Shown: positions 1 through 64,000 of the stretch, piece after piece
Layout: each line of letters begins with the position of its first letter
Position numbering within the stretch: the stretch's first letter is position 1
Origin: Steroidobacteraceae bacterium
GTDB lineage: Bacteria; Pseudomonadota; Gammaproteobacteria; Steroidobacterales; Steroidobacteraceae
DNA length: 64,000 nucleotides
Direction of reading: 5' to 3'
Assembly: GCA_049792815.1 (NCBI GenBank)
Contig: JBARBG010000081.1
Coordinates: 8,296 to 72,295, forward strand
Notes under the pieces: generated by a model
The model's input: only the letters and a program-made list of their open reading frames with translations
Databases searched by the model: none
Told to the model about the DNA's origin: nothing
Made by a program: the position numbers and the translations under genes

Positions 1-1071
1 TGCGAAATGCCGCTGTGCGGCGTGCCATTGCGCCTGGATGACCTCTGCGGGGCCGTGGAAACTCAGCCACAGTCGCCAGTACGGGACGCCGGCACGAGCG
101 CCGTAGGCCTCGATTTGCGGCGAGTATCCCAACTTCGTGCCCTTCAGGAGGTTCACGTGCTCCGCGGTCATCTGCGGCGGACCGGTCTCATTCAACTGCT
201 GCACCTGCCCGACCGCTGGGTAGCCGAGCAGCGGCGAATCGATGTCAGGGAAGCCTGAGCTGATGCGGCTGTTCTCCACGAAGTTCAGGATTTCAACCAG
301 CGGCATCAGGTCCTGGTAGCGCGGCACGCTCACGGTGCAACGCTGGTAGGCCTCCGGTTCGGGCATCAGCCAGAACCCCATCTTGGTGACGATGCCGTAG
401 TTTGACTGCGAGAAAATGCCGTCGATCCACGGCCCGCAGCCCGACTTGTACTGTTGCCAGGTCTGCGCGTTCGGGATCGCGCCCATGCCGGTACGCAGCA
501 ACTCACCGTTCGGCAATACGATCTCCATGCCGCAATGGGAGTCGAAGTGATTGCGATAGTTGGCGTTTGTGTAACCACCGCCACGATCGAGGGCATTACC
601 CACTACGCTTCCCCATCCTGGGTCCGGGCAGTCGATCCAGACCTTGAGCTTGTGCTCCTGGATATAGCGGTACAGGTCGAAATAGCTGACGCCGGGTTCC
701 ACCAGGGCGAAAGCGTTCTTCTCGTTGACCTCGATGATGCGGTTCATCCGCTTGAGGTCCAGTACCACGCTTCCCGAGTACGCCGGCGCCGAGCCACCGT
801 AACCCAGGTTCCTGCCGGTCGAGATCGGGTAGAGCGGAATTCGGAACTTGTTGGCGATGCGGACGATCTGCTGCACCTGCTCGGTTGAAACCGGCGCCAG
901 CGCCCCTGAGGCTATCCTTTCCTCGGGCTCGTTCATGAATGGTGAGAAGGCGTCGCGATAGAGATCGAGGTCCTCATCGCTCGTGAACACCCATTCCCGG
1001 CCTATGGCCTGTGCACATTCGTCCAGCGCCTTCGCATAGTCGGCGGCACTGACGTTCGGCGGTACTCTCAT
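1..1071 (-). CDS. FAD-linked oxidase, p-cresol methylhydroxylase / vanillyl-alcohol oxidase flavoprotein subunit (PchF-like). N-terminal 357 aa only; the 3' end runs off the window.
   Basis: Not in the ORF track because no stop lies in the window. Manual translation from ATG 1071: MRVPPNVSAADYAKALDECAQAIGREWVFTSDEDLDLYRDAF...PISTGRNLGYGGSAP, an FAD_binding_4-type motif. Sits downstream of pchC/pchX-like genes. Confidence 0.75.
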   Translation of the reverse strand, partial: MRVPPNVSAADYAKALDECAQAIGREWVFTSDEDLDLYRDAFSPFMNEPEERIASGALAPVSTEQVQQIVRIANKFRIPLYPISTGRNLGYGGSAPAYSGSVVLDLKRMNRIIEVNEKNAFALVEPGVSYFDLYRYIQEHKLKVWIDCPDPGWGSVVGNALDRGGGYTNANYRNHFDSHCGMEIVLPNGELLRTGMGAIPNAQTWQQYKSGCGPWIDGIFSQSNYGIVTKMGFWLMPEPEAYQRCTVSVPRYQDLMPLVEILNFVENSRISSGFPDIDSPLLGYPAVGQVQQLNETGPPQMTAEHVNLLKGTKLGYSPQIEAYGARAGVPYWRLWLSFHGPAEVIQAQWHAAQRHFA

Positions 1072-1096
1072 GAGGCGTGCTCCGCTTGCGGGTGCA

Positions 1097-1477
1097 TCAG
1101 GCGATGACCCAGGATACGAGCATCTGACCTGGGCCCTGCCGCCGATCGGTCCGAGTGACCACTCGCAGCCAGTGCTGTGCGGCGAGTTGTTCGAGGCAGA
1201 ACAGAGCGGTCGGGGTCGTCATTCCGGCGAGTGCGCCCGCGCGGCGTGACCAGCGCGGCTCGATCTCGTGCTGCCACACCGCCGTGAGGTCGCCACCGTA
1301 GCCGAAAACACTGTGGCCCCGCCAAGCCATGGCATCCGCAAAAGCGTGCGCCACCGAAAATCGCTGGTCGTAGATGACGGCGAACACGGGAGGCGTGCCG
1401 GCATGCACCAGAGGCAGCGCGCAGGCTGCGGTTCCGGCGGCCGTGACCCCGGCAAACACGAAGTCACGGCGGTTCAT
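1097..1477 (-). CDS. Small Tat-signal protein in the position of pchX of the pchCXF operon
   Basis: 126 aa with twin-arginine motif MNRRDFVFAG. Its start overlaps the stop of the upstream cytochrome gene (ATGA). Assignment rests on synteny only. Confidence 0.55.
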   Translation of the reverse strand: MNRRDFVFAGVTAAGTAACALPLVHAGTPPVFAVIYDQRFSVAHAFADAMAWRGHSVFGYGGDLTAVWQHEIEPRWSRRAGALAGMTTPTALFCLEQLAAQHWLRVVTRTDRRQGPGQMLVSWVIA

Positions 1478-1812
1478 AACGCAAGGATCCAGCGCGCAAT
1501 CGCCCGCGCGTCGTCCACGCTGATGCGCTCATTGGCGACCATGGGAATGGTGCCCCAGTTGCCCGCGCCGCCATTGATGATCTTCAGCGCCAGGCGATTC
1601 ACGGCTGCATCCCGTTCGGTTGCATAGCGAGCGGCCACCGCCACAAAGGGTGGGCCAATGCGGGCTTCCTTCAGCGCGTGGCACTCATCGCAGTGCTGGC
1701 GTGCGGCGAGCGGGGAAAGGCCCTGTGCCAGGCCCACGTCGGCAGCAAATCCGGACACGGGGGCGGCCAACACCAGCCCCGCGACAATCTTCGAGAGGGC
1801 GCGGATACTCAT
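1474..1812 (-). CDS. Periplasmic c-type cytochrome (PchC-like electron acceptor subunit)
   Basis: 112 aa with a signal peptide and a single CxxCH (CDECH), c551/c552-like. ATGA overlap with the upstream gene at 1809-1812. Confidence 0.75.
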   Translation of the reverse strand: MSIRALSKIVAGLVLAAPVSGFAADVGLAQGLSPLAARQHCDECHALKEARIGPPFVAVAARYATERDAAVNRLALKIINGGAGNWGTIPMVANERISVDDARAIARWILAL

Positions 1813-3512
1813 CGGCGCACCTGTGCATCGTCGCCGAGGTCAATCAGCAGCGCCATCCGCGGTCCGCGCACGTGCTCCACGATGTTGGCGTACGAGGTCA
1901 CCAGGGCACCGCTGCCGCGATCCACATGGACCATGCGCAGGAAGCCACGCTCGCGCGGCAACGGCAGCACCCCGATGCGCCTGGTGCGCGGGTCAAATCG
2001 ATAGATGACATCCGCATTGGACGTCGGTATCCATACCACCTTGCGGATGGGGTCCCAGGTCGTTGCGTATGGGGCACTGGCGCGATCGGGCAGGTCGTAG
2101 ATGCCCAGCATGCGCCCGGCCTTCGTGTCGTAGGCGGCCAGCTGCCCGGCGCCGTACAGCGCAAGATAAAGGACCCCGTCGTCGGACATGGACATGCGGC
2201 GCGGACCCGCCGTGGGACTTGTGAATTCCACGTGGGTCTCGAACTTGAGGGTTTCGGTATTGAAGCTGCCGAAGCTTGCAATCCCGAGCTGGCAGTACCA
2301 CACGTGCGTGTGATCCGGGCTCATGGCGAGGCCGTAGACCTGTTCGCCGCCGGTACGGCCTGCAACCGGCGGGATCTTGAACTCGCCGCTCTTGCCAGTT
2401 CCCGGATCCAGCCAGCCCACCGCATTGTTCACGATGTCCGAGAACCAGACGCGACCATGATGATCGGTCGCAAGCTCATGGTCGGAATCAAAGGACATGT
2501 CGTGCAGTCCGACCGGCGGTGCGCCGGGCTGGTTCAATTGCCACAGCTTCCATCGCTCGGTGCGGGGGTCGAAGCGCATCAGCGCGCCGGGAAAGAATGG
2601 ACTCGCCCAGATGCCATCGGCACCTGGCACGAGGGTGTGAGGTCCCCACAGGTCCTTGCCGGGAATCGTGTAGTCCTTCAGTGCGCCCGAGCGGGTATCG
2701 ATGCGGATCAGCCGGTTGGAACTGACATCCGCCGCGTACAGATAGTCCGTACCTTTGAAGGGAACGGCTTCCCGCACCGCATTGGGTGGCGCGACCTCAA
2801 ATTCGCGAATGGTGGTGCGCGGTGTGACGATCAAGGGTGCGCCGTAGCTGTAGCCGCGCACTTCGCTGAGCGGACCCCGTAGTGCTTCGGTCAGGATTTT
2901 GGCGGTCGGACCCGGAGCGCCACCTGAATACACGTTGTCACCCGAGGGCACAACGTTGCCAGCGCGCCCGAACTCCACATTGGAGACGTAGTTCATCTGC
3001 TTTACGATCGCCGTCCAGGCCAGTTCACGCGCCGCGGCCGACTGGGTCGATGGCGTGTCGTCCAGCAGTTTGGCGTACGCCCGAACTTCGGGGGCCGGTA
3101 GCTGGTGGCAGGCGACGCAGGTCATCACCAACGCCTCACGATGCGCCGGATCCTTCATGTCCCTGAGGTACGCAGAAGCCGGCGCCGTGCCGGCCTGGTT
3201 CGCCTCAGGCCGCATGACCAGCGTCAGCGCACCCGCAGCGCTTGGCACCGGGGCGCCAAGTTGCTGGAAATTCAGCAGCCGCACCTGCAGCGTTCCCCGG
3301 GGAGTATTGGGCGGAAAGCTGAACTCCCCTGCGGAACCGGTGAATACGGTGGTGGCCGTGGCGCCCGCGGCCGGTGCGGATTTGGTGAGGGTCACCATCG
3401 CCTGGGGCAGCGGTGCACCGTTCAGATCGGTCACTTTGCCATGCGTTGCCGCAAAGGCCCCGGCCGCGAAAGCAAGACCCATCACCAAGGCGGTGACGCC
3501 AGTGCCGTTCAT
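1809..3512 (-). CDS. Secreted protein with a carboxypeptidase-regulatory-like N-domain, a CxxCH haem-c motif and a beta-propeller (Vgb/NHL-like repeats)
   Basis: 567 aa with a signal peptide, CVACH motif and repeated propeller-like blades. First gene of the four-gene coupled operon. Confidence 0.6.
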   Translation of the reverse strand: MNGTGVTALVMGLAFAAGAFAATHGKVTDLNGAPLPQAMVTLTKSAPAAGATATTVFTGSAGEFSFPPNTPRGTLQVRLLNFQQLGAPVPSAAGALTLVMRPEANQAGTAPASAYLRDMKDPAHREALVMTCVACHQLPAPEVRAYAKLLDDTPSTQSAAARELAWTAIVKQMNYVSNVEFGRAGNVVPSGDNVYSGGAPGPTAKILTEALRGPLSEVRGYSYGAPLIVTPRTTIREFEVAPPNAVREAVPFKGTDYLYAADVSSNRLIRIDTRSGALKDYTIPGKDLWGPHTLVPGADGIWASPFFPGALMRFDPRTERWKLWQLNQPGAPPVGLHDMSFDSDHELATDHHGRVWFSDIVNNAVGWLDPGTGKSGEFKIPPVAGRTGGEQVYGLAMSPDHTHVWYCQLGIASFGSFNTETLKFETHVEFTSPTAGPRRMSMSDDGVLYLALYGAGQLAAYDTKAGRMLGIYDLPDRASAPYATTWDPIRKVVWIPTSNADVIYRFDPRTRRIGVLPLPRERGFLRMVHVDRGSGALVTSYANIVEHVRGPRMALLIDLGDDAQVRR

Positions 3513-3641
3513 TATGGATTCCCCCTCTGCCCGCGCCGAGTCCAGACTCTAGGCCGAAGGCGTTGGCAAGGCAATTGCGCCACCGGGCCGGGGCGTATAA
3601 TCACCGGGCTGTGAACGGGCATTCGGGCCGCAATCCTTGGG

Positions 3642-4448
3642 ATGGCTACCATGAATATCGATCGACGCGCCTTTATCGAAGGACTCGGGGGTTCAGCCGC
3701 CATCGCGCTGATGAGCGATGAGGCCAGGGCCGACGCCCTTGAACAACACCTCATTTCACAGACCAATCCGGCGCCGAACTTTCCTACGGCGGCGCAAATC
3801 GCTGCGCAGATCGACACGCAGCCCACCCGCAAGGGCGTGGGCAACCTGTTTGTCGCGCGCCAGGGAAATGTCGCGCGGCTCGCGCCGCTGCCGGAGCGGC
3901 CCACGCTTGCCGACTACTTCAGGCTGCGCTTTGTCGCGACTTCAAATCACTGCCTGCAAAGCGCCAATCGCGCCATGAAGAATGGCATGTCAGAGGAAAT
4001 CATCCTGGCGTGCCTGCTGCACGACACCGTTCAGGAGCTGATCAAGGTCGACCATGGCTGGTGGAGCGCGCAGATGTACGAGCCGTACGTATCTGAGAAA
4101 GTGGCGTTTGCGATTCGCTATCACCAGGCCCTGCGCTTCTACGAAGACAAAGCCCTCGGCTATGTCTATCCGGACCTCTACCGCCGCATTTTCGGATCTG
4201 ACTACCGGCCGGAACCCTACATCGAACATACCTACCAGATGGTGCGCAACCACAAGTGGTATATGGAGCCGCGCATGGTCACCGTCAACGATCTGTACGC
4301 GTTTGAGCCCAATGTCCATCCCGTCCTGGAACAGTTCACGGACATCATTGGCCGGCATTTCCGACAGCCCGCCGCGGGACTGGGCTTCGACAACAGTTCG
4401 TCAGCTCACATGTGGCGATCGTTATCGATGCCGGACCATCCGCTGTGA
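3642..4448 (+). CDS. Tat-signal HD-domain-like protein, function unknown
   Basis: 268 aa with MNIDRRAFIEGLGGSAA (Tat motif) and an LLHD...H-rich core suggesting HD / inositol-oxygenase-like metal binding. Confidence 0.5.
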   Translation: MATMNIDRRAFIEGLGGSAAIALMSDEARADALEQHLISQTNPAPNFPTAAQIAAQIDTQPTRKGVGNLFVARQGNVARLAPLPERPTLADYFRLRFVATSNHCLQSANRAMKNGMSEEIILACLLHDTVQELIKVDHGWWSAQMYEPYVSEKVAFAIRYHQALRFYEDKALGYVYPDLYRRIFGSDYRPEPYIEHTYQMVRNHKWYMEPRMVTVNDLYAFEPNVHPVLEQFTDIIGRHFRQPAAGLGFDNSSSAHMWRSLSMPDHPL

Positions 4449-4452
4449 CCTG

Positions 4453-4905
4453 CTAGTCCTGGAACCTGCTGGTGTTGATGAAGCCCACCTTCTTCAGCCG
4501 GTCGCGCTGTGCAAGCGCGAGGATTTTCGCGACGTAATCGTACTTGACGCGAGGATTTGGCCGCAGGCGGATCTCGGGCTGCGGATTCTTTGAAGCTTCG
4601 GCACGCAGGTAGCCGTCAAGCTGTTGCATGCTCTGGACCGCCGTGCCGTTCCACAGCACGGTGCCGTCGAACTCGATGTCCAGGTCAATGGCTTCCGGGA
4701 GCGGTGTGATCGCAGGTGGGGACCCTTGCGGGAGCTCGATCACCACGCCGTGGGTCAGCAGCGGCAGCGCGATGATCAGAGTAACCAGCAAGACGAGCAT
4801 GATGTCGATCAGGGGCGTAGTGTTGATATCGCAGACAATGTCCGCCGCATCGGAGTGTGTCGCGCGCGCGAACAGTGGAATAGCGCGTTGGGCGTATGCT
4901 GACAT
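4453..4905 (-). CDS. exbD: Biopolymer transport protein ExbD/TolR
   Basis: 150 aa from MSAYAQRA..., with AGGAGA 7 nt upstream. Single TM (IDIMLVLLVTLIIALPLL) plus an ExbD periplasmic domain. The 386-aa track ORF is an over-extension; an in-frame ATG at 5190 is an alternative start. Confidence 0.75.
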   Translation of the reverse strand: MSAYAQRAIPLFARATHSDAADIVCDINTTPLIDIMLVLLVTLIIALPLLTHGVVIELPQGSPPAITPLPEAIDLDIEFDGTVLWNGTAVQSMQQLDGYLRAEASKNPQPEIRLRPNPRVKYDYVAKILALAQRDRLKKVGFINTSRFQD

Positions 4906-5254
4906 GATGAATTCTCCTGTCGGCGCGGCGCTCACCGAATGCGCGACGCCGAGACCTTGCCGGCCGATGACCGTCGCAGCCCGAAGGCAGCCCAGGGCGA
5001 ATTTCAATCGCGAAGTCGCCGAGGGCAGTTCCAATGAGTGAGCCCGCCATTCCTCGTCCAACCGCGCAGAGCTTGATCCGCGTGCGGCGTTAGCGGCGCG
5101 GGCAATCAAACGGCTGGCGAGGCCGTCGATCCAAGTAATCGATCGAGGCGCATCCCCGGGTCGCGCGGGCGAACGAACTTTCGTGCCCATACTCGTTACT
5201 CTACATAGGTAGGTGGCCCAATGCAAAATTGTGCGCTGCGACAAGCTCCGGTCT

Positions 5255-7012
5255 TCAACTTGTCCGTACCCACCCGTAGCGGGTGTGATCGGGCGGGGCG
5301 CCACTTTCCATGTACCGCGCCTTCGCCTGCGCAAGGTGATCGGCCGTATATCCGGGCATCTCCATGAGGTGCTTGAGGCTGTCGGGAATCTTGCTGGCGT
5401 AGTCGGCAGGCATCGGCTTGAAGTGAGCCGAAAACTGGCGTGGTACGTCGATACCGTACAAGCGCGCGGAGTTAAGACCCAGAATCTTGCGCTTGTGCTC
5501 GTGTGTGAATTCCGGGTAGCCGTACTTGCGGCGCATGGCTTCCGGGATCTGGAAGCGCCACATCGCCTCGATCTGCCACTGGGGCGAGCCATACCACACG
5601 GAGTCCGAGCCAAACACGATCCGGTCCGGGCCCATGAATTTCAGCAGCTGACCCATGATGTGCGCTGCCACGGTCGGGAAGGTGATGATGGAGGAGGCCC
5701 AGGTGGTACCCAGTTCGGCATAGGTGTTCGTAAGGTCGCGGCACAGTACGGCGTATTCGGTCGTCCAGCTGATGTCCGGCACGCCCTCGCGCAGATTGCC
5801 GGCGTTGATTTCGGCCAGTGCGTCATACATGAAGAACGATGGCTGGATGCAGGCGTGATAGGTGATGAAATTGAGGTTCGGCCAATCGCGCGCAGCTTTC
5901 GGTAAATCCGCCGGATGCCCGATCTCGGGCCGGCGCTCCTTGCTGTTCACCAAGCCTTTGTGTACGCAGATGTTGTTGAAGCCCGGATGTGCCGCCTTCT
6001 GGACGGAGTAGGCCTTGTTGATGGCCTCGAAAGTGGGGTACGCGATCTGTTCGTCGTCGTGTCGCCACTGTTTCATCAGGCTCAACGGGTTCTCGTCCAC
6101 CTTGGCGGCATTGGCGATGTTGTAGCCTTTCCAGGAGTCCGGCTGGTTCTGCGCGATCTGCTCGTGGATATAGTCCAGATTGCCCTTGCCAACGTACAGC
6201 ATTCCATGGGCCAGTGAGCGGCGCGACCCTGCGACTTCATTGATGAAATCGCGCGCGGCCGCCGTCTGTGCGGCGGTGAGGATTTCACCCCCGCGCGCCT
6301 CGACGACATTGCGCGGCGCGCGCTTGCCGGTGTCGATCACGCTGGCCGGTACGTTGGTGAGCATGCCCACCGTGACCTGACTTTCCAGGTAGACCTGTCG
6401 GATGAAGTCCGTGAGCAGGAAGTTCTCCGGGTTGAACGGCAGTCCCACGAGCACCGGGTTCCACACGCCCCACGCTGCTCCGTGTTCGTCGAGATGTCCG
6501 GCGGGGTTGAAGGGGTTGGCTGTCATGCCCAACGATGGCCCGATCGTGGGACCCTCGGCCAGGCCGCGCAATGCGCCCACCGCCTTGCCGCGGCTTCCTC
6601 GCACCATGTGCAGCTGGTCATCGAACACGAACAGGTCGTGCGGGGCGCCGCCTTGTGCGTAGGCTTCGGGCACGAGCATTTCCAGCGGGTCCACCTTGAA
6701 GAATGGCCCGAAGACCTTGTTGATGGCGAGGAAGGAGGCCGCCATGCCGCCGGTGCCGGCCAGGAAACGGCGGCGGCTGATACCCAGGCGCCGGCTCGTC
6801 TGCGCGGCAAGGTCATGAACGCGAGCCTCGACCTGTTTCTGCGCAGCGCTTTGCGGCGCCGGCAGGTACTCGCCGTTCGACACCATCTGCGTGGGTATCG
6901 GCGTGCGATACCGATCGTCGTCGCAGGCGCGCGTGCATTGCGCGAGCTCTGCGGGGCTGAGCAAGGTCTCATCGGGTTCCCAGAGGCGATTGCTCTCGTT
7001 CCACTTCGGCAT
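5255..7012 (-). CDS. Amidohydrolase-2 family (TIM-barrel metal hydrolase) with an internal Tat-like motif
   Basis: 585 aa with SRRRFLAGTGG and a C-terminal FGSDSVWYGSP...ILGLNSARLYG, typical of PF04909-type enzymes. Confidence 0.7.
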   Translation of the reverse strand: MPKWNESNRLWEPDETLLSPAELAQCTRACDDDRYRTPIPTQMVSNGEYLPAPQSAAQKQVEARVHDLAAQTSRRLGISRRRFLAGTGGMAASFLAINKVFGPFFKVDPLEMLVPEAYAQGGAPHDLFVFDDQLHMVRGSRGKAVGALRGLAEGPTIGPSLGMTANPFNPAGHLDEHGAAWGVWNPVLVGLPFNPENFLLTDFIRQVYLESQVTVGMLTNVPASVIDTGKRAPRNVVEARGGEILTAAQTAAARDFINEVAGSRRSLAHGMLYVGKGNLDYIHEQIAQNQPDSWKGYNIANAAKVDENPLSLMKQWRHDDEQIAYPTFEAINKAYSVQKAAHPGFNNICVHKGLVNSKERRPEIGHPADLPKAARDWPNLNFITYHACIQPSFFMYDALAEINAGNLREGVPDISWTTEYAVLCRDLTNTYAELGTTWASSIITFPTVAAHIMGQLLKFMGPDRIVFGSDSVWYGSPQWQIEAMWRFQIPEAMRRKYGYPEFTHEHKRKILGLNSARLYGIDVPRQFSAHFKPMPADYASKIPDSLKHLMEMPGYTADHLAQAKARYMESGAPPDHTRYGWVRTS

Positions 7013-7032
7013 GGGCCCCCCTTATCCCTGAT

Positions 7033-9156
7033 ATGCTAAGTCCGACTATCACGCGATGCAAACCAGTGGATTGTAAATCGCTACATCGAAGCCATGTGTG
7101 CCTGGCGGCGCTGATCTGCCTGTGGGGCGCGAATGTATGGGCCGCCCGGGTCATCGACAACGCAGCCCTTGAGAACGAACAGGACGGCACTGATTGGCCG
7201 GCCTACGGCCGCACCTTCAACGAGGGGCACTACAGCCCCTTGAAGCAGATCACTGCCGAGACCGTCAAGCGCCTCGGCCTTGCCTGGTCTGTGGATCTGG
7301 ACGTGACCAACTCGATCACCGCGCCGCTTGCGGTCGGTGGCGTGGTTTATCTCGGCGCCGGTCATGGAGTCGTCTACGCCGTCGACGCCAGGAGCGGTCG
7401 CAAGTTGTGGCGCTATGACGCCAAAGCGCCGCAGGTGGCTCATCAGAAGTTGCGCCTGGGATGGGGCATTCGCGGCATCGCTTTCTGGATGAATCGCGTC
7501 TACGCCGGTACCACGGACGGTCGCCTGATTGCACTGAACGCGGCCGACGGGTCGCTGGCATGGAGCGTCCAGACCGTCGATCCGCGCAACGGTGCCACGA
7601 TTACCGGGCCACCGCGCGCCTTCAACGGCAAGATCATCATCGGTTTTTCGGGCGAGGACTTTGCGCCGCTGCGCGGCTATGTGACGGCCTACGACGCGCA
7701 GACGGGCAAGCAGGCGTGGCGCTTCTTCCTGGTCCCCGGCAAACCGGGTACTCGCGATGGCGCAGCGTCCGATGACGTCATGCAGATGGCGGCCAGCACC
7801 TGGACCGGTGACTGGTGGAAGAGGGGCGGCGGCGGCGGCGCCTGGAACGCGATGACCTATGACCCGCAGTTCAATCGGGTGTACATCGGCACCGGTAACG
7901 GCGCGCCGATGAATGCGCGGGTCCGCAGCCCCGGTGGCGGCGACAATCTGTTTGTCGCCTCGGTGGTGGCGCTTGATGCGGATACCGGGCACTACCTCTG
8001 GCACTACCAGACGACTCCAGGTGACTCCTGGGACTACGATGCGGCCACCGACATGACTCTGGTGACGGTGCAGATCGACGGCCGAGCGCGTCAGGTCATG
8101 TTGATCGCAGCGAAGAACGGCTTCATCTATGTGATCGATCGGAAGAACGGACAGCTGATTTCCGCCGAAAAGCTGGGCACCGTGACCTGGGCGGACCATG
8201 TCGACCTGAAGACAGGCAGACCGGTACTCGCACCTGGCGCCACCTACGAGAAACCCATCGTGCTGTGGCCCAGTTTACAGTCCGTGCACCACTGGCCGCC
8301 GCAGTCCTACAGCCCGCGGACCGGTTATCTGTACGAGCCCACGCTCGAGATGCCCGCAGAATTCAGCGATGCCGGCTTCCGCCTTGGAGACCCAGGGAAG
8401 ACTGAGGCGGCGCAGGACGTGGGACACAGCGTCCTGAAGGCTTGGGACCCGCTCGCCAGGCGTGTCGTGTGGCACGTGGAGACTGCGGGTATCTCCAATG
8501 GCGGCACGCTGGCGACTGCCGGAGACCTCGTATTTGAGGGTTTGGCGGATGGGTATCTGCACGCCTACGAGGCACGGGACGGCAAGGATCTGTGGTCCTT
8601 TTTTGCAGGTGTCGCGGTCACGGGCGTGCCGATCACCTACAGCGTGGACGGGCGCCAATACCTCACCATCACATCCGGTCCGCTGGGAGGCGCCACTGCG
8701 GCGTTCGGGGCCGTTTCCGCCCGCTGGGGTTGGGATCCGCGGGTGCACCCGCGGCGGCTGCTGACTTTTGCCCTGGACGCCAACACCCGGCTACCGCCCA
8801 CGCCACCGCGCCGGCCGGCCGTTCCCTTGGACGCACCACAGTTCCAGGTCGATGCTGCGAAGGCTCGTGCCGGCGAGCGCGAGTATGGCGGGTGCATGAT
8901 TTGCCACGGCATGGGCGCGATCGCGGGGGGTATTGCGCCTGACTTGCGCGCATCACCCGTCCCACTATCGGCGGAGGCCTTCGCGCATATTGTCCGTGAC
9001 GGCGCACTTGAAGTACGCGGTATGCCCCGCTTTGCGCAGCTGAGTGATGCGCAACTGGAGGCGTTGCGCCATTTCCTCAGGCAGAAGGCGCGCAGTGACC
9101 TTCGGCCACCTTCCGTTCATCCACAATCAACTGGAACTTCCGCGTCCGCACATTGA
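7033..9156 (+). CDS. Quinohaemoprotein PQQ-dependent alcohol dehydrogenase (type II, C-terminal cytochrome c domain)
   Basis: 707 aa with a signal peptide, PQQ propeller W-motifs (DWPAYGRT..., GDNLF..S.VALD) and a C-terminal CMICH haem site. The exact start is uncertain. Confidence 0.85.
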   Translation: MLSPTITRCKPVDCKSLHRSHVCLAALICLWGANVWAARVIDNAALENEQDGTDWPAYGRTFNEGHYSPLKQITAETVKRLGLAWSVDLDVTNSITAPLAVGGVVYLGAGHGVVYAVDARSGRKLWRYDAKAPQVAHQKLRLGWGIRGIAFWMNRVYAGTTDGRLIALNAADGSLAWSVQTVDPRNGATITGPPRAFNGKIIIGFSGEDFAPLRGYVTAYDAQTGKQAWRFFLVPGKPGTRDGAASDDVMQMAASTWTGDWWKRGGGGGAWNAMTYDPQFNRVYIGTGNGAPMNARVRSPGGGDNLFVASVVALDADTGHYLWHYQTTPGDSWDYDAATDMTLVTVQIDGRARQVMLIAAKNGFIYVIDRKNGQLISAEKLGTVTWADHVDLKTGRPVLAPGATYEKPIVLWPSLQSVHHWPPQSYSPRTGYLYEPTLEMPAEFSDAGFRLGDPGKTEAAQDVGHSVLKAWDPLARRVVWHVETAGISNGGTLATAGDLVFEGLADGYLHAYEARDGKDLWSFFAGVAVTGVPITYSVDGRQYLTITSGPLGGATAAFGAVSARWGWDPRVHPRRLLTFALDANTRLPPTPPRRPAVPLDAPQFQVDAAKARAGEREYGGCMICHGMGAIAGGIAPDLRASPVPLSAEAFAHIVRDGALEVRGMPRFAQLSDAQLEALRHFLRQKARSDLRPPSVHPQSTGTSASAH

Positions 9157-10411
9157 CAGCAATCTCGTCCACGAGCGGAACATCAAACGTCACGTTGCCC
9201 AGCCCCTTCTGCCGCAGAATTTCCTTCAGTCGCGCAACAACGGCGTCCGCCGCAACGAGGCGTTCCCCGGCATCCAATCCAGGGTCAACGCAGAACGGAA
9301 AGCGAAACGAGGTTGGCCCTGTAATTTGCATCTGGAAGCGCGTCACGCCCTTCACGAATATCTCATTGATGGTGTGTGGACTTAAGAAGTCGGTGGCGCC
9401 GGCGCCGTTCTGAAACGTCGGCATCTGCTCAGCGCGGCCGACGAGGTTGCGGATCAGAATGGGGTGCGCGCCCGGCGCGCTCATCGGCTGCAGGATGTCG
9501 GACATCCGGTAGCGGATCAGCGGCATTGTGAAATTGAAGAGATTCGTGATGATGGAATGATCCTCGTGGAACTCAAAGATCAAATTATCGTCCGTGAGCA
9601 TCATCGATTCACCATCGGGGCTCGAGATGCCCAGCATCATGTGTTCGGTGCAGGCGTAGATACTGATCGACCTCGCGCCAGCAAAAGCTCCGGACAGCGC
9701 CTCCAGGTCACGCTTTGTGGTCACCTCGCCGGAGGCGACGAGCGCTCTGGGCGCCAGTTTCAAGCGGCCGGCGTCTTGCTCGGTGGCCAGCATCCGCAGG
9801 GCCGCCGTATAGCCGAGAAGGAAGTCAGGCTGAAACTCATTCAGCCCAGCCACTACATCGGGCAATGGCGTATTGACTTCAAAGGCAGCACCCCGGACGA
9901 AGAGTCGCCGCAGCCCGCGCTGCATGGAGGCGATGGCCGTCACACCGGCGTAGTGCCCACCGGTCGCCCCGTAGAAGGCCACCCTGATGCGACGGAACGG
10001 CTGCTTCCTACCTTTCAAGAGCCCGCGGAACGCGCGTCCATTGCGTCTCGCGTTCCCGTTCATGCGTTTGTAGTCACTCGGGGCATACAGAAAGTAGCCA
10101 ACTTCACCCGAGGTCCCCGAGGTGTGCATGACCGTGAGCTCATTGAAAAGCCGGTCGCGCGGATCTGAAGACCGGGTCAGAAAGTCAGCGACGATTTTCT
10201 TGGTAACCCTGCGATCGGTCACGATGGCATCGAAATTGGCCATGAGAATGGATTTCGTCAGAACGGGAAAGTCCGAGGGCAGGCAGGTATTGAGATCCAG
10301 GGCGCGCTCGCGGATGACATTTGAATAGTAGGGAGCGTGTGTACTGGCGTGACGCGCCAGCGTTCGAAATCGTTCCAGCTTGAGGGCATCCAGCCCGGTT
10401 TGAGCATTCAT
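9077..10411 (-). CDS. Adenylate-forming enzyme, phenylacetate-CoA ligase / coenzyme F390 synthetase-like
   Basis: 444 aa from MNAQTGLDAL, with GGGAGGGGGG upstream of the ATG. Has a TSGTSGEVGYF AMP-binding motif. The track ORF 9077-10969 is an over-extension. Confidence 0.7.
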   Translation of the reverse strand: MNAQTGLDALKLERFRTLARHASTHAPYYSNVIRERALDLNTCLPSDFPVLTKSILMANFDAIVTDRRVTKKIVADFLTRSSDPRDRLFNELTVMHTSGTSGEVGYFLYAPSDYKRMNGNARRNGRAFRGLLKGRKQPFRRIRVAFYGATGGHYAGVTAIASMQRGLRRLFVRGAAFEVNTPLPDVVAGLNEFQPDFLLGYTAALRMLATEQDAGRLKLAPRALVASGEVTTKRDLEALSGAFAGARSISIYACTEHMMLGISSPDGESMMLTDDNLIFEFHEDHSIITNLFNFTMPLIRYRMSDILQPMSAPGAHPILIRNLVGRAEQMPTFQNGAGATDFLSPHTINEIFVKGVTRFQMQITGPTSFRFPFCVDPGLDAGERLVAADAVVARLKEILRQKGLGNVTFDVPLVDEIAVNVRTRKFQLIVDERKVAEGHCAPSA

Positions 10412-10433
10412 CTGACCCCCCCTCCCGAAAGTC

Positions 10434-11204
10434 TCAGCTACGGCGCTCAAGATACGCCCGGGCCAGGTCCCGTAACCGCGCGCCATCAAAACTGGGATCG
10501 TGGCCGGCGTGCACCAGGCGCGCGGGCAGCGCTTCAATTCGGCGCATGGTAGCCATGTAAACGGCGATGTCGCTGCCGGGCAATTCATCCAGTAGCGGCC
10601 CGTCATATATAGCGTCACCCGAGAAGAAGATCCCGGTTGCCGCCTCCCACAGGCCGATACTTCCGGGTGAGTGTCCCGGCAGGTGCAGGATCTCAAACAC
10701 CCGGTTCCCCAAGTCGAGCACGTCGCCTTCCCGTACCACGCGCGTCGCCGGTGCCGCCGGCCGCGCGAACGTTCGCAGGTCGAAATCGTCACGGGGCAGG
10801 GCGGTAATGAAGGCGGAGCCGACCTCATAGCCGGCATGTTCCAGTGCCGCAACGAACTGCACCGGGTGATCTTCGCGCAGCATGCTGAAGTTCTCGGATG
10901 GCCGCTGCAGCTGGTCGGCTTCCGCGGCATGCACGACACGCTCCGAAAACTCATGCAATGACCCCACATGATCCAGGTGCGCGTGGGTTGCGACGGCGGT
11001 CAGCGGCTTGGAAAACAGCTCGGCCGCCGCGTGCGTGAGACTGCCAAGTCCCATGCCCGTGTCAATGATGAGGTCGCGGTCTCGTCCCTGCACATGCCAG
11101 ACATTGCACTGCATGACCCTGATGACATGCGGCTCCCAAATGCGCGTGATGCCATCACCGAGGCGCTCGAACTCAAACCAGTGGCCCGCGATCTGAAGTC
11201 CCAT
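10434..11204 (-). CDS. MBL-fold metallo-hydrolase
   Basis: 256 aa from MGLQIAGHWF, with THAHLDHVG (HxHxDH) and later H/D ligands. Lies 22 nt upstream of the ligase gene. Confidence 0.8.
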   Translation of the reverse strand: MGLQIAGHWFEFERLGDGITRIWEPHVIRVMQCNVWHVQGRDRDLIIDTGMGLGSLTHAAAELFSKPLTAVATHAHLDHVGSLHEFSERVVHAAEADQLQRPSENFSMLREDHPVQFVAALEHAGYEVGSAFITALPRDDFDLRTFARPAAPATRVVREGDVLDLGNRVFEILHLPGHSPGSIGLWEAATGIFFSGDAIYDGPLLDELPGSDIAVYMATMRRIEALPARLVHAGHDPSFDGARLRDLARAYLERRS

Positions 11205-11440
11205 CCGCGCATTGTGGCCACAATTCAAGGTGCCAGCGAGTGTGCCGAGCTGGTCAATACTGGGGCAAGAAATTTTAAAGGCTCCGAGTTGGGGCGCACG
11301 CTCCCTCACTCCACCCGTGCCGCGGTCCCGAGTCGCCTCCGTAACATGTTGTTTTCCTGAGGTGAACGACGCAGATCGCGTGCGCAGAGTGCCGTCGGCA
11401 CAGGGCTTGCAGTGGAGATCCCCAGACAAAGGAAATGTGC

Positions 11441-11547
11441 GTCTAGGGTTCCGGCCTGTTGCAGCAACGGGTGTCTGGTCCGAGAGAGGCAGTCCGGGCG
11501 CGCAGCAAAGCGCCCCGGATACACGGCGGGACAAAAGCCCGGGAGAT
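11441..11547 (+). promoter_or_regulatory. Guanidine-I riboswitch aptamer (ykkC-yxkD leader, subtype 1)
   Basis: Invariant blocks in canonical order: CUAGGGUUCCGG 11443-11454, hairpin, GGUCCGAGAG 11477-11486, hairpin CCGGGCGC/GCGCCCCGG, ACACGGCGGGACAAAAGCCCGGGAGA 11521-11546. Lies about 125 nt upstream of the receptor ATG. Confidence 0.85.
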
Positions 11548-11670
11548 TGGGTTGCGAGGCGCCAGTGCTGGCCCTCGGGACAATCTCCATTGCGGTGGTT
11601 GTCCCGGGTGCCAAGAGCACAACGCTCCTCGCAAGTCGGCCAACGGCTTGTGCAAGGAGGTCCATCTGCA

Positions 11671-14301
11671 ATGGTAGTCCCACGAAATCGGCCCGCCAAA
11701 GGGTCAAGACTTGATCAGCGTTGTCGCGACGTCAGCACGGTCGCCGCAACCGTAATAGCCATTCTCTATGGCGCCGCTGCGGGCGCGGAGAACACCACGG
11801 CCGCTGAAACCGAGCTTGCAAGTGCGGCAACGGTTGCGGATGCCGGCACGAGCACTGCCGACACGGGTCTGGCGGAAGTGGTCGTGACTGCCACACGTCA
11901 CGAAGCATCGGCCCAGGATCTCCCCCTCAGCATCACCGCAGTGACTGCTGAGCAACTGCAGCAGGCCGGCATCGGGGACCTCTCCGATCTGTCTCACACC
12001 TTGTCGGGTGTGAACTACACGGACAAGGGGCCGTTCAGCGGCGTCAATGGCGCAAACCTGGTCATTCGCGGACTCAACAGTGAAACGACAGCCGGCCTCC
12101 CGGCCGCGGCGTCACCGGTCGTGCCCCCGGTTTCCACCTATGTCGACGATACCCCGATATTCGTGAGCCTGCGCTTTCAGGACCTCGACCGCGTCGAGGT
12201 CTTGAAGGGCCCGCAGGGAACTCTGTACGGATCAGGTTCCCTGGGTGGCACGATCAAGTTCATTGAGCACGCACCCGATCTGTCGGGGTTTGATGCCAGG
12301 GTGGAAGCGACGATCAGCGATACTCAGCACACCAGCGCGCCTAACGAAGATGTGAGCGGCATGATCAACATTCCGCTCAGCGAGACGATTGCCGTGCGCG
12401 GGAACGCCAGCTTCACGCACGATGCGGGATTCATCAATCAGCCGAATCTCTTCGTGCTTGATGCAAGCGGCGCGCCGGCCGAGTCACAACCCGGAAACCC
12501 ACTCAGTCAACCGGTGTTCTACCGTCGCGATCACGTGAACGACTATGGATACAGCGCAGCGCGCATTTCCGCTCTGTGGAACCCGAGCGAGGCGCTGCGA
12601 GCGCAGCTATCGTACTACCATCAACTCTCCACGGCCCAGGGGTATCCGTACGCGGCGACCAGCACGGCTGCCTTCAACATGCCCATCAGCCCCAACACCC
12701 AGCCTGGTGGAACTTTTACCAATCCGCCGCTGGCGCCGCAGCTGTACACCGAATCCGTCCCGACCGGCCTTGACCGGCTTTCGGACGCCGAGAACAGCAC
12801 CACCACCACGACGGACAAAGTCGACCTGGTGGCACTCACTTTCGATTACGACCTCGGCTTCGCGACCCTCACTTCCTCGACGTCGTGGGCAGATCACTCC
12901 AATGGCACGCGGGCGGACGAGACTGCGCAGTACAGCAACTTCTTCTTCTATCAGAGCCTTTACGGCCAGTATCCGCGGACGTTCATTCAAGGCTACGAGA
13001 AGCTTGACGATCGACCCATTACCCAGGAAGTGCGGCTGGTTTCGCAGGAGGGGGGCGCGTTGGAGTGGGTGGCGGGCCTGTTCTACAACCATCAGCAGAC
13101 CAATATCCAGGAGCACGACTTCGAGCCGGGCTATCTCGACTTCTACAACGCGTGCGAGCCAATCTACGGTCAGAGCGCGGGCGATGGCACTACCCCTTCA
13201 TACTGCGGAGTCGGCGAGACCGGCGCCGGCACCGTCAGCTCTTATGCTGGGATTCCCATCGTAAAGGACCAGGCGTACATCGGAGACTTCGAAACGACGT
13301 TCAGGGATCTGGCACTGTTCGGGGATATCACCTGGCATGCCACTTCCAACTGGAGCGTGACCGGGGGTGGGCGTGTCTTCAAACAGACCATCTCGGCGTC
13401 CCAGCAAACGGGTCTGCTGTTTGACGCCGGGTCGTTCTTCGCCCCTTCGATTCCGATTGCGAACATCTCGCTCAGCGACACCTGGCGTCGCGCCACCTGG
13501 AAGTTCAACACCTCCTATCAACTGGACAAGACCAATCTGGTGTATGCGACTTTCTCTCAGGGATTTCGACGCGGCAGCGTAAACGCGCTGCCGCCTTCTG
13601 AGTTAGGTGGTAGCTATACCCTACCAGATGCACTGCGAAATCTTGCGCCGGACACGGCCAACAATTACGAGGTCGGTGTCAAGGGAACCGTCGACAATAA
13701 GTTCAGATACTCGGTCGCTGCGTATTACATTGACTGGCGTAACGTGCAGGAAGGGCTGCAACTCACGCCGCTGGTGCTGCCGGCATCCATGAATATCGGG
13801 CATGCGTACAGCAAGGGAATCGAGACTGAAATGGATGCGTTGATCACGCGCAACCTCGAGGCACAGCTCGACTACACCTACGACCAAACGAAATTAATGT
13901 CCTTGAATCCTCTGTTCGTGTCGCCAAATGTATCGGCACCGCCGCCCGGTGTGGGCACCGCCCTTCCCGGCACGCCGCGCAATAGCCTCGCCCTCACACT
14001 GAAGTACGGACACATTCGGATAAATGATGGCGAGCTGTACTTCTCCGTCAGTGGTCACTACCAAAGCTCGGTCTTGCCAGCGCTTTCGGCAACGGTGCCC
14101 ACCGTCGCCGGCTATACGATGGCGAGCGCACGTGTTGGGTATGACGTCGCGCACTGGAGCGCAGCTTTATTCGTGAACAATCTCACGAACAATCTAGGCG
14201 TAACCTCGTATCAGGATCCCGCGATCTTCGGAAACCGGGCGCAAGCCATCGTGTCGCAACCGCGTACGTTCGGGCTGACGGTCGCCTACTCGTACAAATA
14301 G
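11671..14301 (+). CDS. TonB-dependent outer-membrane receptor
   Basis: 876 aa from ATG 11671, with AAGGAGG 11 nt upstream. Signal peptide, TonB-box-like AEVVVTAT, plug motifs (IRGLNSE, VEVLKGPQGTLYGSG) and a beta-barrel C-terminus. The track ORF starting at 11212 is a false extension over the riboswitch. Confidence 0.85.
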   Translation: MVVPRNRPAKGSRLDQRCRDVSTVAATVIAILYGAAAGAENTTAAETELASAATVADAGTSTADTGLAEVVVTATRHEASAQDLPLSITAVTAEQLQQAGIGDLSDLSHTLSGVNYTDKGPFSGVNGANLVIRGLNSETTAGLPAAASPVVPPVSTYVDDTPIFVSLRFQDLDRVEVLKGPQGTLYGSGSLGGTIKFIEHAPDLSGFDARVEATISDTQHTSAPNEDVSGMINIPLSETIAVRGNASFTHDAGFINQPNLFVLDASGAPAESQPGNPLSQPVFYRRDHVNDYGYSAARISALWNPSEALRAQLSYYHQLSTAQGYPYAATSTAAFNMPISPNTQPGGTFTNPPLAPQLYTESVPTGLDRLSDAENSTTTTTDKVDLVALTFDYDLGFATLTSSTSWADHSNGTRADETAQYSNFFFYQSLYGQYPRTFIQGYEKLDDRPITQEVRLVSQEGGALEWVAGLFYNHQQTNIQEHDFEPGYLDFYNACEPIYGQSAGDGTTPSYCGVGETGAGTVSSYAGIPIVKDQAYIGDFETTFRDLALFGDITWHATSNWSVTGGGRVFKQTISASQQTGLLFDAGSFFAPSIPIANISLSDTWRRATWKFNTSYQLDKTNLVYATFSQGFRRGSVNALPPSELGGSYTLPDALRNLAPDTANNYEVGVKGTVDNKFRYSVAAYYIDWRNVQEGLQLTPLVLPASMNIGHAYSKGIETEMDALITRNLEAQLDYTYDQTKLMSLNPLFVSPNVSAPPPGVGTALPGTPRNSLALTLKYGHIRINDGELYFSVSGHYQSSVLPALSATVPTVAGYTMASARVGYDVAHWSAALFVNNLTNNLGVTSYQDPAIFGNRAQAIVSQPRTFGLTVAYSYK

Positions 14302-14366
14302 AACTGAGGAGGGGATCGAGGCGGTTGGGCCATGCGCTGGCTTGACAGATGCGTCCTGAATGGCAG

Positions 14367-14392
14367 TATTACGGAATATGAAAAGCGTAATA
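14367..14392 (+). promoter_or_regulatory. Candidate operator: perfect 7-bp inverted repeat TATTACG-N12-CGTAATA between a TTGACA box (14342-14347) and the nikR-like start
   Basis: Read directly from the sequence. The position fits autoregulation by the adjacent ribbon-helix-helix regulator. Function is unproven. Confidence 0.3.
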
Positions 14393-14397
14393 ATGCC

Positions 14398-14853
14398 ATG
14401 AACGCGAGGTCGATCCCGGAACTGGCGCGCCTGTCGGTGAGTCTGCCCAATGAGCTGCTCGTGCAACTGGACGCGATGGTCGAGGAGCGCGCATTGCCCA
14501 GTCGCTCGCAGATGATCGCCGAGCTCATCCGTCACGCACTCGCGGAGCACAGCCAGGCGCGCAGCGCGGCCGTCCTTGCGGGAACTGTCACCTTGATCTA
14601 TCGCGCCGAAAGCGGCCGGGTCCACCATCTGCTGGCACAGACCCAAACTGTCTTCATCAAGGAGGTCATCTCCTCACAGCACGTGTTTCTGGAGAACGAC
14701 CAGTCGCTGGAGGTCCTGCTGGTCCAAGGGCCCACCTCTCGCCTGGAGGCCCTGTGCGATGCCCTGCGCAAAGTCCGCGGCGTGCAACAGGTGAAACTGG
14801 TCACAACCACTGCGTTGTTGCCGCCGCTGCATTCGCACGGAAGTGCCAGATGA
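14398..14853 (+). CDS. NikR-family ribbon-helix-helix regulator with a degenerate nickel site
   Basis: 151 aa from MNARSIPELARLSVSLPNELL (RHH) plus a NikR_C-like ACT fold. The stop overlaps the next start (ATGA at 14850). Confidence 0.75.
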   Translation: MNARSIPELARLSVSLPNELLVQLDAMVEERALPSRSQMIAELIRHALAEHSQARSAAVLAGTVTLIYRAESGRVHHLLAQTQTVFIKEVISSQHVFLENDQSLEVLLVQGPTSRLEALCDALRKVRGVQQVKLVTTTALLPPLHSHGSAR

Positions 14854-15680
14854 AGGATTCCGCCACCGCCGATCCAAAGCGCGCACGGGAGCACGCGCGG
14901 GCTATGGCAGGCCTACAGGCGGAAGCAATGCCCACCGTGCCGGCCAGCAGCGCTACCGATCTACCGGATGGAGTCGCGGCCGGGAACATGCTGTGGGAGG
15001 AGACCGTTGCGTCAGGTGGCTATGCATCCAAAGAGCTGGGGCGGGGCGCTCGCTTGCGCCTCATCGACCTACATGGCGATGGGTGCGTATCGATGCTGGT
15101 CTTCAATGCCGAGCGTCCGGTTGAGCGCTTGAATGTCGCCGATACCCTGAAGGTGCAGTGGAGCGCCCAGCTGCGAGCTGGCCGCCTGCTGTTGTCCGAC
15201 ATGGGTCGAGTTCTCTTCAGCATCCTGGAGGACGGGGCTCAAACCCACGATGCGTTCTGCGGGCCTTCAAATTCGCGCACGAATGCCCGGAAGTTCGGCG
15301 ACGGAGCTAACTGGGGCGAAAAGCCCAGTGCTCGTGATCGCCTCATCCTGGGCGCCGCTAAGTTCGGCCTTGGTGCAAAGGATGTTCATCCATGCATTAA
15401 CTGGTTCAAATTGGTGCAGATTGCCCCCGATGGCACCACGATGTTGCATGCCGGTCCGTTCTCGCCTGGACGGTCACTGACATTGCGCGCCGAAATGAAC
15501 GTCATCGTCGTACTGGCCAATTGTCCACACGTGCTCGATACGCGTCCTGACTATGCCGTAACGCCGGTACGGCTCAGCGCCTGGCGGGGCCCGATCGCAG
15601 GCGGCGACGATGAAGTTCGTAACGCGACGCCCGAAGCACTGCGGGCCTTTCTCAATGTCGAAGAATACTTCCATCGCTGA
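14850..15680 (+). CDS. Urea-carboxylase-associated protein 1 (DUF1989; carboxyguanidine deiminase CgdA-like)
   Basis: 276 aa from MKDSATADPK. DUF1989-type sequence, paired with a second DUF1989 gene and the carboxylase. Confidence 0.8.
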   Translation: MKDSATADPKRAREHARAMAGLQAEAMPTVPASSATDLPDGVAAGNMLWEETVASGGYASKELGRGARLRLIDLHGDGCVSMLVFNAERPVERLNVADTLKVQWSAQLRAGRLLLSDMGRVLFSILEDGAQTHDAFCGPSNSRTNARKFGDGANWGEKPSARDRLILGAAKFGLGAKDVHPCINWFKLVQIAPDGTTMLHAGPFSPGRSLTLRAEMNVIVVLANCPHVLDTRPDYAVTPVRLSAWRGPIAGGDDEVRNATPEALRAFLNVEEYFHR

Positions 15681-15713
15681 CATTGCACACAACTTGCACG
15701 GTTCTGCCACGCC

Positions 15714-16361
15714 ATGAGTGACTCTGTAATTGCCGAGCTTTCCCGCGACATATTGCTCGATGAGGTTATTGCTGCGCGTGCGGCCTGGGATCACTTCGTG
15801 CAGGCAGGCCAGACGCTGCGCATTCTCGACATCGAAGGCAATCAGGCGGTCGACTTCCTGCTTTATGCGGCACATGACGATACCGAGCGCTACAGTGCGC
15901 AAGACACCATTTCCGCGCAACGCAATATCTTTCTGCGCACCGGCACCGTTTTGATGTCGAATGAAGGCCGGCCCATGGCGCGGATCGCCGCCACGACCGT
16001 CGCCTACCACGACACCATCGGTGGTGCCTGCAGTTGCGAGAGCAATACGCTGCGCTATGGCTACCACACGAAGTCGCAACATGCCTGTGTAGAGAACTTC
16101 CTGCTTGCGAACGCCCGATACGGTCGAACCAAGCGCGACATCGTCTCGAACATCAATTGGTTCATGAATGTGCCGGTGGAGCCCGACGGCACCCTTGGAA
16201 TCGTCGACGGAATCTCGGCTCCGGGTCTGTACGTGGACTTGGAAATGTTGATGGATGTCGTCGCCGTCATTTCCAACTGCCCGCAGGTCAATAATCCCTG
16301 TAACGGTTTTAATCCCACGCCGGTGCGCGTCCTGATCGCGTCCGGGGCGGGCCAGCGCTGA
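15714..16361 (+). CDS. Urea-carboxylase-associated protein 2 (DUF1989; CgdB-like)
   Basis: 215 aa, paralogous to the preceding gene and immediately upstream of the carboxylase. Confidence 0.8.
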   Translation: MSDSVIAELSRDILLDEVIAARAAWDHFVQAGQTLRILDIEGNQAVDFLLYAAHDDTERYSAQDTISAQRNIFLRTGTVLMSNEGRPMARIAATTVAYHDTIGGACSCESNTLRYGYHTKSQHACVENFLLANARYGRTKRDIVSNINWFMNVPVEPDGTLGIVDGISAPGLYVDLEMLMDVVAVISNCPQVNNPCNGFNPTPVRVLIASGAGQR

Positions 16362-16364
16362 TGG

Positions 16365-19300
16365 GTGCGAGGCGTGCTTGAGAAGGTGCTTATTGCCAAT
16401 CGTGGCGCAATTGCCTGCCGGATACTACGCACGCTGCGGCGTCTGGGCGTGGCGTCGGTGGCCGTGTTCGCCGAATCCGACGCAGGTTCGCTGCACGTCG
16501 CCCAGGCCGACGAGGCGGTATGCATCGGCGCATCACCGGGCAGCGCCAGTTACCTCGACGGTGCGGCCTTGATCGCCGCGGCCCGCAAGACCGGCGCGCA
16601 GGCCATTCATCCCGGGTACGGCTTTCTCAGTGAGAACGCAGAATTTGCCGAACAGTGCGAGCTGGCCGGACTGACGTTCATAGGCCCGACACCACAAAAC
16701 ATACGCGCCTTTGGCCTCAAGCACCGCGCGCGCGCAATAGCGCGGGAGCAGTCCGTGCCACTGGTGCCGGGCTCCGACCTGCTTCGGGACTTGCCGGCGG
16801 CGCGGGCCGCAGCGCGCCGCCTTGGCTTTCCCGTCATGCTCAAATCAACGGGTGGCGGTGGCGGCATCGGTATGCGCGCCTGCGCGGACATGAAGGCCCT
16901 CGAGGAGGCCTTCCCGGTCGTGTCGCGACTGGCGGCAAATCACTTTGCGGACGGCGGCATGTACCTCGAGCGGCTACTGCCCGAGGCGCGGCACGTCGAG
17001 GTGCAGATCTTCGGCGATGGCAGTGGTCGTGCGGTGGCGCTGGGCGAGCGCGATTGCTCGCTGCAACGGCGCCACCAGAAAGTCATCGAAGAGGCACCGG
17101 CACCGCAGCTCACACCTGAATTGCGCAGCGGGCTTGCCGCATGCGCCATCCGGCTCGGCCGCGCCGTTGAGTACCGCTCGGCCGGGACTGTGGAGTTCCT
17201 GCTGGACCCAGTGCGCGAAGAATTCTATTTCCTCGAAGTCAACACTCGCCTGCAGGTCGAGCACGCGGTCACCGAGGAAATTACCGGAGTCGATCTTATC
17301 GAGTGGATGGTTCGCGGTGCCGGGGGAGACTACTCCTTTCTCGATGCATGGAGCACGCAGCAAAACTCACCACCGCGTGCACACGGCTGGGCCATTCAGG
17401 CGCGCCTGTATGCCGAAGATCCACGCGAGGAGAATCGGCCGAGCAGCGGCACGCTGACCGACGTTAAATGGCCCACCGACATTCGCGTTGAGACCTGGGT
17501 GACGTCCGGCACGGAGGTCACGACGCATTATGATCCGCTGCTCGCAAAACTGATCGTCACAGGTGCCGATCGTCCGAGCGCAGTCACCGCGCTGCAGCGC
17601 GCGCTGGGCGGTACGCGCCTGGCGGGTCTTGAGAGCAATCTGCAGTGGCTGAAGCAGATTGCTCACAGCCAGATGTTCATCTCCGGGAGAGTCTCCACCC
17701 AGGCGCTTGCGAGCATGCCGTACGCCTCCCCGGCGGTGCGGGTACTCAGTGGCGGACTGGCGACCAGCATTCAGGACTACCCAGGGCGAAGGGGCTACTG
17801 GAACGTTGGGGTCCCGCCCTCGGGACCTATGGACAGCCTCGCTTTTCGTCTGGGTAATCGTCTCTTGGGCAATCCGGACGGCGCCCCGGGGCTTGAGGTC
17901 ACGGCGACCGGTCCAACCCTGTGTTTCGGTAGTGCCACCACGGTATGTCTCGCGGGGGCCGACACCGGTGCGCGGCTGGACGGCTCCCCGCTGGAACCGT
18001 ACACGGTGACGACGGTCGCCGCGGGCCAGACTCTAAAGCTTGGGCGAATTAGCGGCCCGGGCTTGCGCGCTTATGTGCTCTTTGCCGGGGGCATCGAGGT
18101 GCCACCCTACCTTGGTAGCTGCTCGACTTTTACCCTCGGGCGGTTCGGGGGGCATGCCGGTCGCAATCTCGCGGCGGGCGATGTCCTGCATCTCGGGGGT
18201 CAACAACCGGCCTTCGCCGCGCGGCCAGAGTCGCAGCTAAGACTCCCGCGGCTGCCAACACTCACGCACACCTGGACTGTGCGGGTGCTTTGCGGTCCCC
18301 ACGCCGCGCCGGACTTCTTCACCGCTGCGGACATTGACACAATCTTAGGCGCGCAATGGAAGGTCCACTACAACTCCAACCGCACCGGAGTACGGCTGAT
18401 CGGACCAAAGCCTCAGTGGGCACGCCGTGACGGCGGGGAGGCGGGCCTGCATCCTTCGAATATTCACGACAATGCCTATGTGGTTGGGGCCGTTGATTTC
18501 ACCGGCGACATGCCCATCATCCTGGGCCCCGACGGCCCCTCGCTCGGGGGCTTCGTGTGTCCGTTCGTCGTGATCAGTGCGGACCTGTGGAAACTCGGTC
18601 AACTCGCTCCGGGAGACAGCGTGCAACTCGAATGCGTCGAAGCATCGACCGCACACGCCGCGGAGCAGGTACAGAGGGCGTGGATTACCGGCGACCCGAG
18701 CGGCGATGCCGGCATTGCCGAGACGGTAGCAGCGCCCGGCGCGAGTACCCGTTCGAGCGGTACTGCCGTCCTGTTCGATCTTGAGGGGCGGGAGGCGCGC
18801 CCCAGGACGCTGTATCGGCGCCAGGGCGATCGGCACATTCTCATCGAATACGGGCCCATCGTACTGGATCTAACGCTACGGTTGCGCGTACATGCCCTGA
18901 TGCTGGAGCTGGAGCGCCTCAGCCTTGAGGGCGTCCTCGAGGTAACGCCGGGCATCCGCTCGCTGCAGGTTCATTATGATCCTGACATTCTGTCACTGAC
19001 TACCTTGCTGCAGACCCTGGTGGATTGCGAGGAACGCTTAGGCGGTCTGCAGGATTTCCAGATTCCTTCGCGCGTTGTGTGGCTGCCGCTGTCTTTTGCG
19101 GACCCTGCGGTGGCCGATACCGTAGAACGATATATGAGTACGGTGCGTGCGGATGCGCCCTGGTGCCCGGACAACATTGAGTTCATCAGGCGCATCAACG
19201 GCCTGGCGTCGATCGAGGATGTGCAACGCATTGTGTTCTCGGCACGCTACATGGTCCTGGGTCTGGGGGATGTCTATCTCGGGGCACCCGTGGCGGTGCC

Positions 19301-20045
19301 ACTGGACCCACGCCACCGACTCGTGACGACGAAGTACAACCCCGCCAGAACCTGGACGCCCCCCAATGTCGTCGGCATCGGTGGCGCGTATCTTTGCATT
19401 TACGGCATGGAGGGGCCGGGCGGGTACCAGCTCTTTGGACGCACCGTGCAAATGTGGAACTCCCACCGGCGCAGTGGCGAATTCCGCGAGCAGCCCTGGC
19501 TGTTGCGCTACTTTGATCAAATCCGCTTCTTTCCGGTGACGCACGCCGAGCTCAATGACTGGCGGCGCGACTTCCCGGTCGGAAGGCGGGCGCTGCATAT
19601 CGAGACGGAAACCTTTCGCCTGGCCGACTACCAGCGCTTCTTACACGAGCAACATTCCGATATCGAGTCCTTCCAACGGACTCGACGCGCTGCCTTTGAG
19701 GCGGAGCGGGAAGCCTGGGTTCGACGCAACGAGCTGTCGCCCGAGGGCGGACCGCCGGAGAACATCGACGTGGCGGCAGCTCCCGATGTTCCGCCTGGCG
19801 CGGAGCTCATCGAGGCGCCGCTCGGCGGAAATGTCTGGCGCGTCGAGGTGCGTCCCGGAGATCGAATCGAGAAGGGCGCGGTGATTGCAGCCATCGAATC
19901 AATGAAGACGGAGTGCAATGTGCCAAGCCCCGCCGCCGGTATTGTACGGGCCGTTTATATCCAGGAGCGCCAGGCGATCTCTCCGGGAACTGCTCTGATC
20001 GCACTGGAGCCGGATGCCTCCGGGCCCATTACGGGGCACGCCTGA
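16365..20045 (+). CDS. Biotin-dependent urea/guanidine carboxylase (BC + KipI/KipA-like carboxyltransferase + BCCP)
   Basis: 1226 aa. N-terminal biotin carboxylase (LIANRGAIACR, ATP-grasp), central allophanate-hydrolase-subunit 1/2-like domains, and a C-terminal biotinyl domain with the lysine in ESMKTE. GTG start. Confidence 0.9.
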   Translation: MRGVLEKVLIANRGAIACRILRTLRRLGVASVAVFAESDAGSLHVAQADEAVCIGASPGSASYLDGAALIAAARKTGAQAIHPGYGFLSENAEFAEQCELAGLTFIGPTPQNIRAFGLKHRARAIAREQSVPLVPGSDLLRDLPAARAAARRLGFPVMLKSTGGGGGIGMRACADMKALEEAFPVVSRLAANHFADGGMYLERLLPEARHVEVQIFGDGSGRAVALGERDCSLQRRHQKVIEEAPAPQLTPELRSGLAACAIRLGRAVEYRSAGTVEFLLDPVREEFYFLEVNTRLQVEHAVTEEITGVDLIEWMVRGAGGDYSFLDAWSTQQNSPPRAHGWAIQARLYAEDPREENRPSSGTLTDVKWPTDIRVETWVTSGTEVTTHYDPLLAKLIVTGADRPSAVTALQRALGGTRLAGLESNLQWLKQIAHSQMFISGRVSTQALASMPYASPAVRVLSGGLATSIQDYPGRRGYWNVGVPPSGPMDSLAFRLGNRLLGNPDGAPGLEVTATGPTLCFGSATTVCLAGADTGARLDGSPLEPYTVTTVAAGQTLKLGRISGPGLRAYVLFAGGIEVPPYLGSCSTFTLGRFGGHAGRNLAAGDVLHLGGQQPAFAARPESQLRLPRLPTLTHTWTVRVLCGPHAAPDFFTAADIDTILGAQWKVHYNSNRTGVRLIGPKPQWARRDGGEAGLHPSNIHDNAYVVGAVDFTGDMPIILGPDGPSLGGFVCPFVVISADLWKLGQLAPGDSVQLECVEASTAHAAEQVQRAWITGDPSGDAGIAETVAAPGASTRSSGTAVLFDLEGREARPRTLYRRQGDRHILIEYGPIVLDLTLRLRVHALMLELERLSLEGVLEVTPGIRSLQVHYDPDILSLTTLLQTLVDCEERLGGLQDFQIPSRVVWLPLSFADPAVADTVERYMSTVRADAPWCPDNIEFIRRINGLASIEDVQRIVFSARYMVLGLGDVYLGAPVAVPLDPRHRLVTTKYNPARTWTPPNVVGIGGAYLCIYGMEGPGGYQLFGRTVQMWNSHRRSGEFREQPWLLRYFDQIRFFPVTHAELNDWRRDFPVGRRALHIETETFRLADYQRFLHEQHSDIESFQRTRRAAFEAEREAWVRRNELSPEGGPPENIDVAAAPDVPPGAELIEAPLGGNVWRVEVRPGDRIEKGAVIAAIESMKTECNVPSPAAGIVRAVYIQERQAISPGTALIALEPDASGPITGHA

Positions 20046-20046
20046 C

Positions 20047-21858
20047 ATGGACGGACACGATCTGGAGTGGAGCGTTGGGGCAATCGCTCGAGACGTGAAT
20101 AAAGGTGCACGCACCGCTACCTCCGTCGTGCGTGAGGCCCTCGCGCGTGCGCGCGCGTACGACAAGATTCAGCCGCAGGTGTGGATCAGTCGCGCGGCCG
20201 ATGCGGATCTGCTGGCGCAAGCTGCGCTCATTGACGCAAGGATTGCCGCAGGGGAGTCGCTGGCACTTGCCGGAGTGCCCATTGCAGTCAAGGACAATAT
20301 CGATGTTGCGGGCCTCGCGACGACGGCTGCCTGCCCGCAGTTCGCCTACCGGCCAGAGCGCTCGGCAACCGTCATCGAGTATCTGACGCGGGCGGGCGCG
20401 ATCGTGATAGGCAAGACCAACCTCGATCAGTTTGCGACCGGCCTGGTCGGGACGCGCAGCCCTTATGGCGCGGTGGGCTGTGTTTTCAATCGTGAATACG
20501 TGAGTGGGGGCTCCAGCTCCGGTTCCGCGGCAGCCGTTGCCGCGGGCGTCGTGCCGTTGGCCCTCGGCTCCGATACGGCTGGCTCCGGACGCGTACCGGC
20601 GGCCTTCAATCACCTCATTGGCTTCAAGCCCACGCGTGGCCGCTGGAGTACCCGCGGACTGGTGCCGGCCTGTCGCAGTCTTGACTGCATCAGCACCTTG
20701 ACACGCAATGCCGCAGATGCGGCGCTGGTTGATGCGGTGCTCACGCATTTCGATGCCGACGATCCCTTTGCAAGACGTGCGCCCCCGCACGCTCCTGCAG
20801 TCGGCGCAGAGTTTCGGCTCGGCATACCACAGCCGGCTCAGCTGGCTGACCTTGCGCCTGAGGATGCGCGCTGCTATGCCGCAGCGAGTGCGGCGGTGCA
20901 AGGCATCGGCGGCAGACCCGTCAGCGTCGATGTGGCGCCGCTCGTTCAGGCGGCGCGTCTGTTGTATGGCGGACCATGGGTCGCCGAGCGCACCGTCGTG
21001 GCGGATGCGGTGCTGCAGGAGCATCCGACCGCCGTTCATCCGGTGGTCCGCTCCATCCTGCAGGCCGCGAAGGGACTGTCCGCTGCCGACGCATTCCGCG
21101 GCCTATATGCCCAGCAGGGTTACGCCCGGGAAGCCGAGCGGCTGTGGGAGCAGATCGACGTACTGCTGCTGCCGACGACGCCGACCACTTATCGACAAAG
21201 TGAGGTACTCGCGGAGCCCTACGGGCTCAATGCGCGGCTCGGCCTGTATACCAACTTCGTGAACCTGCTCGATATGAGCGCCATCGCGGTACCCGCCGGT
21301 TTCCGTAGCAACGCTACCGGTGTGGGTGTGAGTCTCATCGGCCCAGCGTGGGCCGATTCAGGGCTGCTGGTGCTTGCCGAGCGCTACACCCAAAGCATGA
21401 GATTCCCGATACCAGCGCTCGATACGCAATCGCGACCGGCGCAAGTCCAGCTGGCGGTGGTCGGCGCCCACCTCAGCGGCATGCCGCTGCATTGGCAGTT
21501 GACTTCGCGCTCCGCCCGTCTCGTGCAACAGACCCGTACGGCACCGGTATACAGGCTGTATGCGATGACGGGTCAGACCCCGTCAAAACCAGCGCTGGTG
21601 CACGCAGGCAGCGACGGGGCTGCCATCGAAACGGAAGTTTACGAGCTGGACGTTGCCGGTTTCGGCAGCTTCGTGAACGAAGTGCCCGCGCCACTGGCCA
21701 TCGGCACGGTGCTGCTGGCCGATGGCTCAAGCGTCAAGGGGTTTGTCGCCGAGCCCCGCGCGATCGTCGGCGCGCTCGACATAACGGCCGACGGTGGCTG
21801 GCGCGCCTATATTTCCCGGCTGGCCTCTACCGCACCAACATCTGGAGCCTCCCAATGA
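20047..21858 (+). CDS. atzF: Allophanate hydrolase (amidase-signature N-domain plus AtzF-type C-domain)
   Basis: 603 aa from MDGHDLEWSV, with a GGSSSGSAAAVA amidase signature. The start is 1 nt after the carboxylase stop. Confidence 0.85.
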   Translation: MDGHDLEWSVGAIARDVNKGARTATSVVREALARARAYDKIQPQVWISRAADADLLAQAALIDARIAAGESLALAGVPIAVKDNIDVAGLATTAACPQFAYRPERSATVIEYLTRAGAIVIGKTNLDQFATGLVGTRSPYGAVGCVFNREYVSGGSSSGSAAAVAAGVVPLALGSDTAGSGRVPAAFNHLIGFKPTRGRWSTRGLVPACRSLDCISTLTRNAADAALVDAVLTHFDADDPFARRAPPHAPAVGAEFRLGIPQPAQLADLAPEDARCYAAASAAVQGIGGRPVSVDVAPLVQAARLLYGGPWVAERTVVADAVLQEHPTAVHPVVRSILQAAKGLSAADAFRGLYAQQGYAREAERLWEQIDVLLLPTTPTTYRQSEVLAEPYGLNARLGLYTNFVNLLDMSAIAVPAGFRSNATGVGVSLIGPAWADSGLLVLAERYTQSMRFPIPALDTQSRPAQVQLAVVGAHLSGMPLHWQLTSRSARLVQQTRTAPVYRLYAMTGQTPSKPALVHAGSDGAAIETEVYELDVAGFGSFVNEVPAPLAIGTVLLADGSSVKGFVAEPRAIVGALDITADGGWRAYISRLASTAPTSGASQ

Positions 21859-22859
21859 GTCGCCTGAATCGAATTCGCACCATGGTTGGCGCGCTGCTCA
21901 TGGCAGTCGCGGTGTTACCGGCCCAGGCCGAGGTCAAAGTGGGTGTGTCCGATTGGACCGGGTGGGTAGCCTGGTATGTGGCACAGGATCAAGGGTACTT
22001 CCGAAAATACGGGGTGGACGTAAAACTCATCTGGTTTGCCAACTACAGTGACTCCATCTCGGCGCTCTCCAGCGGGCAATTGGATGCCAACAGCCAGACC
22101 TGGTCCGATACTCTTGGACCACTCGCCAAGGGGCTGCCGCTGAAGGTGGTGCTCGTCAATGATAATTCCGCCGGAAACGACGCACTCATGGTGGGCCCGA
22201 AGGTCAAGGCCTTTGCGGATTTGCGTCATCATACCGTGGCGCTCGAGCAGTATAGCGTCTCGCACTTCGTGCTCTACACCGCCCTGGCCCGCAATGGGTT
22301 GAGCCCAGATGATGTCACGGTAGTGAATCTGTCGGCTGGGGATGCGGCCGCGGCATTCATGAGCGGCAGGGTGGATGCGGCGGTGGTCTGGAATCCCTGG
22401 ATCAGCCAGATTCAAAAGAGCGGTAAAGGCACGGCGCTGTTCAGTTCAGCGCAGATGCCCGGCCTGATCCCTGATCTGCTCGTCGCCCAGGGGCGATCGT
22501 TACAGAGCAAGCGCAAGGACTTCATCGCGATGGTGCGGGCATGGTTCGATACCGTCGCGTTCATCCGCGCGCAACCTGATCGGGCTGTCGCCATCATGTC
22601 GAAGGTCGTCAGCATGGCGCCCGACCAGTACCGTGTGTTCCTGCCTGGAACGCGCTTCTTCGATGCTGCGGCCAATCAGGAGGCATTCGATCCCAAAAGC
22701 CCACGCAGCCTGGTCAGCGTGGCTCCCAATCTAGCGGCATTTCTATTGGCAAATAAACTCATCGACGGACGCCCCGATGCCGCCAAGGGCGTGGATCGCT
22801 CCGTCATCGACGCAGCGATCGCTGCCGGGGCGGGCCCGCCACCGGCCGTGAAGCCATGA
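21855..22859 (+). CDS. ABC transporter periplasmic binding protein, NitT/TauT (NMT1-like) family
   Basis: 334 aa from MSRLNRIRTMVGALLMAVAVLPAQA (signal peptide). ATGA overlap with atzF. Confidence 0.8.
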   Translation: MSRLNRIRTMVGALLMAVAVLPAQAEVKVGVSDWTGWVAWYVAQDQGYFRKYGVDVKLIWFANYSDSISALSSGQLDANSQTWSDTLGPLAKGLPLKVVLVNDNSAGNDALMVGPKVKAFADLRHHTVALEQYSVSHFVLYTALARNGLSPDDVTVVNLSAGDAAAAFMSGRVDAAVVWNPWISQIQKSGKGTALFSSAQMPGLIPDLLVAQGRSLQSKRKDFIAMVRAWFDTVAFIRAQPDRAVAIMSKVVSMAPDQYRVFLPGTRFFDAAANQEAFDPKSPRSLVSVAPNLAAFLLANKLIDGRPDAAKGVDRSVIDAAIAAGAGPPPAVKP

Positions 22860-23653
22860 GACGCAGCTCCGTATGGAAGATTCGCGGTTGGTTGAGCCAG
22901 CGAAGCTACTGGCTGCTCGCGGCAGTCGGCCTCATCGTGCCGCTGATTTTCTGGACGGCGTTGACGCTTCTCGGAACAGTAAATCGTGTGTTCCTTCCGG
23001 GCCCAATCGATGTACTGCAGCGGACTGCATCCTGGTTCAACAACGATCATCTGATTGATGACATCCTTATCAGTACTTTTCGCGTTACCGCCGGCTGGCT
23101 TTTGTCGGCGCTCATCGCCATGCCCCTTGGTTTGCTGATCGGTTCTTTCCGTGTCGTGCAGGCACTGCTGGAGCCGCTGACGGACTTCGTGCGCTACATG
23201 CCGGCGGTTGCCTTCATTCCCCTGGTGATGCTCTGGGTCGGTATCGATGAGTCGGCCAAGGTGGCCATCATTTTCATCGGCACATTCTTCCAGATGGTAC
23301 TGATGGTGGCAGAAGATGTTCGCCGCGTGCCAATGGCCCAGATCGAGGCGGCGCAGACCATGGGCGCAACGCGCTGCGAGGTGATAGAAAAGGTCATCGT
23401 TCCTTCGGCCAAGCCCGCGTTAGTGGACACCTTGCGTATAACCATGGGCTGGGCCTGGACATACCTCGTCGTGGCTGAACTGGTCGCTGCGAATTCGGGG
23501 TTGGGCTACGCCATAATCAAGGCACAACGTTTCCTGCAGACCGACAAGATATTTGCCGGCATCGTGCTCATCGGGGCGATCGGCCTGGCGATGGACCAGG
23601 GGTTTCGGCTCCTTCATAGGCTCGCCTTCCCGTACCTGCATGCCCGGAACTGA
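22856..23653 (+). CDS. ABC transporter permease, NitT/TauT family
   Basis: 265 aa, polytopic, BPD_transp_1-type. ATGA overlap with the binding-protein gene. Confidence 0.85.
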   Translation: MRRSSVWKIRGWLSQRSYWLLAAVGLIVPLIFWTALTLLGTVNRVFLPGPIDVLQRTASWFNNDHLIDDILISTFRVTAGWLLSALIAMPLGLLIGSFRVVQALLEPLTDFVRYMPAVAFIPLVMLWVGIDESAKVAIIFIGTFFQMVLMVAEDVRRVPMAQIEAAQTMGATRCEVIEKVIVPSAKPALVDTLRITMGWAWTYLVVAELVAANSGLGYAIIKAQRFLQTDKIFAGIVLIGAIGLAMDQGFRLLHRLAFPYLHARN

Positions 23654-23654
23654 C

Positions 23655-24491
23655 ATGGCCATCATCAGCTGTCGATCCGTGTGCAAGGTGTTTGGTGAAG
23701 GCCAGAACCGCGTGACGGCACTTGACAACGTATGTCTCGATGTGACCGAGGGGGAGTTCGTGACCTTTGTTGGTGCATCCGGCTGCGGCAAGTCGACCCT
23801 GCTGCGGATACTCGCCGGACTTGAGACCCAGACGGCCGGTGAGCTGGAGGCAGCAGGAGCATCCATCCTGGCGCCGGGTGCCGATCGTGCGATGGTGTTT
23901 CAGGACTACAGCCTTTATCCATGGCTTACGGTGATCAATAACATCAAGTTCCCGCGACAGTTGTCGGCGCATACCCGCGATCGCACCAGCGCTGATGTTG
24001 AGGCCGCCTCCGGCCGTGCCGACGCGCTGCTGCGTGTCATGGGGTTGAGCCACGCGGCCCATGCATACCCCTCGCAGCTCTCCGGCGGAATGCAGCAGCG
24101 GGTCGCGATCGCACGAGCCCTGATGACGAGGCCGAGAATTCTGCTGATGGATGAGCCATTCGGTGCACTGGATGCGCAGACACGCGAGGTCATGCACGAT
24201 CTCATCCTCCACGTTTCGGAGCTCGAGGGCTGCACGGTCGTGTTCGTGACGCACGATGTGGAGGAGGCGATCTATCTCGGCCGCCGCGTCATTCTGATGG
24301 CGCCGAAACCCGGTCGCATAGACTCCATCTATGAAGTGCCGCTCCCGGCCAAGCGCGTGCTTGGCATGAAATACTCTCCGGAATTCCTCGCTTTGCGCTT
24401 GCGTGTTCTTGATCGGATCCGCGAGACCTCCGGCATGCGCACCGATTTGGACCTGCTGCAGCGCCTCTCACAAACTGCGGTCGAAACGTAA
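23655..24491 (+). CDS. ABC transporter ATP-binding protein, NitT/TauT family
   Basis: 278 aa from MAIISCRSV, with Walker A GASGCGKST, signature LSGGMQQR and Walker B ILLMDEP. Confidence 0.9.
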   Translation: MAIISCRSVCKVFGEGQNRVTALDNVCLDVTEGEFVTFVGASGCGKSTLLRILAGLETQTAGELEAAGASILAPGADRAMVFQDYSLYPWLTVINNIKFPRQLSAHTRDRTSADVEAASGRADALLRVMGLSHAAHAYPSQLSGGMQQRVAIARALMTRPRILLMDEPFGALDAQTREVMHDLILHVSELEGCTVVFVTHDVEEAIYLGRRVILMAPKPGRIDSIYEVPLPAKRVLGMKYSPEFLALRLRVLDRIRETSGMRTDLDLLQRLSQTAVET

Positions 24492-25934
24492 ATGCGTGCG
24501 CAGCACAGTGCAAGCGAGGCGCTGCAACACGCAGAATCGGCACTGCGCGGTGCACCGCATGATCCGCGCCTGCTGTTGCAGCGAGCACAGTGCCTGCTCG
24601 AACTGGGTCAAACCGCCCGGGCATGCGAGGCCGCTGCCGCGGCACAACTTTACGCGGCGACGGATGCCGCCGTACTGGATGCCATAGGCAATGTCTTAAC
24701 CAGGGCAAGTGACCAGGCACGGGCGCTCGCAGCCTTCGAACAGGCGGTGGCATTGGCACCTGATGAGCCGCATTTCGCCTTCAACCGCGCGGCGGTGCGG
24801 CGCTTCCTGGGGGATCTTGACGGAGCCGAACGCGACTACGATCGGGTGATCCGCCTCAAGCCCGATGATTACGAGGCCTACCTCAATCGATCTGAATTGC
24901 GGGCGCAGAGCCCGGACCGCAACCACACGGTGGAACTGGAAGCGCGACTGTCGCGAGGTGTCAAGGGTTGGCAGGGCGAGGTGGCGCTGCGCTACGCACT
25001 GGCCAAGGAATACGAGGATCTCGCCCAGTACGAGCTGTCATTCGAGCAACTGGCGTGCGGGGCTCGAGTGCGGCGCGAGCACCTGCGGTACGACATTGCG
25101 ACCGATGTTGCCACAGTCGATTGGATCATCGAGTCATACTCGGCCGCTACGGCGTCGGCTGCCGTGAAAAGCGCTGATGACGCGCCGATCTTCATCGTTG
25201 GGCTGCCGCGCAGCGGCAGCACGCTCGTAGAGCGCATTCTCGGCAGTCATTCGACCATCCGCGCGGCTGGAGAGCTGTCGCATTTTGCATTGGCGGTGGT
25301 CGCGGCCGTGGCGGCCGGTTCCGGCGATGGCCGCGGTCCGAAGTCGCGCCGTGAGCTCGTGAAACAGTCTGCGGCAATTGATTTCGGGCGCCTCGGATCC
25401 GACTATTTATCGCGAGTTCGCGCGGCCGGCATCACCGCCGGGCGCTTCACGGACAAGATGCCGCTGAATTATCTGTATTGCGGACTCATCCAGCGCGCGC
25501 TGCCGCAGGCGCGTATCGTACACGTGCGGCGTAGCCCGACTGCGGCCTGCTATGCAATGTTCAAAACGTTGTTCAAGGACGGTTATCCATTCTCGTATGA
25601 CCTCGAAGAACTTGGGCGTTACTACATTGGGTATCGTCGCCTGATGGACCACTGGCAGGCGGCTATGCCGGGGTGCATTTACGAGTTGAGCTACGAGGCA
25701 TTGATCGCCAACCAGCGCGTTGAGACGCGGCGGCTGCTTGAGTTCTGTGGCCTCGAGTGGGAGGAGGGCTGCATGCAGTTTCATGCCAATACCACGGCTA
25801 CCATGACCGCCAGTGCCGTTCAGGTGCGCCGTCCACTTTATGCCACCGCCGTGGCGCAGTGGCGTAACTATGCGCGCCACCTCGAGCCGTTGCGGGAACA
25901 GCTTGTCGCGGCCAGCATCAATGTCGAGGAGTAA
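24492..25934 (+). CDS. TPR-repeat protein fused to a sulfotransferase domain
   Basis: 480 aa with N-terminal TPR-like repeats and GLPRSGSTLVERIL (PAPS 5'-phosphosulfate-binding-loop-like). The start directly abuts the preceding stop (TAAATG). Confidence 0.7.
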   Translation: MRAQHSASEALQHAESALRGAPHDPRLLLQRAQCLLELGQTARACEAAAAAQLYAATDAAVLDAIGNVLTRASDQARALAAFEQAVALAPDEPHFAFNRAAVRRFLGDLDGAERDYDRVIRLKPDDYEAYLNRSELRAQSPDRNHTVELEARLSRGVKGWQGEVALRYALAKEYEDLAQYELSFEQLACGARVRREHLRYDIATDVATVDWIIESYSAATASAAVKSADDAPIFIVGLPRSGSTLVERILGSHSTIRAAGELSHFALAVVAAVAAGSGDGRGPKSRRELVKQSAAIDFGRLGSDYLSRVRAAGITAGRFTDKMPLNYLYCGLIQRALPQARIVHVRRSPTAACYAMFKTLFKDGYPFSYDLEELGRYYIGYRRLMDHWQAAMPGCIYELSYEALIANQRVETRRLLEFCGLEWEEGCMQFHANTTATMTASAVQVRRPLYATAVAQWRNYARHLEPLREQLVAASINVEE

Positions 25935-25943
25935 CATTAACCC

Positions 25944-26951
25944 ATGAAGCACCATGCATTCATCGGCTGGATTGCAGCCGCCTTGACACTCATTGGCGCG
26001 CCGCAGGTCGGTGGTGCCGTGGAACGCGCGAGTCTCGGCGTAGTCAATTGGATTGGCTACGGCCCAATGTACTGTGCGGCGGCGAATGGCTCCTACCGCA
26101 AGTATGGCTGGGATGTGAAACTGGTGACCTTCAGTGACAACTCACTGATGACCGGGGCGCTCGAGGGTGGTGAGCTCGAAGCTTCGACCCTCACTTATGA
26201 CCAGGTGATCAGCTCGGCATCCAAGGGATGGAAGCTCAGGGTCGTGATGCCGCTTGATTATTCCGTCGGAGGCGACGCGATCCTCGCCAAAGTCGCAATC
26301 CGCACCGTCAAGGACCTTAAGGGCCGTAACGTCGCCTTCCAGCCCTCGTCGCCGTCCGACTTTCTCCTGGGTTACGCGCTCGCTCAGGCCGGGCTTTCCC
26401 AGAGTGACATTCGCGCCGTCAATGCTACGCCCGAGGGCGTCGTTGCGATCATGGCCAGCGGGTCAGTAGATGCCGGGGTGACCTATGAGCCCAGCGTGTC
26501 GATGATTCGAAAACTCGGCGGAGGCAATCAGTTTCATGTGCTGTTGTCCTCGCGCGAGGCGCGCGGGCTGATCACCGACGTGCTCGCCTTGAAGGAAAGC
26601 ACTATCGCCAAGAATCCGCAGCTCGTCCAGGCGCTGATCCGCGGCACCATGGACGGATTGGACTTCATGACCCGTGAGCCCGACAAGGCTGCCGCCCTCA
26701 TCGGCCGGGCGCTTGGGCTTAGTGTTGCGGATGTCAAGGCGCAGCTGCAGAACATCGAAAACCCGCCGCTGGCGCAGCTCGGTGATGTGTTCAAGAAGGC
26801 ACCTGTATTGCCGTCGTTTTATGCAAGCGGCACCATCATCGGCGGGATCCTGAAGAGAGAGGGGCAGATTCGGACGCTACCCCCGATTGAAGCAACCTAC
26901 GATGCTTCCTTCATTGCCGCGCTGCAGGCACACCCAGGAGATCTGCGATGA
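25944..26951 (+). CDS. Second NMT1/NitT-TauT-like periplasmic binding protein
   Basis: 335 aa with a signal peptide. Paralogue-like to 21855-22859 (WIGYGPMY vs WTGWVAWY blocks). Confidence 0.75.
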   Translation: MKHHAFIGWIAAALTLIGAPQVGGAVERASLGVVNWIGYGPMYCAAANGSYRKYGWDVKLVTFSDNSLMTGALEGGELEASTLTYDQVISSASKGWKLRVVMPLDYSVGGDAILAKVAIRTVKDLKGRNVAFQPSSPSDFLLGYALAQAGLSQSDIRAVNATPEGVVAIMASGSVDAGVTYEPSVSMIRKLGGGNQFHVLLSSREARGLITDVLALKESTIAKNPQLVQALIRGTMDGLDFMTREPDKAAALIGRALGLSVADVKAQLQNIENPPLAQLGDVFKKAPVLPSFYASGTIIGGILKREGQIRTLPPIEATYDASFIAALQAHPGDLR

Positions 26952-27949
26952 GTGGGCTATTTCGCAGGAAGGGCGCTTGGCCCAATGCAGTCATGATTGC
27001 CTACACACTTGGCGGCTGGGCGCTCGGAGTGTGGCTGCTCACGCGCCCCGAGTTCCTCCTGAATATCGCCGGCGTGCTCCTCACGGCACATACGCTCGTT
27101 TGTTCCGGTTACATGATTCATGAATGCGCGCATCAGAATGTGTTCGCACGCATTGCTTCCAACGATCGGCTCGGAATGCTGATGGGCTGGTTGAACGGGG
27201 CATGCGTGGCCGATTATCAGAGGCTCAAGATGAAGCACCTGCGCCATCACACCGATCGGCTGGACGTTGTGACCTTCGACTACCGCGCCGTCCTCAAGCG
27301 GGCACCGCCGTGGATTCGCCGTGCGGTGCTGGCGCTCGAGTGGGCTTATTTCCCGGTCGTGGAGTTCATGATGCGCGTCATGGTCGTTGTGGCACCTTGG
27401 TACGACGGAACCGTTCGTGAACGGGTGCGCACGGTGACCCTGATGGCGGTGCGGGTGGCGTTATGGGTTGCACTGGCGCTGGTATCGGTGAAGGCACTGG
27501 TGCTGTATGGCGTCTCCTATCTCATATTCCTGCACGTGCTGCGTTTCATGGACGCCTTCCAGCACACTTATGACGTGTTTCCGTCGCGATCGCTGTCTGC
27601 GGCGCCGCCCGATCCGCGTCGCACGCGCCGCTACGAGTACGAGAACACCTACTCGAACCTGTTGGCGACCCGTCGGACCTGGCTCAATCTGCTGGTGCTG
27701 AATTTCCCCTACCACAATGCGCATCACACCAAGACCGGCGTGCCGTGGTATGAGCTGCCGGCTCTGCACCGTGAACTCTACGGCGAGCATGATCCGCAGG
27801 TCATACCCTCTCGCAGCTTGATCGTGAATTACCACCGTCACCGGGTAGCGCGCGTCCTGGCAGAGGATTACGGTTCGGTGGCCCACGGGCAGCAGCGCGC
27901 CAGCGGCTTTCTCGGGGCGGTGGGCGTCTCGTTCCTGACGGCCGTATGA
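26948..27949 (+). CDS. Membrane fatty-acid-desaturase/hydroxylase family di-iron enzyme
   Basis: 333 aa, TM-rich, with three His boxes HECAHQ, HLRHH and HNAHH. ATGA overlap upstream. Confidence 0.75.
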   Translation: MSGLFRRKGAWPNAVMIAYTLGGWALGVWLLTRPEFLLNIAGVLLTAHTLVCSGYMIHECAHQNVFARIASNDRLGMLMGWLNGACVADYQRLKMKHLRHHTDRLDVVTFDYRAVLKRAPPWIRRAVLALEWAYFPVVEFMMRVMVVVAPWYDGTVRERVRTVTLMAVRVALWVALALVSVKALVLYGVSYLIFLHVLRFMDAFQHTYDVFPSRSLSAAPPDPRRTRRYEYENTYSNLLATRRTWLNLLVLNFPYHNAHHTKTGVPWYELPALHRELYGEHDPQVIPSRSLIVNYHRHRVARVLAEDYGSVAHGQQRASGFLGAVGVSFLTAV

Positions 27950-28599
27950 GCGCTGCGGGTGCAACCGCGCTCATTGTGATCGACATGCAGCGCGACTTCC
28001 TCGACCCGCGCGGCTACATTGGCCACAGTGGCGTCGATGTCGGCATACTGCGCGCCGCCATCCCCAATGTGCGGCGGCTGCTCGATGCCGCGCGCTCCGC
28101 CGATATTCATGTGGTTCACACCCGCGAAGGGCATCGCCGGGATCTGGCCGATCTCAACCCCGCCAAGGCCCGGCGTGCCGCTCGCGTTGGTGCGGCGATC
28201 GGCAGTCAGGGCCCGCTCGGTCGGCTGCTGGTGCGCGGAGAGCAGGGGCACGGGATCATCGATGAACTGTTACCTCTGCCCGCGGAGGTCGTTATCGACA
28301 AGCCGGGGTTTGGCGCCTTCTATGCGACGGATCTGGAGCTCGTGCTGCGCGCCTGGGGAGTGACATCATTGACGTTGGCTGGAGTCACGACTGATATTTG
28401 CGTGCACTCGACGCTGCGCGAGGCGGTCGACCGCGGCTTCGAGTGTCAAACCGTTGGCGACGCATGCGCGGCGGCCGATAGCTCGATCCATGAGGCGATG
28501 CTTCGCTGCATCGCGGGCGAGGGTGGGATACTGGGTCGGGTCGTGAGCACCACTGAGGCAGTGGCAGCGTGGGGCCGCGATTCTCGCAGCGGTACCTGA
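27946..28599 (+). CDS. Isochorismatase-like cysteine hydrolase
   Basis: 217 aa with LIVIDMQRDF (Asp) and TLAGVTTDICVHST (nucleophile Cys). ATGA overlap upstream. Confidence 0.8.
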   Translation: MSAAGATALIVIDMQRDFLDPRGYIGHSGVDVGILRAAIPNVRRLLDAARSADIHVVHTREGHRRDLADLNPAKARRAARVGAAIGSQGPLGRLLVRGEQGHGIIDELLPLPAEVVIDKPGFGAFYATDLELVLRAWGVTSLTLAGVTTDICVHSTLREAVDRGFECQTVGDACAAADSSIHEAMLRCIAGEGGILGRVVSTTEAVAAWGRDSRSGT

Positions 28600-28626
28600 A
28601 CCCTGCCACTGCGTCCGAGGCGTGGA

Positions 28627-29376
28627 CTATTGCAGCGTAAAGACCAGCGTGGAATTGAATTCGTCGCGATCAGCCAGTACGGGGGATTCGGCCGGCGTGA
28701 CGTATTCGACAGCCAGCACGTACAGCCCGCGCCGATCAAGCGGCACCTTCGCGACGCCTGACGCATCGGTCGGCACGGACTTCGCATCCTTAGGGTCCAT
28801 TACGGTGACGCCGTCGAGAATCCGCACTTTCGCGTCTGTGACGGGCTTACCGCGCAGCTGCACACGCACTTGCAGCGCCTTGCCTCCCGCAAGCGTAAAG
28901 GGGTCCTCGAGGGCAACAAGTTCCAGTTCCTGTCCGAGCACGCGGGTATACGCGCCAGGACCCATGAGCGTTTTCGCGAACTTCGCAACCCAGCGGGTAT
29001 TGGTGCCTTGCGGAATCAGGCGCCGACTGACATTGCGGGATCCTTGTGGCGTGGCGAGCCAATACCCATTGTCATAGCTGGCCGCCATAACGGCATTGGG
29101 GCCTGGCGGATCAAATGGCGGCGTGAGCAGGCTGTTGTTGGATTTTTGCTCAGTGAAGGGGGCCGTCTGCAGCGATGCTGTGCCCTTGTCCCCGATGACT
29201 TCAACATAGGCAAGGCGTTGCACCACGGGAAGGTCGCGGCGATTGGTTTCACCGAAAAATATCGTCGCAACGAGCTGTGATCCGCTCGGTGCGCTTGTCA
29301 GCCACAAATCGTGCGCCGGAAGGTTCCCCGCAAACCCAGCGACGGACACACCCAATAGCAGTGCCCTGATGTTCAT
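28627..29376 (-). CDS. Periplasmic DUF4198-like protein
   Basis: 249 aa from MNIRALLLGVSVAGFAGNLPAHDLWL, i.e. a signal peptide followed by the HDLW start typical of DUF4198. Family named from memory. Confidence 0.6.
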   Translation of the reverse strand: MNIRALLLGVSVAGFAGNLPAHDLWLTSAPSGSQLVATIFFGETNRRDLPVVQRLAYVEVIGDKGTASLQTAPFTEQKSNNSLLTPPFDPPGPNAVMAASYDNGYWLATPQGSRNVSRRLIPQGTNTRWVAKFAKTLMGPGAYTRVLGQELELVALEDPFTLAGGKALQVRVQLRGKPVTDAKVRILDGVTVMDPKDAKSVPTDASGVAKVPLDRRGLYVLAVEYVTPAESPVLADRDEFNSTLVFTLQ

Positions 29377-29538
29377 CGTTAGCTCCGAATTCGTGACGGT
29401 CCGAGGGTATCCGGCGCCATCATAGTCCCTAAACAACGAGTGGGTGGTGGCCGCCAAGACCGAGCTATCGCCTTAGGGCGATGGACGCGTCAGGCGTAAG
29501 TCGTTGATTGCATGGCTGCCCAGGTTGGAGTCGGGAGT

Positions 29539-31566
29539 CTACGCAGGGACGCGCGAACGCCCCGCGATCCGATTTTGTGCTCCGCCTGGAGCAACGCCTG
29601 CGACGACGGCGTCTTCGATCGCTCCCTGAAACTGGGAATTGTAGAGCGCGTAGTACCGCCCCCGTGTGGCAAGCAGCTGCGCATGGCTGCCTTGCTCGAC
29701 AATCGCGCCGTTCTCCATGACGAGAATCACATCGGCATCGCGAATGGTGGACAATCGATGCGCGATGACAAAGCTGGTCCGGTCGGATCGCAGGTTATTC
29801 ATGGCCCGCTGGACCAAGACCTCGGTGCGCGTGTCAACGGAGCTCGTGGCCTCATCCAGAATCAGCAAGGCCGGATTGGCGAGGAATGCCCGAGCAATTG
29901 TCAGTAGCTGCTTTTCACCGGCGCTGACATTGCTGGCCTCCTCATCGATCACAGTCTCATAGCCCTTTGGCAGCGACTGCACGAATCGATCAACGTAGGT
30001 TGCCCTGGCGGCCGCGTGTATCTCGTCTTCGCTGGCCGTAGGCCGACCGTAAGCGATATTGTCCCGGATCGTGCCATGGAATAGCCAAGTATCCTGCAGC
30101 ACCATACCGATATTGGCGCGCAGTATCGCGCGGGGCACTTTGCTGATGTCTACGCCATCCAGAGTTATCCGTCCGGAATCAAGCTCGTAGAAACGCATGA
30201 TCAAGTTGACGAGCGTCGTCTTGCCGGCACCGGTGGGGCCCACGATGGCAACCGTATGTCCGGGTTCAGCGATGAGCGATAGATCGCTGATCAGCGGCTT
30301 GGCGGCATCGTAGGCGAATGCAACACGTTCGAACTCGACCCGCCCACGCGTCGGCTGGAGCACGCCGGTCGCTTCCGCTGAGGTTTCCGGAGCGTCTAGC
30401 AATTCGAATACCCGTTCTGCCGAGGCAACGCCGGACTGCAGCAAATTGGCCATGGCAGCCAGCTGCGTCAGCGGCATGGTAAACATCCGTGAATACTGGA
30501 TGAAGGCCTGCACATCACCCAAATTCAGCGCACCACTGGCCACGCGCAGACCGCCCACCACCGCAATCACGGCATAGTTCAGATTTCCGACGAACATCAT
30601 TGCCGGCATGATCAGGCCCGAAATGAACTGGCCGCCGAAGCTGGCGAGAAACATCTCCTGATTCTTCTCTGCGAACCTGGCTTCGACCTGGGCGCTGCGG
30701 CCAAACACCTTGACCAGGGTATGTCCGCTGAACGCCTCCTCAATCTGCGCGTTGAGCTGCCCGGTGTTCTTCCACTGATTCATGAACTGCTTTTGCGACC
30801 GCTTGGCGATGGTCGCAGTGACCACCATCGAGATCGGGATCGTCACCAAGGCGATGATCGAGAGAACCGGCGAGACCCAGAACATCATGACCGTCACGCC
30901 CACGACCGTGAGCAGGGAGGTGAGCACCTGGCTCATAGTCTGCTGCAGGGACTGCGACACATTGTCGATGTCACTGGTTACCCGACTGAGTATTTCGCCT
31001 CGGGCCATCGAGTCCAGATAGCTCAACGGCAAACGGTGAATCTTGGCTTCGACCTCATTGCGCATGTCGTAGATGGCGCGTTGAACCGCACCGTTGAGCA
31101 GGTAGCCTTGCATCCAAAGCACAAATGCAGAAGCCAGATAAAGTCCGATCGCCAGCATCAAAACCTGCGCCAGATGCGCAAAGTCGATTCCGCGGCCCGG
31201 CACCACATTCAGTCGCCGGACAATGTTCGCCGTTGTCGATTGGCCGGACGCTTCCAGACTCGCGATCGCTTGCGCCTTGGTAAGCTGCGTGGACAAGTGC
31301 TGCCCAACGACCCCGGTGAATATGATATCCGTACCGCGGCCCAGGATCTTCGGACCCACCACGCTCATCAAAATTCCGGAAATCGCAAGCAGGACCACGG
31401 CGATCAGTGTCGGACGCTCCGACCTCAGGTGGCCTAGCAAACGTCTCAATGACGGACCAAAACTGACGGATTTCTCGGTTGGACGTGGGCCGCCGAACAT
31501 TCGCGGCCCCCCCGCAGGGGGAGCATATTTCGGGCGCTCCGCGGACTTCGGTGCCGGGGTACTCAT
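29539..31566 (-). CDS. ABC exporter, fused permease/ATPase (MdlB-like half-transporter)
   Basis: 675 aa from MSTPAPKS, with six TM segments, Walker A GPTGAGKTT and signature VSAGEKQ. ATGA overlap with the upstream partner. Confidence 0.85.
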   Translation of the reverse strand: MSTPAPKSAERPKYAPPAGGPRMFGGPRPTEKSVSFGPSLRRLLGHLRSERPTLIAVVLLAISGILMSVVGPKILGRGTDIIFTGVVGQHLSTQLTKAQAIASLEASGQSTTANIVRRLNVVPGRGIDFAHLAQVLMLAIGLYLASAFVLWMQGYLLNGAVQRAIYDMRNEVEAKIHRLPLSYLDSMARGEILSRVTSDIDNVSQSLQQTMSQVLTSLLTVVGVTVMMFWVSPVLSIIALVTIPISMVVTATIAKRSQKQFMNQWKNTGQLNAQIEEAFSGHTLVKVFGRSAQVEARFAEKNQEMFLASFGGQFISGLIMPAMMFVGNLNYAVIAVVGGLRVASGALNLGDVQAFIQYSRMFTMPLTQLAAMANLLQSGVASAERVFELLDAPETSAEATGVLQPTRGRVEFERVAFAYDAAKPLISDLSLIAEPGHTVAIVGPTGAGKTTLVNLIMRFYELDSGRITLDGVDISKVPRAILRANIGMVLQDTWLFHGTIRDNIAYGRPTASEDEIHAAARATYVDRFVQSLPKGYETVIDEEASNVSAGEKQLLTIARAFLANPALLILDEATSSVDTRTEVLVQRAMNNLRSDRTSFVIAHRLSTIRDADVILVMENGAIVEQGSHAQLLATRGRYYALYNSQFQGAIEDAVVAGVAPGGAQNRIAGRSRVPA

Positions 31567-33296
31567 GCTGCCTCCTCCGCGCTGAGCTGGGAGTCGACTA
31601 TCTCGGCGTACGTGGCGCAACTGGCCAGCAGGACCTCATGCGGCCCATCGCCAGCGACCAGCCCGGCTTCCAGGACGACTATATGATCCGCGGCCGCTAT
31701 GGTGGCGACACGCTGACTGACGACGATCAATGCCGCTTGGCGCGTTTCCGCCTTGAGCGCCGCGCGCAAACGAGCGTCGGTCGCGACATCCAGCGCGGAG
31801 AACGAATCGTCAAAAATGTAAATGGCGGGCCTTCTGACCAAGGCGCGCGCAATGGCCAGCCTCTGTCGCTGTCCGCCAGAAACGTTCGATCCGCCCTGCG
31901 CGATCACTGCCTCTAGTTCACCGGGCATCGCTCGGACGAAGTCCGCAGCCTGGGCGACCTCGAGCGCGTGCCACAGTTCGGCATCGGTCGCGTCCGGCTT
32001 TCCGTATCGCAGATTGCTGGCCACGGTGCCGCTGAAGAGATAGGCCTTCTGAGGGACCAATCCGATCTTGTCACCCAGCGCCTGTGGATCGATGTTGCGC
32101 ACGTCCACACCGTCGACCAGGACTTCGCCGCCCGTGACATCGAATAACCTTGAGATCAGGGAGACCAGGGTGGTTTTTCCAGTGCCTGTCGAACCGATGA
32201 TTGCGGTGGTCTCCCCGGGCCTGGCCATAAAGGAGATATCACTCAGGACCGGCAGATCCGCGCCCGGGTACGTGAATTGTGCGTGCCGCACCTCCACCGT
32301 GCATGCACCCGCGCATACCGCCTGCGGATGAGCCGACGGCACCACACTGGGCGGCGTACGCAAGACTTCCTGAATTCGCTCGGCGCAAACGATCGCACGG
32401 GGCGCCATCATCAACAGGAAGGTCGCCATCATCACGGACATCAGAATCTGGACCAGATAGGTCAGGAACGCAGTCATGGTGCCGATTTGCATATGCCCGG
32501 CGGCGATACGTTCGGCTCCGAACCAGATGACCCCTACGCTGAAGACGTTCATGATCAGTGAGACAATCGGGAAGAACGACGCCATCCAACGTCCGGCCGA
32601 TGTGGCCACCGCAGTGACATCCCCATTGGCGCGCGCAAATCGCTCCTGTTCGTAAGGCTCGCGAACGAATGCGCGTACGACCCGGATGCCGGTGATTTGC
32701 TCGCGCAGCACCCGGTTCACCACATCGATGCGGCTTTGCAGCATGCGAAACAGTGGGCCCATTTTCACGACCACTACGCTGATCGGGACCGCCAGAACCG
32801 GCACGGCAACCACGACCAGCCACGACAGGCCCGAGTCCTCGCGTACCGCCATAATGACGCCACCAATCATGGTGATTGGCGCGGAGACCAGCATGGTGCA
32901 CGACATCAGCACCAGCATTTGCACCTGCTGAACATCATTGGTGTTGCGGGTGATCAGCGATGGCGCGCCGAAATTGTTGAGTTCCCGCCCCGAGAACGCC
33001 AGCACCTGCCCAAAGATCGCGCGGCGCAAGTCACGACCGAAGCTCATGGCCGCTTTGGCACCGAAATATACCGAAGTTATCGCGCATAGCCCTTGCAGTG
33101 CGCTCACCGCCAACATCCACCCACCGGTACGCCAAATGAAACCGATGTTGCCTTTCGCGAGCCCCTGGTCGATGAGCGCGGCATTCAAGGTCGGTAGGTA
33201 CAGGGAGGCCATCGTGCTGGCCAGGGACAGCAGCAGAACCAACGACAGGAAGCCGCGGTAGGGAGCCAGAAACACGCGCATCGTGCGGATCAGCAT
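31563..33296 (-). CDS. ABC exporter, fused permease/ATPase (MdlA-like half-transporter)
   Basis: 577 aa with GSTGTGKTT, VSGGQRQR and IFDDSFSALD. Forms a heterodimer-type gene pair. Confidence 0.85.
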   Translation of the reverse strand: MLIRTMRVFLAPYRGFLSLVLLLSLASTMASLYLPTLNAALIDQGLAKGNIGFIWRTGGWMLAVSALQGLCAITSVYFGAKAAMSFGRDLRRAIFGQVLAFSGRELNNFGAPSLITRNTNDVQQVQMLVLMSCTMLVSAPITMIGGVIMAVREDSGLSWLVVVAVPVLAVPISVVVVKMGPLFRMLQSRIDVVNRVLREQITGIRVVRAFVREPYEQERFARANGDVTAVATSAGRWMASFFPIVSLIMNVFSVGVIWFGAERIAAGHMQIGTMTAFLTYLVQILMSVMMATFLLMMAPRAIVCAERIQEVLRTPPSVVPSAHPQAVCAGACTVEVRHAQFTYPGADLPVLSDISFMARPGETTAIIGSTGTGKTTLVSLISRLFDVTGGEVLVDGVDVRNIDPQALGDKIGLVPQKAYLFSGTVASNLRYGKPDATDAELWHALEVAQAADFVRAMPGELEAVIAQGGSNVSGGQRQRLAIARALVRRPAIYIFDDSFSALDVATDARLRAALKAETRQAALIVVSQRVATIAAADHIVVLEAGLVAGDGPHEVLLASCATYAEIVDSQLSAEEAA

Positions 33297-33570
33297 GTGG
33301 GGCCTTTCTGAAGGGTTAGAGACCTGACAACGAGCACTGCCGTCGGGCGGCTATACGATTTTCTTGAGATCTGACTCGTATCGCTGGCCAGTCTAGCAGC
33401 GCAGTTCCGTCCTCGCGGCCTGCCTACGCTGTTGACGCATGGGCCGCCGAAATATTGTATGCGCGGTTCAACGGTCGCCGCGGACACACTCCCGGCGTGC
33501 TGAACGAAACTGCTCACGGCCTCCTGGAGGACCTTCGCGGCCAGCATCCGACCTAGGTTCCGCACCGGAG

Positions 33571-33666
33571 GGTTTCAGGCGAATCGGGGTTCACGACCTC
33601 AAGCACACGTGCGGACGACGGTTGAGGGCGGCTGGAGTGGGGTTCGAGGATCGGCGGGACATCCTA
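33571..33666 (+). pseudogene. Relic of a tyrosine recombinase (integrase C-terminal catalytic box only)
   Basis: Translates to GFRRIGVHDLKHTCGRRLRAAGVGFEDRRDIL, which resembles the HDLRHT...aGv... box II region. No intact ORF. Lies 70 nt from the 3' end of tRNA-Asn. Confidence 0.45.
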
Positions 33667-33733
33667 GTGCTGCCAGCAAGCGCTTCTAGGCGAGACCGGG
33701 AGCGGATTGTATGTCATAAGTGATTGATTTCAC

Positions 33734-33808
33734 TGGCTCCCCGGGTTGGAATCGAACCAACGACCAACGGATTAACAGTCCGACGCTCTACCGCTGAGCT
33801 ACCGAGGA
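33734..33808 (-). tRNA. tRNA-Asn (GTT)
   Basis: 75 nt: TCCTCGGTAGCTCAGCGGTAGAGCGTCGGACTGTTAATCCG...GGTTCGATTCCAACCCGGGGAGCCA. Cloverleaf folded by hand; anticodon loop CTGTTAA. Confidence 0.9.
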
Positions 33809-33895
33809 ACACGCAGGTGAAATCGAGGTGCGGCGGATTTTGCTGACGCAGCGCGCTGGCGTCAAGCGTGGGCCGCGCGCGCCCAGGCCCGTCTC

Positions 33896-35119
33896 TCAAC
33901 CCGTCGCTGCCATGGGCGCCTGACCGGCGGGGAGGCCGCCGGTGATCACGCGCCGCATGCGCTCAAGAGCCTGTTCGAGGGTCTGCATGCTGCAGGCGAA
34001 GGACAGGCGGATGTGGCCGGGAGCACCGAAGCCGCTGCCCGGGACAACGGCGACGCCGCCTTGGGCAAGCAAGAGCTCGGCAAATTCGCCGTCCTCACGG
34101 CACCCCAGAATCGCCATGGCCTTGCTGACATCCGCGAAGGCGTAGAACGTTCCGGCACCCGGTATGCAGGACACGCCGGGCAGGGTGTTCAGACCCTGGA
34201 CGATGAAGTCATGGCGCGCCTTGAAGGCATCGTTCATTTTGGCGACGCAGGCCTGGTCGCCGTTGAGCGCCACGGTGGCTGCCTTTTGCGAAATGCTCGA
34301 GGCATTCGAGGTCGACTGTCCTTGGATGGTGGACATCGCCGTGATGAGCTCACGCGGGCCGCCGCAGTAACCGATGCGCCAGCCGGTCATGGCATAGCCC
34401 TTGGACACGCCATTGATGGTGACGGTGCGGTTGTAGAGCTCCGGCACTGCCGTCAGCAAGCTGCAGAAAGGCTCGGGGTCCCAGAAGATCTTCTCGTACA
34501 TGTCATCGGTACCGATGACGATGCGCGGATGGTTGAGCAGCACCTCGCCCAGTGCGCGAAGTTCCGCCCGGGTGTACGCCGCGCCGGTGGGATTGCAGGG
34601 GCTGTTGAGCAACACCAGCCGGGTCTTCGGCGTGATCGAGGTCGCAAGCTGCCGCGGGGTGATCTTGTAGCCCTGCGCGGCGCCTGCGAAGGGCATGACC
34701 GGCAGGCCGTCGGACAGCAGCACCATGTCCGGGTAGGACACCCAGTATGGTGCCGGAATAATGGCCTCATCGCCCGGATCAAGGATGGCCATGCACAGGT
34801 TGTAGAGGGTCTGCTTGGCGCCGCAGGACACCAGGATCTGCGGGCGCTCGTATTCGATGCCATTGTCGCGCTTGAACTTGGCGATGATGGCGTCCTTGAG
34901 CTCATTGGTGCCATCCACATTGGTATAGCGCGTGAAGCCCCCCTTGATGGCGTCGATGCCGGCCTGCGCGATGTGCGCCGGCGTATCGAAGTCCGGCTCA
35001 CCGGCGCCCAGGCCGATGACGTCGTGACCTTCAGCCTTCAGGCGCGCGGCGCGCGCCGTGACGGCCAGAGTGGGCGAGGGCTTGACGCGCTGGGCGCGTC
35101 GTGAAACTGGTAGGCTCAT
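33896..35119 (-). CDS. PLP-dependent aspartate/aromatic aminotransferase (class I)
   Basis: 407 aa with GAGEPDFDTP, NPCNPTG and SKGYAMTGWRIGY (PLP lysine region). Confidence 0.85.
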   Translation of the reverse strand: MSLPVSRRAQRVKPSPTLAVTARAARLKAEGHDVIGLGAGEPDFDTPAHIAQAGIDAIKGGFTRYTNVDGTNELKDAIIAKFKRDNGIEYERPQILVSCGAKQTLYNLCMAILDPGDEAIIPAPYWVSYPDMVLLSDGLPVMPFAGAAQGYKITPRQLATSITPKTRLVLLNSPCNPTGAAYTRAELRALGEVLLNHPRIVIGTDDMYEKIFWDPEPFCSLLTAVPELYNRTVTINGVSKGYAMTGWRIGYCGGPRELITAMSTIQGQSTSNASSISQKAATVALNGDQACVAKMNDAFKARHDFIVQGLNTLPGVSCIPGAGTFYAFADVSKAMAILGCREDGEFAELLLAQGGVAVVPGSGFGAPGHIRLSFACSMQTLEQALERMRRVITGGLPAGQAPMAATG

Positions 35120-35225
35120 GAATTCCTGAAGGCGTCGCGGGAGGTAACGGGCACACGTATATTACGGGATTGCGTCCGTGGCCACCAATTCCACTCGACT
35201 CTTGAGAGGCATTTCGGAATTTTCG

Positions 35226-37253
35226 ATGGAACGCTTGCCGTTCAAACTGCAATCTGATTACGAACCGGCCGGAGACCAGCCGGCGGCGATCGAGAAACTC
35301 GTCGAAGGGCTGACGAGCGGTCTAGCGCATCAGACTCTGTTGGGCGTCACCGGTAGCGGCAAAACGATGACGGTTGCCTGCGTCATCGACAAGGTGCAGC
35401 GTCCCACGCTGGTGCTGGCCCACAACAAGACTCTGGCTGCGCAGCTATATGGGGAATTTCGTGAGTATTTTCCGGGCAATGCGGTGGAATACTTCGTTTC
35501 CTATTATGACTACTACCAGCCCGAAGCCTATCTGCCCTCCACGGACACCTATATAGAGAAGGACTCCTCGATCAACGAGCACATCGAGCAGATGCGGCTG
35601 TCGGCGACCAAGGCGCTTCTGGAGCGCTCCGACTCCATCATCGTGGCGACAGTCTCGGCGATCTATGGCCTTGGCGATCCACAGGCCTACCTGTCCATGG
35701 TGCTGCACGTCGTTCGTGGGGACCGCATGGATCAGCGCCGGCTGCTGCGACGCCTCGCGGACATGCAGTACACGCGCAACGAGCTGGACCTCACGCAAGG
35801 CACCTACCGCGTTCGCGGGGATGTGGTGGATGTGTTTCCGGCGGAGTCCAGTCGCGAAGCGGTGCGCATTGAACTCTTCGACGACACCATTGATTCCATT
35901 TCGCTTTTTGATCCGCTCACGGGGCAGGTGGCGCGCAAGCTGCCGCGCTACACCATCTATCCGGGGACACATTATGTGACCCCGCGCGAGCGGGTGATCG
36001 GCGCCGTCGATCAGATCCGGGAGGATCTGCGCCTGCGTCTGGCGCAGCTGCGGGAGGACAGCAAGCTTCTGGAAGCCCAGCGCCTCGAGCAGCGCACCAT
36101 GTTCGACATGGAAATGATGCAGGAGGTCGGCTACTGCGCCGGAATCGAAAACTATTCGCGCTACCTGTCGGGCCGTGAACCGGGTGAGCCGCCGCCTTGC
36201 CTGTTCGATTACCTGCCGCGCGATGCGCTTCTCATCATTGATGAAAGCCACCAGACCATCCCGCAGCTGGGTGCCATGTACAAGGGCGACCGCTCGCGCA
36301 AGGAAACCCTCGTGGAATACGGCTTCCGCCTGCCCTCGGCGCTGGACAACCGGCCGCTGAAGTTCGAGGAGTGGGAGCAGATTGCGCCGCAGATGATATT
36401 CGTATCGGCCACCCCGGGCTCCTACGAAAAGTCGCATGCCGCACAGGTGGTGGAGCAGGTGGTTCGGCCCACGGGTCTGGTGGACCCGCAGGTCGAGGTG
36501 CGCCCGGTGCGCACCCAGGTCGACGACGTGCTCTCGGAGATCACCGTGCGCGTGGCCAAGAACGAGCGGGTGCTGATCACCGTGCTCACCAAGCGTATGG
36601 CGGAGGATCTCACCGACTATCTGCATGACCACGACGTGCGCGTGCGCTACCTGCACTCGGATGTCGAGACCGTGGAGCGCACCGAAATCATCCGTGACCT
36701 CAGGCTTGGCCGCTTTGATGTGCTGGTGGGCATCAATCTCCTGCGCGAGGGACTGGACATGCCGGAGGTGTCGCTGGTCGCGATCCTCGATGCCGACAAG
36801 GAGGGCTTCCTGCGCTCGGACAATTCCCTGATCCAGACCATCGGCCGCGCCGCCCGCAACCTCAACGGACGGGCCATCCTGTACGCCGACCGGGTGACAG
36901 GTTCGATGCAGCGGGCACTGGATGAGACCGAGCGGCGCCGCAATAAACAGATTGAGTTCAACGCGCTGCACGGCATCACCCCGCGCGGCATCGTCAAGGG
37001 CGTGACGGACATCATGGAAGGCGCCCGTTCTGCGGCGCCGCAACCCACCGGCAGGCGTCGCGGCAGGGAGCGCGCACAGGACACGGCGGCCGTGTCGCAG
37101 AGCAGCCTGGAGCCGGCGGCGATCGTGCGTCAGATCAAGGCCCTGGAAATTCGGATGTTCGCCAAGGCCCGGGAGCTTGAGTTCGAGGAGGCGGCCGCGC
37201 TGCGCGATCAGATCGAGAAACTCAAGCAGATCGAACTGGGACTTGCCGGGTAA
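35226..37253 (+). CDS. uvrB: Excinuclease ABC subunit B
   Basis: 675 aa from [19 protein letters not shown], with GVTGSGKT, a DESH box and a C-terminal UVR domain. Confidence 0.95.
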
Positions 37254-37357
37254 ATCTGCCGCGAAGCGCCCGTAAGTATTTGGAAATCCGGCAGTTCGCT
37301 TGCCTCCCCCTGCCAGCTTCGGTATCGTGCCCGTCCCGCGGTTGGAACCGGGGTTGC

Positions 37358-37432
37358 AGGCGCGTAGCTCAGTGGTAGAGCATCACCTTGACATGGTGGT
37401 GGTCGGTGGTTCGATCCCACTCGCGCCTACCA
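37358..37432 (+). tRNA. tRNA-Val (GAC)
   Basis: AGGCGCGTAGCTCAGTGGTAGAGCATCACCTTGACATGGTGG...GGTTCGATCCCACTCGCGCCTACCA. Anticodon loop TTGACAT. Confidence 0.9.
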
Positions 37433-37443
37433 GATTCGAAGCA

Positions 37444-37470
37444 GGGCGCCGGCATTCGGGCGCCCTTTTT
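37444..37470 (+). terminator. Rho-independent terminator after tRNA-Val
   Basis: GGGCGCC (37444-50) / GGCGCCC (37459-65), a 7-bp GC stem with an 8-nt loop, followed by TTTTT. Confidence 0.7.
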
Positions 37471-37489
37471 CTTGGAACGGTTGGAACAT

Positions 37490-39415
37490 ATGCCTGTCGT
37501 GACATTGCCGGATGGCAGTTCGCGCCAGTTCGAGTCGCCGGTGACGGTGGACGAGGTGGCGGCGAGTATTGGAGCAGGGTTGCGCAAGGCCGCCCTGGCG
37601 GGCCGTGTGGACGGCAAACTGGTGGACACCTCCTTCACCATCGATCGCGATGTGACGCTGTCGATCGTCACGGCCAAGGATCCCGCGGGCCTGGAAATGA
37701 TCCGCCACTCCACGGCGCATCTTCTGGCCCAGGCGGTCAAGCAGCTGTTTCCGGAAGCCCAGGTCACCATCGGGCCGGTCATCGAGGATGGCTTCTACTA
37801 CGACTTCGCCTACAAGCGCCCCTTCACCACCGAGGATCTCACCGCCATCGAAGCGCGCATGACGCAGCTGTCGGCCGCCGATGAAAAGGTCACGCGCCGG
37901 GTCATGGACCGTGACGCGGCGGTGGCGTACTTCAAGGGCCTTGGCGAGCATTACAAGGCCGAGATCATCGCCAGCATTCCTGCGGGCGAGAGCATTTCCC
38001 TGTACGGCCAGGGCGACTGGGTGGACCTGTGCCGCGGGCCGCATGTGCCCTCCACGGGCAAGCTCACCGCCTTCAAGCTCACCAAGGTTGCCGGCGCCTA
38101 CTGGCGTGGCGACTCGAAGAACGAGATGCTGCAGCGGATCTACGGCACGGCGTGGGCCGATCGCAAGCAGCTTGACGAGTACCTGAGGCGCATCGAGGAG
38201 GCCGAGAAGCGCGATCACCGGCGCATCGGGCGCGAACTCGACCTGTTTCATATGCAGGAAGAAGGCCCGGGCCTGGTGTTCTGGCACCCCAAGGGCTGGG
38301 CCATCTGGCAGGCCGTCGAGCAGTACATGCGCGGCGTCTACAAGACGTCCGGCTACCAGGAAGTGCGCGCGCCGCAGGTGCTCGATGTCTCGCTGTGGAA
38401 GAAATCCGGGCACTGGGACAACTACCAGGACAACATGTTCTTCACCGAGTCCGAGAAGCGCACCTACGCTTTGAAGCCGATGAACTGCCCGGGCCATGTG
38501 CAGATCTACAATCATGGCCTGCACAGCTACCGCGATCTGCCGCTGCGCTATGGCGAATTCGGCGCCTGTCATCGCAACGAGCCCTCGGGCGGCCTGCACG
38601 GAATCCTGCGGGTGCGGGGCTTCACCCAGGATGACGGACACATCATCTGCACCGAGGATCAGATCGAGTCCGAGATCACCGCCTTTCACCGCCAGGCCCT
38701 CGCGGTCTACGACGATTTCGGCTTCAAGGACCTGCAGATCAAGATCGCGCTGCGGCCGGACAAGCGCATCGGCTCAGACGCGCAGTGGGACATGACCGAA
38801 GGCATGATGCGCAATGCGCTCAGGGCCGCGGGGGTCGAGTGGGAAGAGCTGCCCGGCGAGGGCGCCTTTTACGCGCCTAAGATCGAATACCACTTCAAGG
38901 ACGCGATTGGCCGGACCTGGCAGCTGGGGACCATCCAGACCGACTTCATGATGCCCGAGCGCCTTGGCGCCGAATACGTGGGGGCGGATTCGGCCCGCCA
39001 TGTGCCGTGCATGCTGCACCGGGCCATCGTCGGATCCATGGAGCGCTTCATCGGAATCCTGCTGGAACATCATGCCGGGAAGCTCCCGGCCTGGCTGGCC
39101 CCGGAGCAGGTGGCGGTGCTGAATATCACCGAGCGCCAGGCGAATTATGTCACGCAGGTCGCGGAATCTCTTAGAAAACATGGAGTTCGCGCCATCACCG
39201 ACTTGCGAAACGAGAAGATCGGCCTTAAGATCCGCGAGCACACGCTCCAGCGTGTCCCATACTTGATTGTTGTTGGCGATAAAGAAGTCGCCGCAAACCA
39301 GCTTGCAGTGCGCTCACGTGGCGGCAAGGATCTGGGTGCGATGTCTGTGGAGACGTTCCTTGAACGCCTGCAGGTCGAACTCAGCAGCCACGGGCGCCGA
39401 ACTTTGGAGGATTGA
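37490..39415 (+). CDS. thrS: Threonine--tRNA ligase
   Basis: 641 aa from [14 protein letters not shown] (TGS domain), with class II motifs. The track ORF 37388 start is a false extension across the tRNA. Confidence 0.95.
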
Positions 39416-39424
39416 CGCATCGCT

Positions 39425-39940
39425 ATTGCATCCAAGCGCGTCCGGCGCAACGACGAGATCACTTCGCCCAGTTTGCGGGTGATCGCAGCGGATGGTTCCC
39501 AGGCAGGAGTAATGACCCGCTTTGAGGCCCTGGCGATGGCCACGGCCGCGGAATTGGACCTCGTAGAGGTCTCCCCGACGGCGGAGCCGCCGGTCGTGCG
39601 CATCATGGACTACGGGAAATTCCTGTTCGAGGCGAACAAGAAGGCCCATTCGGCGAAGCGCAAGCAGAAGCAGATTCAGGTCAAGGAAGTGAAATTCCGG
39701 CCTGGAACGGAAGAGGCGGACTACCAGGTCAAGCTGCGTAATCTGACCCGCTTCCTGACAGAAGGTGATAAGGCCAAGGTGACCTTGAGGTTCCGCGGCC
39801 GTGAAATGGTGCACCAGGATATCGGGCGCAAGCTCCTGGCCCGGGTTTCAGCAGATCTTGCCCAACTGGGCATGATCGAGCAGAACCCGATGATGGAGGG
39901 AAAGCAGATGATCATGGTATTTGCACCGAAAAAGAAGTAA
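39425..39940 (+). CDS. infC: Translation initiation factor IF-3, probable AUU start
   Basis: In-frame ATT at 39425 gives [30 protein letters not shown]..., matching the conserved IF3 N-terminus. The track ORF begins only at internal Met 39473. Confidence 0.85.
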
Positions 39941-40050
39941 CGCCACGAAGCGTCACGGACCTCAGGGGTCCGGCGCCCGTGTCGTTCGCCCGCCAGTGGG
40001 TGCTTGCCAAGGCACCTTGCGAACGGGGCTACAAATAGGAGTGTTAGAAC

Positions 40051-40251
40051 ATGCCCAAGTTGAAAACCAACCGGGCTGCGGCCAAGCGTATTCGCAAGAC
40101 TGCGAAGGGCTACAAGGCGTATTCCGCCGGCCGCCGCCATAACCTCGGTCATAAGGACCGCAAGCGCAAGCGCCACCTGCGTTCAGGTGGCAGCAGTCTC
40201 GTGCACGAGAGTGATGTCGGCCGTCTGCCGGCGCTGCTCCCGAATCACTAG
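40051..40251 (+). CDS. rpmI: 50S ribosomal protein L35
   Basis: MPKLKTNRAAAKRIRKTAKG... Confidence 0.95.
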   Translation: MPKLKTNRAAAKRIRKTAKGYKAYSAGRRHNLGHKDRKRKRHLRSGGSSLVHESDVGRLPALLPNH

Positions 40252-40275
40252 TCGTTTCGCTTTCGGAGATATTCC

Positions 40276-40641
40276 ATGGCACGAGTCAAGCGTGGTGTGA
40301 CGGCGCGAGCCCGCCACAATAAAGTTCTGGGAAAGGCGAAGGGCTATTACAACGCCCGGCGCAAGATCTACCGCGCCGCCAAGCAGGCGGTGATCAAGGC
40401 CGGTCAGTACGCCTATCGCGACCGGCGCACCAAGAAGCGCGAGTTCCGCGCCCTGTGGATCGCGCGCATCAATGCCGCGGCCCGCATTTACGGCTTAAGC
40501 TACAGCCGCATGATCGACGGCCTGAACCGGGCCGGCGTCGAAATCGACCGCAAGATGCTGGCGGATCTCGCCGTGCACGATACGGACGCTTTTGGCGCGA
40601 TCGCACAGCAGGCGAAGACGGCACTCGGTATCGCGGCCTGA
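40276..40641 (+). CDS. rplT: 50S ribosomal protein L20
   Basis: [30 protein letters not shown]... Confidence 0.95.
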
Positions 40642-41673
<1,032 letters not shown>

Positions 41674-41682
41674 CCGAATCCA

Positions 41683-44061
41683 ATGAAAGTCCCGATTTCC
41701 TGGTTGAATGAATGGGTGCAGGTGCCGTGGCCGGCGGCAGAGCTGGGCGCGCGCCTGACCATGGCGGGCTTCGAGCTGGAGGCCGTGGAACCGGCGGCAC
41801 CGGCCTTCAGTGGCGTGGTGGTGGCGCAGATCATTGAGGCGGTTCAGCATCCGCAGGCCGACAAGCTGCGCGTTTGCCAGGTCACGACCGGCGCAGGTTT
41901 GCCGCTGCAGATTGTCTGCGGCGCTCCCAATGCGCGTGCCGGACTGCGCACCGCCCTGGCCACCGTCGGCGCGCAACTGCCCGACGGCATGAAGATCGGC
42001 GCCGCGAAGCTGCGTGGCGTGGAGTCGCGCGGCATGCTGTGCTCGGCCAAGGAACTGGGTCTTGCCGATGCCACGGCCGGCATTCTCGAATTGGCAGGGG
42101 ATGCGCCGCTGGGCCACTCGCTGCGCGACTACCTGGGCCTGGATGACATCACCCTTGAAGTGAATGTGACGGCAAATCGCGGCGATGCCATGTCGGTGAT
42201 CGGCGTGGCACGCGAAGTCGCGGCGCTCACCGGTGCCGGCCTGCGCCTCGCTGTGGCCGCGCAGCTGCGCGCCACGCTCAACGATCGGCACACGGTGCGC
42301 CTCGAGGCAGCTTCGGGCTGTCCGAAGTTCGTCGGCCGCGTCATCCGCGGCATCGACAATACCCGCACCACGCCGCTGTGGCTGCGCGAGCGTCTGCGGC
42401 GCGCCGGCGTGCGGGCCATCAGTCCGGCGGTCGACGTGACCAACTACGTGCTGCTCGACCTCGGGCAGCCCATGCATGCCTACGATCTGGGCAAGGTGTC
42501 CGGCGACATCGTGGTACGCATGGCCCGGCAGGATGAAAAGACCACACTGCTGGATGGCCGTGAGATCAGTCTCGATGCCGACATGCTGGTCATTGCCGAT
42601 GCAGTCGGCGCAGTGGGCGTGGCCGGCATCATGGGCGGTGAGCGCACGGCGGTCAGCGCCGGCACCCGCGATCTGTTTCTGGAGGTCGCCTGGTTTGCGC
42701 CGCAGGCGGTCGCCGGCCGCGCGCGCCGTCTCGGACTGCACACCGACGCCAGTCAGCGCTTCGAGCGCGGCGTTGATCCGTCGGGACAGGTTCGCGCCAT
42801 CGAGCGCGCCACGCAGCTGCTGCTGGCGATTGCCGGCGGCGCGGCAGGTCCGGTGGTCACCGAAGAGGTGGCCGGACTACCGAAGCGCGCGCCCGTGAGT
42901 CTACGCAGGGAGCGCCTGACGCGTCTCCTGGGTGTGGCGGTGCCGGATGCACAGGTGAGTGCGATTTTCCAAAACCTGCAGATGCAGGTGACGGCAACCG
43001 CGGCGGGCTGGTCCGTGCTGCCGCCGGCGCACCGCTTCGATATCGCCATCGAAGAGGACCTGGTGGAAGAGGTCGCGCGCATCATGGGCTTTGCGGCAAT
43101 TCCCGAGCGCCCCGCGCTGCTGCCGCAGAATTTCCTGCCGCTCCCTGAGGCCATGGCGCCGGAGCGCGTCATGCTCGAGGCCCTCGTGGCCCGCGGCTAT
43201 CACGAGACCATCAGCTTTGCCTTTGTGGATCCGGCGCTGCAGACGCTGCTGTTCCCGGATACCCAAACACTGGTCCTGGCCAATGCCATCGCCTCGGATC
43301 TGTCGGTGATGCGCGTATCCTTGTGGCCCGGACTGGTGCGCGCTGCGCTTGAGAATCAGCGCCGGCAGCAGGATCGCATCCGCCTCTTCGGCCATGGCGC
43401 CCGTTTTGTCGTCCAGGACCGACAGGTCACCGAAGAGGACTCGCTGGCAGGCATTGCGCTGGGTAAGCGCCTGCCCGAGCAGTGGGGCAGCAGCGAGTCA
43501 CGCGCAAGCGTGGATTATTTCGACGTCAAGGCCGACCTGCAATCGCTGCTGGCGGCCACGGGCGCGGCGGGCGAGTTCAGTTTCGAGGCGGCGAGCCGCT
43601 CCTGCCTGCACCCGGGGCGCACCGCCCGCGTGCAGCGCGCCGGCAGACCCGTGGGTTGGCTCGGGGAACTGCATCCACGCCTGGTGCGCGAACTCGGATT
43701 TAACCATGCGCCGGTCCTGTTCGAGGTCGACGTTGTTGCATTGCGGGTGAATTTGCCACAGGGGCGCGAGATTTCGCGCTTCCCGCAGGTGCGTCGGGAC
43801 CTGGCCGTGGTCCTGCCTGAGAAAGTCACTTTCAGTGCCTTGCGCGAGCGTGTAATCTTGTCCGCCACAAGCTCCCTGCGAAATCTGCGTATATTTGACG
43901 TATACCGCGGTGCAGGCATAGAAAAAGGGCGAAAAAGCGTTGCTTTGGGCTTGATTTTCCAAGATATTTCTCGCACGCTAACCGATGACGAAGTAGACCG
44001 CGCAGTGGCGGCCGTGGTGGCTGATCTGCGTGAGAACCTGGATGCGAGAATACGAGAATAA
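41683..44061 (+). CDS. pheT: Phenylalanine--tRNA ligase beta subunit
   Basis: 792 aa starting [12 protein letters not shown]..., with B3/4, B5 and FDX-ACB domains. Confidence 0.95.
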
Positions 44062-44065
44062 GCCT

Positions 44066-44368
44066 ATGACGGCGCTCACGAAGGCTGAGATGGCGGAAGC
44101 GCTCTTCAATCAGTTGGGTCTCAACAAGCGCGAGGCGCGCGAGCTGGTGGACCTGTTTTTTGAAGAGGTGCGAGCGGCACTCTCTAAAGGTGAACAGGTA
44201 AAGTTATCCGGATTCGGAAACTTTGACCTCCGGGACAAGAATCAGCGCCCGGGGCGCAATCCGAAAACGGGCGAAGAGATTCCGATTACGGCACGACGTG
44301 TCGTAACCTTCCGTCCTGGGCAGAAACTGAAGGCACGGGTCGAAGCTTATGTTGGAGCCAAAGAATAA
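44066..44368 (+). CDS. ihfA: Integration host factor alpha subunit
   Basis: 100 aa from [51 protein letters not shown]. Confidence 0.9.
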
Positions 44369-44705
44369 CGACACGCTGCCGCCGATTCCCGGCAAGCGTT
44401 ACTTCACTATCGGCGAGGTCAGTGACCTTTGCGGAGTGAAGCCGCATGTGTTGCGCTATTGGGAGCAGGAGTTCCCGCAGCTCAAGCCCGTCAAGCGTCG
44501 TGGCAACCGCCGCTACTATCAGCGCCAGGACGTGATCGTGATCCGCCAGATCCGCAGTCTGCTGTATGAGCAGGGCTTCACCATCGGTGGGGCGCGCAAC
44601 AAGCTCACGGGCGAAGAGGCTCGCACGGATGTGAGCCAGAGTCAGCAGATCGTCCGCCAGCTTCGCCTGGAGCTCGAGGAAGTACTCAAGCTGCTGCGCC
44701 GCTAG
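44349..44705 (+). CDS. MerR-family transcriptional regulator (the conserved one downstream of ihfA)
   Basis: 118 aa with [25 protein letters not shown] (HTH). Confidence 0.8.
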
Positions 44706-44730
44706 CGGCGAGCCGCTATAATTTGCCGTT

Positions 44731-44807
44731 CGGAACGTGGCGCAGTCTGGTAGCGCACTTGCATGGGGTGCAAGGGGTCGAGAGTTCAAATCTCTCCGTT
44801 CCGACCA
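44731..44807 (+). tRNA. tRNA-Pro (GGG)
   Basis: CGGAACGTGGCGCAGTCTGGTAGCGCACTTGCATGGGGTGCAAGGGGTCGAGAGTTCAAATCTCTCCGTTCCGACCA. Anticodon loop ATGGGGT. A perfect TATAAT lies at 44717-44722. Confidence 0.9.
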
Positions 44808-44836
44808 ATGACTTACGAGCGGTGCGAAAAGTGCCG

Positions 44837-44857
44837 GTGGTCCCACCAGTGGTCCCA
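44837..44857 (+). repeat. Arm-type direct repeats GTGGTCCCA x2 (attL side)
   Basis: GTGGTCCCA at 44837-45 and 44849-57. The same tandem pair occurs at 59242-61. Confidence 0.6.
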
Positions 44858-45127
44858 TTTACCACGTGCCGACCCTGCGCCTTTTGGCGCCGGGTCCCTC
44901 CACGGCCTGCCCATCGGACGGACCGGGTGTAGTCGGATGTCCCACGAGCCAACTGGAGCCGTCGGGTCCGGGACTGTGGTGTCAGACACGACGCGCAAGC
45001 CACTCCCCCTTGCGAGTCTGAAGCAGAGATCCGGACTGGATCTACGGCAAACAACCGAGCGAGGACACCGGCCTTGGCCCAGCCGCTGATGGCTGACGGA
45101 TCGGCCAGAGTAAACGGCGCAGCGTCT

Positions 45128-46339
45128 TCAGCGGTTCGGATTGAGGTCTCGAAATGAATCGAGTGATTCGAGCATGAGGACGCTCGGTGCGTCGGTCTTG
45201 CCCCTCAGGTCATCCGGCGTGAGGCTCCAGAAATGGGTAAGCCACCCGCTTGCCGTTGCGCGCGAGCGACGCAGAAATTCTGCATATTCTTTGGCAGTGC
45301 AGTACAGCGGAAACGTTTCCTCGACCACTATCGGCTTGCCGATTCTGTAGTGTGTAAGGGCTTCCAGTGCGAGGTCTATCCGCCCTGTTGCGGGGTACAT
45401 GTGAACCGCAAGGAAGTCTACCTCCGGCGCAATGGCGGCTGGCGCAATCGGCATGTTCTCAGGCGCGACGCCGTCGAGCCAGATCATGCCGAGGGTGATC
45501 GCGTGGCGCCTATCATGCTTATGAATGGCATCCGTCAACTGCCGCAACCATGCACGCGCGACAGCAGTCGCGGTACGGCCAGCCAGATCGAGGGTGATGT
45601 ACTCGACGTAGCGTAGGCCGTTCAGCTCCAAGGGATGCGTCCATTGACCGGTCGATCTGTGCTCCGTCGAAACGAGCGGCTCGTTCATTAGGTTGTAGGC
45701 AAAAACGCCGCGGTGGCTTGCGCCAACACTCGCGATTGCTTCCCAGAATTCGCTTTGTACACCCCAGCGATCTCGTTCAGAGAGATTGTTGTACCACTGA
45801 GGCACGTCGCGCGCTCGAAACGTCCCCAGACCGGTGATGTCCAGGTACATGTCCAGCGATTCGGCGAGATCGATCAGGCTCTCGAGCCGACCTAGGGCCA
45901 TTCGGTTCGGTTTGCCGGGTGCATCCATGAATTTCGCGAATTGCAGATTTACTCGTACGACGTTCGCTCCGAGGAGTCTCATTTCACGGAAGTCGCGTTC
46001 GATTTTCGCCCAGCCTTCCGATCCTGGGTCGTTCCAATAGTCCTCGATAAGCCGGAACCGTTGGTCGCGCGAATAGTTGAATCCCCATGGGATGAAAGCC
46101 CTGCCAGTAGAGGAAAGCACGAAACCCGTGTTGCTGTTGTTTACAGTGACCCAGGATGGCGGGGCAGCGCGCGTCACTGGCACACCAATGAGGTATACAA
46201 GAAAAGCAGCGGCACCGAGCCGAGACAGCGAATTGGCTAAGAATCCGACCATTGCAGATCCGGCGCCTCCAAGCAGCCTTGTGGCATGACTCCCCCGAGT
46301 GAGCAAATCGAATATGCTTGGCAATGTTGACAGGCGCAA
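45128..46339 (-). CDS. Glycoside hydrolase family 5-like (cellulase/mannanase fold), membrane-anchored or secreted
   Basis: 403 aa with a hydrophobic N-terminus, LMNEP (acid/base Glu) and PIVVEETF (nucleophile Glu) motifs. The start is uncertain (alternative Met at 46255). Confidence 0.65.
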   Translation of the reverse strand: MRLSTLPSIFDLLTRGSHATRLLGGAGSAMVGFLANSLSRLGAAAFLVYLIGVPVTRAAPPSWVTVNNSNTGFVLSSTGRAFIPWGFNYSRDQRFRLIEDYWNDPGSEGWAKIERDFREMRLLGANVVRVNLQFAKFMDAPGKPNRMALGRLESLIDLAESLDMYLDITGLGTFRARDVPQWYNNLSERDRWGVQSEFWEAIASVGASHRGVFAYNLMNEPLVSTEHRSTGQWTHPLELNGLRYVEYITLDLAGRTATAVARAWLRQLTDAIHKHDRRHAITLGMIWLDGVAPENMPIAPAAIAPEVDFLAVHMYPATGRIDLALEALTHYRIGKPIVVEETFPLYCTAKEYAEFLRRSRATASGWLTHFWSLTPDDLRGKTDAPSVLMLESLDSFRDLNPNR

Positions 46340-46377
46340 GCCACCGATTAGTCAGGGGCTAACGTTGCGCTACCTAA

Positions 46378-46782
46378 CCACCGCTCGACGTCCGAACGCA
46401 ACCACCCGCGGCCGCCTCCGGCGCGCTGCGCAACGGGGCGCCGTTCAAGGACTGGAACCTGCCCGCCTCGATGACGCGGCTGCGTGAGCGCCTGGCCAAG
46501 CACCCGGACGGGGACCGACAGTTCGTCGACATCCTGTCGATGGTCGCGCTCTACGGGCTCGAAGCCGTCAGCGACGCTTGCGCCGTGGCACTCGAGGAAC
46601 AGGTCGTCAGCAGCACCCACGTCGTGAACCTGCTGCACCGGGCGGCCGCCGCGCCGCGGTTGCCGGCACTGCAGGTGCCGCAGGCCCTGAAGCTCGCCGT
46701 AGAACCTGCCGCCAACTGCGACCGCTACAACCAGCTACTGCGAATCCGGCCCACGAACTTAGCCCCTGTTGATCCACCGTAG
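46378..46782 (+). pseudogene. istA: istA transposase, C-terminal fragment only
   Basis: ...GAPFKDWNLPASMTRLRERLAKHPDGDRQFVDILSMVALYGLEAVSDACAVALEE... with no N-terminal HTH or DDE part. A stop lies upstream at 46375. Confidence 0.65.
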
Positions 46783-46792
46783 GAGATGACCG

Positions 46793-47518
46793 ATGAAAGA
46801 CGAACTGATCGAACTGCTCAAGTCGCTGCGCTTGCGCGGCATGGCCTCTGCGCTTGAGGACAGCATGACGGCGCTGAGCCAAAAGAAGCTGGCGCCGACG
46901 AGTTGGCTGCAGCAGCTGCTGCACGCCGAGATCGCCGATCGCCAGGCGCGCTCTTACCAATACCAGCTGCGGCTCGCCAGCTTCCCCATGCCCAGGGATC
47001 TTGATAGCTTCGACTTCAAGGACTCCGCGGTCAACGAAACGCAGATCCGCCAGCTCCACACCGGGGAATACCTGGCGACGGCGCGCAACATCGTCTTGGT
47101 GGGTGGCACCGGCACCGGCAAGACACATCTGGCCATTGCGCTCGCCCGCGAGGTCGTGCTGAAGGGGATGCGCGCGCGGTTCTACGGCGTCGTGGACCTC
47201 GTCAACCAGCTCGATGCCGAGAAGCGTGCCGGCCGCGCCGGGCGTCTAGCCAGCCGGCTGCTCAACCAGAACGCGATCGTGCTCGACGAACTCGGCTACC
47301 TGCCGTTCGCCCAGGACGGCGGTGCGCTGCTGTTCCACCTGATCAGCAAGCTTTATGAACGCGTCTCACTGATCGTTACCACCAACCTCACATTCGGGGA
47401 GTGGAGCAACGTGTTCGGCGACGCCAAGATGACGACGGCGCTGCTCGACCGGCTCACCCACCGCTGCGACATCATCGAGACGGGCAACGACAGCTATCGG
47501 TTCAAGAACCGGAAATGA
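46793..47518 (+). CDS. istB: IS21 helper ATPase IstB
   Basis: 241 aa with [14 protein letters not shown] (Walker A), VLDELGY (Walker B) and LLDRLTHRC. Confidence 0.9.
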
Positions 47519-47814
47519 TCAAAGACCGTAGGAGCTTCTGCCGCTGACGCGGCAGCCTGCAGGCCTGGTCAGATTATCAACAAAAGCCCGGATCAGACCC
47601 CGGAAACCGACCCTACTGCCTGGTCAATCTTGGACGCCGGTCGCTGGTCAATGTTCGACGCCCGTTGACAGGTGGTCGGCCAACACCGATGGGCCATATC
47701 CGGTAAAAGTCGCGGTCGTCGAGAGATCGCAACTTTCAATGATTGCTCCAGCCTGCTGCCCTTGATAGGTTGACCGGTATTGGTCCCGTTCAAACCGTGA
47801 GCGAACACAAATCT

Positions 47815-48315
47815 ATGTCGTCGTACCTACGTCGTCTGCGTTCCAAGATCGGTCACGATTTGGTGTTACTACCCTGCTTCGCTGCAGTAATCAAAGATGT
47901 TGCGGGTCGTATCCTGCTTCAGGAGAAATCTTCAGGAGAAATCTTCAGGAGAACCCCCGCAGGAGAAGGGTGGAGCTTGCCTGCGGGTGCCATCGAACCT
48001 GGTGAAACTCCGGAGGAGGCAATCTGCCGCGAGGTCCGTGAAGAGACTGGCATTCTCGTGGAACCGCGGGAAGTTATCGGCGTGTATGGTGGGAGCCACT
48101 TTCGTAATATTTATCCAAACGGGGACCAAGTTGAATACACCGCAGTTCTCTATTCCTGCGTGCCAATAGGGAAGTCATTGGAGCCGCTGGATCCCGAAAC
48201 CAAATCGCTTCGATACTTCGGGGAGGACGAAATGCCCAAGCTGGCGCTTCCCTATCCTTCGTCGGCCTTTTTTCCTGCCAAACGGTCGGATCAGCCGCTT
48301 TCTGATGCCCGGTAG
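47815..48315 (+). CDS. NUDIX hydrolase
   Basis: 166 aa from MSSYLRRLRSKIGH, with Nudix box GAIEPGETPEEAICREVREETG. Contains a 13-nt tandem repeat at 47917-47953. Confidence 0.8.
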   Translation: MSSYLRRLRSKIGHDLVLLPCFAAVIKDVAGRILLQEKSSGEIFRRTPAGEGWSLPAGAIEPGETPEEAICREVREETGILVEPREVIGVYGGSHFRNIYPNGDQVEYTAVLYSCVPIGKSLEPLDPETKSLRYFGEDEMPKLALPYPSSAFFPAKRSDQPLSDAR

Positions 48316-48365
48316 CTGACGGTTATGAGTGTCAGCTTCGGGTACAAGAGCGCCAAGCCGCGCGA

Positions 48366-48782
48366 CTACGAGAAGGGATTTAGTATCGCTACCCCAGTCG
48401 GCTGGTAGTGAGCCGCATTTCGGGTCACCACGGCCAGATTGTAGATCAGCGCAGTCGCTGCGATTTGCTTGTCCAAGGGGTTCTCAGGATGAGGCACCCG
48501 CAGCCTTCCCCAAATCTGGGCAGTCTCCTGATCGAACGGCAGGATGGCATCTCCATAATCTATGGTTAGGCGATCAAGCCAGCGCTCAAGACGAGCCGAC
48601 TGAGCAGAATCGCCACGGTGCCGGATGATTTCGACGCCTTGCCGAAGCTCGCCAATCGTGATGGCGGATAAGAAAAGGGCAATGTTGTTCCGACTGGCAT
48701 TGTCAAAGAACTCCCGCACACCAATATTGGCTTTGACGCCCTTGCGCGCCTCGCTGATCACATCGGTATCCACCAGATACAC
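48366..48782 (-). CDS. vapC: Type II toxin VapC/FitB (PIN domain)
   Basis: 138 aa with MYLVDTDVISE..., and acidic PIN residues. Confidence 0.85.
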   Translation of the reverse strand: MYLVDTDVISEARKGVKANIGVREFFDNASRNNIALFLSAITIGELRQGVEIIRHRGDSAQSARLERWLDRLTIDYGDAILPFDQETAQIWGRLRVPHPENPLDKQIAATALIYNLAVVTRNAAHYQPTGVAILNPFS

Positions 48783-48784
48783 AA

Positions 48785-49006
48785 TCAGCCTCGGCTATCG
48801 ATCTGCACTCTGGCAAAGTCTTTGTCGTTGCCAACATCAGGCATGGCAGCGAGGACATCAGCCAGGGCCCGTCGCCGGGGGCCCCGAAGTGCAGACTGAA
48901 GAATCTCCCGATGCTCCTGTTCGGCACTCCGGTTGTGTTTCGCTGCGCGCTGCTTCAGCGCTTTAACCAACTCGTCCGTCAGCTTGCGAACCATGAGCTG
49001 GGCCAT
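48785..49006 (-). CDS. vapB: Type II antitoxin (FitA/VapB, RHH-like)
   Basis: 73 aa from MAQLMVRKLTDELVKALKQRAAKHNRSAEQEHREIL, with AGGAG upstream. Lies 2 nt from vapC. Confidence 0.7.
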   Translation of the reverse strand: MAQLMVRKLTDELVKALKQRAAKHNRSAEQEHREILQSALRGPRRRALADVLAAMPDVGNDKDFARVQIDSRG

Positions 49007-49495
49007 TGATCCACTCCTAATTTTTTCCGCTGCTAGCAATGATAGCGTCCCGCAATGAACAGTGCAAGCAATGCTAGCACCGAGACGATGCCGGCGTTGA
49101 GCTGTTATTGGTGTGCCGAAAGCCGACGCTCGTGAGCGGCAGGTACGGGTGCAGGAGCGCCGGTTCGACGGTCATCCCCATTAACGTTGCGACAATGACC
49201 GCTTTCTTGCGGCGCATCAGGCGCTTTCCGGCCCGGAGCTGCAGGTGGCGGATCAAAATAGGCTGCCACATAGCGGCCATTCCCGGTCTGCCCCGAAGTC
49301 CCCGGCGAGGTCAGCCAACAGCCTGGGTGTACAGGTTCCGGCAAGGGTCGAAATTTAACAGATATGCCTAGACGGTTCAGTTGGATAGTGAAAAGCACTT
49401 AACGCCACTTGATTGCCTGGCGGCAGGACACACTAACCGGTGAACAAGGCCGCCACGCCCGGTTTTTTACATAAAGGCGTAGCGTGCTACACGCA

Positions 49496-50731
49496 TTAAC
49501 GCGCTGGCGATCCAGCCCCAGAAGGATCTGAGACTTTGTCGTCCTTAAGGGCGAATCTAACCTGGAAGGTGATCTGCGTGGGCTGGCCGGTGGGATTGCT
49601 GTATTCGATAGTGTGAGCTGCGGCGGATGCAGCGGCGCCGAATCCCATCTCCCTCGGTTCTTCGGAAATGATTTGCGTATCCGTGGCGCGCCCGGCGGCA
49701 TCGAGCGTAACCGCCAGGACTACCACGCCCTCGATACCCAGCTTCTTTGCATCGGCTGGATAGTAATCGGATAGGTGAACTAGGCCGCCATAGTTAACAA
49801 TGCGAGGCTGCGCGTTTGCTTCATTGCCGGAGACCGCGTAAGCGTGAGCGAGCGCGCTGTTTTTGAGAGGGAGCGCCACAAGTATCACCGCGGGAACCAG
49901 GGCAGCAAATGCCCCAATGCGAAGCTTCATGGATGGTCTCCTGCGATTGTTCGATGAGGATATGATCTCGTTGATTCGATCGGAAATATTGGTTGAGGCC
50001 ATGGATATTGCGAGCGAAACGTTGTTTTGTGGGCCTCGGCCGAATTCCAGCAGAATTTCCGCGTAGGCGATCCGGTCACCAATCAATGCGATCGCAGCGG
50101 CGTCGCTGGTTGATTCGGCGAGTGCAGCCATCCGATGTTGCAGCCACCACGCTGCGGGATTGAACCAGAAAAAGCAGGTATACACGCGCGCCAGCCACAA
50201 CAGATAGCAATCGCACTCCTGAACATGTGCTGCTTCGTGGGCAATCACGGCGGCGCGCTTGTTGTGATTCCACGCAAAACAGTCTCCAGGCAATAACACC
50301 GTGGAGCCGAAGGTGCCGGGAGATCCAATCGTTCCGCTTATCCGGACATCCAGGTTATTGGTCCAAGGCTCGACGAGCCTCTTAGCAGACTTGAGAATCT
50401 GCCACGATCCGGCTAGCCCCGCCAAAAAGCGCAAGAGCAGAGCCGTAGTCACCAGGCAATACAGGGCAGATATTGCCACCGCCCAAGGAAAACTGTGGGC
50501 GCTCGTCGTTGTCGTAGCGAGCTGCAGGATTGTCCCCACCGCGTGGGGTGCATGCAGTGAAGGCGCAAGCGAAAACTCCTGCAGCAATGGCATTGCCGCA
50601 GACCCCAACAACACAGCCGTCCACACGGTCTTCTGCGTATGGCTGGTTGCCTTGAGGAAGGATAGCGCGGCATAAGCGACCAGTCCGAGAATCGTTGCCC
50701 GTACAGCTGCTTCGATTAGTAGAGCAATCAC
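49496..50731 (-). CDS. BlaR1/MecR1-like M56 metallopeptidase sensor fused to a C-terminal TonB-like domain
   Basis: 411 aa with N-terminal TM segments, a HEAAH zinc motif and a C-terminal YPADAKKLGIEGVVVLAVTLDAAGR (TonB_C). Confidence 0.75.
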   Translation of the reverse strand: MIALLIEAAVRATILGLVAYAALSFLKATSHTQKTVWTAVLLGSAAMPLLQEFSLAPSLHAPHAVGTILQLATTTTSAHSFPWAVAISALYCLVTTALLLRFLAGLAGSWQILKSAKRLVEPWTNNLDVRISGTIGSPGTFGSTVLLPGDCFAWNHNKRAAVIAHEAAHVQECDCYLLWLARVYTCFFWFNPAAWWLQHRMAALAESTSDAAAIALIGDRIAYAEILLEFGRGPQNNVSLAISMASTNISDRINEIISSSNNRRRPSMKLRIGAFAALVPAVILVALPLKNSALAHAYAVSGNEANAQPRIVNYGGLVHLSDYYPADAKKLGIEGVVVLAVTLDAAGRATDTQIISEEPREMGFGAAASAAAHTIEYSNPTGQPTQITFQVRFALKDDKVSDPSGAGSPAR

Positions 50732-51111
50732 GATGATTTACTCCTTTTCGCCTTCGCGATTTTTTGCGCCAACCGTTGCAACTCACGTACATCCAGAATC
50801 TTCGCGTTGACCATGCCAGCCAGAACATCTTCGACTGATCCATTGCAAAATCGATCGATGATGCCCTTTACGGCTCGAGCCGCGGCAGTAATGCGGCTCT
50901 CTACGGCGGTGTAGATGTAAGCACGATTCTCCGTGGTATGCCGCAGATAGCCCTTTTGTTCCAGGCGACTGAGAACCGTGCGGATGGTGGATTCCTTGAG
51001 CCGGCGACTCAACAGCTTCTGAACGCCGTCGACGCTTAAGGAGTCTCGCTTCCAGACCAGCTCAAGTACTTCACGTTCCAGATCGCCTAGGCCGGATACG
51101 TCATAACCCAT
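50728..51111 (-). CDS. BlaI/MecI/CopY-family penicillinase-type repressor
   Basis: 127 aa from MGYDVSGLGDLEREVLELVW...IRTVLSRLEQKGYL (winged helix). Overlaps the M56 gene start (ATGA-type). Confidence 0.8.
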   Translation of the reverse strand: MGYDVSGLGDLEREVLELVWKRDSLSVDGVQKLLSRRLKESTIRTVLSRLEQKGYLRHTTENRAYIYTAVESRITAAARAVKGIIDRFCNGSVEDVLAGMVNAKILDVRELQRLAQKIAKAKRSKSS

Positions 51112-51856
51112 ATCACTACCTCTTGTAGTGCTACAGAGCGTAGCGGATAGAAATGCAAATGTCAATGTGCTTGTTTTCAATCGCCGTTAGGCCTCAGCAT
51201 CAGCGGTTCTCGCGTCCAAATGCTGGCGCTGAACAGAATGGCCAATTCTGTCCAAAAGCCGCCCAATCTGGATCGGGTTCCTGCAGTAGTTCTCGAAATC
51301 GCGGTTCCTGATACCGGACATTGATAAAGGACAGCTTGGGGTGCATTTTGCTGCGCGTCGGACTGTGGGTCCAATTCGACCATCCGCGGCTGGATCGGCC
51401 GTCGCTCGGCGTTCTCGAATCCAAACATTCATGTCCATTCTCATTCAGAGTCGATCGTTCGGCGTGACTGGATGGAGCGCCCCGAAGCGCGGCGTTTCGG
51501 CTTGCCGATTTGACCAAACGGATGGACGACCGCAATTTGCTGGCGGGACGCGTACCGTGGAATTACCTGCGTCTCAAGTTGGTCAAAAGGCATTCCGTCG
51601 GGTCGAAAGAGGCCATGGATATGCTCTTGGTCGGTCAGAGGGAGGCGCCGTGAGTTAGCGGCTTGTAGTCTGTTGCGTCGCGTGCTCAACATTGGCATAA
51701 AGCGGCCACAAAGGCGCGATTGCGCGACAGAAGCGGGTGCCGTCGCAAATCATCCAAATGCATCCACGCATTGACGATGATGGAGGGTGGCTTGCCCTTC
51801 TGGAAACCCGCGGGTCGGAGACCGTTGCCGTATTGGAAGTCTACTCGAATTAGTAC

Positions 51857-53170
51857 ATGGGGTTCGTTATGAAGAGAATCACGGTGTATTGCTGGGTTCT
51901 ATTTGCGGTCTGTGCCGTCACTTCTTTGCCGGCGCAGGACATTGCCGGGACCTGGCAGGGAATGCTGCACGCCGCCTCCGGCCGCAATTTGCACGTTGTA
52001 GTGAAGATTGGAAGATCAGCCAGCGGTGGTTGGAATGCCAATCTTTACAGCATCGACGAGTCACCGGACGCGACTCCCTTCAGTTCCGTCAGCCTCAGCG
52101 GCAAGACCGTCAAGCTGGATATCGCGGACTTGCATGCGAGCTATCAGGGCACACTTGACCCGCGCCGCGAAGCCATTACTGGTACCTGGAGACAGATTCA
52201 GACCTCTACGCTAAATCTCCAACGCGCCACCGCTATTACCGCATGGGCGCTGGATTCGTCGCCGCACAAGGCGCGGTTCGTCACCGTGGAGAGGGGCGTT
52301 AGCCTGGAAGTGCTTGATTGGGGCGGCACTGGTCGCCCGTTGGTTTTTCTTGCAGGGCTTGGGGGTAATGCGCATGCCTTCGACAAGCTGGCGCCGAAAT
52401 TCACTGCGAACCATCATGTCTATGCAATCACCCGACGCGGTTATGGAGCCTCCAGCAGACCGGACCCTGCTATTGCGGATTATTCAGCGGACCGGCTGGG
52501 CGATGATGTGCTGGCGGTGATCGCGGCGCTGAAGCTGGAGCGACCAGTGCTGGCCGGCCATTCCATCGCGGGCGAGGAATTGAGTTCGGTGGGTAGCCGC
52601 CATCCCGAAAAGGTTGCGGGGTTGGTCTATCTCGACGCCGGCTATTCCTATGCCTATTACGCGCCTGGCAATGTTCTTCCGCTGGGCATCAATCTGCAGC
52701 TGTCGGCCCGCGACCTGCAAGCGAATTTGGACCGCCTGAAAACACTTCCGCCGCATGATCAGGACCTGGCGCCGGTGATGCAGGACGCGCAAGCCAGCCT
52801 GAAGCATTTCGAAGCAGACCTGGTGGCGACGCAGGCGGCACTCAAGGCCGAATCCGCCGACCCGGCGGATGCGTCAGCTCCGCCGCAATCCCGAACCAGC
52901 GCTGCCATTTTCAACGGCGCGCGCAAATACACGAAGATCGAGGTCCCTATCCTGGCCCTCTTTGAATCTCCACCTTTCCAGCCGGACGGCACGCCGCCTG
53001 AAGTTCGCGCGGCCGCGAACGACCAGTTCGCGAGCCAGGCCAATAGGTTCGAGGCGGGTCTGCCGTCGGCTCATGTCGTGCGCCTGGCGAACGCCCGTCA
53101 CGCGCTCTGGCAAACCAATGAGGCTGATGTATTGCGGGAAATGAATGCGTTCATGGCGGAGCTAAAATAG
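51857..53170 (+). CDS. Secreted alpha/beta-fold hydrolase with an N-terminal extra domain
   Basis: 437 aa with a signal peptide, GHSIAG nucleophile elbow and an LVFLAGLGGNAH oxyanion region. Confidence 0.7.
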   Translation: MGFVMKRITVYCWVLFAVCAVTSLPAQDIAGTWQGMLHAASGRNLHVVVKIGRSASGGWNANLYSIDESPDATPFSSVSLSGKTVKLDIADLHASYQGTLDPRREAITGTWRQIQTSTLNLQRATAITAWALDSSPHKARFVTVERGVSLEVLDWGGTGRPLVFLAGLGGNAHAFDKLAPKFTANHHVYAITRRGYGASSRPDPAIADYSADRLGDDVLAVIAALKLERPVLAGHSIAGEELSSVGSRHPEKVAGLVYLDAGYSYAYYAPGNVLPLGINLQLSARDLQANLDRLKTLPPHDQDLAPVMQDAQASLKHFEADLVATQAALKAESADPADASAPPQSRTSAAIFNGARKYTKIEVPILALFESPPFQPDGTPPEVRAAANDQFASQANRFEAGLPSAHVVRLANARHALWQTNEADVLREMNAFMAELK

Positions 53171-53506
53171 GCGTCAAAATGGCAAAGTCGGTATGGGCAA
53201 GGACAGAATTCCCTTTGAGAAGCAGGAACCCTGTTATGCCTTCGGAGCTAATGCCTGTTGAGTAGCGCCACATACCTAGCACCCCATATATCCCACGAAA
53301 TCGCGCGACGGTCATAGCATCGAAATCTTTGGGTCGCAATCCGCCGCCTGCCGCGCCGCAATATTCTCGTGGGTTCACATTCGCGACAATGATGATTAGC
53401 GGCCGCTGCTTTGACGCCTGAGAATGATGCATCCGACCGGAAACGGCTGCGGATTCAGGAAGCGCAGCAATTTGACTGCGGGTCGCGGGAATGCTGGAGT
53501 TGGGTC

Positions 53507-53920
53507 ATGGGGTTTACGATAATGAGTGCGACCGAAGTGGCAATTGTCACCCTTTGGACGCTATTGGTCGTAATGGCCGTAGCGCTGTTAGGCAAGGTCC
53601 TATTCGAAGATGCCGGAATGTCACATGAGCCGCTCGGTGTTCGGTTTGCGTTCAGCTCCTTTGCCTTAATTCCGACCTCTGTGTCATTGGCGCTTACGCT
53701 TCTGAGTCTTCTGCGCAAGCCAGACGGCCTTCCTCACGGACAGATAACTTGGCCCTTGTTCTTTGTTGGCGATCTTCTTGCAGTCCCAGTTGCAGTCCTG
53801 GCGGCGATTTTGCCACCCTATCGGAAGAAGGATTACGTACTTCACGCCATGTCCGTGGCGATTGCGTTGGCAGCGCTGGCTGCGGTTGCGGGCATGGTGA
53901 TGTACGGGCCGGGTGCATAA
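53507..53920 (+). CDS. Cassette ORF: small polytopic membrane protein, unknown function
   Basis: 137 aa from MGFTIMSATEVAIVTLW, with about 4 TM segments. A GTTGGGT core lies 1 nt before the ATG. Confidence 0.45.
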   Translation: MGFTIMSATEVAIVTLWTLLVVMAVALLGKVLFEDAGMSHEPLGVRFAFSSFALIPTSVSLALTLLSLLRKPDGLPHGQITWPLFFVGDLLAVPVAVLAAILPPYRKKDYVLHAMSVAIALAALAAVAGMVMYGPGA

Positions 53921-53943
53921 ATGCTTCAGCCAGCAACGTCACA

Positions 53944-54027
53944 GGCTAACATGCGTTTGAGAGGACGCGCCGTGAATAAACTGCTGGTAGAAATTTTGCA
54001 GCGCGCCGCTCAACTCTTGCGTTAGAT
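53944..54027 (+). repeat. attC site 1 (84 bp)
   Basis: GGCTAAC...TTGAG..GCGC // GCGC..CTCAA..GTTAGAT. The right half CCGCTCAACTCTTGCGTTAGAT closely resembles the class-1 aadA1 59-be right end as I recall it. Confidence 0.7.
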
Positions 54028-54044
54028 GAAGGACAAGGCTCTCC

Positions 54045-54467
54045 ATGATTCCCATACCTTCAGACTGGCGGCGCATTAAAAGATTGAGCGCATTGTTTCT
54101 CCTCGGGGCGGGGGCACTGGCCCTCTATTTCGGGCGGCATAATTTTCCTATTCGGGCCATTGGACTCATCGCGATAATGAGCACGGTGGTGCTTGCAAGA
54201 TCGCCACAGGGTCCCCTCTCAATTGCAGAACAGAAGAATCGTCCGCCGCCTCTGAATATTCTCCATTGGGCAATTGCAATATTACTCACGGGTGCCTCGG
54301 CATTATCCTACCGAATACTTTGGGTCACGGGACATGATGGAAGCACGTCGATTTGGCCTGTCTATGCATTCGCGGGGGCTGTCCTCATTGCCGGGGCCTA
54401 TTGGGCGGCTCTCCTGACGCGACTGCAGGAGGCCGGCACACGATGGCCCTGGACCGAACCCATCTAA
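54045..54467 (+). CDS. Cassette ORF: small polytopic membrane protein, unknown function
   Basis: 140 aa with about 4 TM segments. Starts 18 nt after the attC1 core. Confidence 0.45.
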   Translation: MIPIPSDWRRIKRLSALFLLGAGALALYFGRHNFPIRAIGLIAIMSTVVLARSPQGPLSIAEQKNRPPPLNILHWAIAILLTGASALSYRILWVTGHDGSTSIWPVYAFAGAVLIAGAYWAALLTRLQEAGTRWPWTEPI

Positions 54468-54729
54468 GATTCGAGCGGACGCGCCTTGAATACGGAACCC
54501 CACGGAGGATTTCAAGTCTCTGATGGGACGAAGGGTTAAATCAGCCATTTTCTGATGCCCGATACCGGACGCTCACCACCGGCGGGTTTGGGTGCTTACC
54601 CGCCGACCGTGGGCCAGTCAACCGAGGGGCAGCTTTCGGGAGGGGCATCGGACGCCTGCCGGCCCAAAGCAGACGGTGACCGACACTTATTGGTCGGCAC
54701 TTAGCGGCCGTTCGCCGTCTGCGTTAAGC
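54462..54729 (+). repeat. attC-like site 2, atypically long (left half at 54462, right half ending GTTAAGC at 54729), with inserted sequence
   Basis: The left half ATCTAAGATTCGAGCGGACGCGCC is complementary to GCGGCCGTTCG...GTTAAGC at 54704-54729. The centre carries the 57-nt repeat. An alternative short end is GTTAAAT at 54535-41. Confidence 0.4.
54505..54561 (+). repeat. 57-nt repeat, copy A (inside attC-like site 2)
   Basis: 49/57 identical to 56066-56122 by manual alignment. Confidence 0.7.
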
Positions 54730-54853
54730 TAAAACCCGGCGATGGTGAATCCCACCCGCACGGTAAGGAGTGCGCAATTGCCTTTGGACATATCGGTCAA
54801 GGGTAGGCGTCGTTTTCGTGGCCTAAGTTGTGGTTAGGCTTCAGGAGAAAGAC

Positions 54854-55378
54854 ATGCGTCGCCGTGCCGTCAAGAGTCTTTGCTTCTGCTTAACCTTGGC
54901 TAGCCTATGCGCGGTGACTAGTGCGCCCGCATCATCGGGTGAGCCTGAGCGACTTCACCTGACCGGCTACGTGTTCATCACGCCTGTAGATGAACGAAGA
55001 CTGCTCATCGCGGTGTCCGTTGCTCCAGGGCAGTCTGTTGAGCATCTATTCCTGTATACGGCGGGAAAGACGCCGCGCGTCCCAATGGTAACGCTCAACC
55101 TTCGAAACGTCAGAGCAACTGTAGAGTTCGAAGGTGGAAGAGTGCTCAAGATAATGCCGACTAGCCCCAGAGCTCAAACCATTCAGTTCACAGGCGGCCC
55201 GGCACTGACCAATTCCATGGTCATCAATTTTGAGTGGAATGCCGGCGCTGTTCATTACATCGCAACCCCACCTTTGAGCATTCGGGAATTGGAGTCGGTG
55301 CGCGTGGTGGGGGATTGCAACCTACGTCCCGCGGCCTGCGTTGATGCAGCGGGACAGCTGCTCCCGTTTCCAGAATGA
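54854..55378 (+). CDS. Cassette ORF: secreted protein, unknown function
   Basis: 174 aa from MRRRAVKSLCFCLTLASLCAVTSAPASS (signal peptide). GTTAGGC at 54833-39 and AGGAGA precede the ATG. Confidence 0.45.
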   Translation: MRRRAVKSLCFCLTLASLCAVTSAPASSGEPERLHLTGYVFITPVDERRLLIAVSVAPGQSVEHLFLYTAGKTPRVPMVTLNLRNVRATVEFEGGRVLKIMPTSPRAQTIQFTGGPALTNSMVINFEWNAGAVHYIATPPLSIRELESVRVVGDCNLRPAACVDAAGQLLPFPE

Positions 55379-55379
55379 A

Positions 55380-55484
55380 ACCTAACATGCTCGAGCGGAC
55401 ACGTGAATAAAGTGCCCGGGTCGTCAATGTGATCAACAGCAGTACAATGGCGTTGTACCGCGCCGCTCAACTCTGGCGTTAGGC
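55380..55484 (+). repeat. attC site 3 (105 bp)
   Basis: ACCTAAC-ATGCT-CGAGCGG ... CCGCTCA-ACTCTGGC-GTTAGGC. R''/R' pair 6/7 and L''/L' pair 6/7. Begins 2 nt after the stop codon. Confidence 0.75.
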
Positions 55485-55490
55485 TATCGA

Positions 55491-56030
55491 ATGAAATATT
55501 GCCTTCTCCTTCTTATCGTTTTTGCAGCACGCGCTGACGCCGCAGACTTCCGGGTTTTGAATATCGGTGATGCGTGCGTGGGCTTGGAGGCGAAGGAGGC
55601 CGCATTGGGCTCGAAGGCGATACCCCGGAATGGTACGCCTAATACAGTGACGAACGCATTTGAGGCGAAAGAATTCGGCCGTGATGTTGTCGTGCTGTAT
55701 CTCTGCAATGAAGGGCGTCTCAACACTGGCAATTACCGACTTCCACTTGAAGATCTGAACGATGCCGTTAAGAGTTTCCGGAACGTCCACGACCAGCTAT
55801 TAAGAAAGTATGGAACCTCATTCCTCGATAGCTCGCCGTGGCACGTGAGAGACGTAACCCAGCCAGCAATAATCAGCTCGCAACCAAATGAGTACTACAC
55901 GGAGTGGAGAACTCCTCGCCTATTAGCCCATTTGATGATTGTCCAAGGCCGCCAGCCCAACGGAAGTATTGGTGGTTGGACGGTATCGCTTTTCATCGTC
56001 CCTCCAGCGCCGCAGCTTAAACCTAACTGA
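55491..56030 (+). CDS. Cassette ORF: secreted protein, unknown function
   Basis: 179 aa with MKYCLLLLIVFAARADA (signal peptide). Starts 7 nt after the attC3 core. Confidence 0.45.
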   Translation: MKYCLLLLIVFAARADAADFRVLNIGDACVGLEAKEAALGSKAIPRNGTPNTVTNAFEAKEFGRDVVVLYLCNEGRLNTGNYRLPLEDLNDAVKSFRNVHDQLLRKYGTSFLDSSPWHVRDVTQPAIISSQPNEYYTEWRTPRLLAHLMIVQGRQPNGSIGGWTVSLFIVPPAPQLKPN

Positions 56031-56193
56031 CGATGGAGCTGAGGCACCGTGAATAAGGACACACCGAGGATTTCGAGTCTCTGATGGGCCGAAGCGTTGA
56101 TTCAGCCGTATTCTGAAGCCCGGGAGCGGTCGGTCGCGACCGTCAACAATGGGTCAACCAGCGTCGCCAGGGCCTTTGAACAACTATTAGGAT
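56021..56193 (+). repeat. attC-like site 4 (left half ACCTAAC at 56021, degenerate right end ATTAGGA at 56187-93)
   Basis: The left half resembles sites 1-3 (…GTGAATAAG). The centre carries the second copy of the 57-nt repeat. The right end GAACAACTATTAGGA is only loosely like the others. Confidence 0.35.
56066..56122 (+). repeat. 57-nt repeat, copy B (inside attC-like site 4)
   Basis: 49/57 identical to 54505-54561. Confidence 0.7.
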
Positions 56194-56225
56194 CCCATAT
56201 TCGTGCTGAAATCGGAGTCGCAACG

Positions 56226-56543
56226 ATGACTGATGCATGCAGCAATGCAGTGCCCAAGCCGGGAACCAGGCGCCCTCGCTGGACGTCGTTTGTCGCAGCT
56301 CCGCTGACCGGCAGAGCTATCCGCGGGTTACAGGAAGAGGGCAATCCACGCCATCGGGTCCGGGTGGAACACAATCGGGAGACGTTACTGGTCCACATCT
56401 CGAACGAGGACGGGGAAGGCTGGACAACTCTGGCAATTGATCGACCTACTCGGGAGTGGGCGATTGCCCAGCGGGAACGTCAACTGGATTCTGCCCAGAC
56501 CGCTTACAACCTTCTCTACGCAAGTGGTCAGGTTACGAAATGA
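56226..56543 (+). CDS. Cassette ORF: hypothetical protein
   Basis: 105 aa from MTDACSNAVPK. The track ORF starts at a TTG inside the repeat at 56097, which I consider unlikely. The stop overlaps the next start (ATGA). Confidence 0.35.
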   Translation: MTDACSNAVPKPGTRRPRWTSFVAAPLTGRAIRGLQEEGNPRHRVRVEHNRETLLVHISNEDGEGWTTLAIDRPTREWAIAQRERQLDSAQTAYNLLYASGQVTK

Positions 56544-56920
56544 TCGTCCCCATGCTTATCTGTGCGGACGGTGCCGCTGAGATTGAATTCTGCAAGCAAG
56601 CATTCGGCGCGATCGAATTGTCCCGTCGAATCGGCCAGGCTGGAGAGGTCGTACATGCGACACTCAAGATTGGCGAGGATATATTTATGGTGCACGGACA
56701 ATACCCGCATCTGAAGAGCATGGCCCCTGCCGATGATGGGAGTTCACCGGTCGTCATCTACTTGTACATCGACAACGTCGATGCTGTGATTGAGCGTGCT
56801 GTAGAGGCCGGTGCACAAGTCGTATTGCCAACAGCAGACCAGCCTTGGGGCGATCGAGTTGGCAGAGTCATGGATCCAGCCGGACATGTGTGGAATATCG
56901 CAACGCACCTCTACGGCTAA
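56540..56920 (+). CDS. VOC-family (glyoxalase/bleomycin-resistance/PhnB-like) protein
   Basis: 126 aa from MIVPMLICADGAAEIEFCKQAFGA...PWGDRVGRVMDPAGHVWNI. Confidence 0.75.
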   Translation: MIVPMLICADGAAEIEFCKQAFGAIELSRRIGQAGEVVHATLKIGEDIFMVHGQYPHLKSMAPADDGSSPVVIYLYIDNVDAVIERAVEAGAQVVLPTADQPWGDRVGRVMDPAGHVWNIATHLYG

Positions 56921-57009
56921 ACAGATGCTGGCATCCGGCGTCCCCATAAGCGGCCGTTGGCGAACGGCCGGTTGGGGTGCGCAGCAGCCGGCCGCTACTG
57001 CTTAGTGGC
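56915..57009 (+). repeat. attC-like site 5 (degenerate)
   Basis: GGCTAAAC overlaps the stop codon. Internal 8-bp palindrome CGGCCGTT/AACGGCCG. Right half GCCGCTACTGCTTAGTG resembles the GCCGCTCAACTC..GCGTTAG halves. Confidence 0.35.
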
Positions 57010-57220
57010 TTCGGGATTATCAGTGCGGAGGAAGCTGGCCATGCCTCGAAAAAAAGAAGAAGAACGCAATAGCGAGAACTGCCCAGGCCACGACAACCCA
57101 GGCCAATATCCGCCAAACAGTTCGCACGATCGCCGCCTCCGGCAACAAAGGTCCCTGCGAGGCTACTACCAGTATTCGCTGCCCGAAAGCAGCCGCTCAC
57201 CAGCGACCGCTATAGGTTGC

Positions 57221-57547
57221 TCAGCCGCCAAGCAGCCGCCGAGCTAATAGAGACTGCATATCCCGTCGCCCATCGGCAATGATGTAGATCGCGACTTGCT
57301 GTCCGAACACGCGATAGATCAGCCTATAGGGCTTGAAGAATACCTGCCGATATTCCTGATCGCCCAGCGACCGGAGTTCCTTAGGCTGTGAGCCGCGCGA
57401 CGGCGCCGCGGTAAGGCTATCGGCAATCTCGAGGAGTCGGTTTAGAACATGCTCCGCCCTGGCGGGCGAATCATTCTTTGCGATGTAAGTGACGATGTCT
57501 TCCAGATCGCGTTCGGCGTCCTCGGTGAGAACGACGTGAAAACCCAT
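57221..57547 (-). CDS. parE: ParE/RelE-family type II toxin
   Basis: 108 aa from MGFHVVLTEDAERDLEDIVTYI...YRLIYRVFGQQVAIYIIADGRRD. Confidence 0.8.
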   Translation of the reverse strand: MGFHVVLTEDAERDLEDIVTYIAKNDSPARAEHVLNRLLEIADSLTAAPSRGSQPKELRSLGDQEYRQVFFKPYRLIYRVFGQQVAIYIIADGRRDMQSLLARRLLGG

Positions 57548-57831
57548 TAGTCCACCGTCACGGCCAGAACACGCAGTCTTGCAACGACATCGGCCAGCGG
57601 CTTCATTCGGCCTTGTGCGACCTGTTGGTTCCCAAGCGCCAATATCTTCAGCAGCGCCAGAGTCTCCTGGGTCTGCTCGTAGGAGGCCACGTCTTGGATC
57701 ACGGCCTTGGCCTCTCCATTCTGAGTGATGACCATTGGCTGACGCTGTTCCGCCAAATCTCGCAGCACCTCTGCCGCATTTGCTTTCAGATAGCTGATTG
57801 GCTTGATCTGCGTTGAATATCGCACGTCCAC
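57547..57831 (-). CDS. Phd/YefM-family antitoxin
   Basis: 94 aa with MDVRYSTQIKPISYLKANAAEVLRDLAEQRQPMVITQNGEAKAVIQDV. TAATG overlap with the toxin gene. Confidence 0.8.
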   Translation of the reverse strand: MDVRYSTQIKPISYLKANAAEVLRDLAEQRQPMVITQNGEAKAVIQDVASYEQTQETLALLKILALGNQQVAQGRMKPLADVVARLRVLAVTVD

Positions 57832-57919
57832 ACCTCATTGACCTACAGGACTAAATATAGTCCTTTATCGGTCTTCCGGCAAGAAGCCCCTTTCGGCCGA
57901 ATTGCCGAGCCGCCATTGA

Positions 57920-59251
57920 TCAAATGGGCGATTCTTGAGGACTGTGCACAAGAATCTGCCGATCTCTGGTCGAGCGGCTCCGTTTCGTTCTCTGGAGGTT
58001 GAATTCGGGGCAAATGTCACGCAACCGCTCAAGGTACTGCGCCCACCTTGTCAGCGCCTCCCGCTTCTCATCGATGTACTCGTGGAGATCGTAAGTCGCC
58101 TCCATTCGATTCCGGGCGTGGTTGAGCACACGCTCCGCAATGTCGATCTTGATTCCCAGACGCCCGAGGCCGGTTCGGCCGTTGCGACGCAAATCGTGCG
58201 GCGTGAAAGCCGCCACGCCATGCTTACTGAACCGTTTGAGGCATCGGGCGACACTGCGTGTGACGTACTTCGGGTCATCCGGGCCGGAGCCGTCACCGTT
58301 TGGCAGCACGTAGCGTGAATCATCCGCCATGCCCTTAAGAGCCTGCAGCTCGGTTACCGCCCAATCCGAGAGCGGCAATACGTGACCCTTGCCGGTCTTG
58401 GCACGCGAATCTGGAATCGTCCAGGTCTTCGCCTCGAAATCGAACTCATCCCACTCGGCGAGGGCCAGCTCGCTGCGCCGCTGCAGGGTCAGGAGCAGTA
58501 CGCGAAGTACGCGCGGCAGGCGCTTGAAGCGGCATCCGTCGTCCAGATTGACCAGGAATGCCTTCAGCTCCTCTTCGGAAAATACCCGCGAACGCGGCTT
58601 GTCCTTGCCGCCCGGCCTGTAGAGCAGCTGTACGGGGTTCGTTTCGACAATGGCGCGATGGATGCCAAAGCGGAACATCTGTGACAGCACGCCGGCGACC
58701 CGGTTTGCCATTACCGGGGCTCTATCGGCGACTTCATCCAGAAATTCGATGATTTCCCGTGGCTTGATCGTCCGGGCGTCGCGGCTCCTCCAGCGAGGCA
58801 GCACATCGGTATCCAAGATTCGCCGCACGTACTCGGGGCGCCGGCGTTGAATCTTGACGTGACGCTCCATGAATTCCTGAGCGAGATTTTCGACGGAATG
58901 TCCGTTGGCGAGCAGGGTGCCGGGGCTGCTTGGCTTAATCCGATGCGCGCGCGTGATGCCGGCCCGCCGTGGATCAATCTCCCGACGGAGGAGGGCACGG
59001 GCGGCATCGACCTTTTCGTGTGCGTCCGCCAGACCGACATCGGGATAGACCCCGAGCACGAGCCGAGCACGTCGGCCGTGCCAATAGAACCGCCAGTGCC
59101 AGGACTTCACACCCGTTTCTGCAACGCGCAGTTGCAAACCGGCGCAGGCCGGATCGCCCACTTCGTAGCGTCGGGGTCCCGCTGCGAGGCTCGCGATGCG
59201 ACTGCTTGTCAGTTTCGGAAGGAGGCCCTGCGCCTTCTTGAGTGGTCCCAC
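57920..59251 (-). CDS. int: Tyrosine recombinase, P4-type island integrase (DUF4102 arm-binding N-domain)
   Basis: 443 aa with a GTG start, ...GLQLRVAETGVKSWHWRFYW..., and catalytic R...HDLRRNGRT...LNHA...Y. Adjacent to the tRNA-Pro fragment. Confidence 0.9.
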   Translation of the reverse strand: MGPLKKAQGLLPKLTSSRIASLAAGPRRYEVGDPACAGLQLRVAETGVKSWHWRFYWHGRRARLVLGVYPDVGLADAHEKVDAARALLRREIDPRRAGITRAHRIKPSSPGTLLANGHSVENLAQEFMERHVKIQRRRPEYVRRILDTDVLPRWRSRDARTIKPREIIEFLDEVADRAPVMANRVAGVLSQMFRFGIHRAIVETNPVQLLYRPGGKDKPRSRVFSEEELKAFLVNLDDGCRFKRLPRVLRVLLLTLQRRSELALAEWDEFDFEAKTWTIPDSRAKTGKGHVLPLSDWAVTELQALKGMADDSRYVLPNGDGSGPDDPKYVTRSVARCLKRFSKHGVAAFTPHDLRRNGRTGLGRLGIKIDIAERVLNHARNRMEATYDLHEYIDEKREALTRWAQYLERLRDICPEFNLQRTKRSRSTRDRQILVHSPQESPI

Positions 59252-59261
59252 GGTGGTCCCA
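59242..59261 (+). repeat. Arm-type direct repeats GTGGTCCCA x2 (attR side, overlapping the int start)
   Basis: GTGGTCCCA at 59242-50 and 59253-61. Same motif and orientation as 44837-57. Confidence 0.6.
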
Positions 59262-59381
59262 TTTTGCTGCGACAGGGCGAATCGTACCGCTTCGGCGTGC
59301 GACGCGGAAGTGGCTTATTTTCTAGATGTTGCAGGCCAATTGGCGTTGCGATATGTTGCGCCTCGTTGCAGCCCGATTTTC

Positions 59382-59429
59382 CATGGGGTGCAAGGGGTCC
59401 CGAGTTCAAATCTCGGCGTTCCGACCAAT
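59382..59429 (+). repeat. tRNA-Pro 3'-half fragment (att direct repeat, right end of island)
   Basis: CATGGGGTGCAAGGGGTCCCGAGTTCAAATCTCGGCGTTCCGACCAAT. The 4 differences from 44762-44809 are compensatory in the T-stem. No 5' half lies upstream. Confidence 0.8.
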
Positions 59430-59480
59430 TCTTGGCGGTCCATACCGAACACAGCGCGGAAGCGCCAGAGCGGAGCACAT

Positions 59481-59789
59481 ATGCACAAGACGGCGACCAC
59501 CATAGCCTCGATTGCAGTGGCCTTTCTCGGTGCCGGGATTGCTGGTTGCGAAACTCAACTCCCGGTTGGATATCGCATGACGCGCTTGAGCAACACGGAT
59601 CAGCCGATAGGCCGGGTCTGCATGGTGAACGACCACAACTGTCTTTCCATGATGACTGAGCCGCCTCACACGTGTCTGATCTCTAAGGGGGACTGCGATA
59701 CGAACGGCAATATTCAGTCGCTCAACCTGAGCACGGGAGCGACCGTTGAGCCGGGCGTGCGCTTCACAATCCCGCAGTCGCAGCGCTGA
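59481..59789 (+). CDS. Small lipoprotein, unknown function
   Basis: 102 aa from MHKTATTIASIAVAFLGAGIAGC (lipobox). The track ORF from 59196 is an over-extension across the att repeat. Confidence 0.5.
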   Translation: MHKTATTIASIAVAFLGAGIAGCETQLPVGYRMTRLSNTDQPIGRVCMVNDHNCLSMMTEPPHTCLISKGDCDTNGNIQSLNLSTGATVEPGVRFTIPQSQR

Positions 59790-59796
59790 AGGCTCC

Positions 59797-62064
59797 CTAA
59801 CCGGTGGTCGTAGCCTCACCGGGCTGCGTGAGGTCCCCGCGGCCATCGCGCAACAGGGCGACAAATTCCGAGGCCGGCAGCGGCTTGCTGTGCAGGAAGC
59901 CCTGGGATTGTGTACACCCGAATTCCAGCAGCATGTCGAACTGTTCGCGCGTTTCCACACCCTCCGCCACGGTGTGCATCGCGAACGCCTTTGCGAGGGA
60001 TACCACGGTCTGAACCAGGGTGATGCCCTGGGTGCTCTGCGGCAGTTTCATGACAAAGCTACGATCGATTTTCAGGGTATCGACGGGCAGTGACGACAGC
60101 CGGCTCAGCGATGAGTAGCCGGTGCCGAAGTCGTCAATGGCGATCCTGGCGCCGCGGGCACGCAGTTGTTCCAGGCGCGCCATTTCCTCGCCTGAATCTC
60201 CCTGCAGGGCCCCTTCGGTGATCTCCACATCAACACCGGCGTGTGGTGTCGCCCAGGTGCCGGTGGCCTCGAGAAACTGACTGGTAAAGTCCGCCTGCCG
60301 CAACTGCAGCGGCGAGATATTGACCGCGATGCGCACCGGTGGCAGCCCCGCCTGCAGCCACTCGAGGCAATCGTGAGCGGCCTGCTCGATGACCCATCTT
60401 CCGACCTCGACAATGAGGCCGGTCGATTCCAGCACGGGTAGGAATGCGCCCGGCGGGATCAGGCCCGCCTGCGGATCCTGCCAGCGCAGCAGCGCCTCGG
60501 CGCCGCAGATGCGCCGGGTTTGAAAATCCACCTTGGGCTGGTAGTGCAGCACGAACTGGCGGCGCTCCAGCGCCACGCGCAGCTTCTGCTCAAGTGCCAG
60601 GCGGTTCATCATTTCTGAATGTTTCTCGGCGCTGTAGTTTTGCTGCCGCGCGCCCGAGGCCCGGGCCTCCTGCAACGCGAGTTCGGCATGCTGCACCAGG
60701 GCGTTGGCGTCCTTGCCATCATTCGGGTGCAGGGCCAGACCGGAACGCACGGTGACCTGTATCTCCTGCTGCTCGATGAGGAAGGGGCGGCCGAACAGCG
60801 CCGCGGCATGGGCGCGCATGGCAGCAAGCACTTCATCGCCATCGCGGGAACTGGCATCGGCGAATACGGCGAAAGTGCCGCCGCCGAAATGCGCCACGTG
60901 GTCGCTTCTGCGAAAACGACTGCGCAGACGGTCGGCGACGTGCTGCAGCAGCAGATCGCCGATCCTGCGGCCATAGGAGTCGTTGATCAGGCTCATGCGC
61001 TCGATGTCAATGACGCTGACCGCCAGGCGTGCGGACTGATTGGCGGGGTCAGACAGTAGCCGCGACAACCGATCGCAGAACAGCGGCCGCTTCGCCAACC
61101 CGGTGCGTGGGTCGAAGTGCGACAGCAGTCGGACCTTGGAATCCTTCTGCAGGTACTGCAATGCGAACGAGAGGTTGCCGGCGATTTCGCGCAGGGTGCG
61201 CAATTCCTCGAGACTCACGGCGTCCGAATCGCGCGCCGCCAGCAGCAATGCCCCGATGGGCGTGCGGTCAACCAGCAGCGGCAGTCCGACCACCACCGAC
61301 AGTTGCCTCTCGAGCATGGCCTGGCGCAACCCTTCCGGAAGGGCGGCATGAGCCGAATCGTTGCAGAGGAAGACTTTTCCGGTCTTGACTATCTGGCCGA
61401 CGATGTCCGTGTGCGCGCTTGCAGCTTCGGCCATGGCGGTGCGCAGGATCTGCGCACCGCTCCAGGCCACCGCTGAATATTTCGTCGTGCCGGAAACCTT
61501 GGCATAGACAAGGGCACTTAGATAGCCACCGGCACGCACCGCCAGGCGACAGGTTTCCTGCAACAGCTCCTTGCGATCACGGACCCTGACCACCAGCGAA
61601 TTGACGGCGCTCAATATGCCAAGGACCCGGGCCAGCCGGGCGATCTGGGCTTCCTGGCGGGCACGCTCCAGGCGCAGTTCGGCATCGGCGAGGGCACGCT
61701 TCACCGCCGGCGCGAGCCGCAGCAGGTTGTTCTTCAGCACGTAGTCGGCTGCCCCTGCCCGCAGGGCATCGATGGCGCGCTCCTCACCAATGGTGCCCGA
61801 GACGAAAATGAACGGCGCCTCAGGGGTCATCTCGCGCGCAATCCGCAGGGCGGAAATGCCGTCAAATTGCGGCAGATTGAAATCCGACAGGATGATGTCG
61901 GGGGAAAACTCACTCAAGTGGCAGCGCAGATCCTCCTCGGTCTCGACGCGTCGCCATTCAAAGCGCAGCCCGGCACGTTGCAGCTGGTGAATCACCAGTT
62001 CCGCCTCGTGCGCAACATCTTCCACCAGTAAAACGCGGAACTCCCCCTCCGAGGTCGCCGCCAT
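59797..62064 (-). CDS. Response-regulator receiver-GAF-GGDEF(degenerate)-EAL protein (c-di-GMP phosphodiesterase type)
   Basis: About 755 aa. REC (LLVEDV...SDFNLP), GGDEF motif replaced by GGGTF, EAL motif intact (EALLRW, DDFGTGYSS). The ATG overlaps the kinase stop (TGATG). Confidence 0.85.
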   Translation of the reverse strand: MAATSEGEFRVLLVEDVAHEAELVIHQLQRAGLRFEWRRVETEEDLRCHLSEFSPDIILSDFNLPQFDGISALRIAREMTPEAPFIFVSGTIGEERAIDALRAGAADYVLKNNLLRLAPAVKRALADAELRLERARQEAQIARLARVLGILSAVNSLVVRVRDRKELLQETCRLAVRAGGYLSALVYAKVSGTTKYSAVAWSGAQILRTAMAEAASAHTDIVGQIVKTGKVFLCNDSAHAALPEGLRQAMLERQLSVVVGLPLLVDRTPIGALLLAARDSDAVSLEELRTLREIAGNLSFALQYLQKDSKVRLLSHFDPRTGLAKRPLFCDRLSRLLSDPANQSARLAVSVIDIERMSLINDSYGRRIGDLLLQHVADRLRSRFRRSDHVAHFGGGTFAVFADASSRDGDEVLAAMRAHAAALFGRPFLIEQQEIQVTVRSGLALHPNDGKDANALVQHAELALQEARASGARQQNYSAEKHSEMMNRLALEQKLRVALERRQFVLHYQPKVDFQTRRICGAEALLRWQDPQAGLIPPGAFLPVLESTGLIVEVGRWVIEQAAHDCLEWLQAGLPPVRIAVNISPLQLRQADFTSQFLEATGTWATPHAGVDVEITEGALQGDSGEEMARLEQLRARGARIAIDDFGTGYSSLSRLSSLPVDTLKIDRSFVMKLPQSTQGITLVQTVVSLAKAFAMHTVAEGVETREQFDMLLEFGCTQSQGFLHSKPLPASEFVALLRDGRGDLTQPGEATTTG

Positions 62065-63185
62065 CAATTATCCCGCCCCACGACAAAGAAGAACGTCGCG
62101 CCCTTGCCCGGCGCGCTGTCGGCCCAGATCCGCCCGCCATGGCGCTCGAGAATGCGTCGCGCAATGGAAAGTCCGACACCCGTGCCCGGGAACTGATCCT
62201 GCGAATGCAGGCGCTGAAACACCCCGAACAGACGGTCCGCGTATTGAGTATTGAACCCGGCGCCATTGTCGCGCACGAAATAGACCTGCTCGGCGTTCGC
62301 GCCGATCTTGGCCAGGTAGCTGCCGACGGCGATCTGGGGTTCGGCCCGGTCTCGCGTGAACTTGAAGGCGTTGGACAGCAGGTTCGCCATGACCTGCTCG
62401 ATCAGCCCGGGTTCACCCAGGCAATCAGGCAGCGGGTCGATGCGCACCTCGATCTGGCGGCGCGGATCGGCGGCCCTGAGCTCATCGACCAGGCGGTGGG
62501 TCATGCTGTCCAGATCGATGCGGTAACGATTCAGCGTGGCGCGGCTGAGCCGGCAGAACTTCAGCAGATCCTCGATCATCTGATCCATGCGCTGCGCGCC
62601 CCGAACGACGTGGTCCAGGCGCTGACGATTGCGTTGCGACAGAGTGGCGTCGGACTCCTCGAGGTAAACCTGGGTCATGCCACGAATGGCGCGCAGCGGG
62701 GAGCGCAGGTCATGGGATACGGAATAGGAAAAGGACTCCAGATCACGATAGGCTGCTGCCAGTTCCTGGGCCTGCTCACGTTCCTTTTGTTGCAGCGAGG
62801 CGTTTTCGATACGCAGGTTACGGATGTCAAGCGCGCGTGCGATGACCGGCAGGATGGCGTTGCGCCTGAACGGTTTGAGCACGTAATCGAAGGCGCCGAC
62901 CTGCAGCGCCGACACGGCCGTGTCAACGCAGCCGTGCCCGGTCATGATGACACCGGCGATATCTGGATCCGCGGCTCGCGCCGCCCTGAACAGCTCGATG
63001 CCGTCCATCTCCGGCATCTTCAGATCGGTGAGCAGAAGGTGGCAGGAACCGGTACGCAGCACCCGCAGCGCTTCGCTGGGCGAATTGAAGCCGTCGACCT
63101 TGTAGCCTTCGAAGCCCAGGGTGTCGCACAGCGCGCGCATATGCGCCGCTTCATCGTCGACCACAATCAGGCGGGCACTCATCAT
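62064..63185 (-). CDS. Hybrid histidine kinase (N-terminal receiver, HisKA, HATPase_c)
   Basis: 373 aa from MMSARLIVVDDE, with H-box SYSVSHDLRSPL and G-boxes near the C-terminus. The TTG start at 63260 in the track is less likely. Confidence 0.8.
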   Translation of the reverse strand: MMSARLIVVDDEAAHMRALCDTLGFEGYKVDGFNSPSEALRVLRTGSCHLLLTDLKMPEMDGIELFRAARAADPDIAGVIMTGHGCVDTAVSALQVGAFDYVLKPFRRNAILPVIARALDIRNLRIENASLQQKEREQAQELAAAYRDLESFSYSVSHDLRSPLRAIRGMTQVYLEESDATLSQRNRQRLDHVVRGAQRMDQMIEDLLKFCRLSRATLNRYRIDLDSMTHRLVDELRAADPRRQIEVRIDPLPDCLGEPGLIEQVMANLLSNAFKFTRDRAEPQIAVGSYLAKIGANAEQVYFVRDNGAGFNTQYADRLFGVFQRLHSQDQFPGTGVGLSIARRILERHGGRIWADSAPGKGATFFFVVGRDN

Positions 63186-63419
63186 CGGCTGACACCTCAG
63201 CATGGGCGACTGCAAAGGATCGTAGTCGGCAGTCAGGGTATGAAATGCGATGCAAAGCAAATCACATTACCGGCCGATGGTTCTATGCCTGCGGCATAGC
63301 TATGACGTGTGGGAATCGTCTGACACGTTCGCGTTATCAACGGGTGATGCAGATGGGTGCATCGACGGGTTGTAACGTAATCAAATGGCGGGTGCTTTGA
63401 CCGCCTGAATCCGGCCGGC

Positions 63420-64000
63420 CTACGTCAGGGCCGCGGAGGCCTCGAGCGTGGCTTCGACCGGAGCGGCTGGACGCGTCAGCTCGCCGCGGCCGTTGCGCAT
63501 CAAGGCCACAAATTCTGCGGCGGGCACGGGGCGGCTGTGCAGGTAGCCCTGCGACTGAGTGCATCCCGCTGCCTGCAGGGCCGCGAACTGTTGGGGGGTT
63601 TCGACGCCCTCCGCAACGGTGGTCATCGAAAAGGCGCGCGCCAGGGAGATGATGGTCCGAACCAGGGCTCCGCCTTGAGAGTTGGCGTCGAGCCGCGTGA
63701 CGAAACTGCGGTCGATCTTCAGCGTATCAACTGGCAGCGAGGACAGACGGCTCAGCGAGGAGTAGCCGGTGCCGAAATCGTCGATCGCAATCCCCACCCC
63801 GCTGGCCCGCAGCTGCTCCAGGCGGCCGATTTCCACCGCCGAATCCCCCTGCAGGGCGCCTTCGGTGATTTCAACGTCCAGGCCGGCATTGGCCGTGGAC
63901 CATGCGCCCGTGGCGTTAAGGAACTGCGTGGTGAAATTCGACTGACGCAATTGCGCCGGTGAGATATTCACGGCGATCCGGATCGGCGGCAGTCCTGCCC
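63420..64000 (-). CDS. EAL-domain protein, C-terminal part (5' end beyond the window)
   Basis: ...DDFGTGYSSLSRLSSLPVDTLKIDRSF... A close paralogue of the C-terminus of 59797-62064. The frame stays open to the window edge. Confidence 0.8.
   Translation of the reverse strand, partial: AGLPPIRIAVNISPAQLRQSNFTTQFLNATGAWSTANAGLDVEITEGALQGDSAVEIGRLEQLRASGVGIAIDDFGTGYSSLSRLSSLPVDTLKIDRSFVTRLDANSQGGALVRTIISLARAFSMTTVAEGVETPQQFAALQAAGCTQSQGYLHSRPVPAAEFVALMRNGRGELTRPAAPVEATLEASAALT

Follow-up and report, generated by a model that had tools for sequence, protein, structure and literature searches.

The 64-kb Steroidobacteraceae window (the whole stretch of DNA that was analysed, from a metagenome-assembled genome, MAG) contains 13 co-directional genes on the + strand, running from 11671 to 28599, 3' of a Guanidine-I riboswitch (Table 1); all functions given here are inferred from sequence. 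Every junction was checked, and the tight packing described in the original prediction holds throughout, with five ATGA-type overlaps of 4 nt each (14850, 21855, 22856, 26948 and 27946), junctions separated by 0-1 nt at 20045/20047, 23653/23655 and 24491/24492, and larger spacings of 96 nt (14302-14397) and 33 nt (15681-15713). To these we add two small gaps absent from the earlier list, of 3 nt (16362-16364) and 9 nt (25935-25943). Each gene family that had been named was recovered with Pfam and NCBIfam. The start of the array, placed earlier at 11441, lies within the riboswitch; the receptor gene begins at the ATG at 11671, preceded by AAGGAGG (11654-11660), and a mechanically called open reading frame from 11212 crosses the riboswitch. 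In a consensus scan of the array, internal promoter- and terminator-like sites were rarer than in shuffled sequence. The divergent metallo-beta-lactamase-fold gene on the other side of the riboswitch is syntenic and 87% identical in a second MAG (L174), and its membership of the system is uncertain.

Table 1. Features of the array and its upstream flank, in window coordinates
Feature	Position	Strand	Evidence
Divergent metallo-beta-lactamase-fold gene	10434..11201	-	Pfam Lactamase_B, E 4.6e-21
Guanidine-I riboswitch aptamer	11432..11547	+	Rfam RF00442, 88.7 bits (gathering score 63), E 1.5e-14, full model 1-107
Putative riboswitch expression platform	11576..11660	+	RNA fold and motif coordinates
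TonB-dependent outer-membrane receptor, 876 aa	11671..14301	+	plug PF07715 and beta-barrel PF00593
Promoter-like TTGACA-N19-TATTAC	14342..14372	+	read from the sequence of the 96-nt gap
Candidate palindromic operator ATTACGGAATATGAAAAGCGTAAT (ATTAC-N14-GTAAT)	14368..14391	+	6 nt before the NikR-like start codon, in the 96-nt gap
NikR-fold regulator without canonical nickel site	14398..14853	+	Pfam RHH_1 (PF01402) and NikR_C (PF08753)
Carboxyguanidine deiminase subunit, DUF1989, UAAP1 type	14850..15680	+	TIGR03425, 283 bits (cutoff 206)
Carboxyguanidine deiminase subunit, DUF1989, UAAP2 type	15714..16361	+	TIGR03424, 325 bits (cutoff 285)
Biotin-dependent 'urea' (guanidine) carboxylase, 1226 aa	16365..20045	+	TIGR02712, 1720 bits (cutoff 1304)
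Allophanate hydrolase	20047..21858	+	NF006043, 780 bits; TIGR02713, 711 bits; Amidase and AH_C domains
Periplasmic binding protein 1, NMT1/SsuA-like	21855..22859	+	TIGR03427, 171 bits (cutoff 334)
ABC permease	22856..23653	+	BPD_transp_1; 60% identical to permease beside pMET-2 guanylurea hydrolase
ABC ATPase	23655..24491	+	ABC_tran; 58% identical to pMET-2 ATPase
TPR and Sulfotransfer_3 protein	24492..25934	+	Pfam Sulfotransfer_3, E 2.4e-42; TPR repeats
Periplasmic binding protein 2	25944..26951	+	NMT1 / NMT1_2; 34% identical to binding protein 1
Membrane di-iron oxygenase, fatty-acid desaturase family, 333 aa	26948..27949	+	PF00487, E 3.8e-33, 115.7 bits (cutoff 29.7)
Guanylurea hydrolase-like cysteine hydrolase, isochorismatase family	27946..28599	+	PF00857, E 1.8e-43

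The assignment of the core to the pathway made up of guanidine carboxylase, carboxyguanidine deiminase as well as allophanate hydrolase is borne out by matches to TIGR02712, TIGR03425, TIGR03424 and AH_C, and by the Guanidine-I riboswitch. The carboxylase has complete biotin carboxylase, carboxyltransferase and biotin carrier domains, and judging by the riboswitch and the DUF1989 partners it would prefer guanidine. Known Guanidine-I carboxylase operons (Nelson 2017; Schneider 2020; see the summaries in PMC12186494 and PMC12508155) comprise Gca, CgdAB and AtzF together with an ABC importer of the NitT/TauT type, and share with the window the four pathway enzymes, the riboswitch class and the logic of nitrogen assimilation. 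The window differs from them in that the riboswitch fronts a TonB-dependent receptor rather than the core genes, a NikR-fold regulator with a separate candidate operator stands at the head of the core, the ABC system is of another subtype with two binding proteins, and four further genes have been added.

Riboswitch, receptor and regulator

The putative expression platform contains two hairpins. The first, CGGGACAA...TTGTCCCG (11576-11606), copies the aptamer's 3' CGGGACAA (11527-11534), and in the second CTCCTC (11625-11630) pairs with the Shine-Dalgarno sequence AAGGAGG; the fold of 11545-11680 has an energy of -65.6 kcal/mol (z = -3.9 versus shuffles). We infer the mechanism of the platform from these elements. 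Scanning and folding the platform revealed no U-tract terminator, which counts against the explanation we favour below.

The receptor falls far below the cutoff of every NCBIfam receptor model (best TIGR01783, 127 bits against 223.5), and its assignment to a subfamily with a known substrate (siderophore, haem, B12) was rejected on this ground; its matches in the PDB cover mostly the plug only. A Guanidine-I riboswitch lies directly upstream of all ten receptor orthologues of more than 50% identity in genome loci, and likewise upstream of the receptor in L092-L094, L168, L171 and L174. One would not expect a cation of 60 Da to need a TonB-dependent receptor, and this too counts against our favoured explanation. 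The sulfotransferase travels with the receptor: all three sampled orthologues (62-65% identity) adjoin the receptor and/or the guanidine core, and receptor-sulfotransferase units stand under Guanidine-I in four loci (L022, L023, L041 and L171). Its role is left unexplained by the system that we propose.

The riboswitch and the 13 genes probably do not form a single simple unit, as the 96-nt gap between the receptor and regulator genes holds a conserved candidate operator and a promoter-like site. In 69 of 77 loci the palindrome ATTAC-N14-GTAAT is found no more than 160 nt upstream of the NikR-like gene, while occurring just 77 times in the 788,585 nt of those loci and once in the 64-kb window, at this site. 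The promoter-like TTGACA-N19-TATTAC is present in identical form 5' of the NikR-like gene in L089, and was not called by the consensus scanner because of its atypical 19-nt spacer. The palindrome indicates that the array probably has two control points, the riboswitch and the NikR-like regulator.

The regulator passes none of the NikR equivalog cutoffs (best NF003381, 96.6 bits against 105, the others further below). The four nickel ligands of Pyrococcus NikR (2bj1), which we take to be the three histidines and one cysteine of the square-planar high-affinity site, align to T, H, F and S in the window protein, and only the His is kept in an alignment of 11 family sequences. With three of the four ligands lost and all equivalog cutoffs missed, we rejected the assignment to canonical NikR. 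Like the NikR repressors of E. coli, H. pylori and Pyrococcus (2bj1, 1q5v, 2ca9), the window protein combines a ribbon-helix-helix with the ACT-like NikR_C domain, and both would act at a palindromic operator over the promoter of the regulated operon, a candidate in the window. It departs from them in retaining one nickel ligand of four, in the sequence of its candidate operator (ATTAC-N14-GTAAT), and in a regulon that would be the carboxyguanidine deiminase and carboxylase operon, not nickel uptake.

The NikR-like gene directly precedes the DUF1989 pair and carboxylase (a cgdAB-carboxylase operon) in 67 of 68 loci. A riboswitch was found at the head position in none of the loci headed by this gene, whereas loci without the regulator (L019, L020, L026, L028 and L171) carry Guanidine-I at exactly that position, suggesting that the regulator exerts an equivalent, substrate-responsive control. 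It might instead be a true nickel sensor that does not sense guanidine and turns on the carboxylase route only when nickel is scarce and guanidinase or urease is idle; the contrast it invokes is between the carboxylase route, nickel-independent and costly in ATP, and the nickel-dependent guanidinase or urease. The NikR fold would suit such a sensor, as would residues C120, H145 and H147, invariant in the family, and the nearly invariant H95, which could build a different metal site. In Acinetobacter baumannii, a urea carboxylase operon is reportedly suggested to be under metal-linked control. The family-wide loss of canonical ligands, the missed equivalog cutoffs and the shared position with Guanidine-I in sister loci nonetheless make nickel sensing unlikely.

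The desaturase-like di-iron enzyme

The di-iron enzyme has three histidine boxes (HxxxH, HxxHH, HxxHH; H58, H62, H97, H100, H101, H256, H259 and H260), and these eight histidines are among the positions kept in at least 95% of 81 homologues. To our knowledge, nearly all characterised PF00487 enzymes act on lipids or similarly hydrophobic molecules. Here, the genomic surroundings speak for a substrate other than an acyl lipid. Of 80 species-level loci of the desaturase-like gene, 31 have a guanidine core gene inside the flank that was fetched, and of the 41 with full flanks, 20 do; guanidine-pathway context is evident in all proteobacterial sub-clades of the family, and is missing from 5 of the 41 full-flank proteobacterial loci and from all cyanobacterial homologues. 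In other lineages a guanidine-II riboswitch motif precedes the gene by 30-100 nt in 16 loci (6 of 10 scanned loci scored above the Rfam gathering score). By this context the desaturase-like gene is part of the guanidine regulon. Its partners elsewhere are a lactonase-like metallo-beta-lactamase (33 loci) or a TIM-barrel enzyme (15 loci), and neither was found in the window. The divergent gene of the window was rejected as this partner, as it belongs to a different metallo-beta-lactamase family. The cluster encodes neither a ferredoxin nor a reductase that could serve the di-iron enzyme.

These observations bear on a rival reading, in which the enzyme truly modifies lipids, as a desaturase or hydroxylase, and guanidine induces it so that the membrane can cope with a chaotropic cation or with transporter load, rather than for turnover of a guanidine compound. 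Membership of PF00487 with classical histidine boxes fits such a role, as does the lack of guanidine context in cyanobacterial relatives, and no electron-transfer partner is evident; the structure model, at a pLDDT of 46, is too poor to show an obvious small-molecule pocket. We consider it quite unlikely all the same, since the gene is translationally coupled between those of a periplasmic binding protein and a hydrolase, occupies the slot of the biguanide hydrolase BguH in the plasmid module discussed below, is consistently paired with the lactonase-like or TIM-barrel enzyme, and is found in catabolic rather than stress operons.

A catabolic oxygenase in this setting has precedent in MgdH/MgdL, an extension of the guanidine operon in Vreelandella boliviensis; MgdL is a hypothetical protein with about 216 homologues, and guanidine-II binds methylguanidine as well (PMC12508155). 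Both systems place accessory oxygenase genes inside a guanidine carboxylase cluster, both show association with guanidine-II, and the dedicated second enzyme is paralleled by the metallo-beta-lactamase or TIM-barrel partner in other lineages of the desaturase-like gene. The likeness is one of functional analogy only. MgdH, a soluble 2-oxoglutarate/Fe(II) dioxygenase, has no sequence relationship to the membrane di-iron histidine-box enzyme, and the partner enzymes, unlike MgdL, come from extensive and familiar fold families. None of the 13 genes of the array encodes a 2OG-FeII_Oxy domain, and the tail was on this basis rejected as a methylguanidine demethylation module of the MgdH/MgdL type. 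A second parallel is MocD, a desaturase-family oxygenase reportedly proposed to demethylate the rhizopine 3-O-methyl-scyllo-inosamine. It too is said to be a histidine-box membrane oxygenase, encoded in a cluster that breaks down a small and hydrophilic nitrogen compound and that also contains a xylose-isomerase-like TIM-barrel protein, MocC; MocD reportedly works with a dedicated ferredoxin and reductase, MocE and MocF, counterparts of which are absent from the window.

The hydrolase and transporter module

The last gene product is 65% identical over 203 aa to NDO41_26705 of pMET-2, the validated guanylurea hydrolase of P. mendocina MET, a gene that fits BB_00025 of PMC9800807, being the sole such gene on the plasmid, with a nucleoside deaminase adjoining and IS elements near. 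The catalytic Asp-Lys-Cys triad is present, D13, K119 and C152 aligning with D36, K142 and C175 of biuret hydrolase. Two other residues of biuret hydrolase are replaced: K145 and Q215, whose change to alanine costs all (K145A) or more than 90% (Q215A) of the activity (PMC7948467), correspond to F122 and E192 in the window protein and to Y and E in the MET enzyme. Among 30 orthologues the first position is F in 25 and Y in 5, and the second is E in all 30; this signature of K145 to an aromatic residue and Q215 to Glu was derived in the present analysis from one validated enzyme.

It is very unlikely that the tail instead serves biuret or triuret, impurities of urea fertiliser, with the last gene a biuret hydrolase yielding allophanate and guanidine one of several inputs. 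The best NCBIfam match is indeed a biuret amidohydrolase, the best solved structures are biuret hydrolases, and the product allophanate would suit the cluster. The protein scores 251 bits on the biuret hydrolase model NF050097, under its cutoff of 370, which the validated guanylurea hydrolase, with 271 bits, misses too; and F and E occupy the K145 and Q215 positions. The assignment to BiuH was rejected on these two grounds. Furthermore, the closest validated enzyme, which turns over guanylurea at 11 umol/min/mg, is nearly inactive on biuret, at about 0.4 nmol/min/mg (PMC9800807). The isochorismatase-like gene is thus not novel and likely encodes a guanylurea hydrolase. The original prediction had set the last four genes outside the described pathway; this no longer applies to the isochorismatase-like gene, given its identity to and signature shared with the validated enzyme, and guanylurea hydrolysis is a published feeder of the guanidine carboxylase pathway.

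The ABC system had been counted with the pathway core, but it is not the canonical carboxylase-associated one: against the TIGR03427 cutoff of 334 bits, binding protein 2 scores 86, even less than binding protein 1, compared with 550 for a canonical example (L088), and the permease and ATPase resemble those of the plasmid guanylurea module. The order of that module on pMET-2 and pKHPS is binding protein, BguH (a biguanide hydrolase yielding guanylurea), GuuH, permease and ATPase (PMC11647477). The window has in common with the guanylurea pathway of P. mendocina GU and MET and this plasmid module (PMC9800807, PMC11647477) the hydrolase with its residue signature, a permease and ATPase of about 60% identity, the order binding protein, enzyme X, hydrolase, and the carboxylase pathway downstream. 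In the window, however, the module lies on the chromosome, merged with a soil gammaproteobacterium's carboxylase operon, a membrane di-iron oxygenase takes the place of the deaminase-fold biguanide hydrolase as enzyme X, identity to the binding proteins of the plasmids is only about 30%, and insertion elements and metformin genes are absent. The order of binding protein 2 and desaturase-like gene is kept in Steroidobacteraceae, related Gammaproteobacteria and Acidocella.

A proposed extended guanidine-scavenging system

The whole array is found again on a single contig of a second MAG (where L174 and L005 overlap), and large parts of it are shared by about ten further loci, indicating that the arrangement is not due to chance. 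The segment from carboxylase to last gene is also present in L001-L009, L029 and L084, and that from riboswitch to sulfotransferase in L168. The original prediction had named as its refutation that the extra genes never co-occur with the core; they do so, in related and distant genomes. That a standard guanidine operon merely lies beside an unrelated sulfonate ABC transporter, lipid desaturase, hydrolase, siderophore receptor and nickel regulator, as the generic annotations would allow (SsuA_fam, FA_desaturase, isochorismatase, TonB-siderophore and NikR matches), is scarcely credible and largely refuted by the co-occurrence data, given synteny kept across classes, guanidine riboswitches directly 5' of the receptor and also of the desaturase-like gene, a NikR-like gene bound to the core in all but one locus, and the failure of every specific family test (siderophore receptor, NikR nickel site, biuret hydrolase, canonical binding protein).

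We therefore favour, with a probability of roughly 0.6, a conserved extended nitrogen-scavenging system in a Steroidobacteraceae bacterium from soil, one that would feed guanidine and its derivatives into the known carboxylase pathway. Intracellular guanidine would turn on the receptor via the riboswitch, and the NikR-like repressor would separately gate the remaining array from a putative promoter inside the 96-nt gap; transcription might also read through from the receptor gene. The receptor and the two-binding-protein ABC transporter would import guanidine, guanylurea and related compounds through both membranes. The last gene product would convert guanylurea to carboxyguanidine or guanidine, entering a core route that is predicted to lead from guanidine through carboxyguanidine and allophanate to ammonia and CO2. 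On a substituted guanidine or guanylurea, the di-iron enzyme may use O2 to hydroxylate a carbon bound to a guanidino nitrogen, so freeing guanidine or guanylurea; it would then correspond, without homology, to the 2-oxoglutarate dioxygenase MgdH. The lactonase-like or TIM-barrel enzyme that adjoins it in other lineages would complete the reaction, as MgdL does for MgdH. Besides the two points named earlier, this explanation has against it the mostly hydrophobic substrates of PF00487 enzymes, the lack in the window of both partner enzymes and in the cluster of an electron donor, the homologues that show no guanidine context, the atypical spacer of the promoter-like site, a hydrolase signature derived from one enzyme, and a sulfotransferase that it leaves unaccounted for.

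Guanidine riboswitches are widespread, and both the natural sources of guanidine and what many riboswitch-associated genes do are still open (PMC12186494, PMC12508155, PMC12623156). We suggest, tentatively and at less than even odds, that besides riboswitch-controlled TonB uptake the cluster contains two components new to guanidine biology, a desaturase-fold oxygenase family and a NikR-fold repressor lacking the nickel site. The oxygenases would oxidatively free guanidine or guanylurea from substituted or cyclic guanidines, and the repressor, with ATTAC-N14-GTAAT, would be a protein sensor of guanidine-type compounds. If this is true, the oxygenases would add a new class of enzyme to a pathway for which the natural inputs remain open, the NikR-fold sensor would replace the riboswitch in hundreds of soil bacteria, and guanidine compounds would, to judge by the riboswitch-controlled receptor, be taken up actively across the outer membrane.

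The cluster offers several candidates for cloning: the oxygenase and its partner enzymes, which may free guanidine from substituted guanidines; a regulatory protein devoted to the system, together with a defined putative operator; an outer-membrane receptor under riboswitch control; and a chromosomal, apparently ancient soil form of the guanylurea hydrolase module, hitherto known from metformin-degrading wastewater plasmids. Guanylurea is a breakdown product of the nitrification inhibitor dicyandiamide, and also of metformin. The proposed system would therefore bear on what becomes of agricultural and pharmaceutical nitrogen pollutants in soil.

Organisation of the array and its guanidine core

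Behind a complete Guanidine-I aptamer (88.7 bits against an Rfam gathering score of 63, E 1.5e-14), 13 genes lie on the + strand between 11671 and 28599. A check of the junctions bore out the tight packing described in the original prediction, with 4-nt ATGA overlaps at 14850, 21855, 22856, 26948 and 27946, gaps of 0-1 nt at 20045/20047, 23653/23655 and 24491/24492, and larger gaps of 96 nt (14302-14397) and 33 nt (15681-15713), to which two further small gaps of 3 nt and 9 nt can be added. The receptor gene starts at an ATG preceded by AAGGAGG, and a longer mechanical ORF from 11212 passes through the riboswitch. G+C and GC3 are uniform over the array genes, and a consensus promoter and terminator scan inside the array gave nothing above background, with fewer such sites than in shuffled sequence. 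As genes for a DUF4198 protein and an ABC exporter follow directly on the opposite strand, the array ends at 28599. Assignment of gene families (table) identifies the core as the published guanidine carboxylase pathway, as had been claimed, on the evidence of TIGR02712, TIGR03425 and TIGR03424 and an allophanate hydrolase bearing AH_C.

Features of the array and its surroundings (window coordinates)
Feature	Position	Strand	Assignment
MBL-fold gene	10434-11201	-	divergent from riboswitch
Guanidine-I aptamer	11432-11547	+	complete
TonB-dependent receptor	from 11671	+	plug and barrel domains; scores under every substrate-specific receptor model
Palindrome ATTAC-N14-GTAAT	14368-14391		inside 96-nt gap
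NikR-like regulator	14398-14853	+	ribbon-helix-helix and NikR_C
Two DUF1989 proteins		+	TIGR03425 and TIGR03424, each above cutoff
Urea/guanidine carboxylase		+	1226 aa; TIGR02712, 1720 bits
Allophanate hydrolase		+	AH_C domain present
Binding protein 1, permease, ATPase		+	binding protein NMT1/SsuA-type
TPR protein		+	TPR and Sulfotransfer_3
Binding protein 2		+	34% identity to binding protein 1
Desaturase-family membrane protein	26948-27949	+	PF00487
Last gene	27946-28599	+	isochorismatase-family hydrolase
DUF4198 protein	28627-29457	-	directly downstream of array
Fused ABC exporter	29539-31620	-	downstream of array
tRNA gene	33737-33808	-	farther downstream
tRNA gene	37358-37429	+	farther downstream
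tRNA gene	44731-44804	+	farther downstream

To follow the array in other genomes, loci (fetched genome and metagenome regions, L001-L174) were compared, including those gathered via homologues of the desaturase-like protein and mapped by tblastn of all 13 window proteins; the evidence throughout is sequence comparison, and most of the genomes are MAGs. The order from carboxylase to last gene is that of the window in L001-L009, L029 and L084, and that from riboswitch to sulfotransferase is kept in L168. Two loci, L174 and L005, share sequence on a single contig of a second MAG and between them cover the whole array with its riboswitch and, upstream, the divergent MBL gene, which is 87% identical to that of the window. 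A glycosidase gene found upstream in L174 was sought in the window as a frameshifted version, with no match. In related Gammaproteobacteria (L012, L019, L020, L022, L023, L026, L028, L041) the same parts are split into separate units, i.e. Guanidine-I followed by the receptor (and in some cases the sulfotransferase), binding protein 2 with the desaturase-like gene, hydrolase, permease and ATPase, and Guanidine-I followed by the DUF1989 pair and carboxylase. Two otherwise syntenic clusters, L001 (1027-3057) and L084 (same position), have in place of the carboxylase a 676-aa carboxyltransferase-only protein, which aligns to residues 458-1125 of the window carboxylase at 71% identity. Biotin carboxylase and biotin carrier domains were found nowhere in these 21-kb loci, and in L001, the one examined in this respect, the adjacent amidase has no AH_C domain.

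A probable guanylurea module at the end of the array

Biuret hydrolase was the first candidate for the last gene, whose top NCBIfam match is biuret amidohydrolase and whose best solved-structure matches are biuret and triuret hydrolases. It was rejected, as the score is below cutoff (251 bits against 370) and two key residues are replaced: in biuret hydrolase mutation of K145 to Ala abolishes activity and of Q215 to Ala costs >90% (PMC7948467), and the equivalent positions are Tyr and Glu in the validated guanylurea hydrolase and F122 and E192 in the window protein. At the first position each of the 30 orthologues from the fetched loci has Phe or Tyr, and at the second Glu, while the Asp-Lys-Cys triad is intact in the window protein. 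An aromatic residue and Glu replacing Lys and Gln would be expected for a cationic guanidinium substrate. When plasmids were searched by tblastn, the three top matches, at 65% identity, were to plasmids of strains that degrade metformin/guanylurea, namely Pseudomonas sp. KHPS1, P. hydrolytica KHPS2 and P. mendocina MET. On the P. mendocina plasmid, pMET-2, the sole matching gene is NDO41_26705, which adjoins a nucleoside deaminase and IS66 elements, a context in agreement with the published description of BB_00025. Purified BB_00025 hydrolyses guanylurea at 11 umol/min/mg and has almost no activity on biuret (PMC9800807). By these comparisons the last gene product is a guanylurea hydrolase relative and probably not a biuret hydrolase.

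The transporter resembles that of the guanylurea plasmid. Its permease and ATPase share 60% and 58% identity, respectively, with the pair beside the hydrolase gene on pMET-2, whereas identity to the ABC genes beside canonical cores is only ~30-40%, and under TIGR03427 a canonical core binding protein (from L088) scores 550 bits against 171 and 86 for the two window proteins and 87 for that of pMET-2. Searched against the sequences of solved structures, both binding proteins and the receptor had generic matches only. The pMET-2 module runs binding protein, BguH, GuuH (the guanylurea hydrolase), permease, ATPase, in which BguH is the hydrolase converting biguanide to guanylurea (PMC11647477). 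That of the window runs binding protein 2, desaturase-like gene, GuuH-like gene, with permease and ATPase following in the rearranged loci. The window transporter is thus assigned by sequence to a guanylurea module, and the matching order places the desaturase-like gene in the slot of the guanylurea-making enzyme.

The desaturase-like gene and its partners

Homologues of the desaturase-like protein (36-85% identity) were found at 80 species-level genome loci, 31 of which have a DUF1989 or carboxylase gene within the fetched flank. Full 10-kb flanks are available for 41 non-cyanobacterial loci: a core gene is present in 20, a core, ABC or hydrolase gene in 36, and none of these in five. The gene is part of the guanidine operon, or divergent from it, in Moraxellaceae, Pseudomonadales, Cellvibrionales and other Gammaproteobacteria. 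At 16 loci a two-hairpin GGACGRCC motif is present 30-100 nt 5' of the gene, and a Guanidine-II aptamer exceeds the Rfam gathering score in six of the ten motif loci scanned (L049, L050, L051, L052, L056, L074); the other four (L042, L047, L058, L059) have the motif only. In a neighbour-joining tree the cyanobacterial homologues, which are without guanidine context, fall outside the proteobacterial clade, every sub-clade of which has such context. Genomic context and upstream motifs together mark the desaturase-like gene as a putative part of the guanidine regulon. Its three His boxes hold eight histidines, each of them conserved in 95% or more of 81 homologues, which makes catalytic competence of the enzyme likely. 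A solved-structure sequence search gave no match, an AlphaFold2 model built on an 11-sequence alignment (homologues at least 67% identical) reached a mean pLDDT of 46 and a pTM of 0.44, values too low to support a search by fold, and no electron-transfer partner is found in the window.

Clustering of neighbouring ORFs revealed two recurring partners, usually 3-50 nt downstream: an MBL-fold protein of ~260 aa nearest to lactonases (33 loci) and a xylose-isomerase-like TIM barrel of ~285 aa (15 loci), both being present in L055 and L056. The window has no MBL or TIM-barrel gene of the partner type; its own MBL gene was considered and rejected, as it belongs to a different family.

Other genes recur in the vicinity. 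Creatininase-family genes (PF02633) lie <6 kb from the desaturase-like gene at six loci (L031, L032, L037, L046, L081, L082), which hints at creatinine-type cyclic guanidines as inputs. A glutamine-synthetase-like gene (Gln-synt_C, ~455-470 aa) is directly 5' of it in L072, L074, L081 and L082 (~8500-9930), after the ABC transporter in L072, L074 and L082, with a TIM-barrel gene and a second Guanidine-I riboswitch downstream, preceding the core genes. In L049, L051, L052, L056 and L067 (~5400-6400, - strand) a second Guanidine-II element separates the carboxylase gene from the second DUF1989 gene, and the V. boliviensis operon likewise has Guanidine-I at its start and Guanidine-II before the carboxylase (PMC12508155). 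Three alphaproteobacterial loci, two Acidocella-type and one Methylovirgula (L034, L036, L037), have a Rieske-type ring-hydroxylating oxygenase alpha subunit ~1-2.5 kb 5' of the desaturase-like gene (L036 6497-7732, - strand), and LysR regulator genes recur in the Acidocella-type and related alphaproteobacterial loci.

Proposed control of the array and a model of its function

Guanidine-I lies directly 5' of the receptor in all ten orthologues of >50% identity from genome loci, and also in L092-L094, L168, L171 and L174. The three independently sampled sulfotransferase orthologues (62-65% identity) are all in a receptor or guanidine-cluster context, directly 3' of the receptor in L171, four genes downstream of it in L173 and after the ABC ATPase, as in the window, in L172; riboswitch-led receptor-sulfotransferase pairs are seen in L022, L023, L041 and L171. 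In L019, L020, L026 and L028 (~3400-8850) the Guanidine-I-receptor operon also has an HpaB-type flavin monooxygenase, a DUF1028 protein and an NCS1 (cytosine/allantoin-type) permease, and in L173 (1964-9578), where no riboswitch was detected at the receptor locus, the receptor is followed by M20 peptidase, RidA protein, DUF1028, LysR regulator and sulfotransferase. These gene contents suggest that further, different nitrogen-compound modules are linked to the same receptor family. A consensus scan found no U-tract terminator 3' of the window aptamer, and the segment 11545-11680 is predicted to fold into two hairpins (-65.6 kcal/mol, z = -3.9), the first re-using the 3' CGGGACAA of the aptamer and the second sequestering the Shine-Dalgarno sequence, making translational control by the riboswitch plausible.

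The regulator, whose best database homologue is 96% identical, was followed through 85 loci from three sampled contexts and a metagenome scan. Where the solved NikR of Pyrococcus has its four nickel ligands, the window protein has T, H, F and S, of which the His alone is kept across a family alignment of 11 sequences (members 73-87% identical to the window protein). The DUF1989 pair directly follows the regulator gene in 67 of the 68 loci with enough downstream sequence, and an ATTAC-N14-GTAAT palindrome lies up to 160 nt 5' of it in 69 of 77, its median distance to the start codon being 19 nt. Across the 788,585 nt of these loci the palindrome has only 77 occurrences. In the window, as in L089, there is a promoter-like TTGACA-N19-TATTAC, which the window palindrome overlaps. 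None of these NikR-headed operons has a riboswitch at the regulator position, exactly where regulator-less loci carry Guanidine-I, and we infer that the NikR-like protein is an alternative to the riboswitch in control of the core. This would put the array under dual control, the riboswitch acting on the receptor and the operator on everything from the regulator gene onward, with possible read-through. In L088, beside a NikR-led carboxylase cluster without the desaturase-like gene, a DIOX_N/2OG-FeII_Oxy dioxygenase gene begins (20376-20477), which may be an MgdH-type alternative.

Earlier work has established the pathway, the riboswitches and the guanylurea hydrolase family. In the literature covered, which included two 2025 reviews, we found no description of a riboswitch-controlled TonB receptor, a NikR-fold regulator with its operator, a desaturase-family oxygenase with partners or the linked sulfotransferase, any of which may have been mentioned earlier in gene lists of the primary riboswitch papers; a full-text search tying guanidine riboswitches to desaturase, TonB or NikR gave no relevant match.

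The nearest functional precedent for the desaturase-like protein, a putative di-iron membrane enzyme, is MgdH/MgdL, in which hydroxylation gives a surprisingly stable hemiaminal and a second enzyme is required; Guanidine-II binds guanidine and methylguanidine, Guanidine-I guanidine only (PMC12508155). In the assembly we propose, the riboswitch-induced receptor would carry guanidine and related compounds across the outer membrane, and the ABC system, with its two binding proteins, would carry them across the inner one. The di-iron enzyme would most likely hydroxylate substituted or cyclic guanidines or guanylureas at a carbon attached to a guanidino nitrogen, yielding guanidine or guanylurea, and, more speculatively, the lactonase-like nature of the MBL partner would allow cyclic, creatinine-type substrates. 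The last gene would encode the enzyme that hydrolyses guanylurea, and the resulting carboxyguanidine or guanidine would feed into the carboxylase-deiminase-allophanate hydrolase pathway.

Follow-up and report, generated by a model that had tools for sequence, protein, structure and literature searches.

A NikR-fold regulator without the nickel site of NikR and its conserved 28-bp operator as a candidate protein switch for guanidine use

The guanidine carboxylase operon found in the window (the whole analysed stretch of Steroidobacteraceae DNA, 64,000 nucleotides) is headed by the gene of a NikR-fold regulator that has lost the nickel site of NikR, and this regulator together with its conserved 28-bp operator is a strong candidate for a protein switch of guanidine use. 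From sequence comparison, the regulator is most likely an autoregulated repressor of guanidine catabolism that is released by guanidine or by a metabolite of the pathway (rough probability 0.55). According to a 2025 review, riboswitches are the sole guanidine receptors known, other than transporters and enzymes, and transcription factors that bind guanidine may still be discovered (PMC12186494). The features of the locus are as follows.

11432–11547, + strand: guanidine-I riboswitch aptamer in the leader of the TonB receptor gene (RF00442, 88.7 bits, gathering score 63)
11671–14301, + strand: TonB-dependent receptor gene (Pfam Plug and TonB_dep_Rec_b-barrel; ATG 11671 behind AAGGAGG)
14342–14347, + strand: TTGACA, a -35-like box read from the sequence
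14366–14393, no strand: predicted 28-bp operator, GTATTACG-N12-CGTAATAa, equal to GTATTA-N16-TAATAa
14398–14853, + strand: NikR-fold regulator gene, 151 aa (ribbon-helix-helix (RHH) and NikR_C (beta-alpha-beta-beta-alpha-beta) domains without the nickel site, then the tail LLPPLHSHG)
14850–15680, + strand: cgdA-like DUF1989 gene (UAAP1; Pfam DUF1989; TIGR03425, 283 bits against 206)
15714–16361, + strand: cgdB-like DUF1989 gene (UAAP2; TIGR03424, 325 bits against a cut-off of 285)
16365–20045, + strand: biotin-dependent urea/guanidine carboxylase, 1226 aa (TIGR02712, 1720 bits; Pfam domain series)
20014–21858, + strand: allophanate hydrolase (TIGR02713, 711 bits; Amidase and AH_C)
21855–22859, + strand: NMT1-type periplasmic binding protein of an ABC importer (Pfam NMT1/NMT1_2; signal peptide)
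22856–23653, + strand: ABC permease (Pfam BPD_transp_1)

Judged by its protein families, the operon downstream of the regulator is the guanidine carboxylase pathway as given in the literature; the matches to TIGR03425, TIGR03424, TIGR02712 and TIGR02713 are all above cut-off. The ATG of cgdA (14850–14852) overlaps the TGA of the regulator gene (14851–14853) in an ATGA, which had been pointed out in the sequence-only reading of this DNA and is present in the sequence. The translational coupling of the regulator to the pathway proposed there is made probable by conservation of the 4-nt overlap, which is kept in 63 of 74 loci, with four more showing TGATG. The start codon of the NMT1 gene (ATG 21855) overlaps the stop of the allophanate hydrolase gene in the same way. 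The receptor ORF as listed, starting at 11212, is a false extension across the riboswitch, and the true start is ATG 11671. Between the receptor stop (14301) and the regulator start lies a 96-nt spacer, which holds the promoter box and the dyad.

Translation of 14398–14853 (+) yields the 151-aa protein described earlier, and both domains ascribed to it are matched by Pfam: RHH_1 at residues 11–49 (25.4 bits, cut-off 20.5) and NikR_C at residues 61–137 (69 bits). A 173-aa frame from ATG 14332 was considered as the gene and ruled out by alignment with relatives, since 16 relatives all begin at the methionine of 14398; only the tail after LLPPLH[SA]HG varies among them. The 173-aa start is used by one database for a 96%-identical protein. 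In the whole genome (G000, 94% complete) the regulator is the only protein with a NikR_C domain.

The square-planar nickel ligands of E. coli NikR are H87, H89 and C95, with H76 contributed by the neighbouring subunit (PMC7055735). In a phmmer search against all PDB chains the regulator aligned with E. coli NikR (1q5v) without gaps at an offset of 8, so that H76 corresponds to T84, H87 to H95, H89 to F97 and C95 to S103. The top sequence match in the PDB, P. horikoshii NikR (E 9e-22, 35% identity), yields identical ligand columns in the likewise gapless alignment with 2bj1. The earlier claim that only the H87 equivalent survives and that H76, H89 and C95 are lost is thus borne out, three of the four canonical ligands being absent by alignment with NikR. 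All NCBIfam models of NikR score below their cut-offs (NF003381, 96.6 against 105; NF002169, 84.2 against 111; NF002815, 59.4 against 83; TIGR02793, 56.9 against 175).

The regulator shares with NikR the two-domain build (RHH and NikR_C) and the same predicted fold, and R11, S13 and S15 of its RHH strand are equivalent to R3, T5 and T7 of E. coli NikR. It differs from NikR in the ligand positions (T/H/F/S against H/H/H/C), in the replacement of E30 of the E. coli K+ site by Q38, in the absence of the conserved His pair that follows the YD motif of canonical proteins, and in the addition of a new, invariant tail, LLPPLH.

The loss of the nickel site is typical of the clade. Across 85 sequences of the clade, variable or non-ligand residues fill the former nickel columns: position 84 varies (G, S, L and others), position 95 holds H in 79 sequences and N in the other 6, position 97 holds F, L or V, and S, A or N stands at position 103. 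Residues invariant in the same set are R11, S15, Q38, E42, Y68, E89, S92, Q94, E99, D101, E105, Q110, C120, D121, R124, R127, Q131 and L140–L144. An exhaustive search among representatives at 50% identity returned 872 hits, of which 113 with NikR_C were aligned for a tree. On the tree, a superclade of 65 rows that lack the Cys is split off, with an SH-aLRT of 98, from 46 canonical HHHC sequences, which have 2 degenerate rows in their midst; HHHC is found in 46 of 46 canonical representatives. The regulator falls into a 17-row clade (support 99) within the superclade, whose hallmarks are E89, Q110, P112, L116 and the tail [IL][LM]PP[LI]H, which does not occur in canonical NikR. It has no Cys at the C95 position, carries this tail together with Q110 and P112, and its gene is adjacent to DUF1989 genes, as in the superclade.

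The family is large. A word-index search returned 2093 clusters at E <= 1e-5, many of them 75–96% identical, and relatives were found in 476 species in a scan of one genome per species. The best 80 of the 476 belong to Steroidobacteraceae, Caulobacteraceae/Phenylobacterium, Sphingomonadaceae, Solimonas and others. Phenylobacterium sp. LjRoot225, Caulobacter sp. DWR3-1-2 and Sphingomonas sp. PB4P5 are cultured carriers, and among the control genomes Caulobacter vibrioides has matches to NikR_C as well as to CgdA. Most of the word-index clusters bear the pipeline name 'nickel-responsive regulator'; the features of the family correct this automatic name for these genes. Nickel is the sole signal given for the NikR family in a 2024 review (PMC11672702). 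In the literature outside subscription journals on NikR and on regulation of guanidine/urea carboxylase, no description of the family was found.

The protein could still sense a metal, nickel or another, through new ligands such as H95, C120, H145 and H147, and could repress the carboxylase route, which needs no nickel but costs ATP, whenever a hydrolase route can be supplied with its metal. The His and Cys residues kept within the close clade are H46, H51, C120, H145 and H147; C120 is invariant in the 85 sequences, and H145 and H147 occur in 81 and 64 of them, respectively. In the tetramer model, moreover, tail residues 140–149 are predicted to contact the neighbouring subunit near strands 87–94 and 108–112. 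However, the canonical site is destroyed, and the candidate ligands are not retained in the wider superclade linked to the operon, where A predominates at position 120, position 147 varies or is missing, and H at position 95 is found in 25 of 48 distant sequences. Nickel transport or nickel enzyme genes were not found in the regulon (window annotation, related loci and operator sites), which consists of genes for guanidine uptake and breakdown, in contrast to the nickel genes of NikR. Retained metal sensing would also leave the exclusion of guanidine riboswitches, described below, unexplained, and it is considered very unlikely.

Structure prediction (AF2, 113-row alignment, pLDDT 89.3) gave the NikR topology with helices at 18–30 and 36–52. 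All of the top 50 Foldseek matches are NikR structures; 2bj3/2bj1 lead the list (E about 1e-12, TM 0.7–0.8), and the best hits, with E 9e-13 and TM 0.7–0.85, come from P. horikoshii, H. pylori and E. coli. Among NikR structures, those likened to the regulator are 1q5v/2hza/2hzv of E. coli, 2bj1/2bj3 of P. horikoshii and 2ca9/6mrj of H. pylori, and the modelled tetramer of the regulator resembles that of NikR. The four-copy model reached an ipSAE of 0.86 against 0.00 for the best of 3 controls, with likeness to solved NikR tetramers as a possible source of this score. In the four-copy runs at least 89% of the contacts were in agreement and the partner pLDDT was at least 75. Of 30 proteins solved as pairs of one chain, 20 came up to the mark set for this score, as did 1 of 23 solved as single chains. 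Since NikR tetramers have already been solved, passing this mark shows likeness rather than binding.

The inverted repeat TATTACG-N12-CGTAATA, noted earlier between the TTGACA box and the start of the gene, was verified in the sequence in all its coordinates: its arms occupy 14367–14373 and 14386–14392, and the right end of the operator lies 4 nt before the ATG of the regulator (14398). The 28-bp dyad has one match in the 64-kb window and none in 100 dinucleotide-preserving shuffles. Its proposed role as an autoregulatory operator gains support from phylogenetic conservation: in 75 of 80 loci the dyad stands 5' of the regulator gene, mostly 17–21 nt from the start codon (range 0–39). In the related loci (1,298,998 bases) the core TATTAC-N14-GTAATA occurs 100 times perfectly, 26 times with one mismatch and 8 times with two; by our own arithmetic, about 0.08 perfect cores (12 fixed bases, 1.3 Mb) would be expected by chance. 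The bases flanking the core covary on both arms (CG/CG, CT/AG, CC/GG), as expected of a dyad read by a symmetric protein.

The operator of E. coli NikR is GTATGA-N16-TCATAC (PMC7055735). The operator described here has the same geometry, two arms of 6 bp separated by 16 bp (GTATTA-N16-TAATAC, compared with GTATGA-N16-TCATAC), and one sister clade, represented by L088, bears exactly GTATGA-N16-TCATAC, the E. coli NikR consensus. Conserved arrangement and conserved fold make it very probable that the regulator binds DNA at the dyad.

Operator sites were found nowhere but upstream of the regulator-cgdAB-carboxylase operon, of NMT1-type ABC operons or of TonB receptor genes. In locus L087, TTGACA and GTATTAC-N14-GTAATAC precede the series regulator-DUF1989-DUF1989-carboxylase-hydrolase, and in L090 the dyad separates the regulator from a divergent NMT1/DUF1989 unit. 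Phenylobacterium has two sites about 157 bp apart before a convergent NMT1-type ABC operon, and sphingomonads have sites in the divergent receptor/ABC spacer. In L046, L058, L024, L059 and L065 an operator stands 13–117 nt before an ORF for a TonB receptor of 800–880 aa, which ends just 5' of the regulator gene. One operator-like site with one mismatch on contig C166 of genome G000, TTTTACGGAC-N6-GTCCGTAATA, has a Phd/zeta toxin-antitoxin pair on one side and a Fic gene on the other. It was rejected and is not counted in the regulon because it forms a tighter palindrome of its own and because a backwards control pattern was matched equally often in that search.

The association with the operon is equally stable. 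The regulator gene is located directly 5' of cgdA-cgdB-carboxylase-allophanate hydrolase in essentially all of the 80 loci with enough flank, and members only 42–50% identical to the regulator, among them those of L087, L088 and L090, keep both the operon context and the operator.

A -10-like element (CAGTAT/AGTATT) is located 16–17 nt past TTGACA and overlaps the left operator arm. At least 13 gammaproteobacterial loci, and also L087 and L088, have TTGACA 14–22 nt 5' of the operator; in the gammaproteobacterial loci the left arm overlaps the -10 region, which is the position of a repressor. The -10 element is weak; at its own thresholds, a sigma-70 consensus scan reported no promoter. A sigma-54 reading of TGGCAG-N-TATTAC was dropped by eye, as the GC at -12 is missing. 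A terminator scan was negative between the receptor gene and that of the regulator, and read-through transcription may therefore bypass the regulator promoter.

Alternatively, the ligand-loaded protein could activate the operon from the dyad, as some promoters are activated by H. pylori NikR (PMC7055735), and before the dyad of alphaproteobacterial loci there is no clear -35 box. The dyad is located, however, 0–39 nt before the start codon (4 nt in the window) and over the -10 of the gammaproteobacterial TTGACA promoters, and this repressor position argues against an activator. Activation is therefore highly improbable, and repression by the regulator, as judged from the layout of the promoter, is the probable mode of action.

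Repression could also be independent of any ligand. The regulator resembles autorepressors of the Arc/MetJ/CopG type in its RHH dimer, in the dyad over its own promoter and in its position as the first gene of the operon; it differs from them in the C-terminal ACT-like domain for tetramerisation and sensing and in two half-sites lying two helical turns apart. An Arc/CopG-like protein of this kind would damp operon expression and set its level, and induction would come from elsewhere, for example from NtrC/sigma-54 or by read-through from the riboswitch unit. The first cistron overlapping its own operator/promoter is the classic arrangement of negative autoregulation, and the ligand pocket is only putative. 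On the other hand, the C-terminal domain and the tail are conserved more strongly than a pure tetramerisation scaffold needs, as seen from the invariant polar residues Y68, E89, S92, Q94, E99, D101, E105, Q110, D121, R124, R127 and Q131 and from LLPPLH. The exclusion of riboswitches likewise points to a sensing role, and autorepression free of any ligand is held to be improbable.

The earlier suggestion that a protein regulator acts on the carboxylase operon 3' of a riboswitch-controlled receptor agrees with the layout seen here and in loci L001–L003. The guanidine-I riboswitch of the receptor leader is the single match in the whole genome (94% complete), and no guanidine riboswitch is present at the head of the cgd operon in the window, where a separate promoter and the operator are found instead. 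Among 21 regulator loci scanned with Rfam, guanidine riboswitches occur only in L001–L003, the nearest relatives of the window, in all three 5' of the TonB receptor gene; 18 have none. The receptor riboswitch of the window occupies the place of the operator in the five Caulobacterales-type loci mentioned above, and at the level of sequence riboswitch and operator are interchangeable in front of receptor genes.

An independent sample of 401 evenly drawn Pseudomonadota genomes contained CgdA in 35 besides that of the window, and 6 kb upstream of these CgdA loci was scanned with Rfam, tblastn and the operator pattern. Guanidine-I and/or guanidine-II riboswitches were found in 32 of the 35, with neither the regulator nor a perfect operator; L135 and L140 among them each contain a lone one-mismatch match of the operator pattern. 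Two loci of one family (L145 and L146) have the regulator and two operators and no riboswitch, and one has neither riboswitch nor regulator. Riboswitch and regulator together at the cgd operon were seen in 0 of the 35 sampled CgdA loci. The one-sided Fisher value for this exclusion, 3/595 = 0.005 by our own arithmetic, is only indicative because the relatives are not independent.

From the sampled exclusion, the protein and its operator hold the regulatory place that guanidine riboswitches occupy elsewhere. Guanidine carboxylase operons under riboswitch control contain the same enzyme and transporter genes (ABC importer, CgdAB, carboxylase, allophanate hydrolase), and their control element is likewise located at the head of the operon. 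They use an RNA aptamer where a protein and a DNA operator are used here, and in the window the riboswitch is retained for the TonB receptor gene only. Exclusion and interchange together form the main argument, an indirect one, for a response of the protein to guanidine or a closely linked signal.

The same operator could be bound by the regulator with a co-repressor that signals nitrogen sufficiency or an end product of the pathway (glutamine, another amino acid or ammonium-linked metabolites could be examples), and guanidine would then not be sensed. NikR_C is predicted to have the ACT-like beta-alpha-beta-beta-alpha-beta fold. ACT domains typically bind amino acids. The ligand would promote binding to DNA, as nickel does in canonical NikR (PMC7055735); such allostery, if kept, speaks against the preferred reading, as it predicts a co-repressor and not an inducer. 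The presence of the regulator and a guanidine riboswitch in one cluster (the window and L001–L003) also fits two signals: with a guanidine riboswitch already in the cluster of the window, a second guanidine sensor is unneeded, and the protein might read another signal. Against a co-repressor stand the exclusion at the cgd operon (32 riboswitch-only, 2 regulator-only, 0 both), the replacement of the riboswitch by operators before receptor genes, and the 18 regulator loci without a riboswitch, which would lack any substrate sensor. Co-repression is regarded as unlikely, though less so than the other alternatives.

The preferred reading, release of a repressor by guanidine or a pathway metabolite, could be realized in the following way. 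A tetrameric NikR-fold regulator without the square-planar nickel site of NikR would bind the two arms of the dyad at 14366–14393 by its two ribbon-helix-helix dimers. Both the -10 region and the probable start site of the promoter with TTGACA at 14342–14347 are overlapped by the dyad, and the bound regulator would repress its own gene together with those coupled to it, which encode CgdA, CgdB, guanidine carboxylase, allophanate hydrolase and the ABC importer. Release of the repressor from DNA would follow when a small molecule binds the C-terminal ACT-like domain. The upstream outer-membrane receptor would be switched separately by the guanidine-I riboswitch in this genome.

Guanidine or a pathway metabolite is the likeliest effector, and the balance of the genomic evidence tips slightly towards this pair; guanidine itself is a more tentative proposal. 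It is conceivable, at the same tentative level, that the former metal-binding domain takes up guanidinium or carboxyguanidine and that the tetramer is thereby freed from the 28-bp operator. Guanidine, urea or allophanate, the effectors named in the sequence-only reading, remain tentative candidates, strengthened by the riboswitch exclusion.

The window contributes an architecture in which a receptor under a riboswitch stands beside a catabolic operon under a protein, next to the exclusion test in sampled genomes; riboswitch and protein share one cluster here, each with a separate transcription unit. The NikR scaffold illustrates that the metal site can go while the DNA-reading geometry stays. 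The family represents a concrete and widespread candidate for a guanidine-responsive regulator with a defined operator, and a protein-based guanidine biosensor could possibly be derived from it. If the regulator is a receptor for guanidinium or carboxyguanidine, it would be the first known case of guanidine sensing by a transcription factor, and a metal sensor would have been re-tooled into a small-molecule sensor, replacing a riboswitch across hundreds of species.

Two loci with relatives of the NikR-fold protein that heads the window's cgd operon for guanidine breakdown are listed below.

L088: P0134, a sister-clade regulator of 50% identity, flanked by genes for allophanate hydrolase and DUF1989 proteins
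L087:1-6000: regulator of 42% identity with its own promoter/operator, mid-way in a co-directional gene row; ahead of the cgd genes this row holds glutamine-synthetase-like, FGE-sulfatase, AP-endonuclease-fold, Rieske oxygenase, SDR and polysaccharide deacetylase genes

At L088 the inverted repeat GTATGA-N16-TCATAC (3675-3702), located downstream of a TTGACA box, matches the consensus operator of E. coli NikR exactly. Despite this E. coli-type operator, the canonical NikR nickel ligands are absent in P0134 too (RHFD). Within the regulator clade, residue 76 (window 14623-14625) is His in the window protein, as opposed to Arg in 84 of 85 members. In Phenylobacterium, a pair of operators (L028:20187 and 20344) precedes a convergent ABC-transporter operon, and the same pair is present in L030, L032-L035, L037, L038, L041 and L044. 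Their separation of ~157 bp would allow looping or cooperative binding by two tetramers.

Elsewhere in the window bacterium's genome, contig C166 carries TTTTACGGACGATAAAGTCCGTAATA (L086:6246-6271, the same as L085:1501-1526), which is similar to the operator, with one mismatch, and has the flanks CAGTAT...CGTAATAATGC in common with it. This site makes up a palindrome of its own (8 bp, with a 6-nt spacer). On one side of it is a Phd-antitoxin/zeta-toxin pair and on the other a Fic-domain gene, and it probably serves as a toxin-antitoxin operator unrelated to the regulator.

Some Steroidobacteraceae loci (L005, L008, L012 and L022) share a motif of the type TGCACC-N9/10-GCGCAC about 40-60 nt 5' of the TTGACA box. 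It is conserved among them and recalls NtrC sites; the window lacks this motif.

The TonB receptor of the window starts at ATG 11671. The mechanical ORF is 459 nt too long at its 5' end, and this over-extension (11212-11670) covers the riboswitch. In many riboswitch-type operons of the sampled Pseudomonadota (L124-L158), both riboswitch classes occur together, with guanidine-I located ahead of ABC importer genes and guanidine-II near the cgd/carboxylase genes. In one sampled genome (L126, G157:C3:1143128-1150820), the 6 kb upstream of the CgdA gene hold no guanidine riboswitch, no regulator gene and no operator, and these cgd genes may be under a third type of control.

NikR_C and the CgdA model each had matches in Caulobacter vibrioides, included as a control genome, so the system may be present in this standard laboratory Caulobacter. 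The genes of the L087 row may represent additional enzymes supplying substituted guanidines to the pathway.

Follow-up and report, generated by a model that had tools for sequence, protein, structure and literature searches.

Clusters of attC sites lacking an integron integrase (CALINs) have been defined as two or more attC sites that share a strand, are separated by less than 4 kb and have no integron integrase in their vicinity (PMC4889954). The 64-kb stretch of DNA analysed here (the window) very probably contains such an element, a small and partly eroded cassette cluster without an integrase, lying on a tRNA-Pro island of roughly 14.6 kb in a member of the Steroidobacteraceae. The CALIN label had been proposed from the sequence alone, and it fits the published definition (PMC4889954) because two plus-strand attC sites, here called attC-1 and attC-2, are 1,352 nt (about 1.35 kb) apart. 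As had also been proposed, the window contains no integron integrase that phmmer or tblastn could find with four integron integrases as queries. These searches covered about 53 kb on the upstream side of the cluster and 8.5 kb on its downstream side; the no-integrase margin for a CALIN is 4 kb, or 10 kb for pseudogenes, of which the downstream part was covered to 8.5 kb. The combination that makes up a complete integron, a TIGR02249 integrase with an attI site and a cassette promoter by the array, is absent. In kind, the cluster is the same as the CALINs described previously (PMC4889954), down to the presence of cassettes without known function, but it differs from them in being of minimum size, in its visible decay and in its location on a tRNA island that encodes its own integrase of the P4 type. 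It is one more example of a known and fairly common type of element, a documented case rather than a new principle, in which what appear to be cassettes of a soil Steroidobacteraceae chromosomal integron, without their integrase, sit on a tRNA island that brings its own.

Relatives of the window sites are found beside integron integrase genes. When species genomes were scanned for the right arm of the window sites, at least 119 loci (L002 to L120) were returned, mostly arrays of Rhodanobacter, Dyella and Frateuria among the matches listed, and tblastn with four integron integrases detected integron integrase genes, full-length or partial, in about 30 of the at least 119 loci listed. Eight loci scanned with TIGR02249 scored 331 to 497 bits, compared with a cut-off of 265. 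One locus, L085, is a chromosomal integron on contig DATHMK010000053.1 of the Steroidobacteraceae MAG SMAG_U12630, in which a partial integron integrase gene (1-771, minus strand) precedes a plus-strand series of at least 11 attC sites, 84, 108 or 137 nt long and mostly 420 to 480 nt apart. attC-1 shares 80 to 86% identity with the 84-nt sites found in L085 and in a second locus, L055, and attC-2 is 74 to 81% identical to the 108-nt sites of L085. The window and L085 come from the same family of bacteria and share the 84/108-nt size classes of attC, the loop motif GTGAATAAACTGCC, an identity of 74 to 86% between sites, and an organization into short co-oriented ORFs with an attC site after each. 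Judged by this sequence similarity, attC-1 and attC-2 belong to the 84/108-nt family of attC sites that adjoins the L085 integron integrase gene. Whereas L085 has this gene directly upstream and at least 11 intact, regularly spaced sites, the window has no integron integrase, and its sites comprise two that are intact and two that are truncated. Our literature search found no paper tying Steroidobacter to integrons.

The attC site of aadA1 in class 1 integrons has the same architecture, with arms GTCTAACAATTCGTTCAAGCCGAC...GCGGCTTAACTCAAGCGTTAGAT compared with GGCTAACATGCGTTTGAGAGGAC...GCCGCTCAACTCTTGCGTTAGAT in the window, and both sites score about 60 bits with the covariance model described below. 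The likeness to the end of the aadA1 59-be, which the sequence-only reading had pointed out, was borne out by the aadA1 site of plasmid NZ_AP024754.1, which ends GCGGCTTAACTCAAGCGTTAGAT where the window site ends GCCGCTCAACTCTTGCGTTAGAT. The aadA1 site is 60 nt long with a 3-nt loop, whereas the window sites are 84 and 105 nt long and have a conserved loop motif, and the window cassettes, unlike the aadA1 cassette, are not resistance genes.

Two complete attC sites

attC sites are usually about 57 to 141 nt long, IntegronFinder setting an upper limit of 200 nt, and extrahelical bases in the folded site direct the choice of strand. The core-like motifs from which the cluster had been recognized are all in place: in the first set, GGCTAAC at 53944, ATCTAAG at 54462, ACCTAAC at 55380 and 56021, and GGCTAAAC at 56915; in the second set, GTTAGAT at 54021, GTTAAGC at 54723, and GTTAGGC at 54833 and 55478. 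The array of five intact cassettes built on them does not stand, since three of its five sites are either truncated or something other than attC. Sites 1 and 3 (attC-1 and attC-2) are complete according to our covariance model R2, sites 2 and 4 are truncated, and site 5 is not an attC site. The interval of 7 to 33 nt claimed between each core and the next ATG is present after 54027, 54839 and 55484, but after 54729 the gap is 124 nt.

attC-1 (53944-54027, plus strand; 84 nt) scored 59 bits with R2 (E = 1.7e-12, about 2e-12) and has the R'' box GGCTAAC, the L boxes GTTTGAGAGGACGCG and CGCGCCGCTCAAC, and the R' box GTTAGAT. attC-2 (55380-55484, plus strand; 105 nt) has the R'' box ACCTAAC and the R' box GTTAGGC and scored 46.2 bits (E = 2.6e-9, about 3e-9). 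Both sites open with an inverse core of the form RYYYAAC and close with a GTTRRRY core, AAC and GTT being conserved; the one departure from RYYYAAC is the purine at the second base of GGCTAAC in attC-1. In both, L'' pairs with L' and a central spacer is unpaired (spacers of 4 and 6 nt in the R2 alignment). The L-box pairs in this alignment are mostly standard, and the pairing is backed by covariation within the family; attC-2 is two bases short in the GTT/AAC part of its L box. Compared with the right arm, the left arm has additional bases (GTT-T-GAG..GG-A-CGCG in attC-1 and the same A in attC-2), and the strand call for attC-2 is clear, with 46 bits on the plus strand and 8 bits on the minus strand. 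At 84 and 105 nt, both sites lie downstream of the stop codons of co-oriented ORFs, attC-1 beginning 24 nt past the stop of ORF A and attC-2 beginning 2 nt past that of ORF C. By analogy with integrons in general, each site would be expected to fold, on its bottom strand, as an imperfect hairpin composed of R box, unpaired spacer, L box with extrahelical bases, and variable loop. Imperfect hairpins had been claimed for both sites; in attC-1 the minimum free energy (MFE) fold of the bottom strand pairs the R and L boxes, and in attC-2 the MFE fold pairs the R box alone. The fold of attC-1 is no more stable than that of shuffled sequence (z = -0.17).

R2 was built from 33 long attC sites of other genomes, taken from loci that had been retrieved with the window's own right arm, although the exact right-arm pattern occurs in none of the training sites. 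In the 33-site alignment, pairing of the R and L boxes is kept in 93% of cells, and 85 cells are compensatory, compared with 32.8 in shuffles; when the partner is slid by 1 to 3 columns, pairing is at most 43%. Over the whole 64-kb window, R2 returned attC-1 and attC-2 only, the next best match having an E value above 1. On the positive control, the clinical class 1 integron plasmid NZ_AP024754.1, it found six sites, five of them at 34 to 63 bits, including the classical attC sites after aadA1, aadA2, qacL and cmlA, and the sixth at 16 bits. Four of the six start no more than 11 nt from the annotated end of a gene, namely that of a HAD-family hydrolase, aadA2, aadA1 or qacL. A preceding model, R1, made from 44 short sites of 57 nt, gave attC-1 only 12 bits and missed attC-2, and it was replaced by R2; a MAFFT alignment that mixed short and long sites misplaced the left arm and was dropped. 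Rfam has no attC family and gave no match across 51-59.5 kb.

Truncated sites and an associated conserved sequence

The attC left arm occurs four times in the window (nhmmer E = 7e-13, 1.4e-7, 5e-5 and 0.036), and the 23-nt right arm GCCGCTCAACTCTNGCGTTAGRY occurs twice, compared with 0.01 occurrences expected. Site 2 is a truncated attC (54462-54495, plus strand; nhmmer E = 5e-5) of which there is a left arm only; in its R'' box, ATCTAAG, the AAC of the core has become AAG, there is no unpaired spacer between the R and L boxes, and neither a right arm (nhmmer) nor an R2 match was found. Site 4 (56021-56056, plus strand; E = 0.036) consists of a degenerate left arm, with no right arm at all by nhmmer. 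Nor did nhmmer detect a significant right arm ahead of either of the cores at 54723 and 54833. Site 5 (56915-57010), downstream of ORFs E and F, forms a strong hairpin on the plus strand (z = -3.6), but R2 and nhmmer found no attC there, and its proposed inverse core GGCTAAAC departs from the RYYYAAC form. An attC-like stretch at 51641-51706, upstream of a hydrolase gene, was flagged by a repeat search and was not significant with nhmmer.

Both truncated left arms are fused to copies of a conserved element of about 110 nt, copy 1 (54496-54600, plus strand) to that of site 2 and copy 2 (56057-56160, plus strand) to that of site 4; over 81 nt, copy 1 matches 56062-56142 at 80% identity. The same left-arm junction recurs in a third copy, on the metagenome contig L121, the one true copy returned by a metagenome scan that also gave a partial match of 35 nt (L122). 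The element has no match in Rfam, and none was found in the 120 genome loci listed or in plasmids. The unit of left arm and conserved sequence trails three different ORFs, of which the window has two and an unrelated metagenome contig the third. It is conceivable, if rather doubtful, that the left arm and the about 110 to 200 nt of conserved sequence represent an undescribed attC-associated element, either a disabling insertion in the loop or a class of attC sites with a very long loop. A small sequence inserted at a fixed point of the attC loop would disable the site and fix the cassette in place, and the recurrent truncated unit poses a small question about how attC sites are lost.

The tRNA-Pro island and alternative readings

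The cluster had been described as nested in a tRNA-Pro island, and a tRNA gene, a 47-nt repeat of its 3' end and a tyrosine integrase between the two are all present. The tRNA-Pro (GGG) gene at 44731-44807 (plus strand; ARAGORN; Rfam tRNA, 61.8 bits) forms the left boundary, and a 47-nt copy of its 3' half at 59382-59428 (plus strand) forms the right boundary; the differences between this copy and the tRNA are compensatory within the T stem. The island measures about 14.6 kb and has a G+C content of about 56%, compared with about 62% in the rest of the window, and housekeeping genes such as pheT lie outside the repeats. The sole recombinase (57920-59251, minus strand) is of the P4 type, as proposed: it has the Pfam domains Arm-DNA-bind_3, Phage_int_M and Phage_integrase and no TIGR02249 match. 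Genes for a ParE toxin and a Phd/YefM antitoxin (Pfam PF05016 and PF02604) occupy 57221-57831 on the minus strand. Toxin-antitoxin cassettes occur in sedentary chromosomal integrons (PMC13108822); the ParE/Phd pair of the window is located where the cluster ends, is oppositely oriented and, unlike those cassettes, has no flanking attC site detectable with R2 or nhmmer. The proteins of the window have been deposited as Steroidobacteraceae MAG proteins MGC1458165-183.

Could the cluster instead be the distal part of a complete integron, with the integrase gene just outside the examined DNA or split from it by an assembly error? The source contig is 92,881 bp long, of which 64 kb was covered, and relatives such as L085 do have an integrase gene directly upstream of the array. 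However, an integron integrase gene normally precedes the first cassette, and none is present in about 53 kb upstream, nor did phmmer or tblastn find one in the 8.5 kb downstream; moreover, the tRNA-Pro repeats enclose the cluster, with housekeeping genes such as pheT beyond them, and we regard this reading as very unlikely. Less probable still, to a degree that makes it nearly negligible, is that the spacers are ordinary intergenic repeats, such as REP-like elements or terminator hairpins, that resemble attC by chance. Homology to sites from arrays that adjoin integron integrase genes spans the whole sites, the R2 matches (E of 1e-12 and 1e-9) have no rival in 64 kb, R2 also picks out classical attC sites of a class 1 integron, and the strand call for site 3 is 46 bits on the plus strand against 8 on the minus. 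These points contradict a chance resemblance for sites 1 and 3, despite folding energies no better than those of shuffles, and leave it to hold for site 5 only, which is just a strong hairpin (z = -3.6, plus strand).

The remaining alternative, which is unlikely but slightly less so than a distal integron fragment, is that all four spacers with a left arm are functional, sites 2 and 4 belonging to a long-loop class of about 260 to 270 nt and the cluster comprising four working cassettes. A left arm with conserved sequence after ORFs B and D, and again in L121, is the pattern of an attC family, and by eye, about 260 nt downstream, site 2 and its L121 counterpart finish with GTTAAGC and GTTAGCC and faintly resemble the right arm there; standard models would miss such a class, and a model of the length of R2 cannot report matches that long. 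Yet site 2 has AAG where AAC is invariant in 33 of 33 sites, it lacks the unpaired spacer, and by eye it can form only about 11 of 20 model pairs, whereas genuine sites keep 93%. Bottom-strand folds were no more stable than those of shuffled sequence (z = -0.99 and +1.33) and left the R boxes unpaired, so that folding does not back a "giant attC" interpretation of sites 2 and 4; site 4 has no candidate right arm, and nhmmer found a right arm at neither site.

Cassette genes and their possible mobility

Six ORFs (A to F), all co-oriented, make up the coding part of the cluster. ORF A (53507-53920, plus strand) encodes a protein of 137 amino acids with about four hydrophobic segments and no known family, for which a homologue search found four in all. 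ORF B (54045-54467, plus strand; 140 amino acids) encodes a membrane-like protein and is absent from the NCBI annotation. ORF C (54854-55378, plus strand; 174 amino acids), preceded by GTTAGGC, AGGAGA and then its ATG, begins with a signal-like segment, as does ORF D (55491-56030, plus strand; 179 amino acids), which starts 12 nt past the crossover point and whose sole match in an exact-protein look-up was a 4.6-kb copy of the same locus. ORFs E and F (56226-56920, plus strand) overlap; E encodes 105 amino acids of no family, and F encodes a VOC/glyoxalase protein of 126 amino acids (Pfam PF00903). PADLOC and NCBIfam gave no match for the cassette ORFs, and Pfam recognized the VOC protein only. 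In a consensus promoter scan, promoter-like sites were no commoner than expected by chance. With neither an attI site nor a cassette promoter, the ORFs would be expressed by read-through from the co-oriented hydrolase gene or from internal promoters.

If the cluster is, as we favor, a decaying CALIN with two complete sites, an integron integrase supplied in trans would be expected to bind the attC hairpin and cut in the GTT core, and recombination between attC-1 and attC-2 could excise ORFs B and C together on a single 1,457-bp circle (54022-55478). Because only two sites are usable, one circle at most could be released, and this stretch looks to be at most one excisable segment; the prediction is that it is the only part of the cluster that can still be excised. 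With no attC site upstream of ORF A and the downstream sites of ORFs D to F lost, these cassettes would be effectively fixed. The P4-type integrase of the island could move the whole cassette set between genomes. In this way, the locus may illustrate how integron cassettes could spread from one genome to another and later be locked in place through decay of their attC sites.

Two observations connect individual cassettes with other loci. ORF B has a weak homologue (L063, 6164-6463; 32% identity over 102 amino acids, E = 1e-5) just after the first attC site detected next to the Rhodanobacter Col0626 integron integrase gene. The cassette A unit (53456-54021, plus strand), which runs from a leader of about 50 nt through ORF A to the crossover G of attC-1, is 85 to 90% identical to part of the metagenome contig L124; there the similarity does not extend past the R' core and neither flank is related, and this presence of the unit in a different context, with homology ending at the R' core, is evidence for cassette mobility.

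Two complete attC sites

The sequence-only reading had proposed five attC spacers (sites 1 to 5, beginning at 53944, 54462, 55380, 56021, and 56915), and direct reading of the region located each of its motifs at the position it had reported. The spacers are not random: a 23-nt right arm, GCCGCTCAACTCTNGCGTTAGRY, is present at both 54005 and 55462, where 0.01 would be expected, and a repeat search found the left arm four times (53946, 54460, 55382, and 56023). Arm-specific nhmmer profiles likewise detected left arms at four places (E values of 7e-13, 1.4e-7, 5e-5, and 0.036) and right arms at sites 1 and 3 only. An earlier covariance model built from 57-nt sites, R1, was unable to span long loops and was therefore dropped. 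A second model, R2, was trained on an alignment of 33 long attC sites, all taken from other genomes and none an exact match to the search pattern, with an imposed structure consisting of a 7-bp R box, a spacer, a 13-bp L box, and two unpaired left-arm bases. In this alignment the canonical attC pairing was kept in 93% of cells, with 85 compensatory cells versus 32.8 in shuffles, and controls with partners slid by 1 to 3 columns paired in at most 43%.

Run unfiltered over the entire window, R2 matched site 1 (attC-1; 53944-54027, + strand, 59 bits, E value of 1.7e-12) and site 3 (attC-2; 55380-55484, + strand, 46.2 bits, E value of 2.6e-9), with no further match at an E value of ≤1. As a positive control, R2 found six sites in the class 1 integron of Klebsiella plasmid NZ_AP024754.1, five at 34 to 63 bits and one at 16 bits, and for four of the six the start is no more than 11 nt from the annotated end of a HAD-family hydrolase gene, aadA2, aadA1, or qacL, confirming the likeness to the aadA1 site noted in the sequence-only reading. 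Rfam, which holds no attC family, gave no match on 51 to 59.5 kb. Sites 1 and 3 are the only complete attC sites; sites 2, 4, and 5 have no R2 match and no right arm.

Truncated sites and a conserved element

Site 2 reads ATCTAAG, departing from the family's invariant AAC, and its unpaired spacer has been lost; site 4 has no right arm. Behind the left arms of these two sites lies an 81-nt repeat with 80% identity, and both arms run, from one shared junction after GTGAATA(A/C)GG, into a conserved sequence of about 110 nt. A third copy of the left arm and conserved element, with an identical junction, is present behind another ORF in a metagenome contig (L121), where it lies downstream of an ordinary attC of the 84-nt type; another contig, L122, has only 35 nt in common with the element. 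Within the conserved element are a 10-codon ORF preceded by GAGGA and a short hairpin in which one change is compensatory. It is possible that these units arose by decay of the right arm, by insertion into an attC loop, or as a class of attC with a long loop; when folded as attC sites of 260 to 270 nt, the units of sites 2 and 4 did no better than shuffles. The copies of the 10-codon ORF (54525-54557 and 56086-56118 in the window, 941-973 in L121) encode MGRRVKSAIF, MGRSVDSAVF, and MGRRVESANF, with the nucleotides less variable than the amino acids, and the ORF ends in a stop codon inside the small conserved hairpin.

Site 5 was rejected as an attC because it showed no attC signal, merely a strong hairpin. 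This hairpin, GGCCGTT-GGCG-AACGGCC (56949-56966), lies 3' of the VOC gene, has a + strand fold z score of -3.6, and is not followed by a T run. Upstream of the alpha/beta hydrolase gene that precedes the cluster, an attC-like stretch that is not statistically significant (51641-51706; GGAGGCGCCGTGAGTTAGCGGC ... GTGCTCAACATTGGCATAAAGC) may be a very decayed attC site; if so, the hydrolase gene may once have been a cassette. Two independent metagenome copies of the attC family (L124, at about 735-745, and L121, at about 352-360) have GATAGG instead of GTTAGG in the R' core, a change that should inactivate the crossover site.

Cassettes and their relatives

The cluster contains six ORFs, all on the + strand. 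ORFs A (53507-53920) and B (54045-54467) are membrane-protein-like, C (54854-55378) and D (55491-56030) have signal-like N termini, and, of these and E (56226-56543) and F (56540-56920), only F has a family assignment (VOC/glyoxalase). Defense-system models gave no match to the cassette ORFs. The window comes from a Steroidobacteraceae MAG, in which the window's proteins are entered as MGC1458165-183 and the contig measures 92,881 bp. ORFs B and E are uncalled in the NCBI annotation of this MAG; ORF B is probably a genuine gene, with a homologue in a Rhodanobacter integron.

A search for the right arm GCCGCTCAACTCNNGCGTTAG, with each species represented by one genome, returned at least 119 stretches. 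Among the matches listed, the majority are arrays of 57-nt sites from Rhodanobacter, Dyella, and Frateuria, with the consensus GCCTAAC-5 nt-GTTCGAGGCGGACGGC-3 nt-GCCGCCGCTCAAC-6 nt-GTTAGGC, MAGs of Steroidobacteraceae, beta-proteobacteria, Myxococcota, and Planctomycetota have versions with long loops, and many loci encode integron integrases (TIGR02249 scores of 331 to 497 bits on the eight loci scanned, against a cutoff of 265). In another Steroidobacteraceae MAG (L085), a partial integron integrase gene (1-771, - strand) is followed by at least 11 attC sites on the + strand, of 84, 108, or 137 nt and mostly 420 to 480 nt apart. These share the loop motif GTGAATAAACTGCC with the window sites, and site 1 is 80 to 86% identical to the 84-nt class and site 3 is 74 to 81% identical to the 108-nt class. 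The block 53456-54021, comprising a leader, ORF A, and attC-1, is 85 to 90% identical to contig L124; the homology ends at the R' core and both flanks are unrelated. A weak homologue of ORF B directly follows the first attC found beside a Rhodanobacter integron integrase gene, and ORFs C and D each begin downstream of a GTTAGGC core, at a distance of 14 and 6 nt, respectively. These three observations count as evidence for mobile cassettes.

Searches with phmmer and tblastn using four integron integrase queries found no integron integrase in the window, as had been claimed, and TIGR02249 did not match the window's integrase (57920-59251). The label CALIN fits; its published definition (PMC4889954) asks for two or more attC sites on one strand, spaced by less than 4 kb, and for no integron integrase in the vicinity. 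Overall, the cluster is a genuine CALIN, minimal and decaying; the original observation is partly confirmed and its interpretation partly supported. CALINs are common and have already been described as mobilized by complete integrons acting in trans, and as being carried along by integrative and conjugative elements.

From this observed anatomy we infer how the cluster might work. Were an integron integrase to act in trans, the two intact sites could recombine and release one 1,457-bp circle (54022-55478) carrying ORFs B and C; ORFs A and D to F no longer lie between two usable sites and would therefore be fixed in place. Expression seems to have no cassette promoter to draw on, and a promoter scan found nothing above chance; the simplest guess is therefore that transcription of the cassettes reads through from the hydrolase gene, which has the same orientation.

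The surrounding tRNA-Pro island

The description of the surroundings as a tRNA-Pro island proved correct, given a tRNA-Pro(GGG) gene (44731-44807), a 47-nt copy of its 3' half (59382-59428), a drop in G+C content from about 62% to about 56% over 48 to 58 kb, a recombinase gene (57920-59251, - strand; domains Arm-DNA-bind_3, Phage_int_M, and Phage_integrase) adjoined by a ParE/Phd pair, and other genes encoding IstB, a NUDIX protein, a FitA-like antitoxin, a BlaI/BlaR1-like pair, and the alpha/beta hydrolase. The island's integrase and repeats could carry the whole set between genomes. The copy at 59382-59428 differs from 44761-44807 in the T stem alone, where the changes are compensatory (GAGAG/CTCTC versus CCGAG/CTCGG), and thus the right-end copy derives from a different tRNA-Pro allele. 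A direct repeat, GTGGTCCCAC-N1-2-GTGGTCCCATTT, occurs at 44838-44862, 31 nt past the tRNA-Pro gene, and at 59241-59266, where it overlaps the P4-type integrase gene's start and lies 116 nt ahead of the tRNA fragment; the copies would flank the attachment core in a circularized island, which makes them candidates for arm-type binding sites of the integrase. The IS21-type IstB helper gene inside the island (46793-47518, 265 bits) is one for which an adjacent IstA transposase gene was not identified. Distant from the cluster, the window also contains a Guanidine-I riboswitch (11432-11547, + strand; 88.7 bits versus a gathering score of 63).
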